Shown here: in pieces, positions 1 through 64,000 of the stretch
Layout: the number at the start of each line of letters is the position of its first letter
Position numbering within the stretch: the first letter of the stretch is position 1
DNA from: Neoechinorhynchus agilis
Taxonomy: Eukaryota > Animalia > Acanthocephala
Length of the DNA: 64,000 bases
Direction of reading: 5' to 3'
NCBI GenBank assembly: GCA_051530055.1
Contig: CM121341.1
Span: forward strand, 1,178,001-1,242,000
Position numbers and translations under genes: made by a program
The notes under the pieces: generated by a model
Seen by the model: only the letters and a program-made list of their open reading frames with translations
Told to the model about the DNA's origin: nothing
The model's database searches: none

Positions 1-99
1 TTGTACTGAAATATCGAAATCAATAAATGCCTTATAATAACACGTTTATTATTATCTTAATGGTAATAATCCCGGTAATAGCACATTTGATTTTGATTT

Positions 100-147
100 A
101 TTGGAAATATTTCGCGAGGTGACCTCGCCTCATCAGTCATCTAAAAA
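100..147 (-). ncRNA. Hammerhead-ribozyme-like motif at 3' end (pLTR region) of Penelope-like element
   Basis: Minus strand reads ttagatga-CTGATGA-G-GCGAGG-tca-CCTCGC-GAAA-tatttc: conserved core boxes around a perfect 6-bp helix II. Helices I and III are not canonical. Confidence 0.5.
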
Positions 148-227
148 ATAATATGTTTTTCTTATTCAGGTTTTGAGCTCGAGTGCGCGGGATCGCCTAA
201 ACCCGAAGTTCGGGGACCAATTATCCG

Positions 228-1452
228 CTACGTTTTTTCCATGATTTTAGTATTGATTTTTAACACGTCGCTGGCTGGCAGTTTCAAGCTAAAATTAGCT
301 TTATTTCCTTCCATTGTGTTGGACACAGCGATGCGCAAGGCCTCCAAAACAAGCCGTCTTTTTAAGTTTTGCTCTATTTCTATAAAGTTGGTGCCACCAA
401 AATCCGCTCGATGCTTACATGTCTCTTGATGATTGGAGATTGTCAAAGAATACTCAAATCGACTGCAGGCTTCCTTACGTAGAGCGACCCTCTTCTTGAT
501 GACCTGTGTCGTTTCTCCAATTTAGACTCTATCACACTGTTCACAGTTCATTCGGTAGATTCCATTGAGTCGGCTCAATTCTACTCTTCCTCTTGAATGT
601 GCTTCTAAGAGCGATTTCTTTAGTATTGTAAATACGAATTCCAACCTTCTTACTTATAATGGATTAAATCATTTGATTCGTGTCATCATCAACGAAGTGC
701 ACTCTTTCGAAGCATGCAGGCTCTGCCGAAGATTTGTTGTTGTTATGCGGATGGTAGTTTCTGCCTCTGATTCCCCAGTCTATAATCCATTTGGGATATC
801 TCCTTATTTTCAGTTCCTTTACTATCCTCTCCCTTTCCCTAATCCATGCAAATCGAGTTGATGAGATAAGAGAAGCTCTTCGGAAGTAGGACATGGCAAC
901 CGAGATTTTATACCTCATCGGTTGGCGACTTGACCAATGTGGTGGTCCCCATGATAGATTCTCCTTGCGATAAAGTGACGTGCCAACTTTGCCTTGTGCA
1001 AACCGCTTGACCCGGACGTCCAGGAAAGAGACCTCACCGTGGCTGTTCTCTTCATTGACTGACCACTGTATGTGTGGATCGTGACTGTTCAGTTCAGCAT
1101 TTAGTGAATCTTTGTTGTGGTTTGAATCAGTCAGAATAAATACGTCGTCCACGAGATCCTAATGAATTTCTTGGGAATTGCCGAAGCTGGGAAATTATTA
1201 TGATTGAGGTTAGGGAAGACATGGCCAAGGAAGGGTCATTTGTGTTGTCAGAGTGGGATGTGCAGATATTAGATTTGAACAATTTTATAAAATTTTGGAT
1301 ATAATGATCACGTTTATCCCAGACGGGTAAACGGGAAGATTTCATACGCTGAGGTCGGGTGGAGGGAGTGATAAGGGCAGGAGAGTGGTCAACGTTCGCG
1401 GGGGGAGGGAGTTTAGAGGCGGATGAATAGGCGTCGATATTTGTGAACACTT
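228..1452 (-). mobile_element. Penelope-like element (PLE), degenerate RT + GIY-YIG endonuclease
   Basis: MFTNID, LAMSSLT, DDVFIL, SFLDVRV, LYRK, RRYPKWII (PLE RT/thumb) followed by YRMNCEQC..IGET..KR..RRLVLEALRI (GIY-YIG); frameshifts and stops. Confidence 0.85.
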
Positions 1453-2428
1453 TGTACTGCTTGATCCTCGAGGAAATTTAGGATTACGATATTTCGTCAT
1501 TCCCATCGCTATTTGGTAATAAAAATTGCGATCTGCGCTAGATCAAGGGATTCTATGGGAATGAAATCCAAAAACAAATGATCTAAAACACATTAAAAAA
1601 AGCATTTTAAATAAAGAGTTTTGTTGGATGCGGAATTCTTTTAGTACGTTTTGCCACCAGTTCTTCTGTCCAATATTCCATGGTTTACTCTCTTTATATC
1701 AACTTTCTGGAAATCATACTTAAGAATGGGGTTTTCTCGCTTTTGGCACAGGTTTTTTTAACGATGCATTTTGCAATCGATTGTCGGTCAAGCAGCAGTG
1801 AATTGGCATCGATAATTTTAATTCTATTTAATCATACAAACAACATGCCTAAAACTGGCATGCTACCTGGAAATTAGAAAAGGACCATCGCTGATTGCAT
1901 AAAGGACGAAAGGTATTCGTCGTCTTTGGAGTCCTCGTTGCTTTTCAAAGTTCCGTTCATTATTTCAGTTACCATTTTCCGTCTTAGGTGCCCTGTAAGC
2001 GACCAATTTTGTCAATTAAAAAATCGAGTAGCGCATATTTTCAAAAGGCGTTATTGAAAGCTCAAAGTAAACGATGTGAACGCAAACTTTGTTCTAATTT
2101 GAGGGAGAAACGGGTGGAAAGCTGAGGATTAAAGTAGACGAACGGAGATAAACTCGCACAAATATGGAACAATAGAAACTTATTGAGACGTTTGAAGCGA
2201 ATGGGCAGAGGGTTTGTTATAAGAGTTAAATGACAAAAAGTAAAACGGAAACGTATTTGAAAAGAAAGATCAAATAGAGAACGGGGAAAGGAGAGGACGA
2301 AAGGATGAGAAAATCAGGAAGGTGTAAACAAAGAAAGAGTTAACGAGAAGATGAATAATTCAAAAAGGGACGAAAAAACCACTAGGGGCGATGTAGCTTC
2401 GAAATATACGACTGAAGGTTCGAGTAAC

Positions 2429-3343
2429 CTAACAGATCGTCAGAAGACTCGTTAAGCAATTAATCTCGATTACTAGATTTAACTTTTTAACAAAGACAAA
2501 ATTGGTCGATATCAGCGCCAGTGAACATGATTGGTACATTTCGTGAGACACATTCGGCAACTTGACATAGGAAGACTCCGCAATCATCGCAATTCTCTTG
2601 TCTGGGACACTTGGCAGCGTACCGGATCCACTGATACGTTTCCATCTCCTGTCCTTTCTTCGCAATAAACTCCCTTTGTAAATATTTCCAAATTAAATTA
2701 AGAGCATCCGGTGTTTCCGAGTCAGATAGACTATCGTAGTATTTAAGTTGTTTTCTGGTCAAATCGGCGACTGCAAGTGTCCAATGAGCAGGCAAGTGGA
2801 TCGGAAATATAATTAGTTTATAAGAAAAGACATCAATACGCCGTGTCCATCTTTTAACTCCGTCGTAACCAGCACTCGTTAAGCGTGGATAAAAAAACGT
2901 CGAAAACGCATACAAGGATGGAATTTGTCTTTTCTCGCCAAATCCCATCGCACTTAAACATTCCCCTTGCTTCTATGAACGATCATTTCCAGATAAAAAT
3001 TAACGATTTCGTCATTGAGCCAACCGCCGGGTTTTAGAGTTTTCAAATCTTTTTTTCGAATCGGAATATTGAATTTTTGAATGACAATTTCGTCCGAGTT
3101 GGTCGGATCTTTGAAAATCCGCTCTGTTCGTGTGTACTCAAGATCACTTATTCTTGGAACCAATCTTTGATGAAGTCGGTCGCCCAATTGCTCATTAGCT
3201 TCCCCATCGTCATCATCATCACTGCTCAGCCGGCTTCTATCAAAAAGACTAGTACTAAAGTTACACTTGCGATCCATCAAACTTTGCTTTATCGTTTCCT
3301 CCAGTTTGAGTAAATACTTCGCCGGAACACTTGGATCGAACAT
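2429..3343 (-). CDS. Sentrin/SUMO-specific protease (Ulp1/SENP1-2 type, peptidase C48); 5' end uncertain; two candidate micro-introns (2934-2959, 2473-2497)
   Basis: WLNDEIVNFYL, AFSTFFYPRL, PIHLPAHWTL (His), YYDS (Asp), QENCDDCGVF (Gln/Cys). The frame breaks can be explained by 26- and 25-nt GT-AG segments or by indels. Confidence 0.85.
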
Positions 3344-3668
3344 TTAAAACCGATCCATCACCATAGTTCGTTGGTTACCGTAAACTCCTTTTTTTGAATA
3401 TGCGCATAGACTGAGAAAGAATTTCACTAAGCCGGAATAAACAAAATTCTGATTTTTGAAAAATCATAAGAACTATCTGTTTCACATGCGGGTACTCTTC
3501 AATGTTCTTTTGGATGTAATATTTGTTTTTTTTAATAGAAGTGATGTTCAAGTTTAAAATTGTTTATACAAAGGCACTTGATTGTGCCGAAAAATCGAAC
3601 TCACTTAATAAAGAACTTCAAAATTTTCCGCTTTATAAAAACATGAACATTAGAACGTTTCCGTGTCG

Positions 3669-3920
3669 ACCATAAAATTTATTGAAAAGGTGATTCATAG
3701 TTTGTTGGTTGTTTTGGAGAACTACAATTGATTATTTATAAAATTCAATATTTCGATCCCCTATCTTGGATCTTCTTCAGAATTGTTTGTCTTTAAATAT
3801 GTGTTTGTGGTGTCTTAAAAACTTACAAACAATTCCGAAGAAGATCCAAGATAGGGGATCGAAATATTGAATTTAATAAATAATCAATTGTAGTTCTCCA
3901 AAACAACCATAAAATTTATT
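3669..3920. mobile_element. Fold-back element (about 84-bp arms, about 33-bp loop, 23-nt tail) with 15-bp direct repeats
   Basis: Arms ~3708-3791 and ~3825-3908 are near-perfect reverse complements; accataaaatttatt occurs at 3669-3683 and 3906-3920. Confidence 0.75.
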
Positions 3921-3984
3921 CAATATTTGAAATCCATAGCTTTTGCTGAATTAATCTTCAAGAAAAAAATCTTGTTTTTTGCCG

Positions 3985-4170
3985 CCTCGGATTTAGATTC
4001 ACTAATTTATTTCCGATATTTCACGTGGGATAATTCCGACATTTCCTCAAGGTTTGTCATTGTTTGGAGTTTGCTTTCATTTACTTCCAAACAATGACAA
4101 ACCGTGAGGAAATGTCGCAAAATTTGTGAATCTTAATCCGGGTGGCAAAACTAAATAAAAGAAAATCTCT
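3985..4170. mobile_element. MITE-like element, diverged copy of the 21849-22042 family
   Basis: ggatttagattcactaatttattt ... gtgaatcttaatccggg imperfect inverted repeat; similar to 21849-22042 and partially to ~10735-10830. Confidence 0.55.
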
Positions 4171-4800
4171 TTTTCCGTGAAGATAATAATTCAAGGCACC
4201 AAAAAAGGACCGAGACCTTTTTGCTTGATCCCAGATCCGGAACCTGAGCAATAAATCCAAATGGTCCATAGAAAAACTAGGAGTTGAGACGATGGTGAGT
4301 ATTATTGCAGCGGTCATCGGAGTCCCAGTCTCTGAAGAATTCTGGATCACATTTAAGGACTTTTACCTCTTTTGCCTACTAAACTTCAGGGTTTCTTCTC
4401 GGCATTGTCCGGCAACCAAAGCGACAAAAGGCCCTCGAAGTCTCCCAATCGAAAAGGCTCCGCTGGGTATTGACCTACTTTATCGTTTCATCAATGCCCG
4501 GCACCGACGCGACAAAGGGCCCTCGAGGCCTCCTATTCGAGAAGGCTCTGCTGGGTATTGACCTACTTTATCGCTTCCGACTACGGACAAAAAGTTGGGT
4601 GGGATCACTACAGAACCTTTTTGCGAATATGTCGTCTAAATGCCTTTTATATGATCTTTTTTTGAGCAATCAATATGATTTTCACTACTTTCTAAGATAA
4701 TGTAGAAGCTGAGACGATGGTGAGGATTGTTGCAGCGATCATCAGAGTCCAAGTCTTCGCCGAATTCTGGATCACCTTTGCTTAGTTTCCTTCTTTTAAG

Positions 4801-5757
4801 ATGGCAACACCATCAAAACTGACAGATTTTCTTCAGCGGACGTTCCTTCGACCCGGTTCTGTAGGTCCATCCAATTTGACATTGAAATTGGCTTTAGCTG
4901 GCGGATTAACCGCACTCGGTCTCTACGAATCCCTTTACACCGTGGAGGGTGGTCACCGTGCCATCATCTTTAGTCGAATCAACGGAACTTTAAAGGACAA
5001 GATATACGCGGAAGGTCTTCATTTTCGGTAAGATACAATTTTTATACTCACAATCAACTTTTCGTTTCGAAGATTCCCATGGTTCCAATATCCAATCATT
5101 TATGATATTCGTGCACGTCCGCGGGTGGTCAAAAGTCCAACGGGAAGCAAAGATCTTCAAATGGTTAACATTGCACTTCGCGTGCTCGCTCGACCTGATC
5201 AATCGCGTCTTCCAATAATGTACCAACAAATCGGTCTTGATTGGGACGAATGCGTCCTTCCTTCGATTTGTAACGAAGTTCTTAAAAGTGTCGTCGCGAA
5301 ATTCAATGCTTCTCAGCTGATTACACAACGCGCTCAAGTCTCGAATCTCGTCCGACTGGACCTTATGGAACGGGCAAAGGATTTTGATATAATTCTGGAC
5401 GATGTTTCAATCACCGAACTTAGTTTCAGTCCGCAATACGCCGCTGCTGTCGAAGCCAAACAAGTTGCTCAACAGGAAGCTCAAAGAGCCGTGTTCACCG
5501 TTGAACGGGCAATTCAAGAAAAACAGCAGAAAATTGTTACGGCTGAAGGGGAAGCCCAGTCAGCGATGTTAATCGGAAAATCCCTTGCGTCTAATCCTGG
5601 ATACTTGAAACTCAGGAAAATTAGAGCAGCTAAAAATATTGCAAGAATTGTTTCTACTGGTCAAAATCGAGCTTTCCTCGATGCCGAGTCTCTTTTAGTC
5701 AATATGATTGGACCCGATTTTGATAGAAGTACCGATAATCTCAATAAGAGGAAATAA
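4801..5757 (+). CDS. PHB2: Prohibitin-2; exons 4801-5027 and 5073-5757 (45-nt GT-AG intron)
   Basis: [69 protein letters not shown]; splicing restores the frame. Confidence 0.95.
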
Positions 5758-6119
5758 AAAATTCCGTCTTTTGACTGAATATTTAAATTCATATAAACGT
5801 CCTCGCTTCCGCGCGAAATACTCATCGACCATTTATTTAATATTAAAAATGATTAATCACATTTTCCACTTGTGACAATGCAAACCAATGGAATATTCCT
5901 TGCATTTGAATTAAACCCAAAAAGCGACGACCGCTTTCGTTACGTTTTCGCTCTTGAATTCTTTAAAAAATATCAATAAATTTTTGTTATTTCACCCACT
6001 TCGTGATTTTTTTATTCGCTTTTGTTTCGGGTTTCGAGCTAGAGATTATTAACAGCTCATACGCCTCTCGTTAACTACGATGTATCGGTCCAAAATAAAC
6101 ATTTGTTTTAAATTGCTAA

Positions 6120-8990
6120 ACTTGAACAATTAAGGACAATCGAAAGATAAAGTGCGGTTGATAAATCAGTCGATAACCTACCAACTGATAAACAAGCGGT
6201 TGAGCAAATCGATTTTCGTCAACATGACCATGAAGAAGCACAATAACTCCGAAATATCGGTATAAAATAAACACTCGTTTTCAATTGCTTGATTTGCTCA
6301 ATTGATGAAAGTCGAAAACATAACACGCGGTTGATAAATCAGTCGATAATCTATCAACTGATAAACAAGCGGTTGAGCAAATCGATTTTCGTCAACATGA
6401 CCATGAAGAAGCACAATAACTCCGAAATATCGGTATAAAATAAACACTTGTTTTCAATTGCTTGATTTGCTCAATTGATGAAAGTCGAAAACATAACACG
6501 CGGTTGATAAATCAGTCGATAATCTATCAACTGATAAACAAGCGGTTGAGCAAACTGATTTTCGTCAACATGACCATGAAGAAGCACAATAACTCCGAAA
6601 TATCGGTATAAAATAAACACTTGTTTTCAATTGCTTGATTTGCTCAATTGATGAAAGTCGAAAACATAACACGCGGTTGAGAAATCAGTCGATAATCTAT
6701 CAACTGATAAACATGGGGTTGAGCAAACTGATTTTCGTCAACATGACCATGAAGAAGCACAATAACTCCGAAATATCGGTATAAAATAAACACTCGTTTT
6801 CAATTGCTTCACTTGCTCAATTGATGAAAGTCGAAAACATAACACGCGGTTGAGAAATCAGTCGATAATCTATCAACTGATAAACAAGCGGTTGAGCAAA
6901 CTGATTTTCATCAACATGACCATGAAGAAGCACAATAACTCCGAAATATCGGTATAAAATAAACACTAGTTTTCAATTGCTTGATTTGCTCAATTGATGA
7001 AAGTCGAAAACATAACACGCGGTTGAGAAATCAGTCGATAATCTATCAACTGATAAACAAGCGGTTGAGCAAACTGATTTTCATCAACATGACCATGAAG
7101 AAGCACAATAACTCCGAAATATCGGTATAAAATAAACACTTGTTTTCAATTGCTTGATTTGCTCAATTGATGAAAGTCGAAAACATAACACGCGGTTGAG
7201 AAATCAGTCGATAATCTATCAACTGATAAACAAGCGGTTGAGCAAACTGATTTTCGTCAACATGACCATGAAGAAGCACAATAACTCCGAAATATCGGTA
7301 TAAAATAAACACTTGTTTTCAATTGCTTGATTTGCTCAATTGATGAAAGTCGAAAACATAACACGCGGTTGAGAAATCAGTCGATAATCTATCAACTGAT
7401 AAACATGGGGTTGAGCAAACTGATTTTCGTCAACATGACCATGAAGAAGCACAATAACTCCGAAATATCGGTATAAAATAAACACTTGTTTTCAATTGCT
7501 TGATTTGCTCAATTGATGAAAGTCGAAAACATAACACTCAAGCGGTTGAGAAATCAGTCGATAATCTATCAACTGATAAACAAGCGGTTGAGCAAACTGA
7601 TTTTCGTCAACATGACCATGAAGAAGCACAATAACTCCGAAATATCGGTATAAAATAAACACTTGTTTTCAATTGCTTGATTTGCTCAATTGAGGAAAGT
7701 CGAAAACATAACACGCGGTTGAGAAATCAGTCGATAATCTATCAACTGATAAACAAGCGGTTGAGCAAACTGATTTTCATCAACATGACCATGAAGAAGC
7801 ACAATAACTCCGAAATATCGGTATAAAATAAACACTTGTTTTCAATTGCTTGATTTGCTCAATTGATGAAAGTCGAAAACATAACACGCGGTTGAGAAAT
7901 CAGTCGATAATCTATCAACTGATAAACAAGCGGTTGAGCAAACTGATTTTCGTCAACATGACCATGAAGAAGCACAATAACTCCGAAATATCGGTATAAA
8001 ATAAACACTTGTTTTCAATTGCTTGATTTGCTCAATTGAGGAAAGTCGAAAACATAACACGCGGTTGAGAAATCAGTCCATGCGGTTGAGAAATCAGTCG
8101 ATAATCTATCAACTGATAAACAAGGGTTGAGCAAACTGATTTTCGTCAACATGACCATGAAGAAGCACAATAACTCCGAAATATCGGTATAAAATAAACA
8201 CTTGTTTTCAATTGCTTGATTTGCTCAATTGATGAAAGTCGAAAACATAACACGCGGTTGAGAAATCAGTCGATAATCTATCAACTGATAAACATGGGGT
8301 TGAGCAAACTGATTTTCGTCAACATGACCATGAAGAAGCACAATAACTCCGAAATATCGGTATAAAATAAACACTTGTTTTCAATTGCTTGATTTGCTCA
8401 ATTGAGGAAAGTCGAAAACATAACACGCGGTTGAGAAATCAGTCGATAATCTATCAACTGATAAACATGCGGTTGAGCAAACTGATTTTCGTCAACATGA
8501 CCATGAAGAAGCACAATAACTCCGAAATATCGGTATAAAATAAACACTTGTTTTCAATTGCTTGATTTGCTCAATTGAGGAAAGTCGAAAACATAACACG
8601 CGGTTGAGAAATCAGTCCATGCGGTTGAGAAATCAGTCGATAATCTATCAACTGATAAACATGGGGTTGAGCAAACTGATTTTCGTCAACATGACCATGA
8701 AGAAGCACAATAACTCCGAAATATCGGTATAAAATAAACACTTGTTTTCAATTGCTTGATTTGCTCAATTGATGAAAGTCGAAAACATAACACGCGATTG
8801 AGAAATCAGTCGATAATCTATCAACTGATAAACATGGGGTTGAGCAAACTGATTTTCGTCAACATGACCATGAAGAAGCACAATAACTCCGAAATATCCA
8901 CTTGTTCTCAATTGCTTGACTTGCCCAATTAAGAACAATCTAAAGATAACGTGCAGTTCAGAAATCAGTCGATAATCCACGAATTCATTG
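6120..8990. repeat. 173-bp tandem satellite, about 16 copies
   Basis: tcagtcgataa recurs at 6339, 6512, 6685, 6858 (173-bp period) through ~8970; terminal units are diverged. Confidence 0.97.
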
Positions 8991-9669
8991 TTGTCAGTAG
9001 CAACATTTCGATTAAAAGGGGACTCGCATTGCGATTATTGAGTTTTATTGGATTTTAGTAATTTTTTGGGTGGGGAGCTGCCTTGCTTAACATCGTGAAA
9101 ATGAGTTTATTTTGGTTGCACAGTTATATAAATTTGTTGAATATTGTTGTTATCGGAATCAATGTACTATGACGCTTGATGTAAACGTACTTATCAAATA
9201 CTTCGATATGGTCAAAATATTGGAAGGTTGCTTTGAAATTATGCTTGGAACTGAGTCTTCGATTTTTAATTTTTTGTTTCCATTGCTGTTAAGCTTCTTT
9301 CAGCCTTATCCGTACGATTTCGCTATTCCATAGATTGTTGTTTCCATTAAATATATCCTCATTTCTTTTACCTTGGAACGTTCATTCGTGAAATTAATTA
9401 GCAATTTTTTTTTAGATTTATTGACGCCATGAGCCAATGCAAATATGCTTCCCAACATTTTTTATGGACGATTTACGCGCGGAAAACCTCGTTTCCCCGA
9501 TTTTTGTTTCTTTTGTTCAAAACTTTTTTCTAGAATATGAATCATTTTGCATTTGTGAACTTTACTTCTTTTCTTCGGCGTACTTTTTCGTGCTGTTAAT
9601 CTTAAATGTACACAGAGTCAACCTTTTGGAGACTTATTTTTAAGTTTTAAATGCTTTAAAATGTAAAAG

Positions 9670-9865
9670 GAAAACTAGATATATTGTTATTTAGGTCGTT
9701 GGTCGACACTCGAGAGAGATCATTAACGTCGAATGTATACATTTCGATTGATTGAATCGATCATTTTATCAATTCAATTTCTTGTAAGTTTTTAAATATG
9801 CTAGTTGATCTAAACAACAATATCTCTAACCACCCGAATGTAATCCTCAATAGAAGAAAACTAGA
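9670..9865 (+). mobile_element. Short hairpin-plus-tail retroposon-like element with ~10-bp TSD
   Basis: gaaaactaga at 9670-9679 and 9856-9865; ~14-bp terminal IR; tail accacccgaatgtaatcctcaa shared with the 14620-14845 copy. Confidence 0.65.
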
Positions 9866-10467
9866 AAATTGAACATTTGAGAATTTTGTCGCAAAATTTG
9901 TTCTATTTACCATTCGTACAACGAGGCAATGCTGCTAGCGTGATAGCGACTTTGTACTTTATTATTAGATTTTGATTGAAGAATTATGAATTTTTGCGCT
10001 TGTATTTTTCAATGAATTTGACATTGCGAATACATTGTTTACTTAATTTCCTACTTCTCATGCAAAATGTCGAGCTCTGTTCAATAAAAATTTAATTTTA
10101 AATTTTTTTAACATTTGCGGCGAACCTAAATGGAAGTTAAAAGGTGTTAGTGATCGATCAATCGATATTCTCAAGCCCCTTTTTTGTTATCGATACTCAA
10201 TCAAATGGATTTGGTAGCAAAGTTAATGCCATTTACGATTTACTTTGTATGCGCATCCAGCTCGAATTGTTGTTGTTGTTGTTTATTTTTATACTGTTGA
10301 CCCATATTTCGTCCGAGAGTCGGATTAGCAGAAAATCATTATAAAAAACCGGCATTGATATTCTCAAGAATCAATTGCGTTTGCTAATTAATCTCACTTT
10401 TCTTCGTAATATCTTCAACATCACGAATAAAACAAAAATGGATGTTTTGACTTGTGGTGAAGATATT

Positions 10468-10570
10468 CCCGGTTGAAAATCGAATATTTATAAACTTACA
10501 ATCAATGACTGAGAAGGCGACGTTTCCTCTTTCGAAGTACTTCAGAAGAGTACAGTGATTTTTAACCGGG
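10468..10570 (+). repeat. Diverged copy of the hammerhead-like repeat family inside a 14-bp inverted repeat
   Basis: atga-CTGAGAAG-gcgacgtttcctcttt-CGAAGTACTTC; flanked by cccggttgaaaatc / gatttttaaccggg. Confidence 0.55.
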
Positions 10571-11315
10571 AGTATCTTCACCACAATTGAACATTTAACA
10601 TCCCGATGGATTTTCTCGGTATGAAAAATGAATGTTGTCGTGGATTTTTATCTTTGCGGGGAAAAGATACTTTCTTTTCCTTAGCTCTACCATCGCTCGG
10701 ATTCAAAAATTCACCGATGTTTTTTCCCCCGATATTTCACGTTGAGCAATGACAAACCTTGGGCAAATGTCGCAGATATCCGACGTGAAATATTGGAAAT
10801 AAACTTTAGTGAATTTTTGAATCCGAGCGATAACTAAGAAAATGTATTTTCTGAGATTATTTCCGTTCCATAAAAGATGTTTAACTTTTTTGTGCTCAAA
10901 AGATAACACCGAACAAATTTAATCGTTTTTTAGTTTTCCGCCACTGGGGAATTTGAATTGTGGCGATTCTATCACCCTGAGAGATATTTGGTCGTTTCTA
11001 AAACCTAGTTTCGGTCTCCAATCGTTTCTCAATGCATAGAGATTACGAAAAAAGTTTTCAAAAACCCGTTTTCTCGTTTAATCTTTTGGAAAATCCAATT
11101 TTCAGAGTTCTTTTTTGTAGATCGTTTTTCCCTCGCTCCCTTACTTAGCCCGTCATCCATCTCCACTAAATGCGTCGGTGTAATGGTGGCGTTTCGTACG
11201 TTTCGTCGTTTACGTTTTGGCGTAGCGGCGGCGCTCCCAAACACACTCCCGCCTTAAACTTGTCTCCTTCTCTTTTTTCTCTCTATTCCAGGCTACGATT
11301 TTTACCGTAGAAACA

Positions 11316-12023
11316 ATGACAACCTCAAATAGCGGTCGACAGGCTGATTTTATATTTAAAATCGTTCTAACGGGTGACAGTGGTGTCGGTAAAAGCTGTC
11401 TTCTCGCTCGTTTCACACAGAATGAATTCAGTCTTGAGAGTCGCTCAACTATTGGAGTTGAGTTTACGTCTCATGAAGAGACCATAAGTGCGTTTGAGTC
11501 AATTTTGTGGCAGATATTTGTCAAATTGACTCTATCGCGATTAGACGGTAAACTCGTGAAGGTTCAAATATGGGACACGGCTGGTCAGGAGCGGTTTATG
11601 GCCATTACTAAAGCTTACTATAGGAACGCATTTGGAGCCCTTCTTGTCTTCGATATTACGAAACATTCGACTTTTGAACACTTGGATCGATGGTTGCGCG
11701 AGATCAGGGAACATGCAGATCCCGATGCCGTGATCATGCTTATAGGAAACAAGTGCGATCAGCGACATTTAAGAACTGTAATGGCGGATGAAATTAAGGC
11801 TTACAGTGAAGCACATCGTCTGACGTTCATTGAAACATCCGCCGCTGACTCTACCAATGTTCATAATGCTTTTATGGATCTTATCCTTGAAGTTTACTCG
11901 AAATTCACTAAACGGACCAAGGAAAACCGAAAGGAATCCACACATATCGCCCAAACCATCACCAATATCGCTTCTGGAAGGCGAACAAGTGACGATGAAA
12001 AACGAAAAAAGTGCTGTGCTTAA
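11316..12023 (+). CDS. RAB11: Rab11-family small GTPase; 57-nt in-frame intron 11488-11544
   Basis: [42 protein letters not shown]-terminal KKCCA. Removing gtgcgt..ttag gives the canonical spacing [21 protein letters not shown]. Confidence 0.85.
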
Positions 12024-13179
12024 TGCGATCATCAGCGTGAATTTATACCCTTTTTCTCATTTTGTGCCGTTTGAGAGTTTTAAAAAGTAAACAAATAATA
12101 CATTTTAATAATCATTTTCCAATGCTTTATTATAGCAGCTCAAAAAAACGTGAAGTTTCGCTTTTACCATCTTATCGCGTTTTCATAAACCGCATCAGAG
12201 CAAACTTCAATCTCCCGATTTTTAGTATTAGTTTCCTTCATAAAACGTGAAATTGGAACGTTCTTGGGTCTAAAAACGGGATCAACCGTCTTTAAATTTT
12301 TTTCTACTTATTACGCTCCTTCGTATTTTCCGCTCTTTCCCCTTTTCTTCTTTTCCTTCGCCTCGTCCGACGTTTGTGTGCTCAGTTGCGTCTTCTTTTT
12401 TTCTCATTCTACTTTCTGTCTCCTACTTATTGTACGAACTTAATTCTAGATCGTTTTATTATTTGTGCGAAAATCACATCTATATTTTTATTGTAGTCAA
12501 TTTGCGTCTATCAAGAAGATACTTTCTTGAACAAGCTGCTTGACCTCTATGAGTTTACCGGCATTGTTATCCGACCGATCAGGTATAGAACTTTTCTCCA
12601 AATACCACGCAAAACTTAAACTAATTCACATCGTTGACTATGAGATTTTCTTGGAGCCGGTGAAGTGGCGAAAAGTGTACCAAAAAATAAGAAATACAAA
12701 TTCCTCGATCCTTCACTCTACATTTTCCAACCTCTCTCCATTGGAACAATTGGTGATGTTGGGCCATTGCACAGTTGATTTTCTACCCGCTCACTGAATA
12801 CCTTTATAAGATTTCCAAGAAACAATCAAAATTCAAATCGTCCCACCACCACAATTTTTACCACTTTTCGTCCCCTTTTCACATGAACATAACACTCGCA
12901 ATCCCGATTCGTTCCATCCTTTCTCTACCTCCGCTAATTTTTCCCTACTACACAATCCTCTAGAATATCATTGTCCGAAATGAACCTGAGGAAAGACCAA
13001 ACTTCACAAACACTCAGGCAAACAATAACCGTCAACATTCCCCCCGAATGGACCTCCCAACCCATCCCGATATTTTTAACCTACCGAACCCGTAATCCAT
13101 TAAAAAATCAACAGCCACATTCATTTATCCTTTTAGAACTCGAGTGTTCATGAGGACACTATTATAACCAAGGTTGGAA

Positions 13180-14060
13180 AATGTTAGTCGCGACAACAAA
13201 AAAGGACTTCAGGGCAGCGAACATTTTTGCCTCATCGAAATTAGAAGTGAAGATGGCAATCTCCTCCTTTGCTAACGGATCAGCTCACGGGCTTGAGGGC
13301 TCCGGCCTCAACACCTAAAGGATATGACTTCCTTTTCAGTAGGTGACGCTGATCAGTCCCTTGAAGATGCATTGGCACGACTAGTAGACCACTTCGCAGG
13401 GGGAGAGTTCATCTTTGTGTACCCTCACGAAAAAGGAAGGCGGGATTCGTCCCTTTGCAATTGGAACAACTCTGCGCTGCTTAACAGCAAAAAGTTTAAA
13501 TAAAGTCATCGCGGAAAAAGTAGGGATGCTGCTTCGCCCTACTCATGTGTTGGGGAGGCGATTGTTCATTCACTCCGTACGTTCATCACCGAAAACTCAA
13601 AGCTATGCGTGATCTTGAAATGTTATTTCAAAAATGCATTCAACACAGTTCACCGAGCAGATTTGCTTGAAGTAATTAGAGATCACGCACCAGAACCATT
13701 TCGCAATTTCGTTAATGCCCACGGGACTTCAACTCCTTTGCTGTTCAATAACCACGTTTTGTTGTCAGAAAGAGGAGTTCAACAAGACGATCCTTTTGGC
13801 CCAATAGCTTTCTCACTCGCAGTCAATCCCGTCACGCAATCTCTTCAGTCCAGCTATAACGGCTGGTACCTGGACGATGCCATGCTCGGAGGTAACCCCT
13901 CTGTTGTACTGCGCGATTTAAAGACACTCATTAAATAAACGACGAAAATTGACATTGAATTGAATGCTGCGAAATGCGAGATTTTAGTGATGAACGTGGA
14001 AGATGAGGCGTCCAGGAAAACTATCGTGAAAGATTTTCAGAACCTGGCCCAGGGATAGAA
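13180..14060 (+). mobile_element. CRE-clade (REL-type) non-LTR retrotransposon RT fragment
   Basis: KKEGGIRPFAIG, FKNAFN, ERGVQQDDPFGP, WYLDDA; homologous to the 26-27.5 kb element. Confidence 0.8.
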
Positions 14061-14619
14061 TTAAGGAGGTAAACTTACGTCCACCTCAAGTTTTCGACCC
14101 ATCTCTTTCTTACCTTCATTCTCTAAAATCTTAGAGAGATGCTTTAAAGCACACCTGCCAATCTTCAATCGAAAAATTTTACCCATTCAATTCGGTTTCC
14201 GGCTTGGCTTTTCTTGTACGAAAGCTTTTCTTTGCATTTACGATTCGCTACTTCATAACCTCGACGCACAACCTTTATTCATCTCTCGACTCATCCAGAT
14301 CGACATTCATAAAGCTTTTGATTTCGTCGATCGCAGTCTTCTCCTTGACACATGCTCTAAATTTGGTCTTGCCGCTTGACAAATCAGATGGTTGAAATCT
14401 TTTCTAAACAATAGATTACAATTTATCGAAATAGGGAGCATCACCTCTAAGACCTTGGCAATCAACAATGGAGGGATGTTCCCTACCCCATTCTTTTCAA
14501 CATTTTCCTGATAAATACTTCTTCTATGCTGATGATCCTACAATCATTACGCATGAAACCGGCTCCCCTCTCACTCTCAATTACTAACGAGATTTCTCAC
14601 GTTAAAGCATTTTGCTCCT

Positions 14620-14845
14620 CTAAATGTCTTACGTTATTGTTTAGGTCGCATAACGACACCCGAGGGGGATCTTTAAAACGTATACGATAACGCCGTAAAC
14701 ACTTACAAACAATTGAATTGACAATGACTAGGATTCAATCGGTCGAAATGTATTCGTCTTTAACGATCTCCCTCGGGTGTCGACAAGGGCCTAAACAATA
14801 ACATATCATACCACCCGAATGCAATCCTCAACCTAAATGTCTTAC
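14620..14845 (+). mobile_element. 200-bp hairpin-plus-tail insertion with perfect 13-bp TSD
   Basis: ctaaatgtcttac at 14620-14632 and 14833-14845; gttattgtttagg / cctaaacaataac perfect IR plus a further ~18-bp IR; 30-nt tail. Confidence 0.8.
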
Positions 14846-15559
14846 CCTTAACTTAACCAAGTGCTTTGAAATCGTCCCCTCAATCTCAAATAGCCCTCCC
14901 GAATAGCCGCTTCTGCCTTTCCCTATCAATCGTGTCTCCTCTGTTCGTATACTTGGTCTCCATTTTCAGAAAAATTTAAAGTCGGACAAGCACACATCAA
15001 TTTCGTTGCACAAAGGGCCCATTAAGCTCTATCTTCTTAAACGCCTCCGGTTCCTCGGATTATCATTATAACATCGTCATCCAACCAACGCTCGCCTGCG
15101 TGCATATCCAACATTCTGCAATTTTTCTTCTAAACTATTCCAAAAAACTTAATACATTCCACAAGAGAACTGCGCTCTAACCTGCTCCTCCGAACTCCCG
15201 CCCTTAGAAAAACACCTTTTGCTAATCTTTCAAAAGCACTCAAAGCACCTTCATTCCTTTCGGCCTTAATTTCTACCCCACATTTCTCCTTTTACTCACA
15301 CTTAGAACACTCGCGTCGCCCCAACATTTTCCGTCCTTCATTTCCCCACACAAATCTCTACCTTCGCTCTTTCTTCCCACTACTCAATCCTCCAAATACG
15401 AATTGATTCGCAGGAAACAACGGAAAACAACAGCCTAACTATTTAACCGACCAAAATCAAATAAACCTCCCACACACAATAGCCACCAATTCCCATCCCA
15501 GCGGGCATTCAACCTCTCCCTCCCAACCGAACCCGTAATCCTGTTCAAAAGAGACAACC

Positions 15560-15900
15560 TCATTCATCTGAGAAATCCACAGTATTCTCGTGGCGAAGGA
15601 GGCAAATGCCTTCTCTGGGACGCCACGCTCGCAGCCAGCAACATAAAATTCGCCGCCATTAAACCAGGAGGAGCAGCAACCGCCGCTGAGGAACGCAAAA
15701 GGACAAAATGCAGGGACCTTAGTCGAAATCATTATTTCATTCCCTTTGATGTCGAGACGCTCGGGCCTTTTTGGTACCGCGGCGCAGGATCTGGCAAATC
15801 AATTGTCTAAGAGATTGAGACGAATCACTGGCGATCAGAGGGCAGGAGCATTCCTCCTACAAAACATAAATCTAACTAAGCAACGAGAGGGAACGCTGCA
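15560..15900 (+). mobile_element. CRE-clade REL endonuclease fragment
   Basis: GKCLLWDATL, AAEERKRTK, YFIPFDVETLG, AGAFLLQNI-like segments. Confidence 0.7.
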
Positions 15901-16204
15901 TCCGTCCATTCGACCGTTACACCAGAGCGGCAGCTGAGTGATCCAAAGCGGTGGTATGAATTATTTCTGCTCCGAGATTCGGAAGGTTATGTTAATAATC
16001 AGCGATTCAGAAAAGTACTGATGGATTCTCGAGGCAATGGAGGATAATGACGTTCCTCCATTCCCATCGTTATTTGTTAACATAAATTGTGATCTGCATT
16101 AGATCAATAGATAATTTTTATCACGGAAATTTCAAGTTGAAAACTGCGAATTTTCGAAAATCCTTTTGCAAACATCGAAATAAACGCTTTGTTGTCGAGC
16201 AATT

Positions 16205-16663
16205 TCATAATTCAAAATTCATGAACACATCGGCGAGAAGGTCAATCTTTTTTGTGTGCCCCAAAGCAGCAGTTACTGCACTGGTCACCGTCAAGCTCCT
16301 TTCCCTTAATCTCCTGAGCTTGTTGACATCCAATTGGACATATCCATTATCTATACCGATATTTTTCTTTCCCTTTGTTTCACTCGAAGTATTTGTCATT
16401 TCTTGTCCAGAGTTATTCCTGTAATTAACCGATTTTCGAACTTCGACTGAAGTACCGCAGATAAAATGCGGGTTAGACTTTACTGCTTCAACAACAGAAT
16501 CTTTATTCTTGAATGAAACAAAAGCAAATGAAGATCCATTTTCTCTTTTCTTTATTACGGCGTATTCAATTTCGCCGTAGACCGAAAAAATTTTCAATAA
16601 CAAAGCCTCATTGCAAGTGGGCGGTACGCTCGCAGCGAAGATTTGCTTTTCGTGATTGAACAT
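16205..16663 (-). CDS. Single-RRM RNA-binding protein (hnRNP A/D-Musashi-like RRM)
   Basis: RNP2-like QIFAASV, RNP1-like SFAFVSF, PHFICGTSVEVRKS; start placed at MFNHEK after ttttaag. Confidence 0.7.
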   Translation of the reverse strand: MFNHEKQIFAASVPPTCNEALLLKIFSVYGEIEYAVIKKRENGSSFAFVSFKNKDSVVEAVKSNPHFICGTSVEVRKSVNYRNNSGQEMTNTSSETKGKKNIGIDNGYVQLDVNKLRRLRERSLTVTSAVTAALGHTKKIDLLADVFMNFEL

Positions 16664-18949
16664 CTTAAAAGGGCAGAAATTCAAATTAATTTTGATGGTA
16701 ATACATAGAGAATGGGGAGACTTAAATCGAGAATTCGAATGTTCGGATAAAACTTAAGATGTTTCAGACGAGTCGACTCTCAGACGGCTGAGAATTTCGT
16801 CATGGCGTGGAGTTTATTTCGCCGTGTTGTTTTTGCGCCGTCAAACCTCTCTCCATGGAAAGAGACGTTTAGTTTTTACTAAATCTTGTGCAAATTTATC
16901 AATAATTTATTGAAAGCCTTCGCAATCAAAAATCTAAGCCTGTTGAACACCTTAAAATTGCAATATATCTGAGCCTTTCACTGCTTCAACATCCTCACTC
17001 TTCTTTTCTAAAGGAATAAAAACGGTTGCGATCTATGTGAATTTTAAAGATTACGTCGACCTTCAAATAAGTAAATCTTTGGTACTTTTCCGAAATCTGG
17101 AGCTGGCAATAATTATATTTCAACGAATATAATGAGTAAAATATAAATTTTCATTTTATTTCTTAATCTTCTTTGGGAATTTTGCTTTGGCTTCTAGTGA
17201 TTTTTTACGAATTTTTGATATAAAAACACAAAAATTTCGTCATCCACGCTTTAAAAATCACAATAATGTTAAAAGAACGGAATTGAAAAACTCAATCTTA
17301 AAACCTAGCACACCTTCGCTCGCATAAAAAATCTTCACGGATGAAAAGCCAAGAATATATTTAAAGCGCACATTTATTCGTTTTGTATATTAAAAAATTT
17401 ACTCAACCAAATGCAGCCAAATTTAAGAACAATTCTGATCTTCCTTTATTAATCTGGAAGCCAAAATACACAACAAATGCATGTTAATTTATAACTAAGA
17501 ATCGCAATCGGAAAAATTCCAATCAATATCACCTCCACATTATGTCCACTCAAATTTTATGAGCAATGTCGAATCCGTCAATTCGCAGAACTTCACGATT
17601 GCAGTGACGCTGATTGAGTTCAAAAACGAGGTTCGGTTTAGGATGAGGATACCGCACTTAAATATTCTGGAGTTATCAGAACATTGTGATCTCATAAAAA
17701 ATTGTGCTTTCTAATTTTAGAAAAGCTGTTTATGGATATATTTTGTTTCGAATATTTCGTCGATCTAACCCGAAACCTAAAGAAGTCCGACGAGATCGAC
17801 GAAATATTATGAAAGGGAATTAATGAATAACTCTAAGGGAACTAAATCTCGACCGAAATCAATTGGAAGCGTGGTTTTTTACAAGTCTACCTGTTAATTT
17901 TAAAAAGAGATTAAAATTTCCCTTAATTGCTTAATTGACTTGTTAAATCAACGATTTTAAGAAGGTGGCGACCATCGAAATGATAATGATCGAAGGAACT
18001 ATTGGAGAACTGTGCACTTTTGGACTTATTGATGGAACAAACGTAATCACGAGCAATGTATCCGTTTCAGCACATTCCGTATAAAGCCTTCGAAGTTCTG
18101 ATTTTTCCATGCAGAGAAAACTGAACCGGTTTAAACTTTCGTCGTCTTAATTACAGCTCGCATTTTAAACCTAAAAAGTAAATAATATTCGAACTTCCAT
18201 TATTCACAGGGATGGAACCAAAAGATTTGAGAATATTGTATCCAACAACACCGAAACATATTATGACAGTGGACAATTAGCCACATTTATGAGATTTGAG
18301 AAATGCGATTTGGAGCAAACGAAAAGGTATGCCAATCACAACGTTCCCTTGAGCATGCAGCCAACCACTTTGGTTAAAGGAAGCACACAAAATCATACAA
18401 GAACCCAGAATTAAAAAGGTTATGAGTTTCCTCCCGAGGATGTAGAATTATCATTGAATTTCCACCCTTCCACAGCATTTCGTTCCCTTTTGGTTGTGCA
18501 ACCTCGGCTGCGGACTTGGAGGGATGTACAAACTCATAATCGTTTGGTTCCGGTATTCTGTGATTTTATGCGCCTCCCTGGACCACATCGATGGGGCTGT
18601 TTGTCCAAGCAATAAAATTATCAGCCGTTAAATTGGCATCACCGGCTTGCAAGACTTCTAAAAATATTAAATTATGTAATTTAAAGAACATAGTTTTCAT
18701 CGAACATCAACTTCAAACGATCTGTTCATCAAATTTAATTTAAGCAAGGTTACGTGCACACATCAAAATTAATTTAACAGCACGTATTGTCCTTCTTCTA
18801 ATACATTTTATCAGAATTTCTGTAAGAGTTGATCAAGTCAGAAGAGTAAAATCGAATGCTGGATTGATTTTAAATCCCTCAGTCTTTCCCTGCCACCTTT
18901 AGAAATATTTTAAAAGAAAACCTGCACAATTAAACTAAAGATCAAGCGC

Positions 18950-19650
18950 GGGATATTTTTCCTTCTTAGTCAAAATTAAACCTGATCTGCCTATTATCCC
19001 GGACCTAAACTGCATTTATAAATGAATCGATTTGTTTACATTCCATCTCTGGTTTCCATCACTGATATATAGTCCGTATTATTGGGATCTTTAGCTGACA
19101 TTATCCTAATAAATGGCCATGTGCACCCGTCCACGATTGTTTTGAGCGATCTTTGTTAAATTGGTGAGACAACCAGAAGGTGGCTTTAGATCAATGATCA
19201 AAGTGGCTTCCTTGAGAGCATCTAATAAACCATTAATATATCCGAAAATGTTGTTAAATAAACTCGCTCTAGAACAAGCCCCACAAAATAAAAAATATCC
19301 TTCGTACAGATGAGCGGATGGATAATGTGCGAAGAAATAATTTGATTAAAAATATGTATCATTAACAATAAAAAAATTGTGTAGATGAAAGTAGTGATCC
19401 CTGCGGAATTCCATTTTCGGAATCAGCTTCTCTGTGAGAAGGTAATTTAAAATGGTTGTTTGATGATACCCATATATAAAAATACAATATATAAAGCACC
19501 GGCAGCTCTGTTCAGATCCAGTTTAAGTAAAATTTTATTAATGCCAGTCACGTCATGAAAATAATAAGAAAACGCTACACAGTGCAGGGGTTACGAGCAG
19601 ACATATTTTAGCCTAAACCTTACTAATGGTGTACTGTAAAAACGAGCTGA
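18950..19650 (-). mobile_element. Highly degenerate LINE RT remnant
   Basis: LLKLDLNRA and ENGIPQGSLLSSTQF motifs on the minus strand; no intact ORF. Confidence 0.5.
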
Positions 19651-19690
19651 CAATACCAAACAAATAAAAAGAACTACTACACAAACTTTT

Positions 19691-19745
19691 TTAGATGACT
19701 GATGAGACGAGGTTTCCTCTTTCGAAATATTTCCTAATAATAAAG
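19691..19745 (+). ncRNA. Hammerhead-like motif copy (intact CTGATGA core); mirrored at ~63810-63865
   Basis: ttagatga-CTGATGAG-ac-GAGG-ttt-CCTC-ttt-CGAAATATTTC. Confidence 0.45.
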
Positions 19746-19799
19746 GAATCTTTAACCGGGATTATGTTCGCCAGCAATTGTGAATTCTCTAAGACCATT

Positions 19800-20560
19800 T
19801 CTTAGTGAAACAAAGAAATGGACTGCGATGAATTCTAAATCGGGGTTTTTGTAGAGAGCCTGTGAGAGATAAAGAGTAAGGTAGCCATTGCTGCACGAAA
19901 ATTGAGACTTCCCTTCTGGACAGTCCTGGCGGTTCATACGGAAGGAGGAGTACCCGGGAAGGATGATTCATTTGCTGTTGAAAGGCGGAGGGGGGTGTTA
20001 TTGTTAATATGACCACATCGGCTTTTGAAGTGGATGAAATTTCATCTAGTTTAGGGAGGAGGCTTCGGGTGTTGGAGTAGATTATGGCGGGAACTGAATT
20101 TTGGGTTTCTGTGTATTTGAGGTGGAAAATGAGGGAGATTGAGGTTCCTTTTGTCGTCGTGGATGATAAATTAAGGGAGGAACCGATACAAGTTTTCGAT
20201 CTTAAAGGATTTATTGTCCCAAAGAAAGAAGTGCAGGAGAGATTGGCAATATTATGAACGAGTTTTGATTTGAGAATTGATGTGGATCAGCCAGGATTGG
20301 ATATGCCAATTTGTAGTATATCCGTGTGGACATTGAGTGATAATTTTTTACTTGTTTCGAAAGGGAAACCGTTTTTAAAGTCGAAGGGCTCGGTGGTTGT
20401 CCTTTATAGTTTTTCGAGCGTCGATGGAGTTTATAAAATGGGTTCCCACAGTTTCGAAAAGGTGAATCGGTAAGATTTTGTTGCTCTACCCGAGCCACTG
20501 ATAGATACCGCGATGTCAAGTGTCGCAGAGCACAAAATGGCGGTTGGCTGTTGGTCATTA
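19800..20560 (-). mobile_element. LINE 5' fragment (ORF1 end / APE endonuclease start); mirrored at 62997-63760
   Basis: YSNTRSLLPKLDEI..ADVVILT resembles the APE N-terminus; C/A-skewed strand. Confidence 0.55.
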
Positions 20561-21848
20561 GGACAGGTCAAAGATTTAACTGGTTGGAACCAATATTCGT
20601 GGGAGATGTCATAAAAATCCTCATTCAGTAACTTACAACGGAGGATTGAACATGAGGCACGTCACTCTTCGTGATAAATCAGTAAACTTTATTTTAATAT
20701 CACTAAGCATCGTAATCAATAATGCCTAGAAAATGAACACGCATCGCCGACATCGTCCTTAGGGAGAAAATCGTACTTTGATTTTTTCAAATATAACACT
20801 TTTATAGTTCAATTCCTGAACATATATTTGTTTCTTTTGATGAGTGTTAATGAGTGGCCTGATTAAACAGGGATCTGCTCATTTCGTTTAGTTTTCTCCG
20901 TTGAAAATTTTTATTTTTGAGAATTCGTGAATTTTAATGAGGGTGCTAAAATCCATGACGAATATTTTTAGATATTTTACAATCGTAAATATATTAATTT
21001 CTTTTTAAGGAATGATATTTGCCAATCAGACGACGATTTACGCTACTTTTAAAAACACGTTCACGAAAATGAAGAAGTGAATGTACCATACCGTGTCGTC
21101 CTGAAATCGACATTGCAATGTCGGTCGATGTTTAGGATTTCCAACGATCAATTTTTATTATAAAAAAATGGTCAACGTTTTCTTTGAATTTCCGAATATT
21201 CGTTTCCGTATTCATTACAATTACCATTCAAGTATTTTAGAAACTTTAAGCATTTTAAAATGTAGAGTGGCGAAATCCGGACTGCAATTTCACAGCTAAC
21301 ATCTTTTAAAGTATGAATGCTTATTTCAAGTTTTTCGGATTACTTCTATACTTTTCACTGGAACAATAACTTTGTTATTAGGATTAGAAATATATGGTGC
21401 AGTTCTCATGAAAGGTACACGATATAAACTCCTTAAATATAAAATAATATAAAAGTCTAACAAGTTTGAATGGATCTTATTCCAAAGATATCGTTATGTA
21501 AGAAACAAGCGATTTACTATTGAGCAGACCATTCCATGGACAAGATAATAGCCGTGAACCGTTGTTGTCCAAGGTTATACATTGGCCGCAGTGTTTCAAG
21601 TGGAATGATGCGCACTATTTTCCAGGTTAAATGGTTGGGCAAAGCTTAAATGCGGTTATAAAAATCTGCCGAGAAAAATTCGAACTACTGACAGTTTCCA
21701 AGATAATGATTTGAGTTTAAATTTTAAACCATAATGCACAGATTAGAGAGCTTTGTAGAATTTAGATACTTTTTTTCAAGAAAAAGTTATTTAATAACAA
21801 AAAGTATATTAAATAGTAAAGCTCTCTCATTTGTTCCCTAACAAATTC

Positions 21849-22042
21849 TTTCTTTTGGTAGTTTTGCTATTCCGGATTTAAATTCACTAATTTATTTGCA
21901 TCATTTCACGTCCGATAATTCCGACATTTCCTCAAGACTTGCAATTGTTAGTTATTAAAAGATGCTCAAGATGACAAACCTTGATGTCGGAAATAAATTA
22001 GTGAATTTAAATCCGGGTTGGTAAAACTACCAAAAGAAAGTC
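21849..22042. mobile_element. MITE-like element, ~195 bp with ~50-bp TIRs; mirrored at ~61513-61706
   Basis: Perfect 26-bp IR ccggatttaaattcactaatttattt plus outer ~20-bp IR ctttcttttggtagtttt. Confidence 0.75.
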
Positions 22043-22343
22043 TATTTTCCCCCGAAGGCAAGAATCCAGGATATTAAAAAATTCGCTTAAATTTAATATG
22101 TAACATCATTTATTCACCTCTCAAAGAGTAGGATATTGAAAAACATTCCACAAAATCGTTTCAAAATTGGATTATGGTATTACTCTGATTTCATTAAAAA
22201 AATTTGGCACGGAGATGTGGATAGTGACAAAAATATGAACCCGTTAGCCGCTCCAATTTTTCATTGTCTTCTTTAAAATTCATTCGATTTTGCCTATGAT
22301 CCGCACAATGGCAATATTTAAAAGCGATTTTATCAAAAGATAC

Positions 22344-23019
22344 TTAAATTGAAACAAAAGCAATAACAAGTGCAACTAAAAGTGAAACTGTCATCTGAAC
22401 GGCATGGCCCACTTCCACAGCAGGGCACACAACACCCGGTGCCGCAACTCTGAAGGTATTTCCACCAATAACCCTTCGTTGTTTTGAGATAAATCCACTG
22501 AAATCCCAATTCAATCTTTCATTCACCGTGAACGGCTCAAGTTTTTTCTTTTGTTCTACCATGAGTTGGACATAATGATGAACACCAATCGGTGGTGCCG
22601 GTGCAAAATAATCCTTGATAACTGTGATAGGCGTTACTGAGTTCAGATTTATTCCAAGATAATGTAACCAAACAGTTGAGTTAGGAGCATTTGGCTCATA
22701 TACGTCCGGATCATACATAACGATGGAGTAATACCTTTGCTCGTCTTCTAATAGAGGGCCTTGATAAGTGAATTGATTTGTTGTTTCACTCATTGACATA
22801 CATGGATTCCAAGCGACGAGGCGATTGCTGTAGAAGGTCTGCGAGGAAAGTTGTAATTAATAAGTGAACCAGAAGATTAACAATTACCGGTAAGAAAGGA
22901 AAATTGAATTTTCTAACTCCATCCAAGTACCGTAGAGCCACTTTTGTATTTTGCGAAACTGGCGCCGAGCGGACAAGAGCTACCAATGCTATTGCAATGA
23001 ATGAATATAAAAGATGCAT
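22344..23019 (-). CDS. Secreted, probably GPI-anchored PEBP/RKIP/OV-16-family protein, copy 1; exons 23019-22918 and 22838-22344 (198 aa)
   Basis: Signal peptide MHLLYSFIAIALVALVRSA; YSIVMYDPD, WLHYLGIN, APAPPIGVHHY; hydrophobic C-tail; 79-nt phase-0 GT-AG intron. Confidence 0.85.
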
Positions 23020-23559
23020 TTTTGTTCAGAATCAGATACAGCCTAGCACAGTGAACACTTCTATATATTCATCACTATCATCATCACCATTGTGAATCAA
23101 CTATGTGGTTAAAGTTGTGATTCAGTCTTTTAGAAAAGATACAGGTTGCAAGCGAGTACAAAAGTTGCGAATTTTATAGCATCTAGGAGCAAACAGTAGC
23201 TTAAATGAACAGGGAAGGAAAGGCAGTTGTAACGATTACTTTAGCTCGTTGAATAAACAGCCTAAATGCACGTGATAGTGTTTGACTTGACGATGAAGAT
23301 GTAAGGCCATCGTTTTGAACTATAGCTTAAATATGTTTCTCGATTATCGAATAATTATTTGGACTAGAAAAAGTCCTTTTTGTTGGGAAACCTCATTTAG
23401 GAGCTGAGTATTTCTACATTACTCAAGATTTGAGAGGAATGCACAGAATGTCCGTTCAATGATTTATAACACATCGCGGATCGGTAGCTTTAAGCTAAAG
23501 TTATGTTTTCCTTCCATGTTGTTGGATGCAGCCCGGAATTGTGATCACTACATCTCCAA

Positions 23560-25350
23560 CTCTGTAATCCCGAAGGATTTTCTTTGAACGATACCAATAT
23601 TGGAAATGTAGTGACCATAATCTCTTCCGAATAAAACATATAAATTATTGAAATATTTCGTGAGGGAGCCTCATCTGTCATCTAAAAAGATTTTAGTTGT
23701 TTTGCACTGGATATTTCAGATCAAACACCTTGCGTGCGGGATTATAATTACCACATCTCCAACTCTATAATCCCGAATCATTTTCTTTGAACGATACCTA
23801 AATTGGAGATCTGATTATCACAATCTCTCCCAGACAAAATATATTTTATTGAAATATTTCGCGAGGAAGCCTCATAAGTCATCTAAATAAATTTTAGTCG
23901 TTTTGTATTGGATATTTCCGATCAAACCTCTTGCGAGCGGGATTATGATCACCACATCCCAATTTCAGTCACCACGAAGGATTTTCTTTGAACGATACCA
24001 AAATTGGAGATCTGATTATCACAATCTCTCTCGGATAAAACATATTTTATTGAAATATTTCGCGAGGAAGCCTCATAAGTCATCCAAATAAATTTTAGTC
24101 GTTTTGTAATGGATATTTGCGATCAAACCCCTTAAGTCCGGGATTATCATCACCACATCTCCAACTCTATAATCCCGAATCATTTTCTTTGAACGATACC
24201 TAAATTGGAGATCTGATTATCACAATCTCTCCCAGACAAAACATATTTTATTGAAATATTTCGCGAGGAAGCCTCATAAGTCATCTAAATAAATTTTAGT
24301 CGTTTTGTATTGGATATTTCCGATCAAACCTCTTGCGTGCGGGATTATGATCACCACATCCCAATTTCAGTCACCACGAAGGATTTTCTTTGAACGATAC
24401 CAAAATTGGAGATCTGATTATCACAATCTCTCTCGGATAAAACATATTTTATTGAAATATTTCGCGAGGAAGCCTCATAAGTCATCTAAATAAATTTTAG
24501 TCGTTTTGTAATGGATATTTGCGATCAAACCCCTTAAGTCCGGGATTATCATCACCACATCTCCAACTCTATAATCCCGAATCATTTTCTTTGAACGATA
24601 CCTAAATTGGAGATCTGATTATCACAATCTCTCCCAGACAAAACATATTTTATTGAAATATTTCGCGAGGAAGCCTCATAAGTCATCTAAATAAATTTTA
24701 GTCGTTTTGTATTGGATATTTCCGATCAAACCTCTTGCGTGCGGGATTATGATCACCACATCCCAATTTCAGTCACCACGAAGGATTTTCTTTGAACGAT
24801 ACCAAAATTGGAGATCTGATTATCACAATCTCTCTCGGATAAAACATATTTTATTGAAATATTTCGCGAGGAAGCCTCATAAGTCATCTAAATAAATTTT
24901 AGTCGTTTTGTAATGGATATTTGCGATCAAACCCCTTAAGTCCGGGATTATCATCACCACATCTCCAACTCTATAATCCCGAATCATTTTCTTTGAACGA
25001 TACCTAAATTGGAGATCTGATTATCACAATCTCTCCCAGACAAAACATATTTTATTGAAATATTTCGCGAGGAAGCCTCATAAGTCATCTAAATAAATTT
25101 TAGTCGTTTTGTATTGGATATTTCCGATCAAACCTCTTGCGTGCGGGATTATTATCACCATATCCCAATTTCAGTAACCACGAAGGATTTTCTTTGAACG
25201 ATACCGAAATTGGAGATCTGATTATATCAATCTCTCCCAGACAAAACATATTTTATTGAAATATTTCGCGAGGAAGCCTCATAAGTCATCTAAATAAATT
25301 TTAGTCGTTTTGTAATGGATATTTGCGATCAAACCCCTTAAGTCCGGGAT
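23560..25350. repeat. 201-bp tandem array with alternating A/B monomers (402-bp dimer), 9 core copies, each carrying a hammerhead-like core on the minus strand
   Basis: tcatc(t/c)aaa at 23678, 23879, 24080, 24281, 24482, 24683, 24884, 25085, 25286; near-identical ORFs recur every 402 bp. Confidence 0.97.
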
Positions 25351-25599
25351 TGTTGTGCGGATTAAACATCGAGACTCATTTTAATTGCTTAATATTTCGT
25401 CGACAAAATCCACCTCGTCAGACATCTACAAAATGGTTTATATACTGGTTACCTTAGACTCAGGAGCGCGGGTTAGCCGTGCCCGTGGAGTTAATGTCCG
25501 CTCGAACCCCCTGCGCAATGTTCGGCTTTCTTTCAGCTTTAAATCGTTGATTGGGAGCGCGAGACCTCCATTGTCCGGTTCGCTGCAATGTGTATGGCC

Positions 25600-25865
25600 T
25601 CATACACGAGTCTCCGCCTCCAGTTCGCTTCGGGCGGTTAAGGGGATATCCTAAGTGGGCTATTGATATGGCCAGAAAAATTATCAGGCGACAACCCGAT
25701 CAACGCAATAACGGTCAGCCAACGAATCTTCCACTTACAAAATATATCGCACATTCTTTCATCAGTGAAGAGGCCACTAACAAACTACGGACCTTACAAA
25801 GAATACAGAATTTGAGGATTATTGCCAAAAAAGGGACGACATTGGCTGGTTTTTGCAAAAAGAAG
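25600..25865 (+). mobile_element. Penelope-like RT thumb/linker fragment
   Basis: LRGYPKWAI..HSFISEEATNKL..RIIAKKGTTL parallels IRRYPKWII..HFVDDDTNQMI in the PLE at 228-1452. Confidence 0.6.
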
Positions 25866-28300
25866 ACCGCGACAACACCTACATGCGGAGTCTGCGGTTC
25901 CTGCCCAGGAACGTCCTGAAACGGATCCCTAAAGGCGCGCGATATCTGGTCGCCAAAGCATTTACGGGATTGCTCAACGATTGCCTTCAAACGAACTGTG
26001 CGCCATCATGGACACGGCTCTTCGCTTTCCCGCGCTTAGTCCTTTGCACCCGTGATGATTCTGGGGTGTCGTTGACATCAACAATCAAAGAAAGGGTGAC
26101 CTCCTTCGAACAAATATTTAACAATTTCGAAATGAAATTTCGAGAGGGTTCGTAAGGGACGCACGAAGGAAGGGGTTCGTTGCCGTTTTTCAAAGCGATC
26201 CCTGACTGAACGTGTCTCTTCGAAGCTTGCGGACGGAGATGTTCGGGGGGCTGTTCGGTTATTGTCATCCTATGACAGTTTTGCACAAGGAGACAACGTG
26301 GCACTACAAATACTCCGGTCAAAACACCCATGCAGTAGTGACAGTTTTGAAATTCCACCTCCTCCCATACAAAACAGGACACCCACTCAAATTTCAGAGA
26401 TAAAAAAGGCCATCTCAACTTTTGCAAATGGTTCGGGTCACGGGCTTGACGGACTAAGGCCTCAGCACCTAAAGGACATGATGTCCTTTTCAACTGGTGA
26501 AGCAGCTCTCTCTAGAAAGTGCGCTTTCTCGAATAGTCGACCGCCTGACTGGAGAGGACCTGAACCCAGTTGCAAAGGACCTATTTTTCGGAGCCTCATT
26601 GTGTGCGCTCACAAAAAAAGAAGGTGGGATCCGTCCCATCGCCGTATCTTCGACGATACGCCGACTCGCAGGAGAAAACCGGACAGCAACTTCGTCCAGT
26701 CCAACTGGGCTGCTGCACATCATGCGGGGCGGAAGCTATTGTCCACTCGCTCCGAAACTTTGCTACGAGAAGCTCAGAGCCGTGTGTGAATCTTAAGTGT
26801 GATTTTCAAATGCCTTTAACTCTCTTAATAGAGAAAGCATGTTCTGCGCTATTAGGGATTACTCACCAGAAGCCTTCCAGTCATTTCTCAATGCCTACGG
26901 GACCGCGACTTCTTTGCTTTTCGAAGACCACCTCATTTGGTCCGAAAGAGGAGTGCAGCGAGGAGATCCTCTCGGTCCAATCGCATTCTCCCTAACAGTA
27001 AATCCAATAGCGCATTCTCTCCATTCCAGCTTCAACTCTTGGTACTTGGGTGACGCTACGATCGGAGGTGATCCCTCCGTTGCACTGAGCGATTTGGAGA
27101 CGCTGATTAGGGAGAACTCGAGAATGGGCATTGAGCTCAATGCTGGAAAGTGTGAACTCCTAGAATTAAATATCGAAGACGCCGCTAAAGTCCAGGACCT
27201 AATGGATGGGTTCGAGGCCGTAGCTCCAGGTCTAAAACTCGTGACTCCAGAGCAACTCAGCCTTTTCAATAGTTGCGTCTTTGATTCAAATGTTGAAGCT
27301 GAGAGCGCTCTCTCGCTCACGAAGCCTTATTTCTGATAAAAAAAGCACTCTTTAACCCCAAATTTGGTCTGCACAGCAACATTCTTCAAAAATAAGGAAG
27401 GATTGGCTAAGCTCGACGGCAAGGTGAGGGCTTGTCTCGAGCGTATTTTAAATGTCCAGCTCTCAGGTGAGGCGTGGCGACAAGCTTCATTGCCTGTGTC
27501 ATCTGTGGGATTGGGCATTCGGGCGCTAGTAGACCTTGCCTTGCCAGCCTTTCTTGGATCGTATGAGGGGAGTCAACCGATAGCGAAGAAAATTCTGAGG
27601 GAAAAGTTTTGTCTTGACCAAGACATATGGTCTCAGTTGAAGAATGGTGCCAGCAGACAAGCGCTAACCATGTACCCGTGAATGGCCTCAGACAGTCGAT
27701 CGATCTGGAACAGACCTCTCGTCGCGAGAGCTCACAGCTCTCTACTTTCAGCTTCTCGCGATGGGGTCGTCCGAGATAGATTGTTGGCAGTTTCGACACG
27801 AGAATCGAGGGAGTGGTTAAAGGCTGTTCCTCTGGCACCTGTGGCAACTCTTCTCACTGATGAGGTAACGAGGATCGCAGTGTTCTTAAGACTTGGTCTC
27901 CCGATACACACGCCCCATCGCTGTCGATGTGGATCTTTGGTTGATGCTTTCAGGCTACATGGTCTCGTTTGTTGAAAGTCAGGTGGAAGGTTCTCACGCC
28001 ATTCTGAGATCAATAGCGTAATTTCTCGGGCGTAGAGAACGACGAACTTCGCTCGGCCTCTCGACCGAGTGCGTAACCCGCCCATCTTTGTCGACTGGCG
28101 CTTGACAGCTCGGCACTCACTGCTCCAGGATCTCTCGGAGAAACGACCGGCGACGCACAAGAAGGTGTATTCCTGCGATAAAATATCTCGCTCGCAGTAC
28201 AACGAGACAATGCTGTTAGCGTGATAGCGACAGCCGAGGAAGGAGAGAAGCTCCAATTTTGCGGAGGGTGGTGATTGCACGTTTTGTGCTTTATTTTGTA
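25866..28300 (+). mobile_element. CRE-clade non-LTR retrotransposon (RT + REL), frameshifted, with internal deletion in REL
   Basis: VLKRIPKGAR, GLDGLRPQHLKD, KKEGGIRP, ERGVQRGDPLGP, WYLGDA, QASLPV..GLGIR, LRLGLP..HRCRCG..HGLVC; ~215 bp missing relative to the 58.9-59.6 kb copy. Confidence 0.9.
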
Positions 28301-28440
28301 AAACTCATTGAGAAAAAATAAATTAGTTCGAATAAAAAAACTAACAAATAAACGTGTTCTTACTATAACCCGCCAAGACGAATAACTAACAAATCATTGA
28401 TTTTAATTTCTTTTATTTTCAATGTCATATTGAACGGATT

Positions 28441-31046
28441 CTAAGATGATTGAGTGTCGGACGATGTATTTCCGGTAGATGAAGGTGGCTGATCTGACCC
28501 ATCTTTTTTCTTTTGTTCATTTTGCATCTTGATATAAGCCATTTCGAAAAGCTTAAGAGAATCTTTTTGTAGCTTATCAGCTGCTTGTTTAAGCTCTTTA
28601 GGATCTAAATTGGTTTGTTGCATTTTGGTTCTCAATTCCGCTACTTCTTGCTTCATTTTTTCATATTCATCAGAAGGGAGTTGATCTTTGAACTCTTCCA
28701 TCTTACTCTCACAATCATGAATGATACCCTCAACGCGGTTACGTTCTTCAATAGTCTCCCGTCTCTGTTTATCCTCACTTGCAAATTTCTCACTCTCCCT
28801 TACCATATTCTCAATGTCGTCCTTTGATAGACCCCCGGAGCTTTGAATTATAATCTGCTGTTCTCGGCCGGTTCCACGATCTCGGGCACTCACATTCACT
28901 ATTCCATTAGCATCAATATCGAACGTAACTTCGATTTGGGGAACGCCACGAGGGGCAGGGGGGATTCCAACAAGCATAAATTGCCCTAAAAGTTTATTGT
29001 ACGCCGCCATTTCACGCTCTCCTTGATAGACTTTAATTTCAACCTGAGTTTGCCCATCAGCCGCAGTTGAGAATACTTGAGATTTTTTTGTTGGGATTGT
29101 TGTGTTTCTTGTAATTAGTTTCGTAAATACTCCGCCCAAAGTCTCAATTCCAAGACTCAAAGGAGTCACGTCCAATAGCAAAACGTCAGTAACATCACCG
29201 GCCAACACAGCGCCTTGAACGGCAGCACCGATCGCAACCGCTTCATCCGGATTGACCGATTTACTCGGCTGTTTTCCACCGAAGACTTCCTGGACTACTT
29301 GTTGAACCTTTGGCATTCGAGTCATTCCTCCGACCAAAATAACTTCATTAATATCTTCTACTTTTACCTGAGCGTCTTTTATGGCCTTCTTGCACGGTTC
29401 AATCGTTCTTTTTATCAAGTCACTGACCAGATTCTCAAACTGAGCACGAGTTACCCGGACGTTCATGTGCTTAGGACCGGAAGCATCCACTGTAATGTAT
29501 GGAAGATTTACTTCAGTCTGAGTAGCACTAGATAACTCGCATTTCGCCTTTTCAGCAGCTTCACGCAATCTTTGCATTGCTTGAACATCCTTAGTCAAAT
29601 CAACACCGGAGTCCTTTTTGAATTCCGTCAATAAATAGTTCATTAAAACATTGTCAAAATCTTCGCCCCCGAGAAAAGTATCACCGTTTGTTGATCGAAC
29701 TTCAAATACGTTATTCTGAATTTCAAGAATACTGATGTCGAAAGTACCTCCACCTAAATCGTAAATGGCAACTATTTTATCCGATGAACTAGTTGATCCT
29801 TTCTCCAGACCGTAAGCCAAAGCAGCCGCGGTTGGCTCATTTATCACTCGCATAACGTTTAAACCGGCTATTTGACCAGCATCTTTTGTCGCTTGTCTTT
29901 GACTGTCATTGAAATAAGCAGGAACCGTTACGACGGCGTTCGACACTTTAATTTGCGATTTGACGACTTTTTGTCTTAAGAATCCAAGAAAAAACAACCA
30001 AAATCTATTAGCAACAATTAGGAAAAACAATGTATAGTTCCAATTTTTTATCAATACAAAATCGTTTGAAGATTGAACTATTTATGCTTGTTTACGGCGG
30101 AAAAAGTCCGATATTTCGCCACAATCGTGTAGCAACCTTGATAAAGGTATGAAATTGTGCCTCCGAAATATCGGATCTAACCAAAATTCCTTTAATTTTT
30201 ATGCACTTGGAATCACGTCAAAGATCACAATTCTATATACAAAATCAATATAAACTTCCAATAAATCGGCATTAAATATCGCACATAGCCTACATTTTAT
30301 CGGATATTAAGAAATCGAAAATGAAAAAATCATCCAACAAAATGAGAAAGCATTACGTTGATTTCTTTAAAAAATTCGCTTTGTAATTTAAAATAGAACG
30401 CAAAGCAGAAATACCGGGGATGAGTAGAAAACTACGAGGCTATTTTCGATATTAAAAGCGAAAATCAACGGGATAATTTGTTTCTCGGCAAATAATTTGA
30501 AATAGTTTATACGAAAAAGTTTGGCAAATTCGAAAATTGTTTAAAATCGCCAATGCGCATTTTATTGCCGAAATACGCCTCTGCGGTTTCCTTCATCTTT
30601 CCTAAGACGAATCCACCAACCTGACTGGGTGAATACAGTTTCCCGTTGGCACTTTCAACCCAAGCATCGCCATTGGACGACCTTACAATCTTGAAACTCA
30701 CGTTCTTCATCTCTTTTTGTACTTCGCTATCATCAAATCGGCGTCCAATAAGTCGTTTAGTGGCATAAAACGTATTTTGTGGATTAGTAACGGCCTGACG
30801 CCTCGCCAACATTCCAACTAATCGTTCTCCACCGTCCTTCGAAAATGAAACAACCGATGGAGTCGTTCGCATTCCTTCGCTATTCTCAATAACTTTGGCT
30901 TGCTTACCTTCCATCACTGCAACACACGAATTCGTCGTTCCCAAATCAATTCCGATCACATTGGAAGAAGCAGCAGTACTCTTTAGACGACTGTTAAAGG
31001 AGCGAAGATTCCTGATCAAAGCCTGGGATCGAAGTGTTGACATCAT
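28441..31046 (-). CDS. HSPA9: Mitochondrial HSP70 (mortalin), split by a ~614-bp insert at 29947-30560 with unclear splice sites
   Basis: Basic/hydroxylated presequence, [64 protein letters not shown]; no EEVD tail. Confidence 0.93.
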
Positions 31047-31469
31047 TTTCTACAAACAATGAATTTAATGTCTGAGATCGCGATGCGGAAGAGGAAAGAG
31101 AAAAGCCACGAGAAATGTAAAGTTCTTTCGTTCGAACTGTACGTTCGACGGCGCTGACGTTTAAAAGAAGATTTTCTGCTCGTTTTTGTGGCGTAAAATT
31201 ATTCCAATATTTCGGTGGCACAATATCGCACTTTATCAAGCTTCTTTGTACGTTTTCTATTATTTAAGCTTTACAAGCATGAACATTTCAATCTTCAAAG
31301 TTTTTGGTTTTAGAAGACGATAGTTTGTCTTGGCGAAAAGGCTTTCAGATGAAATATGAAAATTTAAAAAGGACTGTAATTCCTTTGCGCCGGAAGAAAC
31401 CATTTCGCGTGAATTTTTAATGACGTCATCGAAATGTATTACTTTTAGCCGTGTGTGCGATTCTTTTCC

Positions 31470-32062
31470 AAATGACAACCAACAACCGAATCAACCAAAG
31501 CACTAAGGCTGCGACGCGCAAGTTCTTCGCCTGGAGCTTGTGTTAAATCATCAAAGGCTACCGAGGCATGGACGGTTTCGGCTAAAGAAATTATTCTACA
31601 CAAGCGACCTAAGAATAGCAACGCTAAATGTGGGATCGATGACGGGAAGGAGTCGAGAAATAGTTGATGAGAAGGATCGGCATAGTGGGAGTGCAGGAGA
31701 CCAGTTGGAAAGGAGCGAAAGCCCATGAACTAGGCGATGGTTATAAAATAATCTATAGTGGCGAGCCGAGTGGCAGGAATGGGTGGGAGTCATCATGGAA
31801 AAAGGACTAGTCGATTGCGTTTTGGAAGTGATCAGAACAAATGGTGGGATCATATCGGTGCGATTCGATTTAGGAGGAGAGGATGCCACCATAATATCGG
31901 TCTATGTCCTGCGAATCGCATGTACAGAGGAAGAGAAACAACAATTTTGGCAAAGCTTATCGGATACTGTTGCGAACTCGAAGAGCACTCGTTATGCGAT
32001 TACAGGAGAGTTTAATGGACATGTGGGAAACAGAGACGGTTACCAGCGAATGCATGGTGGGC
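31470..32062 (+). mobile_element. RTE-clade LINE 5' fragment (APE endonuclease), same family and orientation as 54600-57350
   Basis: Near-identical to ~54697-55290; LNVGSM, GVGVIMEK, TGEFNGHVG; ends abruptly at catggtgggc. Confidence 0.85.
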
Positions 32063-35000
32063 TGAGTCTCGAAGGACGAACCTACCGTGAGTGGGTAGCT
32101 GACCTGTGGGGTGCAGCCAATGGTTGCCAGTTCTTCAAGGAGAAAATGGATAATGAACAGGAAGCGACCGAAGTATACATAAGAGATGCGATCATAATAA
32201 ATACGCCCCATGACGAGATCAGGAGAACGGCTTTCCACAAAAAGGACCTATCTCTCAAAGACCTGTTAGAAATAACGGATGCATACGAGAGTGCGAAGAA
32301 AGTAAAGATCAATCAGACCCAGAAGTGTTGAAGGTGAGTACTTGGAGTCACAAGGGGCGGCAGATGGAGAGGACGAACAGCGACGAACAAGGTAAGTCTG
32401 CGACAATGATCATCAAGACCTGTCTACACTGTGGCCGAAAGCGCAATGATGTTTCGAGGTGCCGAGCCAAGACAATGGTGTGCTACAAATGCAACAGAGT
32501 TGGTCATTTGTCACGTTGCTGTAAGACCTTTCGAGTGGTTCAACAGATAATTGTACGGGATTCGAGCGACGATGAAGCGATTATGCGATGCATTGGAGCC
32601 GTAAAGAGAAGAAAAAAGCGGAAATTCGCGCGAAAATCAACGGGATCCCGATCTCTATGGAATTCGATACAGGAGCTGCTGAGTCCATCATTACCCGAAA
32701 TATATGGATGATGCTGGGAAAGCCAAAATTAGGAGAAGCTCCTTCAATCAAAGCGTTTGGTGGCACGAAGATTGATACTCTTGGGTCATGCAATGTGCAG
32801 GTGACGCCAGCTAATCGAACGGAAACGCTCATGGTCATTGTGATCTCGGGCGTAGAAAGGCCAACCTGCGGGTTACCTTGGATGCTCAAATTCGATTTAA
32901 CGATTCCTGCAGCACGGACTGTTGATGTCCACAAAATTCGAGAAGACGGTACGAAACGGAGGATCTATCCGATGCGAAGAAAATCGAGGCTTTGATGAGG
33001 AACGAATTCGAGACGGTATTCGATGGAGAACCGGGGGCAGTAACAAATTTCGAAGTAAGCCTGTCGGCCATTAAGAACCAAGAAGGTACGATATGGAAGG
33101 CTAGAAGAGTACCTTACGCTCTCTATGAACCTCTTGAGAGAGAGTTGGAACGATTGGTCTCGAATGGTATTCTGATCCCAGTGGACGAGACAAAGGAGCA
33201 TCTCAAGTTGGCGACGCCCATCGTAGTCGTACGAAAACCGAACGGGAAAGTAAAGGTCTGCGGAGACTTTGGAGTCACGCTGAACAAATTTATGAAAGTA
33301 GATTCCTTACAAATACCAACATTCGAGAAGGTGACCCAGAAGTTAGCCAAATCTAAATTCTATAGCACAATCGACCTCCAAGACGCATATCTCCAACTAC
33401 CGATGGACAGTAGATCTAGTAAGATGCTCACGGTCGCAACCCCGATGGGGCACTTTAGATATACTCGATTGCCTCTGGGGATCTCCGCTGCGCCTGCAAT
33501 CTTCCAGAAATACATATATGGCTTATTGCAAGGTATCACAAATGCGGCTGCATATTTGGATGATATTTTGGTTGCAACCCAAACGGCAGACGAACATTTA
33601 AAATGCTTGAGGAGCATTTTCCATCGTTTGTGTCGCAGGATTGAAGGTACATGGAGATAAATGCGTCTTCATGAGCCGGAAGATCCGTTATTTGGAAAAT
33701 ATGATTTCTGAAGACCAGATTATTCCTTTCGACGAAAAAACCCGAGCACTAACACGCGCTTCGCCTCCAAAAAATCCAAAGGAACTAAAGGCGTGCCTGG
33801 GATTGGCCAATTTTCTCGCTCGATATTACCCGAACTTCCAACAATATTGCGCTCCTCTGCGCGAACTTACGAGAACTTGTGTCGAATGGAAATGGACCGC
33901 AATAGAAGAAGATGCGTTCAGATGTCCACAAAAACAAATACGAAAACCCAGGGGATTGACACCGTTCGATCGAACAAAAGAAATAGCTTTAACATATGAT
34001 GACAGTGAAGTTGGTCTCGGAGCAGTCTTGATGCATAAAACCGAAGCAGGCGAATTCCTTCCGATCTCATTCGCTTCGCGTGCACTCACTAAAGCTGAGA
34101 AAAATTGCTCCCAAATTGAGAAGGAAGCCCTGGCTCTTGCTTACGGTATCACAAAATTTCACGACTATCTGTATGGAATGACGTTCACACTGGCGCCGGG
34201 ATCGAGTGTTGTCGAAAGTAGTAAACTCAAGAATTATCCGGTGGGCACTTCAGTTATCATGTTATGAGTTCGAGATTGAATACATCCCCAGAAGTCAGAA
34301 TCACTACGCCGATATCTTGTCCAGGATGCCAATGCTAAGTGAAGACGATTTGATGAATTCCACAGAAGACGATACACTTCATTACATTAAGCGAGAAAGC
34401 GAAGAAGCTCTTCAACTCACGGATGGAGTTTTGAGGAACTTAACAAACACGGGCAGACAGTTGACGCGTATCAAACGATTTCTAACATGTGGATGGCCGA
34501 TAAAAATAGACAATGAGGATAAGCCTTTTTGGAGGCGACGTGACGAACTCTCCACTCAGAACGACATGGTCATGTGGCTTGATCCAATTGTGATCCCACA
34601 GAGACTGCGCATCACCGCTCTCCATCAGTTACACGAAGGTCATCCTGGCGTCGTTGCTATGAAAGCGTTGGCTCGTTTCTACTGCTGGTGGCCAAGACTC
34701 GATGAAGAAATCGAAAAATATGTTGGGAAGTGTCCCGATTGCCAAGCCAAGGGACCCGAGGAACGAGAAATGCCGCTTTTCTCGTGGGAACAGCCGAGGA
34801 ACCCTGGAAAAGAATTCATATGGATTTTGCGGGGCCAATCAATGGGTTCGTGTATCTCATCGTGGTTGCGCGTGCTCAAAGTGGCCGGAAGTTTGGATGA
34901 GACCAACGTTTAATTCAAAAATCACTATCCAATGCCTGAGAGAAGCGTTCGCACGATGGGGGTTACCGGAACGAATAGTTTCTGACAACGGGCCACAATT

Positions 35001-35830
35001 CGCGTCAATCGAATTCGCCGAGTTCTGCAGCAGAAACAACATTGTTCACTGTCGAACATCGTTTTACCATCCTCGGACGAATGGGATAGCAGAGCGGTTC
35101 GTAGCGACATTGAAAGGCAGAGCGGGTAAAAGGGAGGAGAGCTTCCAAAAGTTTTTGCTATCATACAGAAACTCCATTCACTCGTTGACCGGAAAAGCGC
35201 CTTCACAGATGCTGCAGGGCAGACGACTCTCAACTCTATTCGATAATCTAAAACCGAATCCAGTCAAAACGGAACGAAGGAAGCGGGTAGAAGAGAGAAG
35301 ACGTCACGATGCAAAAGCAAGGCAGTTTGAATATTTCCAATTGGGTGGTTAAGTTTGGTATCGAGACAGACGAAATGAACAGTGGGTTCCCGCAACCATT
35401 CTATTGAGGAATGGCCCTTTATCTTATCACGTGGACACAAGTTCGGGAATGAAGAAGGCTCACGCGGATCAGCTGAGACTACGAACGACCGAAGCACAAG
35501 ACGATTTGTCACGTCTAGATAACCAGTTGAGCGATTCAACCAAGAAAGACTCAGAACAATATGGATCGCTTAATGTCTCAATCAAAAACGAACCTAAAAC
35601 CGATGAGACTGAGAACAACCAGAAGGGCGAAGACGAGCGGCGAACGAAGAATTTCATAGCAACGAAACCACTAATGAACCCGCGATTCAAGATCCAGAAA
35701 CAGATGCGAAGGAAATGTACGAACCGAGACGAGGTACTAGACGACGAGCAGTGCCGACAAGACCGTACGACGATTTCCTCGGGGGGAAGGAGGCATTGAT
35801 CTCTCAAAAGGAGGGACGGGTGACGTGTCA
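32063..35830 (+). mobile_element. Ty3/Gypsy (Mag/K02A2.6-like) retrotransposon internal region, frameshifted, no recognisable LTRs
   Basis: Gag CCHC knuckle CYKCNRVGHLSRCC, protease FDTGA, RT YLDD, RNase H YDDSEVGLGAVL, integrase HEGHPG, SDNGPQF, NGIAERFV; purine tract near 35806-35820. Confidence 0.93.
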
Positions 35831-35888
35831 TTTTCGAGAATCTAAAATGTAACCAGCGTTTATGGAAAGGGAACATTGACAGAAAATC

Positions 35889-36095
35889 TCATTTGAAAAA
35901 AGAATGGACAAAGCTTGACTCTTTACTCCTCGAATCGGTGCTCGCTTTTTCTAAACTGTTTCGCCTGCCGATCTCAATGAAGGCAGAAGTAGTTCTCCTT
36001 TTGCGTTGAACGTGACTCCAATAACTAACGCCAATTGCTATTGAACATGTGAACGCCATAGAAGTGAACAGGACAACCCTGGACGCAGTTGACAT
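35889..36095 (-). CDS. PET117: PET117-like cytochrome c oxidase assembly factor, copy 1
   Basis: 68 aa, MSTASRVVLFTSMAFTCSIAIGVSYWSHVQRKR: N-terminal TM helix then a charged tail, as I recall for the PET117 family; not database-confirmed. Confidence 0.5.
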   Translation of the reverse strand: MSTASRVVLFTSMAFTCSIAIGVSYWSHVQRKRRTTSAFIEIGRRNSLEKASTDSRSKESSFVHSFFK

Positions 36096-37247
36096 TATCC
36101 ACGAAACCGAAATTCAAAAACAGTGTAAAGCCGCTTAGAAAATGAACTCACTTTTGTCCAAATCGAAAAAGATCTCTGAACGAAGCCTTTATATACGTAA
36201 AGATCGGCAAGAACCCAAGTGCAGAACAATTATGATGCAACGACCATTCCAATTATGGAATAGAATCTCTAACACTTTTTCAGATATGAATAGGTTTTCA
36301 AATCAATATTACATGCGATTTTCGAAGAAACATGGTGACTCCAGAAAAAGGACTGGTCGATTGCGTTTCGGAAGTGGGTTAAATGTCAAATTTGCGTCGA
36401 AGAATCGTGAAAGGAACTCTTTTAAGCCAATCAATAACCTCATCTTTTAATACATTCTACGTAGCTCGTTTCGCTAAGAATTACTAATAAAGACCATCGA
36501 GAGAATTTTTGTTAACGCGAAATAGTGATTGCGATCGTTTTTGCAAAAAAATTAAAAAACCATTACAACGGATTTGCGCGGGAGTAAGTGGGCCGTGCGA
36601 GGTACAGCCAATAAAAAGACAGCCATGGGCCCGAAGGGAATTGAGATGCACACTGGAGTTCCGGACATAGGCCCGCAAATAAGCGGTTGGCGAAACAAAA
36701 CCTTGAGGATAATTAACAACGAACAACACAAAGATGCATATTCTTTTTTGTGCATCCTCGTTGATGTTTGTCAAAAAATGGGAGTTGAAAAAGAAACAGA
36801 CAGTTATATTAGTCCAAATTTTAGAAACTCTTAAAAATAGGCGAACAAAGAAGGAAGTTTATGCGTTTGGTAGGTATAAAAATATCTTTGACTCTGATCA
36901 ATTCTGGATTTCGCAATATATTTCAAGAGTAGAAATTTATATTAATGACTTTACACAATTCCTTAAGAACGTTTATATTTTAAGAAAAATGTGTCATACT
37001 AGAAATTTTGGTTGATCGCCATCCAACAAATAATCCCATCCTTTATTCAATTTGAGATCAAGACGTTTTGCGAGGCTATCGGAAATGGAGGATCATCTAT
37101 TAAAGAAGAAAATTAATTCACTGTAGGATTGAAATCCATCAGAATATTGTGCATAGTCCGCAAAGATAAAAAACAAATTCGGTTAATTCAAATGTTATTT
37201 ATGATTGGAAAGTTATCTCGGTTTAAAATCGTTATAAATTTTTAATA

Positions 37248-38239
37248 TTATGGTTGTTTAATGAGATCAAATCTTCTGCTACATTCCTCTATTAACTGCT
37301 TTAGACTTCCAAAGGATCGATCACCAATGATGCGATTATCAAAAATCAAGCGTTTTGCAGTCAATCGCTTCACAGGCGACACTTCCAATAGCTCGTCACT
37401 TATTTCTATAATATCGATTTCTGCAGAATAGTCTTCACTTTGCTTGATTTTCAAGTCAGGATTAAATCTACTATTGTGAGATTGACCAAAATACTTTTTT
37501 AGGAAATCCTTTAGTAGTTGACCAAATGACCACATATCGATTGCGCCGGTGATTTTCATTGAAGATGAATCAAAAATTTCGGGTGCAATGTAATGGTTAA
37601 AGGACTCATGGAACTTTAAATTGTCGATGATTTCTATTCGAAATATTTTTTGCGAATACGACAAAAAGTACGAATACCTTTATAGGTTTCATTTCGTGAT
37701 CGATCAAAGCAATCTGAAAACCAAGATATCTTGATAAATCCAAGCTCACTCAACAGTAAATTCCAGCTTCGCAATCTCATATGAATTATTTCTTTTGAAT
37801 GAAGATAATGAAGACCATCAGCTATTTGAAACGTAATATTTCGCAAAATTGATGGTGGTACGCTAATCATAGAATCCATCAAAATAAGACTCAATGGCCA
37901 CCCGATTGGATAATATGAAAGTATTAGTCGTCCATCGACTATTGCACTGCTGTCAAATACACAAACACTAAAGTGGTCAAGCTTCTTTAATATTTCAGCT
38001 TCCTTTAAAAGATCCTTTAATCGGGGACATTATGCTGATTTGTTAAAGAAATCCAACCTTTTCAAGTTCTTTTTTTGTGGCAGATTTTACCATCAATGCG
38101 GAAAGATCAGAATATTCTCGATGAATGTGAATTTTCCTAAAATTCACTTTTCTTGTTAAATAAATTAAATTCTTATAAATATTCACCATGATACGTCGTC
38201 CAAGAAAATGCGCTTTACTGTGCATGTTTTCAACATCAT
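37248..38239 (-). CDS. Protein kinase-fold pseudokinase, copy 1 (4 exons, ~284 aa)
   Basis: Mirror of 48406-49397; IADGLHYLHSKEIIH, YIAPE, IDMWSFG present but HRD reads HMR and DFG reads WFS. Confidence 0.8.
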
Positions 38240-38649
38240 TTTTTCTCAAATTTGCAATTACGCTTAAAAAAGGACGACAATGCATTTAAAATTGAATCAG
38301 TAATCGTTGCTAGGGAAATTATTCTACTTTAATTTCAATCGGCCACGTTCAATATTCTTCGACTTTTTCGTTGATAAATTGGGTAAAAGAATTCTTACAG
38401 TAAATAAAGATAAATCGTAAGTTCGAAAATAACATAATAAAAGTTCTTTTATTTATATGCAACTTGAGGTGGACAATTCGTGCACAAAAGAAGATTATAA
38501 CAACGATACCAAGAAGAGCTTTTCGTTCTATAGAATCTTTTGCAGTTGATTGTCTCATTGGTTTGCTGCCGATACTTTTGAGAACTCTGAAAAGCCGATA
38601 TGTTTTCGGTGTTTGCATTTCGATCGCGATTACCACCATCTTTTTTATT

Positions 38650-39405
38650 TTAATCTTCGGCCGTTTTGAAGAGGGAATTTGCACATTTGGCACACAAGAC
38701 TTTTTCTTGTTTGTAATACCAGGAAACACATTCATTGGTGCCACAAAGAAGACAAGGTTTTCCTGTTTTGCTTTTAAGCAAACGCGAAGGAATGTTTTCT
38801 AAGCCGCGTTGTGAATGTAAAAACTCATTGACAATTTCAAGTCCAAGGATCCCGGCGTTATTGTAATTTGTAGCTTCCCGTCGAATCAGGTTGTCAAGCT
38901 CTTTTACAAGCCAGGATTGTTCATTGTATCCTGATGGTTGTTCAATTCTGGGCACATTTCGTCCAATTAATCCTTGAGCGTTTTGCGTCGCCGTAGAAGC
39001 TATTCTTTGATCATTGTTTTGAGCAGTGTCCGAAGATCGATTCACAAAATCAAATAACGCTGGAAGGGAAGCAGCGATTATTGGAGCGACTGATCTCATG
39101 CCGGCCATAAGCTCGTTCATTACATTCACTTGTGGAGTTGGAACACTGGCAGGAAACTGGTTTGTAATTCTCGGTGAATCATTGCGATTACCAGGAAGAT
39201 CGGCAAATTCATTTTGATTTGCTGGTGGATTGAGTCGACTATCATTTGAATCCCTCGCTCCAATTTGTTGCCCTGATCTCCTTGTTACATGAGAACTCGC
39301 CAGTATGCGAACGTTTGAAGGATCGACTACGGAGCCTGGATTTTGTAGCAGGTTTTCCACTCGGTCAAGGAGGCATCGAAGAATGTCATATACTCCGGGA
39401 TCCAT
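38650..39405 (-). CDS. Truncated paralog of the atypical GATA-finger protein (251 aa, one C-x2-C-x16-C-x2-C finger, premature TAA)
   Basis: About 29 differences in the first 185 aa vs 44747-46807; unique finger CLLCGTNECVSWYYKQEKVLCAKC; TCA to TAA change at the stop. Confidence 0.7.
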   Translation of the reverse strand: MDPGVYDILRCLLDRVENLLQNPGSVVDPSNVRILASSHVTRRSGQQIGARDSNDSRLNPPANQNEFADLPGNRNDSPRITNQFPASVPTPQVNVMNELMAGMRSVAPIIAASLPALFDFVNRSSDTAQNNDQRIASTATQNAQGLIGRNVPRIEQPSGYNEQSWLVKELDNLIRREATNYNNAGILGLEIVNEFLHSQRGLENIPSRLLKSKTGKPCLLCGTNECVSWYYKQEKVLCAKCANSLFKTAED

Positions 39406-41199
39406 TGGTGAAACTAAATGTTTGGTTTAATGAATAGAATTCGGAAATTTAATAAAAGTGTCGCGTTCTATCTTGACTAAGACGAATGATCCGGGATTTT
39501 TCAGAGCGCATATATATACCTATGGCTTAGAAACAATGATTTGACGAATGAGCTTGTTTTGTACACATCGCTAATACAGTTTCGTGGGAGCTCCTTGGTT
39601 GTGTTTTCCACAATGTTTTCTCCCTTTAGAATATGCAAGTGTTAATCTTTTTGTGTGTCACGACTTTGTAATCAGCAAATGCTTTGCAAAACAAAAACTA
39701 ATAATATTGTAAATTAACGGGCGTAAAAGAACATAAAAAGTTTGAACTTTTGAAGGCCGGTTATGTTCGTTTAGGAAATTAAAATACTACCTTTTTTAAC
39801 AGCTTGTTTTCTAGCTAACAACCTTCTGTAATGAAAAATATTATTTGCTTTGGACGTTAGCCTTGTGAAATACTACTTGATTTTCCCGCCGCATTATTCA
39901 TAAAACAAAATTTTGCTTTTAAAAGGACATGCAAATTTTTTTTGATCGGAACAGTATTCGAAAATAAAAATTTTAGCGCAATTGTAAATTTCCTTCAAAT
40001 TCAGTACAAGTGGTTTTTTACCATGGGATCATTGTAAAGCGAAAAACCCGATTTTATGCCGTGATATCCGGTATTTTGTATGACAAACTTTTGTGTATTT
40101 GACTCTGAATGTCAATGTTACTGAACGATTTTTCTAACTATTTTTTCGTGCCATGTATTGGCCTCGCCTCGCTTGCGTTTATATTTGCCTTACTTTAAAA
40201 GTTAAGGATTAAGGCGCAACGCAAGGAACAATCGAATTTTTTTTCTTTGAATAAATTACATAGCAGAAAGTTAACTATTAAAATTTAATTGTCAGTGCTT
40301 GCAACGCTTCTTTGATCTCATTGGCGGCCGCGAAGTATTTAATGCTTCATGCGCCAATAATATTTCTACTGAAATTTCAAATGAGTGTGGTTTCAGTAAG
40401 CGAAAATACAAAACGTTTATACTATTTTGAGGCCATGTGAAACTCAATAAAATTAAATAAATAGCTAATGCGAAGCCGTAATACTTTCTTACTGGCTGAA
40501 TTGTATAATTGTGCTAATCAAATTGATCGAACGATTCGTTTTTCTAGGAAAATGGTTTCAAATCAAATCCGTTCGACACAATTTCTATTTTATTTTTGTT
40601 TCATGCCTTTCTTGGTTTAATGAGAGTTACGATGCACACCTTAAAACTAATTGTAACCAAAGCCAACAATATAATTGCACGAATAATCGATTTCCAATTG
40701 ATGCTTTTTGGCACCACTTTTCATGCTAAAATGTTTTGTGAGAATATTGCGACATTATTTCTTAAATAGTGTCTTGGAAGTTCATTTTATGGAAACACGA
40801 CATTACGAATATAATTTATGCATTGAGTTTTAATGTATATCTTCTGAATTTAATGGAGAATCTTTAATCGAATATTTGGAATTATGCACGACTTTAACTT
40901 GAATGTTTTGGGTTAGAAAAAATGAACATTTTTCTTTCAAAGCTACATTGAATAGTCTTATAAATCTGACGCTTGCAAGTTCTACTTTAGCAACATCTGA
41001 AGGATTAAAATATATTTACAGTTATCAGAAAATGTTTCGCTCTTTTGTTTAAGTAAATATTTCCACATGTTTCAATCGATGAGATTAATGAAGCATTTTT
41101 AAAAACAATCTTTTTAGAACATAAGCTAGCAAGCTAACGATTCAAACAATGTGACCGAAAATTGAAAGCAATTAAAAATTCTTTGTCAGCGAAGAACAA

Positions 41200-42700
41200 A
41201 ATAATACGATAAATTAATAAAATAAAAATGCGATGTAAATTATGCTTTGTATAAACATATAAGAATCTTCAATGTTTTTCGAAACTATAAAATGACCAAA
41301 AGCGGTCGTGAATTCCGCATTCATTGCCCGTTATTTCGAAAGCGATTAGGGTTCCCAGTTTTTTTAGTATTAATGCATGACAAAATTTTTAATTGATTTG
41401 ATAAAGAAATTATAATGAAGGGAACAATATTTACTGATTTTTCAATAAAACGCTTATTTGCAAGGGAGTATAGAGATAAATATGTAAGAAAATTGCGAAT
41501 ATTTGCTCAATCTCATTTCTTGTAATTCGTCGATCAAAATCGGATTCATAGCTTTTGTAAAATTTTATATGGTTCAAGGGCGAAGGGTTTGCATGAACAC
41601 TTTTTATTTCTCTGTTTCCGAAGAAAAAATTCTTTGTTCACTAATTTTTAAGAGGTTCAACAATTTGGATTAATGCAGCTGTCTGTTTCTTTTTCAACTC
41701 CTATTTTCCGGACAACGACAACGAAGATTCGTCAAAAAGAAGGAAACGTTTAAGAAAGTTCATCACAGAACACTTTAGGGAGAACAAATTTTTACATATT
41801 AATTTAAGAACCGAGCACAGTTCGAATTGTAGTTTAGAAGTCTTGTACCGGTAAATAATTGTAATTAAGAACGTTTCGAACTTCGCTGGGTTCATCATTG
41901 GTTCTAAAATATAAGTGGTTAAATTGTTATTCGGCTCTCGCACGCGCTAATGGTTGATTGTTTTGTTTCACTTATTATCTATGCAGACCGAGTTTGTATT
42001 CTCGTTAATGGTTTCGGGGACCAAAAAGTAAACGATCAATTCATCAACTAAACCCGTTTCGATCGATTTTAAAGATATAAAAATCGTCTCAAAAACAAGG
42101 ATGTAAAAAAGTTACAATGCGATAATTCAAGCTAAAATTGGTCACTCGAATATCGCCGTTCTTGTTATTACATTCATGCTTGCCAGTATAAATACATGAT
42201 TTTTAGTTGTAAACTTGGATGCTTTTATTTCCGATATCGATTTTATGCCAACATTGTTTTGTGCCATTGACCGAAATATAGAATTTATTTTTTTGAAATG
42301 TGAGACCGTAATTGCTGCGTAGCTTCATTGGAATTCAGAAAATTCCGTTGTAATGGTTTTTTTAAATTTTATGCAAAAAAAACCGCAATCACTATTTCGC
42401 GTTAACAAAAATTCTCTCGATGGTCTTTATTAGTAGTTCTTCGCGAAACGAGCTACGTAGAATGTATTAAAAGATGAGGTTATTGATTGGCCTAAAAGAG
42501 TTCCTATCACAAGTCTTCGTACGCAAATTTGACATTTTACCTTAATGTTTTCTAAATTTGTATTTAACGACTTCGTAAACGAAAATAAGAAGATAAGTTT
42601 TGCACAAAATAGGTCCTATAATTTATTATCAGCAGGACGCTTTGCACTAGATTTTCGATGCATGAACTTAAAAGGTCATCTTTATGGTTCATGGTTTCTT
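41200..42700 (-). mobile_element. Possible hAT-like transposase relic spanning the palindrome centre; related piece at ~36370-37000 / 49650-50270
   Basis: Fragments VKCQIC, LKLIC..MNFLKRFLL, LIQIVEPLK..TK, LIDELQEMRL in plausible order; many stops; nucleotide similarity to 49800-49860 and 50080-50265. Confidence 0.35.
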
Positions 42701-44746
42701 TTTCTTCGGGAACAGAAAGTGTTTTTGCAAACACTTTGCCCTTGAACAATATAAAATTGTTCAAATGCTACGAATATAATTTTGATGAACGTATCACAAG
42801 AAATGAAATTGAGCGAACATTCCCAAATTTCTTACATATTTATGTTTATACTCCATTGCAAATAAGCGTTTTATTACAAAATCAGTAAAATTTGTTTCTC
42901 TTATAATAATTTTTTTCACCTAACCGGTTAAAAATTTCGTCATACTTTAATACTAAAACGATTGAGAACCCTAATCACTTTCGAAATAAAGAGCAATGAC
43001 TGCGGAATTTACGACCCTTTTGGCCAACACTGGAGATTCTTATATGTTAAAACAAAGCATAATTTACATCGCATTTTTATTTTATTAATTTATCGTATCA
43101 TTTTAATCTTAGCTGACAATGAATTTTTAACTGCTTTCAATTTTCCGTCAGATTGTTTGAATCCTTAGCTTGCTAGCTTATGTTCTAAAAATATTGTTTT
43201 TAAGAATGCTTCATTAATCTAACATAACTGTGAACATATTTTAATCCTTGAGATGTTGCTAAAGTAGAACTTGCAAGCGTCAAGCATTCAAATTAAAGTC
43301 GTAGATTCTCCATTAAATTCAGAAGAGATACAGGAAAACTCAATGAATAAATTATATTCGTAATGTCGTGTTTCCATAAAATGAACTTCCAAGACGCTAT
43401 TTAAGAAATAATGTCGCAATATTCTCACAAAACATTTTAGCATGAAAAGTGGTGCCAAAAAGCATCAATTGGAAATCGATTATTCGTGCAATTATATTGT
43501 TGGCTTTGGTTACAATTAGTTTTAAGGTGTGCATCGTAACTCTCATTAAACCTAGAAAGGCATGAAACAAAAATAAAATAGAAATTGTGTCGAACGGATT
43601 TGATTTGAAACCATTTTCCTAGAAAAACGAATCGTTCGATCAATTTGATTAACACAATTACACAATTCAGCCAGTAGGAAAGTATTACGGCTTCGCATTA
43701 GCTATTTATTTGGTCTTATTGAGTTTCACATGGCCTCAAAATAGTATAAACGTTTTGTATTTTCGCTTACTGAAACCACACTCATTTGAAATTTCAGTAG
43801 AAATATTATTGGCGCATGAAGCATTAAATACTTCGCGGCCGCCAATGAGATCAAAGAAGCGTTGCAAGCACTGACAATTAAATTTTAATAGTTAACTTTC
43901 TGCTATGTAATTTATTCAAAGAAAAAAATTCGATTGTTCCTTGCGTTGCGCCTTAATCCTTAACTTTTAAAGTAAGGCAAATATAAACGCAAGCGAGGCG
44001 AGGCCAATACATGGCACGAAAAAATAGTTAGAAAAATCGTTCAGTAACATTGACATTCAGAGTCAAATACACAAAAGTTTGTCATACAAAAAACCGAATA
44101 GCACGGTACAAAATCGGGTTTTTCGCTTTGCAGTGATCCTATGGTAAAAAACAACTAAAGGAAATTTACAATTGCGCTAAAATTTTTATTTTCGAATACT
44201 GTTCCGATCAAAAAAAATTTGCATGTCTTTTTAAAAGCAAAATTTTGTTTTATGAATAATGCGGCGGGAAAATCAAGTAGTATTTCACAAGGCTAACGTC
44301 CAAAGCAAATAATATTTTTCATTACAGAAGGTTGTTAGCTAGAAAACAAGCTGTTAAAAAGGTAGTATTTTAATTTCCTAAACGAACATAACCGGCCTTC
44401 AAAAGTTCAAACTTTTTATGTTCTTTAACGCCCGTTAATTTACAATATTATTAGTTTTTGTTTTGCAAAGCATTTGCTGATTACAAAGTCGTGACACACA
44501 AAAAGATTAACACTTGCATATTCTAAAGGAAGAAAACATTGTGGAAAACACAACCAAGGAGCTCCCATGAAACTGTATTAGCGATGTGTAGCAAACAAGC
44601 TCATTCGTCAAATCATTGTTTCTAAGCCATAGGTATATATATGCGCTCTGAAAAATCCCGGATCATTCGTCTTAGTCAAGATAGAACGCGACACTTTTAT
44701 AAAATTTCCGAATTCCATTCATTAAACCAAACATTTAGTTTCACCA

Positions 44747-46807
44747 ATGGATACCGCAGTATATGACATTCTTCGATGCCTCCTTGACCGAGTGGAAAAC
44801 CTGCTACAAAATCCAGGCTCCGGAGTCGATCCTTCAAACGTTCCCATACCGGCGAGTTCTCGTGTCACCGGAAGATCAGGGCTACAAATGGGAGCGAGGG
44901 ATTCAAGTGATAGTCGAATCAATCAACCAGCAAATCAAAATGAATTTGCCGATCTTCTTGGTCTGCGCAATGATTCACCGAGAATTACAAACCATTTTCC
45001 TGCCAGTGTTCCAACTCCACAAGCGAACTTGATGAACGAGCTTACTGCCAGCATGAGATCAGTCGCTCCAATAATCGCTGCTTCATTTCCAGTGTTATTT
45101 GATTTTGTGAATCGATCTTCGGACAATGCTCAAAACAATAATCAAAGAACAGCTTCTACGGCGACGCAAAACGCTCAAGGATTAATTGGACGAAATGTGC
45201 CCAGAATTGAACAACCATCAGGATACAGTGAACAATCCCGGCTTGTAAAACAGTTTGACAACATGATTCGAAGGGAAGCTACAAATTACAATAACGCCGG
45301 GGATTCAAATAAAAGAAATGGTGATAATCGCGATCGAAATGCAAACACCGAAAACATATCGGCTTGTCATAGTTCTTCAAAGTATCGACAGCAAACCGAT
45401 GAGAAAATTTGCTGTCAGAGATGCTATAGAACGAAAAGTTCTTCTTACTATCGCTGTTATAATCTCCTTTTGTGCAAGAATTGTGCACCTCAAATGGCCA
45501 GAAAGGTCTTTGTAAGGTCGCGTGAAAAACAAACCCAGGACTTAAATAAACATCAACGTTCATCGGCAGATCTACCAAACCGAAACAGTAGCAATACCGT
45601 AAATGCCGATCGCGCACAGCAACAGAATTCTCGCGATGACAAAATCTGTGTTATGTGTAAGATAAACAAAAGTTCGAGGTGGCAAAAGTTCGGGGAATTC
45701 TGGATTTGCCAAAAATGCATAGATTTGTGTACATTCTCAGTTATGGCACAATTGGCAAACATTCAAGTTGCAGCTGGGCGACAAACAAGTGCTTCTTGGG
45801 GAGCAGCGCAAACGAATGCTTTAAATCCAAATATTGTTCATGCGCCAACACACGCTATGAAACCGATGTTCAGTGATGTTCAAGAAATAATTTCAAACGA
45901 AAGTCCTGCAATAAAGAGTTCGCAACATCATGTTCCTTCGACTGGCAGTCTTCACGGATCCCATAATCCACATCGCCGCTGCAATGAATCGTCTTGCTCA
46001 AAATGTTCCGCGAATGAGAGCACTCAGTGGTACAGCTACGGGCGATTTAAATTCTGCGAAACGTGCATTGGAACTATCGTTCCTGGATCAAAGCGTCCAT
46101 CGGAAAACGTTCAAACAAATTATGTTCAAACATTTCAAAACGAACAAGCGCATGATACTCCAGCGCGAAATCCGGAATTCGAATTTGTTTCAATTGTACC
46201 AGAACCTGGAATCGCTGAAAGCTCATCGATGTATGATTCTGATGGATTGTGTCAATGCGAGACTTGTATGAAATTTAAAAACCCGGTTAATCAAAGTGCG
46301 GCAAGCAGCATCGGTCGACAAATTGACAAATCCGAAACTGTGAATGCGCCAATCGCTGTAACGGAAAAGGCAGTAACGAAGTCAGATAAGCAAGAACGTC
46401 GGAATCCTAACGATTCCAGGTTCAAGCACTTAAACCAACGTCTATTTTGTTGTCGGTGCAAGAAAATTACAAAAACACTCCGGTATCGTCGCGGTAATTT
46501 ATATTACTGCCAACGATGTTTTCAACTTGAACAAACCACGGCGTCTGGATCCATAACGAATCCTTTAGCTGGTTCATCTTTCGCCGCACCAGTTGCACAT
46601 TTTATAGCGGTAACGCGAGCCGAGGAAGATAGCATTGAACGCTTTATTGATCATCAAACAGCATTTTGCCTCGAAGCGCCATCAATCAAAACGGATTATT
46701 TGGAAAACCGCAAATCTACAGCAACGATTCAAGCGAGTCTTCGATTGGCTAGGGAGTCGCAAGAGCGAGGTGATGATCAAAGTGCAGAATCAAAAAAACG
46801 GGAATAA
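44747..46807 (+). CDS. Intronless 686-aa protein with four atypical GATA-like zinc fingers (C-x2-C-x16-C-x2-C)
   Basis: CQRC..CKNC, CVMC..SSRW..CQKC, CSKC..STQWYSYG..CETC, CCRC..CQRC; the S/T-x-x-W pattern resembles GATA/MTA/RERE-type fingers; N/Q/S-rich linkers. Confidence 0.8.
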   Translation: MDTAVYDILRCLLDRVENLLQNPGSGVDPSNVPIPASSRVTGRSGLQMGARDSSDSRINQPANQNEFADLLGLRNDSPRITNHFPASVPTPQANLMNELTASMRSVAPIIAASFPVLFDFVNRSSDNAQNNNQRTASTATQNAQGLIGRNVPRIEQPSGYSEQSRLVKQFDNMIRREATNYNNAGDSNKRNGDNRDRNANTENISACHSSSKYRQQTDEKICCQRCYRTKSSSYYRCYNLLLCKNCAPQMARKVFVRSREKQTQDLNKHQRSSADLPNRNSSNTVNADRAQQQNSRDDKICVMCKINKSSRWQKFGEFWICQKCIDLCTFSVMAQLANIQVAAGRQTSASWGAAQTNALNPNIVHAPTHAMKPMFSDVQEIISNESPAIKSSQHHVPSTGSLHGSHNPHRRCNESSCSKCSANESTQWYSYGRFKFCETCIGTIVPGSKRPSENVQTNYVQTFQNEQAHDTPARNPEFEFVSIVPEPGIAESSSMYDSDGLCQCETCMKFKNPVNQSAASSIGRQIDKSETVNAPIAVTEKAVTKSDKQERRNPNDSRFKHLNQRLFCCRCKKITKTLRYRRGNLYYCQRCFQLEQTTASGSITNPLAGSSFAAPVAHFIAVTRAEEDSIERFIDHQTAFCLEAPSIKTDYLENRKSTATIQASLRLARESQERGDDQSAESKKRE

Positions 46808-47084
46808 TGCAATCAACGCCTCACCCCTTGATCCCCAAACAGAATAAATTGTATTGCGTATTTTTTGCGATTTACAGGGTTGTTGCGCTCGTTGATTTAG
46901 GAAGAGCAATTTTTTGTCAAAGAAGTTGGTGAGCTCCGGTTTGGCTATAAATAATTCTGACAGTTGCTCGCCTTTACAAAATTCGCAAGTAGCTTTGGAT
47001 GTTCAAACAGTGCATTTATTCTCCAATAATATCGATTGGGCATACTACACTGCTGAATTTAGAAAACCGAAATAGTATTTGCAA

Positions 47085-47960
47085 TCTATTAGAAGGTCCG
47101 CCATGGAACATGCTTTTTGCCGACGACATCGTCCTCTCCAGCTATAATTCAGAGGATCTAAACAATGATATGGAGAAATGGGGGAAGCTTTGGGAAGTCA
47201 AGGTCTAGAAATATCCAGGGAGAAATCAGTCTACGTGGGAACTGAAGGCATTTCCCTTCACGAGACACAGCTGCATAAATTCGACAAATTCAAGTACCTC
47301 GGCTCTATAGTGTCGATGCAAAACGATATCGCCGAGACTTCATCGAGAATAAATAGCGGATGGATGAATTGGAAAAGTCTAACTGGGATCTTGTGTGATA
47401 GCAAACTACCTCTGGTCTTGAAAGGCAGGGCCTTCAAGATGGCAATCAGACCAGCCATGTTATATGGGGTGGAGACATGGGGGCATGGTCTTGTTTGCAA
47501 CAAATCAGGGGATCGTTTCTCACGGCATTCTGAATTGAACGACGTAATTTCGCGTGCACTAAATACGGTGGACGTCCCAAACATTTTAGAGCCAAGCAAC
47601 CTGTGCCGACTCGATGGTCGTCGTCCGGATGGCGTCACCGTATTCCCGTGGCGAGAAGGCAAATGTTTTCTCTGGGACGCCCCGTGCGTAGACACGTTTG
47701 CGGCGCCGCGGAGGACCGAAAGGTGGCGAAATATAGAGAATTAAGTAAGTCTCACGTTTTTGTACCCTTTGGAGTTGAGACGCCCTGTGCGCTCGGTAGC
47801 TCGGCACTTAGACTTACGAAGGAGTTATCGTGTAGACTACAGGCCAAGACAGGAAATGTGAGAGCTGGTGCCTTCCTACGCCAAAACATTGGTCTCGCGA
47901 TAGAAAAGAGGAAACGCAGCGAATGTGGTCGCGACCACTCCGTACGGTTATAAGTTTGTA
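47085..47960 (+). mobile_element. Chimeric fragment: RTE-type RT C-terminus joined in frame to a CRE-type REL endonuclease
   Basis: [26 protein letters not shown] then [28 protein letters not shown] in ORF 47178-47744; junction ~47480. Confidence 0.8.
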
Positions 47961-48405
47961 CATCGTTCCGGATTCTCAGATACCTCCAGGAGGCGGGACT
48001 CATCAGTGAGTTTCCTCCCTTCAGCGCCGTGTATGGAGGGGAAAAAGATCTATCAAAAGACTACCGCCTGAGCCACATATAAAAATTCTAAAAAATAGGA
48101 AAGTTTATCCAGGATAAAGTGCTAAAGTTTTAACATTCCGTAGTGTATCAATGTGTTGGTGAAGGTTAATAAAATTATCGAAGTTTCTTATAAATAAAGA
48201 GCCTTTATTATGTTATTTTCGAACTTACGATTTATCTTTATTTAATGTAAGAATTCTTTTACTCAATTTATCAACAAAAAAGTCGAAGAACATTGAACGT
48301 GGGCGATTGAAATTAAAGTAGAATAATTTCCCTAGCAACCATTACTGATTCAATTTTAAATGTATTGTCGTCCTTTTTTAAGCGTAATTGCAAATTTGAG
48401 AAAAA

Positions 48406-49397
48406 ATGATGTTGAAAACATGCACAGTAAAGCGCATTTTCTTGGACGACGTATCATGGTGAATATTTATAAGAATTTAATTTATTTAACAAGAAAAATG
48501 AATTTTAGGAAAATTCACATTCATCGAGAATATTCTGATCTTTCCGCATTGATGGTAAAATCTGCCACAAAAAAAGAACTTGAAAAGGTTGGATTTCTTT
48601 AACAAATCAGCATAATGTCCCCGATTAAAGGATCTTTTAAAGGAAGCTGAAATATTAAAGAAGCTTGACCACTTTAGTGTTTGTGTATTTGACAGCAGTG
48701 CAATAGTCGATGGACGACTAATACTTTCATATTATCCAATCGGGTGGCCATTGAGTCTTATTTTGATGGATTCTATGATTAGCGTACCACCATCAATTTT
48801 GCGAAATATTACGTTTCAAATAGCTGATGGTCTTCATTATCTTCATTCAAAAGAAATAATTCATATGAGATTGCGAAGCTGGAATTTACTATTGAGTGAG
48901 CTTGGATTTATCAAGATATCTTGGTTTTCAGATTGCTTTGATCGATCACGAAATGAAACCTATAAAGGTATTCGTACTTTTTGTCGTATTCGCAAAAAAT
49001 ATTTCGAATAGAAATCATCGACAATTTAAAGTTCCATGAGTCCTTTAACCATTACATTGCACCCGAAATTTTTGATTCATCTTCAATGAAAATCACCGGC
49101 GCAATCGATATGTGGTCATTTGGTCAACTACTAAAGGATTTCCTAAAAAAGTATTTTGGTCAATCTCACAATAGTAGATTTAATCCTGACTTGAAAATCA
49201 AGCAAAGTGAAGACTATTCTGCAGAAATCGATATTATAGAAATAAGTGACGAGCTATTGGAAGTGTCGCCTGTGAAGCGATTGACTGCAAAACGCTTGAT
49301 TTTTGATAATCGCATCATTGGTGATCGATCCTTTGGAAGTCTAAAGCAGTTAATAGAGGAATGTAGCAGAAGATTTGATCTCATTAAACAACCATAA
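48406..49397 (+). CDS. Pseudokinase copy 2; exons 48406-48458, 48509-48587, 48631-48967, 49012-49397
   Basis: Three GT-AG introns (50, 43, 44 nt) give a continuous frame MMLKTCTVKRIFLDDVSWKIH..ALMVK..DLLKEAEIL..HMRLRSWN..WFS..IAPE..DMWSFG. Confidence 0.8.
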
Positions 49398-50549
49398 TAT
49401 TAAAAATTTATAACGATTTTAAACCGAGATAACTTTCCAATCATAAATAACATTTGAATTAACCGAATTTGTTTTTTATCTTTGCGGACTATGCACAATA
49501 TTCTGATGGATTTCAATCCTACAGTGAATTAATTTTCTTCTTTAATAGATGATCCTCCATTTCCGATAGCCTCGCAAAACGTCTTGATCTCAAATTGAAT
49601 AAAGGATGGGATTATTTGTTGGATGGCGATCAACCAAAATTTCTAGTATGACACATTTTTCTTAAAATATAAACGTTCTTAAGGAATTGTGTAAAGTCAT
49701 TAATATAAATTTCTACTCTTGAAATATATTGCGAAATCCAGAATTGATCAGAGTCAAAGATATTTTTATACCTACCAAACGCATAAACTTCCTTCTTTGT
49801 TCGCCTATTTTTAAGAGTTTCTAAAATTTGGACTAATATAACTGTCTGTTTCTTTTTCAACTCCCATTTTTTGACAAACATCAACGAGGATGCACAAAAA
49901 AGAATATGCATCTTTGTGTTGTTCGTTGTTAATTATCCTCAAGGTTTTGTTTCGCCAACCGCTTATTTGCGGGCCTATGTCCGGAACTCCAGTGTGCATC
50001 TCAATTCCCTTCGGGCCCATGGCTGTCTTTTTATTGGCTGTACCTCGCACGGCCCACTTACTCCCGCGCAAATCCGTTGTAATGGTTTTTTAATTTTTTT
50101 GCAAAAACGATCGCAATCACTATTTCGCGTTAACAAAAATTCTCTCGATGGTCTTTATTAGTAATTCTTAGCGAAACGAGCTACGTAGAATGTATTGAAA
50201 GATGAGGTTATTGATTGTCTTAAAAGAGTTCCTTTCACGATTCTTCGACGCAAATTTGACATTTAACCCACTTCCGAAACGCAATCGACCAGTCCTTTTT
50301 CTGGAGTCACCATGTTTCTTCGAAAATCGCATGTAATATTGATTTGAAAACCTATTCATATCTGAAAAAGTGTTAGAGATTCTATTCCATAATTGGAATG
50401 GTCGTTGCATCATAATTGTTCTGCACTTGGGTTCTTGCCGATCTTTACGTATATAAAGGCTTCGTTCAGAGATCTTTTTCGATTTGGACAAAAGTGAGTT
50501 CATTTTCTAAGCGGCTTTACACTGTTTTTGAATTTCGGTTTCGTGGATA

Positions 50550-50756
50550 ATGTCAACTGCGTCCAGGGTTGTCCTGTTCACTTCTATGGCGTTCACATGT
50601 TCAATAGCAATTGGCGTTAGTTATTGGAGTCACGTTCAACGCAAAAGGAGAACTACTTCTGCCTTCATTGAGATCGACAGGCGAAACAGTTTAGAAAAAG
50701 CGAGCACCGATTCGAGGAGTAAAGAGTCAAGCTTTGTCCATTCTTTTTTCAAATGA
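50550..50756 (+). CDS. PET117: PET117-like, copy 2 (one substitution G/D vs copy 1)
   Basis: Mirror of 35889-36095. Confidence 0.5.
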   Translation: MSTASRVVLFTSMAFTCSIAIGVSYWSHVQRKRRTTSAFIEIDRRNSLEKASTDSRSKESSFVHSFFK

Positions 50757-50813
50757 GATTTTCTGTCAATGTTCCCTTTCCATAAACGCTGGTTACATTT
50801 TAGATTCTCGAAA

Positions 50814-52695
50814 ATGGAATCGGCCGTTCTCTGTGAGATATTCGTTGAGCGTAATTGTGGATTGCTGAGTGACTCACTGAATAAAGCTGTTCGCGAATGT
50901 CCGTACTCATGGTACAGTCATTTTGGACTTCCTCAGTTCCTTTGTAAAACCGAAAACTTAATCACGATGAAAAAGTACGAGATCGTAGACGATTGCATAT
51001 TTTTGACAGGCTGTGTTTTGCGTTAAGATTTTGCTTTTTTGTATTATTTATGACTCTTTAGTCAATTTTAAAAGTGATATCAAATGTTAATTAGGGTGTG
51101 CGATGTGCATAGTCCTCATTCGAAACCGTAAAATTGATTCAGATTCAGGGAAAAAAATGTAAAACCTATTAAATTCGTCTACTATGTATTTTTCGTCTGG
51201 AAATGAGATCCGATCTTGCAACACAACCTGTCAATATAGACGACCAATGGATGCTCACGAAAATATTATTCGATTTTAGTGCACAAAACCAATGTGTGAT
51301 ACGAATAATTAATCCAGCCGAAGGTTGTCAATTCTTATTGGTTGAGTGCGCCTATTTCCTAGATGAAGAAGATTTGGTTGACGATATCGATGACAGGATT
51401 TTCGTCGCTAATGGAAAGATACATTTGGTAAGAGATAAAACAGTTGTTAAGGAGTTTCATAAACATGTTTCTGATAACGCCACCGAAATGAAGGAAAGTG
51501 TTCAGGACTGTGAAAAAGGAGAATTGATTTAGATCTCAGAGAAAATCATCTTGCCATTTTATTACATCTTTTTGTCCTACCAAACGATTTCTCTTTAATA
51601 GTTGAATGTCGTTACGTCGTTTAAGAATTTTTTGACTTAGAAAGTTTAACGATAATCGCCCATGGATCTCAAAGCTATAAAATATCTGTTTGATTTTTGA
51701 GAAAGGAAAAGTTCATTTATCACATGATCGAATTAACTTCTTCGCTGTCCATGACGGCATGCTCAATTCGCGATATCTCATTCTACTTTGTTTGTTTGAC
51801 AGGCTTGAAAGGCTGATGTTCAAAATTTCATTCCAAGAGCAATTCTAGTTAGTTGTATAAATAACATTATCAAATTTTAATCTGAAAAAGATCAACTGCT
51901 TGCTCAATACCTTTTAATAATCGATTCCCTTTTAATATAAAAGCAAAAATATTCAAATACACAGATCCGAGATGCTGTTCGAAATCGTTTGAAATCACAT
52001 GCCCTGTAAAAATGGCAAACGAGATTCAACAGAATAAAATTTCTCTGTCGTCAATATGCCACCACTTTTTAGACAATCCAAACACTTGCACGGTCACTTT
52101 TGAAGCGGGCAAGCAACCGGAATTGAAAAAAATAATGGTATGCATTCACAAAATGCTATATTCCAAAGTCAATGCAGCCCGGAGCGCATCGGCCGTTCCT
52201 TGGAATACTTATCAAAGTACTTCGTCAGAGGGAACACTTAGCGCCAAGCTGTACTGCGGTTGGCTTAAAGCACCTAAGATGGATTGCGTAAACCAACTTG
52301 GCGTTGTACCGGAGCTTCATGAAGAATACGTGACATCTTCCATTAACGTAAGATTTCAACCTGATCTTATACCAAAGGCGATCGGTGACTTTGTCAAGGG
52401 CAGAAGTGGATTGATGGAAGGTGCCGAGGAACCTTGGAGTATGAAGAACGATTGTCCTTCTATTGACGGAAATGAGATTTTAAAGAGTATAGACAAAATG
52501 TTGTTATGTACCAGTTCGTCACAGTCATCGGATTCTGAAAACGATTCCGAGCTCGAGGATCCGGATGAATGCGAGGCACTCAAGAATTTGTTGGAATCAC
52601 TTAGTGTTGCAAATGAGAGTTACACCGTGAACCCAGTCAGTACCATGCTTTCCTCAATGGGATTATACGTGTCTGAAGACGAGGAAGATGATTAA
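50814..52695 (+). CDS. ECD: Ecdysoneless (ECD/hSGT1) homologue, about 3 exons (last exon 51965-52695; probable donor at 51510; first junction unresolved)
   Basis: NIDDQW..FLLVECAYFL..RIFVANGKI matches the ECD N-terminus; SAKLYCGW, IGDFVKGRSGLMEGAE and NLLES..NPVSTMLSSMG match the middle and C-terminal motifs. Confidence 0.8.
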
Positions 52696-53799
52696 ATCTG
52701 TGCAACCAATTATCCAAATTCCTAATAAAAGTTATAAAGAAATACTTTCATGCAAGCTTCTCTTTAAAATGCGGTGGTTTTAATCTGAGGTGTTCCTTGG
52801 ACGAACTGGACAAGTAAAGCACCGCCGAGCTTACAGTGAAATCTTTTTAATAAAAATTTGGTGAAATTGTAACAAAAAGAGTGCGTTTCTTTTGAAACCG
52901 TCAAAGCTAATTGAATTCTATATTTATAAAATGCGCTGTAAATTTTTCTTACTTTTTTTACTCTTGCGATAATAATAAAAATCAAATCCACACGTTTTCA
53001 TACCAGTCAATTAGTTCAAGCGTAGTATTTTATTTGCGTTTTATTGTCTTTAACGTTTCATATTTTTTACCGAACATTTTAAGCTCCGTTCATCTTACCC
53101 GAAATCCTTTAACCGAGCGATCTGAACTTCGATTGCATCATCAGCGATCCTGTTCTCAAAAAACTTTATATCTGAAAACCAAATCAATACGGCATTTAGG
53201 TGATATTTCTTATTTTAATAAAAATATCTTTTATGTTATCAAGTTCGTTATTCCATCCGAATTTCTGCGATTTTAAGTTCCATTCTATCGTTTTGCTTTG
53301 AAGCGGTTTAGCCGGCATCCAACAAAAGTTAAAAAACTTGATTAGCGGATTGACCGGTTTCCTTCAAGCTTACTGATTTAGCCCATATCCATAAACAGCA
53401 ACATTATAATTATTTTCAAAAAAATATTATTTTCAAGGTAATGTTTGTATTGACGAGATCATCAATTGAATAGAGCCCAAGAGATTTTCCTTTGCGAGTA
53501 AAGGCAAGGCTCTTTTTTTTAATACATCTAATGAGTATCGATTTTCGCTGACGAACTCTCATTGTGAAAACTTTCTCTCTGAGAGATTTTTGTGCCACTG
53601 TGAACTCAACCAACAAATTACTTTTCGTCGATTCACAGCAATCACTTCATTCTACAGAGAAAAGAGCGACGATGACATCGGTATATCAAAATCGAACTTA
53701 AAAATCTTTACGAATTTTTCCTGTGGATTCGCATTTGCAAAGACTGGAAGGGTGGCGTGAGAGATTGGAAAGCAACGGAATCAAAGTAAACAGAGCGAA

Positions 53800-54135
53800 T
53801 ACAGGTTCGGAGGATCTAGAATGAGATGCCAAACAATTAACATTAAAAGCGTCAGTTCAATATCTTGGTAGCAAGGTCAGTATGGCCAACTCTCTCAAAC
53901 CTAAAATAACTCCCCGAATACAAAGCCGATGGCACAACTGGATAAAAATGTCAACCGTATTCTGTATGTGATAAAAGGATCGGGCTAAAGCCAAAAGGAT
54001 CGGAGTATTCGAGACTGTAGTGAGACCAACAATGTTGTACGCCGCAGAGACGTGGACGACCAAGAAAGACGACCTCAGTCGATTAGAATCGAATGAAATG
54101 AGGATGTTGAGATGGGCAGCTGGCTTCACATTCAG
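53800..54135 (+). mobile_element. RTE-clade RT C-terminal fragment
   Basis: TVVRPTMLYAAETWTT..EMRMLRWAAG. Confidence 0.75.
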
Positions 54136-54359
54136 GGAGCTCAAAGAAGATTGCGGTTGTTCAATAAGGTTATGAATAGCGAGAGAAGGCATATAAGCAT
54201 AGAGGATATTGGAAAGGCGGCGCAGAGGAAGACTCAAGAAGCGTTGGGTGGATTGTGTAAATCAAGATCGAAGTTAAATTGGACTCAACATTTTTCACCA
54301 AATAGATGTAATATTAGGACCCGCAACCTCTCGAAAGAGGGAAAAGCGTGAGAATATGA

Positions 54360-54600
54360 AGTCTTCCATTCTTTCCTTCGAATCAATTTGCATTTGGAGG
54401 ATTAAGCAGCGGGGAAGAAGGATCGAAGGTAGAGGTTTGTGCGAGGAAATGAAGGATGGAAAATGTTGGGGCGACGCGAGCGGAGGATAATGAAAGCGCT
54501 TTTGAGTGCTTTTGAAAGATTAGAGAAGTTAGTTCTTCTAAGGGCAGGAGTTCGGAGGAACAGATTTGAGCGCACCTCTTGTGAAATGTGTTAGGTTTTT
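54360..54600 (-). mobile_element. 3' fragment of the CR1/L2-like LINE family seen at 14060-15450
   Basis: Reverse complement aligns with ~15170-15410. Confidence 0.65.
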
Positions 54601-57350
54601 TGCTCGCCAAGGACAATCCAAGCCCGGCTGAAAAAGGAGGAGGGTTGGCGTCATGAAGGGCATCCAGCTGTAAAATTCTTGCCAAATTTTGACCCAAATG
54701 ACAACCAGCAACCGAATCAACCAAAGCACTAAGGCTGCGACGCGCAAGTTCTTCGCCTGGAGCTTGTGTTAAATCATCAAAGGCTACCGAGGCATGGACG
54801 GTTTCGGCTAAAGAAATTATTCTACACAAGTGACCTAAGAATAGCAACGCTAAATGTGGGATCGATGACGGGAAGGAGTCGAGAAATAGTTGATGAGAAG
54901 GATCGGCATAGTGGGAGTGCAGGAGACCAGTTGGAAAGGAGCGAAAGCCCATGAACTAGGCGATGGTTATAAAATAATCTATAGTTGCGAGTCAAGTGGC
55001 AGGAGTGGGGTGGGAGTCATCATGGAAAAAGGACTAGTCGATTGCGTTTTGGAAGTGATCAGAACAAATGGTGGGATCATATCGGTGCGATTCGATTTAG
55101 GAGGAGAGGATGCCACCATAATATCGGTCTATGTCCTGCAAATCGCATGTACAGAGGAAGAGAAACAGCAGTTTTGGCAAAGCTTATCGGATACTGTTGC
55201 GAACTCGAAGAGCACTCGTTATGCGATTACAGGAGAGTTTAATGGACATGTGGGAAACAGAGACGGTTACCAGCGAATGCATGGTGGGCACAGCATTGGT
55301 GAACGAAACGCCGAAGGTGAAAAGCTTCTCTACTTGGCCGTTTCAAGAGAACTGCGACTGGCGAACACGTTTTTCCAAAAAGAGGATAGGCATATTACTA
55401 TTTATTCGAGCGGTGGATAATCTAGTCAAATTGATTTCATCCTTTATCCGATATTACGATGGAGCGAAATAAAGAACGTCAAAACGATTCTCGGAGAAGA
55501 TTGAGTACCACAACACCAAGTAGTAGTAGCAGACTTGACGATCAGAACAAAGAGGAAACGGTATGCCGGAAAGTGAATCCTCAAGTCAGGTGGTGGTTGC
55601 TAAAGGATACTGAGCCTTGAAAACGAGTTGGTGAATCGCTAATAAGTAAGCTGGAAATGGAGGTTGACTGTTCAGATGTATACGGTGGAACGAATGATCA
55701 AAACTAATTCTGGAGGGTGGAACGGCGAAAGAGATATGCTAAGAAGATATGATATCAGGCTCGAACAGTTGCAAATGCGCGATTGCAAAGAGAGGCGGAT
55801 AGAGAGATCTATGAGGTACTAGAAAAAGGCAATGGGAGTGGAAAGATCTTCAAGATCGCAGAAATTCGCGACAAAAAGTCAAAGGATATTTCCTCAAGCG
55901 AAAACGAGGTTCTTCTAAGACGGCGAGAGTATTTCGATAAACTCTTGAATGCAGAGAATCCGCGACAATCCAGCGAGGAGGCACCATCATACGCGAATGC
56001 AGTGAGACCGTTATCCTATAACGAAGTTGCGAGACAGCTTGGACGCATGAAATTGGGGAAAAGCGCAGGACCGGATGGTATCCCGATCGAAATATGGAAA
56101 GCGTTGAGCAGTTTTGGTATCCAAGTGTTGACGAATCTATATCAAAGAATATCACAAATCGGGAAAATGCCCGGAGCACGGCCAGAAAGGAGATATTGAA
56201 CAATGCAGTAACTATAAGGGCATAAAGATTATGAGTCACACAATGTAACTATATGAAAGGCTTCTAAACAGTAGGCTGAGAGAAGAGATCAGTGTCGGAG
56301 AACATTAGAGAGGTTTTATGCCAGGGCGGAGCACAACAGAAACGATATTTCTAATCATACAATTGTACGAGAGGTACAATGAAAAACAGAAGCCGCTATA
56401 CAGTGCATTCGTGGACATCGAGAAAGCCTGTGATGCAGTGCCGAGAGACCCAACATGGGCGTGCCTCAGAAAGAACTGTCTCGAGGAATACATAAGAGCA
56501 ATGTAGATCATTTACGAAGGATCCTGCACTTGTGTCAGATGCGGTGTGTTAGAGACAAACTGTTTTGAGGTTACAGTTGGATTGCATCAGGGATCAGCCC
56601 TCAGCCCGTTCCTATTCGTCACGATCATGGATGTGTTGGATTCTAAGCAAATCGCCCGAAAGCCTCCATGGACACTATTGTTCGCTGATGACTTGATTGT
56701 GACAGTTGAAACACGTGAAGAGGCTCAGCGAAGTCTGGAAGGGTGGAGTGAAGCACAGGTTGAAGACGATATGGATGGGACCGGAAGCGCTAAAGTTAGA
56801 AGGTGTAGATTTGACGATGAGAAGAACAGTGAAATATCTAGGCAGCGAAATAAATATGACAAATTCCCTCGAACCCGAAATAACTGCTCGTATACAAAGC
56901 GGGTGGCTCAGACAAAAGGATCTCACCCAAAACGGATAGGGCTGGTGTTCGAAACCGTGGTGCGACCAGCCATGTTATATTGCGCAGAAACTTGGACGAC
57001 CAAGCGAAACGACCTCAGAAGATTAGAAACGAACGAGCTGAGGATGCTGAGATGGGCAGCAGGGTACACTCTCAAGGATAAGAAAAGAAATGCGGACATC
57101 AGGGAGCTGTTCGGCACTTGCCGCTGTTCAGAGTTGATCGTCCAAAGAAGGTTGCGCTGGCACGACAAAGTTTCGAAGTGCGAAGCAGATCACATACTGC
57201 GCAGCACGAAGAAACTGGAAATAAGGGGAAATTGCCGACGAGAAAGGCCGAGGAAACGATGAGTGGATTGCATCAAACAGAATAAATTGGTTTTCGAGAG
57301 AACCGTAACCTCTCTCTCGAGAGCGAGAGAAAATGCGTGAGTGAGAAGAA
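54600..57350 (+). mobile_element. Near full-length but decayed RTE-clade LINE
   Basis: APE (VQET, GEFNGHVG, LANTFFQK), RT (KSAGPDG, FVDIEKA, GLHQGSALSP, LLFADD, KYLG, RPAMLYCAETW); frameshifts and deletions. Confidence 0.88.
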
Positions 57351-58929
57351 GGATAAATCGTGAAGATAGCTTGTTTTGATGAAAGTGAGATGAATTCTAG
57401 TTTATTTAATATTTCGCCCTCTGCGTGAAACTTCTTCAGAATTGCAAATTGCTTCGAGATAAAAGCGAAAGTTATGAAGCAATTTTTCTCCTTTGTCGCG
57501 AAACACAAACAATTCTGATGAAGTTTCTCGTAAAGGACGAAATATTAAAATTGAATTACTTCTATTCTCATCTCTCGCCCTCATCTCGCCAATAGATAAA
57601 TTGTTTAAAGATTGAATTATTCTGATGCTTATTTATGATGGCTAAAATTATAGGAATTTCGATTAAATCCGATTGTTTCCGAAGGCACATTCTTGTACAC
57701 CTTTATCAAAGTTGCTTGTAAGTTGGCACATGATTTATCGCCTCATTGTCGAATTTACCGAAATTCCTTTAATTTTTAGCCGCCATAAACAAACATTGGA
57801 TGAATAATTTTTAAAGCCTTAAAGACGATTTATCGCTCGAAAAAAATAATAGCTAGTTTAACGCCTAAAACTTTCTCGTTCTCACTAGTTTAATTGCCTC
57901 AATTCTGTACCATGAAGAAATTCTCGATTTCTAGCGTAGCCTAACAATACATTTGATCGATATTTCAGTTTTGACTAAAGAAATGTTTTTAACAAGATCT
58001 ATAAAAAATTAAATTCATCGACTTGCATGATTTACCGAGTAGAAAATCGCAATTTCTTACTTTATTTCACCGAAATTCCCATTTGAAGAAACGAATGTTT
58101 ATTTTAAATTTTCTTGTACAAAATCCATCAGAACGTGATCGAAAGTTAAAATTCATGATTGTAATTTTGATTCGGTATAAAAAAGCTTTCAAGACCCGAA
58201 CGTTTTATGCATAATCTTTATTTGTATACTCAATTCTTCGTTCCTATTATAAAACCGATCTTTTCTCTTTAGAGTAAAAATAGTTTTTCTCACCATTGAG
58301 ATAATTGGTGATGTTTTACTAAGCATGGTAAATTTTTTAACCAAGGTTGGAAACGGATGGTCGAAATGAACAAATCTGCGATTCAAAAAGGTACTGATGG
58401 ATCCTCGAGAAAATGAAGGATAAAAATGTTTCGGCGTTAGCATCGGAACTTTTTTAAATTAGAGAAATAACACGTTTTAATCAAATTCTTTAAGAATTCA
58501 GAACTATAAATTTAAAATAGAATCATAGGATGGCGGCGGTTCAAACTCGTTGCTGATCTCTTGTACACTGAGTCTTGGATTCCCTAATGGATCTGACAGT
58601 TGGTCGAAATGGTGCATCTGATAATGAGTCAATCGCCCATGAATTGTAGAAGTTTGATTATTGATTCCATTCAGCACACATCGCCTAATTGACGATTTAA
58701 TTTAGTTTTGACCCACGATACTAACCACACGCAAGCAGATAATATGATTGTTAGAATTATGGCTGCTAAAGGTGGAAAAAAAATCACTATCCATGACGAT
58801 GGAGAGGATGACATTCTCGGTTTGAGGTGCAATGATGAAATACATCTTTGTTGGAGTAATGTGACTCATTGCTCCTCTCCTGTGCTACGAAAATTTAAAT
58901 GGGGTCGAAAAACTGTGTTTTGGGTAACT

Positions 58930-59645
58930 TTTTAGCAAAAGCCTTTGAGAGATGGCAGCATTGCTTCGTTGTACTGCGATCGGGATATTTTGTCGCAGGA
59001 ATACACCTGCTCGTGCGTCGCCGGTCGTTTCTCCGAGAGATCCTGGAGCAGAGAGAGTGCCGAGCTGCCGAGCGCTCCATACGTCTCTACTCCGACGGGG
59101 ACAAAAAAGTGGGCCCTTGCTAATTCTCTATATTTTCGTACCTTCCTCCCTTCTGCTGCAATGGCTGCACCTTCAGGGATTTCGAGAGAGTACGGAATGT
59201 TGCTTACGGCGAGCGTGTCCACACACGTGGCGTCCCAGAGAAGGCATTTGCCATCCCGCCACGGAGACCGTGTAGTCGACAAAGATGGGCGGGTTACGCA
59301 CTCGGTCGAGAGGCCGAGCGAAGTTCGTCGTTCTCTACGCCCGAGTAATTACGCTGTTGATCTCAGAATGGCGTGAGAACCTTTTACCTGTCTTTCAACA
59401 AACGAGACCATGTAGCCTGAAAGCATCAACCAAAGATCCACATCGACAGCGATGGGGCGTGTGTATCGGGAGACCAAGTCTTAAGAACACTGCGATCCTC
59501 GTTACCTCATCAGTGAGAAGAGTTGCCACAGATGCCAGAGGAACAGCCTTTAACCACTCCCTCGATTCTCGTGTCGAAACTGCCAACAATCTATCTCGGA
59601 CGACCCCATCGCGAGAAGCTGAAAGTAGAGAGCTGTGAGCTCTTG
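58930..59645 (-). mobile_element. CRE-clade 3' portion, near-identical to 27720-28210 but retaining the full REL core
   Basis: LRLGLP..HRCRCG..HGLVC, PWRDGKCLLWDATCVDTLA, FVPVGVETYG. Confidence 0.85.
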
Positions 59646-59679
59646 CGATTCAGGTGCTTGCGATGGCTCTACAAAACAA

Positions 59680-59915
59680 CTAAAATCTTTTTAGATGACT
59701 GATGAGGTTTCCTAACGAAATATTTCAATAATTTATGTGTTTTATCCGGGAGGGATTTTGATGACCAGATCTCCGATTTCGGTATCGTTCAGAGAAAATC
59801 CTCCGTGATGACTGAAATGGAACACAAGAGGTTTGATCGGAAAGATGCAGTACAAAACAGCTGAAATCTTTTTAGATGACAGATGAGGCTCCCTCACGAA
59901 ATATTTCAATAATTT
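59680..59915 (+). repeat. Two units of the hammerhead-like repeat (CTGATGAG at 59699, CAGATGAG at 59880)
   Basis: The 59880 unit mirrors the 23678 unit; the 59699 unit is a distinct variant with an intact core box. Confidence 0.7.
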
Positions 59916-60534
59916 ATATGTTTTATTCGGAAGAGATTATGGTCACTACATTTCCAACTTTGGTATCGTTCAAAGAAAATCCTTCGGGATTACAGAGTTG
60001 GAGATGTAGTGATCACAATTCCGGGCTGCATCCAACAACATGGAAGGAAAACATAACTTTAGCTTAAAGCTACCGATCCGCGATGTGTTATAAATCATTG
60101 AACGGATATTCTGTGCATTCCTCTCAAATCTTGAGTAATGTAGAAATACTCAGCTCCTAAATGAGGTTTCCCAACAAAAAGGACTTTTTCTAGTCCAAAT
60201 CATTATTCGATAATCGAGAAACATATTTAAGCTATAGTTCAAAACGATGGCCTTACATCTTCATCGTCAAGTCAAACACTATCACGTGCATTTAGGCTGT
60301 TTATTCAACGAGCTAAAGTAATCGTTACAACTGCCTTTCCTTCCCTGTTCATTTAAGCTACTGTTTGCTCCTAGATGCTATAAAATTCGCAACTTTTGTA
60401 CTCGCTTGCAACCTGTATCTTTTCTAAAAGACTGAATCACAACTTTAACCACATAGTTGATTCACAATGGTGATGATAGTGATGAATATATAGAAGTGTT
60501 CACTGTGCTAGGCTGTATCTGATTCTGAACAAAA

Positions 60535-61210
60535 ATGCATCTTTTATATTCATTCATTGCAATAGCATTGGTAGCTCTTGTCCGCTCGGCGCCACTTTCG
60601 CAAAATACAAAAGTGGCTCTACGGTACTTGGATGGAGTTAGAAAATTCAATTTTCCTTTCTTACCGGTAATTGTTAATCTTCTGGTTCACTTATTAATTA
60701 CAACTTTCCTCGCAGACCTTCTACAGCAATCGCCTCGTCGCTTGGAATCCATGTATGTCAATGAGTGAAACAACAAATCAATTCACTTATCAAGGCCCTC
60801 TATTAGAAGACGAGCAAAGGTATTACTCCATCGTTATGTATGATCCGGACGTATATGAGCCAAATGCTCCTAACTCAACTGTTTGGTTACATTATCTTGG
60901 AATAAATCTGAACTCAGTAACGCCTATCACAGTTATCAAGGATTATTTTGCACCGGCACCACCGATTGGTGTTCATCATTATGTCCAACTCATGGTAGAA
61001 CAAAAGAAAATACTTGAGCCGTTCACGGTGGATGAAAGATTGAATTGGGATTTCAGTGGATTTATCTCAAAACAACGAAGGGTTATTGGTGGAAATACCT
61101 TCAGAGTTGCGGCACCGGGTGTTGTGTGCCCTGCTGTGGAAGCGGGCCATGCCGTTCAGATGACAGTTTCACTTTTAGTTGCACTTGTTATTGCTTTTGT
61201 TTCAATTTAA
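60535..61210 (+). CDS. Secreted PEBP-family protein, copy 2; exons 60535-60636 and 60716-61210
   Basis: Mirror of 22344-23019 with four substitutions. Confidence 0.85.
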
Positions 61211-64000
61211 GTATCTTTTGATAAAATCGCTTTTAAATATTGCCATTGTGCGTATCATAGGCAAAATCGAATGAATTTTAAAGAAGACAATGAAAAATTG
61301 TAGCGGCTAACGGGTTCATATTTTTGTCACTATCCACATCTCCGTGCCAAATTTTTTTAATGAAATCAGAGTAATACCATAATCCAATTTTGAAACGATT
61401 TTGTGGAATGTTTTTCAATATCCTACTCATTGGGAGGTGAATAAATGATGTTACATATAAAATTTAAGCGAATTTTTTAATATCCTGGATTCTTGCCTTC
61501 GGGGGAAAATAGACTTTCTTTGGGTAGCTTTACCAACCCGGATTTAAATTCACTAATTTATTTCCGACATCAAGGTTTGTCATCTTGAGCATCTTTTAAT
61601 AACTAACAATTGCAAATCTTGAGGAAATGTCGGAATTATCGGACGTGAAATGATGCAAATAAATTAGTGAATTTAAATCCGGAATAGCAAAACTACCAAA
61701 AGAAAGAATTTGTTAGGGAACAAATGAGAGAGCTTTACTATTTAATATACTTTTTGTTATTAAATAACTTTTTCTTGAAAAAAAAGTATCTAAATTCTAC
61801 AAAGCTCTCTAATCTGTGCATTATGGTTTAAAATTTAAACTCAAATCATTATCTTGGAAACTGTCAGTAGTTCGAATTTTTCTCGGCAGATTTTTATAAC
61901 CGCATTTAAGCTTTGCCCAACCATTTAACCTGGAAAATAGTGCGCATCATTCCACTTGAAACACTGCGGCCAATGTATAACCTTGGACAACAACGGTTCA
62001 CGGCTATTATCTTGTCCATGGAATGGTCTGCTCAATAGTAAATCGCTTGTTTCTTACATAACGATATCTTTGGAATAAGATCCATTCAAACTTGTTAGAC
62101 TTTTATATTATTTTATATTTAAGGAGTTTATATCGTGTACCTTTCATGAGAACTGCACCATATATTTCTAATCCTAATAACAAAGTGATTGTTCCAGTGA
62201 AAAGTATAGAAGTAATCCGAAAAACTTGAAATAAGCATTCATACTTTAAAAGATGTTAGCTGTGAAATTGCAGTCCGGATTTCGCCACTCTACATTTTAA
62301 AATGCTTAAAGTTTCTAAAATACTTGAATGGTAATTGTAATGAATACGGAAACGAATATTCGGAAATTCGAAGAAAACGTTGACCATTTTTTTATAATAA
62401 AAATTGATCGTTGGAAATCCTAAACATCGACTGACATTGCAATGTCGATTTCAGGACGACACGGTATGGTACATTCACTTCTTCATTTTCGTGAACGTGT
62501 TTTTAAAAGTAGCGTAAATCGTCGTCTGATTGGCAAATATCATTCCTTAAAAAGAAATTAATATATTTACGATTGTAAAATATCTAAAAATATTCGTCAT
62601 GGATTTTAGCACCCTCATTAAAATTCACGAATTCTCAAAAATAAAAATTTTCAACGGAGAAAACTAAACGAAATGAGCAGATCCCTGTTTAATCAGGCCA
62701 CTCATTAACACTCATCAAAAGAAACAAATATATGTTCAGGAATTGAACTATAAAAGTGTTATATTTGAAAAAATCAAAGTACGATTTTCTCCCTAAGGAC
62801 GATGTCGGCGATGCGTGTTCATTTTCTAGGCATTATTGATTACGATGCTTAGTGATATTAAAATAAAGTTTACTGATTTATCACGAAGAGTGACGTGCCT
62901 CATGTTCAATCCTCCGTTGTAAGTTACTGAATGAGGATTTTTATGACATCTCCCACGAATATTGGTTCCAACCAGTTAAATCTTTGACCTGTCCTAATGA
63001 CCAACAGCCAACCGCCATTTTGTGCTCTGCGACACTTGACATCGCGGTATCTATCAGTGGCTCGGGTAGAGCAACAAAATCTTACCGATTCACCTTTTCG
63101 AAACTGTGGGAACCCATTTTATAAACTCCATCGACGCTCGAAAAACTATAAAGGACAACCACCGAGCCCTTCGACTTTAAAAACGGTTTCCCTTTCGAAA
63201 CAAGTAAAAAATTATCACTCAATGTCCACACGGATATACTACAAATCGGCATATCCAATCCTGGCTGATCCACATCAATTCTCAAATCAAAACTCGTTCA
63301 TAATATTGCCAATCTCTCTTGCACTTCTTCCTTTGGGACAATAAATCCTTTGAGATCGAAAACTTGTATCGGTTCCTCCCTTAATTTATCATCCACGACG
63401 ACAAAAGGAACCTCAATCTCCCTCATTTTCCACCTCAAATACACAGAAACCCAAAATTCAGTTCCCGCCATAATCTACTCCAACACCCGAAGCCTCCTCC
63501 CTAAACTAGATGAAATTTCATCCACTTCAAAAGCCGATGTGGTCATATTAACAATAACACCCCCCTCCGCCTTTCAACAGCAAATGAATCATCCTTCCCG
63601 GGTACTCTTCCTTCCGTATGAACCGCCAGGACCGTTCAGAAGGGAAATCTCAATTTTTGTACAGCAATGGCTACCTTACTCTTTATCTCTCACAGGCTCT
63701 CTACAAAAACCCCGATTTAGAATTCATCGCAGTCCATTTCTTTGTTCCACTAAGAAATGGTCTTAGAGAATTCACAATTGCTGGCGAACATAATCCCGGT
63801 TAAAGATTCCTTTATTATTAGGAAATATTTCGAAAGAGGAAACCTCGTCTCATCAGTCATCTAAAAAAGTTTGTGTAGTAGTTCTTTTTATTTGTTTGGT
63901 ATTGTCAGCTCGTTTTTACAGTACACCATTAGTAAGGTTTAGGCTAAAATATGTCTGCTCGTAACCCCTGCACTGTGTAGCGTTTTCTTATTATTTTCAT

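Follow-up and report, generated by a model that had tools for sequence, protein, structure and literature searches.

Contig CM121341.1 of Neoechinorhynchus agilis carries, about 1.2 Mb from its start, a series of sequence blocks that recur in mirror image. This raises the question whether the locus is a real inverted duplication or a product of assembly, and how its two arms came to differ. We analysed a window of 64,000 nucleotides together with 7.2 kb fetched beyond it and a distal stretch of 35 kb, about 107 kb of this contig in all.

Extent and anatomy of the quasi-palindrome

An earlier note on this DNA had described mirrored blocks arranged colinearly around a spacer of ~1.07 kb. An exact-seed repeat search together with gapped self-BLAST recovered all of these blocks, with a spacer of 1112 nt. 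The note had also suspected a larger structure, as the match reached the end of the window, and homology indeed carries on to 66549. Self-comparison including the flanking DNA places the outer edges at 16761 and 66549, which delimits a quasi-palindrome of 49.8 kb. Its arms measure 24.8 kb (left) and 23.8 kb (right), and roughly half of each can be aligned (nine segments, 12,355 nt, 97.8% identity overall). The blocks form inverted arms with colinear order and similarity well beyond chance; kilobase lengths at 84-99% identity exclude a chance origin. From left to right, the features are (all blocks from the seed search and self-BLAST):

16761-16948, outermost left-arm segment, matching 66360-66549 at 91.5%
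17203-23907, block A with the part partnered beyond the window, carrying PEBP-like ACOME3_000201 (self-BLAST); 19555-23907 mirrors 64000-59670
22344-22799 (-), main ORF of ACOME3_000201 (PBP Pfam match; NCBI gene name)
23534-25351, 201/402-bp satellite of the left arm, 9 units (Tandem Repeats Finder)
25352-27721, U1, left-arm-only, with a reverse-transcriptase fragment (RVT_1 in ORF 26839-27336)
27722-28215, block B, mirroring 59648-58956, without annotated gene
28441-31046 (-), mitochondrial HSP70 (HSPA9/mortalin-type), left arm only, annotated with 667 aa
31468-35828 (+), Ty3/gypsy-type retroelement, left arm only, with many frame breaks, abutting block C exactly
35829-38465, block C, mirroring 50816-48181, with the shorter protein-kinase copy
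37248-38093 (-), left kinase copy, annotated with 252 aa (Pkinase Pfam match)
about 38466-41603, block D, mirroring 45493-42716, with a 251-aa ORF (38650-39405, -), a truncated copy of the 686-aa ORF
41604-42715, spacer between D and D', 1112 nt, AT-rich and asymmetric, with two fragments of block-C sequence
42716-45493, block D', right arm
44747-46807 (+), 686-aa ORF, an annotated gene with four CX2CX16CX2C motifs, running from D' into U2
45494-48180, U2, right-arm-only, where the right kinase model begins and the 3' two thirds of the 686-aa ORF lie
47923-49397 (+), right kinase copy, annotated with 294 aa, gene model starting in U2
48181-50816, block C', with the longer kinase copy
50817-53736 (+), ECD/SGT1-like gene region, missing in the left arm
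53737-58955, right-arm-only retroelement debris (RVT_1 in ORF 56546-57262; gypsy-like piece 54694-55289)
58956-59648, block B', right arm
59670-64000 and on to ~66549, block A', carrying PEBP-like ACOME3_000211
60535-61210 (+), ACOME3_000211, PEBP-like, 208 aa (NCBI gene name)

Beyond the window, 64001-66354 matches 19554-17203 with 99.11% identity, and the outermost 188 nt (66360-66549 versus 16948-16761) match with 91.5%. Further out than 16761 and 66549, neither blastn nor tblastx detected similarity between the flanks, which are unique and unrelated to each other. The ORF of an RRM-domain gene (16208-16753, -; RRM_1 Pfam match) starts just outside the left edge at ~16761.

Instead of the four duplicated genes counted previously, we found three annotated pairs common to the arms (PEBP-like, protein kinase and the Cys-motif ORF), two of which include a truncated copy. 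The PEBP-like pair alone has two full-length members, whose 208-aa products are identical in 204 of 208 residues. Neither the 686-aa ORF nor block B matched a Pfam family. RNA-type contigs from three samples cover 44600-45299 with 0-2 differences over up to 13 arm-discriminating sites, and a 106-nt GT..AG joint at 39413-39520 (minus strand) is also present in such contigs.

Apart from HSP70 on the left and the ECD/SGT1-like gene on the right, the arm-specific content consists mostly of retroelements and satellite, of which the right arm holds fewer than two units (59670-60023, self-BLAST). The two ORFs of the HSP70 gene match Pfam HSP70 with E=1e-209 and 7e-54, among solved structures the closest matches are named 'Stress-70 protein, mitochondrial' (E=5e-234), and tblastx found no HSP70 trace in right-arm-specific DNA. 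The ECD ORFs 51203-51532 and 52012-52695 cover positions 71-158 and 438-516 of PF07093, both below the gathering score, and no ECD remnant was found in the left arm. Both genes had been regarded as single-copy cargo. Within the ~107 kb read, HSPA9 was seen in the left arm only; ECD is not single-copy and has two further copies in a tandem unit 55-70 kb away. The gypsy-type element displays RVT_1, RT_RNaseH_2, Integrase_H2C2 and rve domains in successive ORFs, and its first 595 nt are found again at 54694-55289 in direct orientation (98.3%).

Identity mosaic and chimeric copies further along the contig

Blocks A and C reach 99.1-99.4% identity between the arms: 99.30% in block A (19555-23540 versus 64000-60020) and 99.39% in block C (35829-38465 versus 50816-48181), which includes ~1.5 kb with a single mismatch and drops to 93% over its final 137 nt. 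Block B starts with 98.1% (27722-28096) and drops to 91.5% (28098-28215) toward the HSPA9 side, with 197 extra nt in this region of the right arm. In block D, identity changes from 85% (38466-38668) to 96.6% (38851-40863) and 85.9% (41082-41603), and the left arm has several insertions of 12-195 nt each. The inner arms beside the spacer agree at 84-86%, and the centre is asymmetric. In general, identity is just 85-92% for segments behind indels, beside the centre and along the outer edge, and windows of 100 nt to 250 nt range from 83% to 100%. The mismatches are over-dispersed (index of dispersion 7.4), and 57 of the 119 100-nt bins are free of mismatches, compared to 14.6 expected.

The distal stretch shares modules with the quasi-palindrome, namely D, C, ECD and retroelement pieces. 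The 2.7 kb around ECD (50300-52997) are 99.85% identical to the distal copies, where the same 227-aa ORF is repeated, and 53736-54938 matches both distal units with 99.4-99.8%. From the spacer to ~44060, two distal copies (d1 and d2) agree with the right arm at 99-100%, with 134 of the first 135 informative sites being of right-arm and one of left-arm type; outward from ~44060-44300, the informative sites are mostly of left-arm type. This D-block, right-type inside and left-type outside, is the footprint of arm exchange. Such chimeric daughter copies are expected from a crossover between the arms, since this flips the centre.

Junctions are shared as well. In two distal copies, D and C meet without U2 just as they do in the left arm, and the C'/ECD junction of the right arm also occurs in distal copies. 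U2 is absent from the left arm and from d1/d2 and is present in the older distal copy d3 with 86-89% identity. The D'/U2 junction lies inside the single 686-aa ORF and is found in an older distal copy too. An older distal copy also aligns through the B/U1 junction (distal positions 31767-34519 versus 28050-25350, 87-96%). Copies in direct and in inverted orientation occur in the neighbourhood, with complex joins such as that of C' at 48861 to inverted 54938, and at least three further D-type copies lie nearby (88-100% identity). The palindrome had been called 'nested'; it is better read as a single colinear duplication, unevenly homogenised, set in a larger cluster whose copies run in both orientations.

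Alternatively, the palindrome could be real but young (<~1% divergence), with no long-term homogenisation. Its diverged patches would then have been imported by ectopic conversion from diverged cluster copies, or its blocks would be of different ages owing to several separate duplication events. The nearby D-type copies are possible conversion donors, direct and inverted joins like that of 48861 fit repeated replicative template switching, and identity stays at 99% right up to the sharp block edges at 27722 and 35829. However, separate events would each need mirrored, colinear landing sites. Moreover, the 107 kb contain no additional copy of the left inner arm (41082-41603) or of the outer-edge segment, so that no donor is seen for these patches, and every low-identity segment lies behind an indel or at an end, as expected where conversion tracts stop. 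We consider this alternative unlikely.

Contig support for the centre and the possibility of an assembly artefact

MaSuRCA was used for hybrid assembly of ONT R9.4 and Illumina data from ~50 pooled worms; purge_dups, instaGRAAL Hi-C scaffolding and gap closing with TGS-GapCloser followed. With such a history, the arms might represent pooled-worm haplotypes or an unpurged haplotig that was inverted during Hi-C scaffolding and gap-closed, with just a small central repeat being real. A difference of 0.6-0.9% in blocks A and C is indeed a plausible allelic level, and palindromes published for rotifers were traced to phased haplotypes that had been scaffolded wrongly (PMC8494291). Genome-wide, BUSCO duplicates of 1.8-2.7% after purge_dups indicate low haplotypic duplication (PMC12690905). 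The window, the 7.2-kb extension and the distal 35 kb contain no N bases, which is not proof of a single contig, as gaps were closed after Hi-C scaffolding. With the same caveat, we see neither a join at a scaffold gap nor arms that run to a contig end, since positions 1 to 71210 are free of N and both flanks are unique.

At the centre, contigs of the short-read DNA run X1, possibly one of the libraries used for the assembly itself, tile 41100-44150 with 0-2 differences. They cover 41321-42017, 42017-42342, 42593-42943 and 42914-44150, the first and third of these stretches bridging the two spacer junctions, and X1 carries a ~38-nt extra piece at 42017. Continuity across 41.6-42.7 kb, whose absence the earlier note would have taken as a refutation, is supported by contigs and not by long reads. 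In favour of an artefact, this read support is that of the central 3 kb, and X1 leaves part of the left inner arm uncovered, with no contigs of at least 98% identity on 40100-41100; this probably reflects collapse onto the right arm, which is 97.5-99% identical. The contig word depth of 138 for the left-inner arm and left part of the spacer, compared to 515-556 for the right-inner arm, is not a measure of copy number and fits extra right-type copies.

Several observations argue against such an artefact. The central contigs connect the diverged sequences of the left-inner and right-inner arms within one molecule, and the inner arms are not collapsed or mis-joined alleles, since they are only 84-86% identical. 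Contigs of left and right type occur together in each of three RNA-type samples, a result confounded by left-type D copies elsewhere; the distal copies, left-type in that part, are a possible source of the left-type RNA contigs. Besides, each arm's own junctions recur in other copies or fall within ORFs, and the structure has two different unique flanks instead of a fold-back ending at a contig end. Were the arms alleles, as the earlier note had considered, one haplotype would have no mitochondrial HSP70, which is found in one arm only, and the divergence between them, from 83% to 100%, is too uneven in its distribution (index 7.4). The earlier description as real and repeatedly remodelled fits the diverged asymmetric centre, the contig-tiled spacer, the unique flanks and the arm-specific insertions and deletions, as well as the patchy identity and the chimeric daughter copies. 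All these features sit poorly with arms that are alleles or with an artefact of fold-back reads, and we judge an assembly artefact quite improbable.

Proposed history and comparison with known inverted repeats

With a probability of roughly two in three, we favour a real inverted segmental duplication of ~50 kb with a single origin, followed by conversion and crossover between the arms, insertions and losses, and the release of daughter copies. One old fold-back-type duplication would have placed a copy head-to-head around a short asymmetric spacer, the ancestral order probably being Cys-motif gene, kinase, ECD, mitochondrial HSP70, B and PEBP-like gene. Arm-to-arm conversion and crossing-over would then have held long unbroken stretches at 99-100%, while short segments behind indels, by the spacer and at the outer edge may have drifted to 85-92%. 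Retroelement insertions, satellite expansion and deletions would have made the arms different, so that each now holds the sole good local copy of some genes: HSP70 on the left and, on the right, ECD together with the complete versions of the kinase and the Cys-motif gene. Reciprocal gene loss is what we infer rather than observe, as there is no HSP70 remnant on the right and no ECD remnant on the left, and the gypsy-like pieces of the two arms, being in direct and not mirrored orientation, are unexplained by simple reciprocal loss. Finally, parts may have been copied to sites 45-80 kb further on, including the two daughter copies in which right-type inner sequence is joined to left-type outer sequence.

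Palindromes on human and primate X and Y chromosomes undergo arm-to-arm gene conversion and keep their arms >99.9% identical. Like these, the N. agilis locus has colinear inverted, gene-bearing arms of tens of kb around a spacer that is not duplicated, together with signs of sequence exchange and the spacer-flip footprint of a crossover. In contrast, its arms share only about half of their sequence, and the ~99.9% whole-arm identity implied by the suggested analogy to sex-chromosome amplicons is not reached (97.8% overall, 83-92% in places, windows of 83-100%). Nor do both arms carry intact multicopy genes, as one member is truncated in two of the three pairs (kinase, 252 versus 294 aa; Cys-motif ORF, 251 versus 686 aa). 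The genome paper names no sex chromosome (PMC12690905).

The palindromes of the first Adineta vaga draft were artefacts of scaffolding phased haplotypes (PMC8494291). That case is similar in its related group (Rotifera sensu lato), its mirrored colinear gene blocks and its heterozygous source material. However, the N. agilis structure has no N gaps, a diverged and read-supported centre, unique and different flanks, and a non-allelic gene content of the arms.

Fold-back inversions arise from breakage-fusion-bridge cycles or replicative template switching (FoSTeS/MMBIR). The N. agilis duplication resembles them in its head-to-head arrangement, in its short asymmetric spacer with a fragment copied from the arm, and in the inverted joins of the neighbouring copies. 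Unlike in such inversions, we see neither a terminal deletion nor a break near the telomere, and junction microhomology is unreadable because the event is old and overprinted. The rearrangement is of an ordinary kind, in a duplication-rich region, and probably represents a real and old inverted duplication of ~50 kb that has been partly homogenised by arm-to-arm conversion.

Anatomy of the quasi-palindrome

Repeat search and self-BLAST recovered all the mirrored blocks that an earlier note had claimed for this locus, arranged around a central spacer as follows.

Mirrored blocks and spacer (window coordinates, left arm; right arm)
Block A: 19555-23907; 64000-59670
Block B: 27722-28215; 59648-58956
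Block C: 35829-38465; 50816-48181
Block D: 38464-41603; 45493-42716
Spacer: 41604-42715

Exact-protein look-ups assign the window to the thorny-headed worm Neoechinorhynchus agilis (CM121341.1, 19,375,080 nt, GCA_051530055.1, window at 1,178,001-1,242,000). We read the window with a 7.2-kb extension (to 71210), and additionally a distal stretch of the same record (107690-142971). The suspected continuation past the window end is borne out: block A runs on (64001-66354 versus 19554-17203, 99.1%), the left arm then carries a 254-nt extra piece, and 66360-66549 matches 16948-16761 (91.5%). Further outward than 16761/66549, neither blastn nor tblastx found similarity in flanks up to 71210. Because the arm match continues past the window and similarity then ends, the quasi-palindrome extends over some 49.8 kb (about 16761-66549); the flanks outside it are mutually unrelated. 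A 173/346-bp satellite of about 8-15 units (91-94% matches) occupies 6072-8977, to the left of the palindrome. At 70580-71210 (L007 20046-20676) block A appears a third time in part (98.4% to 62931-63561), as far as locus L007 (50535-71210) reaches. Its orientation is that of the right-arm copy, which does not fit an inverted triplication (direct, inverted, direct), and this pattern was rejected.

Within the spacer itself, two fragments match block C in the orientation of the right-arm copy C' (41630-41741 versus 36852-36741, 80.5%; 42340-42541 versus 36575-36377, 92.6%), so that arm sequence some 5.5 kb distant either supplied the centre or invaded it.

Genes and arm-specific DNA

The NCBI annotation places eleven genes here, ACOME3_000201 to 000211, numbered from one PEBP-like twin to the other, in agreement with the gene calls obtained for the locus. 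Instead of the four duplicated genes proposed earlier we find three annotated pairs, and the PEBP-like pair is the only one intact on both sides.

Gene pairs of the arms
PEBP-like pair: 22344-23019 and 60535-61210, 208 aa each, 204/208 identical
Protein kinase pair: left 252 aa, right 294 aa; the right model begins in the right-arm-only segment U2 (45494-48180)
Cys-motif ORF pair: left 38650-39405, 251 aa; right 44747-46807, 686 aa

The PEBP-like twins differ at four residues. Only some four to five differences occur in the DNA around these, so that most or all genic differences alter the protein, although the numbers are very small. The 686-aa ORF carries the motif CX2CX16CX2C four times (residues 223, 301, 417 and 568), and its left copy ends after the first. 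No Pfam family matches this ORF even at E <=5, and the name 'GATA-like' was dropped, only the spacing of the Cys motifs resembling GATA fingers. A tRNA search found no tRNA in the 64-kb window, and an exact-protein look-up returned no record of the ORFs 60755-61207 and 11316-12020 as called genes.

DNA specific to one arm
Left: expansion of a 201/402-bp satellite
Left: segment U1 (25352-27721) with a reverse-transcriptase fragment
Left: mitochondrial HSP70 gene
Left: Ty3/gypsy element, frame-broken, abutting block C exactly
Right: U2
Right: ECD/SGT1-like gene, named from two colinear sub-threshold PF07093 matches
Right: retroelement debris, 5 kb

Judged by this inventory, the arm-specific "cargo" is mostly of transposon or satellite type. 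The first 595 nt of the left gypsy element (31468-32062) are repeated in the right arm at 54694-55289 (98.3%), direct rather than mirrored. In a tblastx comparison of the arm-specific DNA, matches were limited to this gypsy-like piece and a weak one of 36 aa; neither HSP70 remnants on the right nor ECD remnants on the left were found. Because neither gene left detectable remnants in the opposite arm, we can only infer their reciprocal loss.

Arm identity, exchange and the distal copies

Arm identity along the palindrome
A and its extension: 99.1-99.3%
C: 99.4%, including 1.5 kb with one mismatch
C, final 137 nt: 93%
D beside the U2 breakpoint: 85%
D middle: 96.6%, local range 91-100%
Innermost 500 nt: 85.9%
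B beside HSP70: 91.5%
Outermost 188 nt: 91.5%

Mismatches between the arms are strongly clumped (index of dispersion 7.4), and 57 of 119 100-nt bins are mismatch-free versus 14.6 expected. The diverged pieces are those at the ends or cut from long homologous blocks by indels, while at 27722 and 35829 the arm match breaks off sharply from an identity of at least 99%, which suggests recent events there. The simplest reading is one old duplication in which arm-to-arm exchange has homogenised the long uninterrupted blocks.

The palindrome belongs to a scrambled neighbourhood that includes a distal cluster. In the 35 kb read at 107690-142971 we found a 206-bp satellite, two tandem units with a 14.5-kb period (98.9% alike) and a third, older copy in which D is followed by U2, B and U1 (82-96% identity). 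Each tandem unit comprises the right half of the spacer, D and 681 nt of C, together with an inverted copy of 50300-54938 (end of C', ECD and the start of the retroelement debris; 99.4-99.85%). In these units the gypsy piece shared by both arms breaks off at 54938 and continues into block C at 37784. The ECD gene, formerly taken to be single-copy, is not, since its 227-aa ORF is encoded again on CM121341.1. One or two deletions would suffice to derive each of the three arrangements from one common order, D, U2, C, ECD, HSP70, B, U1, A.

For exchange between the arms, five copies of D were aligned and the sites differing between the arms were scored. At the first 135 informative sites, from the spacer to about 44060, the two tandem distal copies show the right-arm type 134 times and the left-arm type once; outward of about 44300 these copies are mostly left-arm type, including the D/C junction that lacks U2. 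Such a right-inner, left-outer join is what a crossover inverting the centre is expected to leave, and we read it as a trace of exchange between the arms. The distal copies may have been taken from a flipped isomer, or the present palindrome may have flipped later; alternatively, a long conversion tract rather than a crossover could have produced the join. Taken together, an old inverted duplication followed by arm exchange, insertions and deletions, and the copying of parts to distal sites is a reasonably likely history of this locus. A bolder proposal is that the palindrome acts as an active recombination hub, in which crossover flips the centre, isomers may segregate among worms, chimeric pieces are repeatedly copied into a satellite-bounded tandem array growing 45-80 kb away, and neither arm can be lost because each retains essential genes that complement those of its partner (mitochondrial HSP70 on the left; ECD, the kinase and the Cys-motif gene on the right). 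We consider this unlikely; if true, the 150-kb region would be a natural case of amplification driven by fold-back that is still under way, and on an ordinary animal chromosome.

Physical support and significance

The read-level data are Logan contigs over one 6-kb central stretch. The spacer (41.6-42.7 kb), across which the earlier note asked for reads, is tiled by contigs of the DNA run X1, which cover 41100-44150 and span both spacer junctions (41321-42017, no differences; 42593-42943). At 42017, near the geometric centre, this run has an extra piece of about 38 nt with a perfect 15-nt palindrome (CACGAATAATTCGTG); contigs from both sides enter about 34 letters missing from the assembly, an indel difference between run and assembly. 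On the left inner arm (40100-41100) no X1 contig was found at >=98%, and the mirrored right-arm stretch is covered. This hole is probably a collapse of arms that are 97.5-99% alike into one contig, polymorphism being the alternative. Sample X4 has an exact contig on left-specific 40839-40989. Left-type and right-type contigs occur over discriminating sites in each of three RNA-type samples, the left-type RNA possibly deriving from distal copies. RNA-type contigs lie on both types of the Cys-motif ORF and show a GT..AG joint at 39413-39520 (minus strand), marking a 106-nt intron (39414-39519). A contig joint from 40013 to 44150, on opposite strands, was rejected as a different structure, since the arms are 100% identical there (39793-39995 / 44158-44360) and it fits either. 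Word depth in X1 is 138 over the left inner arm and left spacer, 227-408 over the right spacer and 515-556 over the right inner arm; this ratio of about 1:2:4 fits the extra right-type copies of the distal array and perhaps one further copy beyond the stretches read, but only as a hint, contig word depth being no measure of copy number.

The way in which the assembly was made calls for caution about allelic or mis-joined arms. The 46.2-Mb assembly, 94% of it in three scaffolds and with 1.8-2.7% duplicated BUSCOs, combines Illumina and ONT R9.4 reads from a pool of about 50 worms with single-female data (MaSuRCA hybrid mode), followed by purge_dups, instaGRAAL Hi-C scaffolding with 10-N joins, manual curation and TGS-GapCloser (PMC12690905). 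The window contains zero N, which is no proof of a single contig because gaps had been closed. Artefactual palindromes have a precedent in rotifers (PMC8494291), and the contigs support the centre rather than the outer junctions. However, contigs physically join the two sides of the diverged centre, and the junctions by which an arm departs from it are peculiar to that arm and are either seen again in other copies or contained in an ORF. The flanks outside the two arms are unlike, divergence is very uneven, and one "haplotype" would be without HSP70. We regard an artefact as improbable and the palindrome as a real structure, with a probability of about 0.85.

Sequence exchange between arms is shared with the large sex-chromosome palindromes. 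In contrast, this one lacks the near-perfect arm identity and intact gene pairs that define those palindromes, and is a well-resolved member of the inverted segmental duplications. New are the findings that it reaches 50 kb and has a defined edge, its connection with the distal cluster, the way in which identity depends on the edges, and the chimeric daughter copies; general knowledge of palindromes is left unchanged. Since the genes sit in a duplication-rich region of a pooled-worm assembly, estimates of copy number and expression for mitochondrial HSP70, ECD, the kinase and the PEBP-like gene need care. If long reads confirm the structure, the ageing of a large inverted duplication could be read at this locus in compact form, from homogenised block interiors next to diverged segments that indels have set apart, from partner genes lost in a complementary manner and from daughter copies that keep a past flip of the centre.
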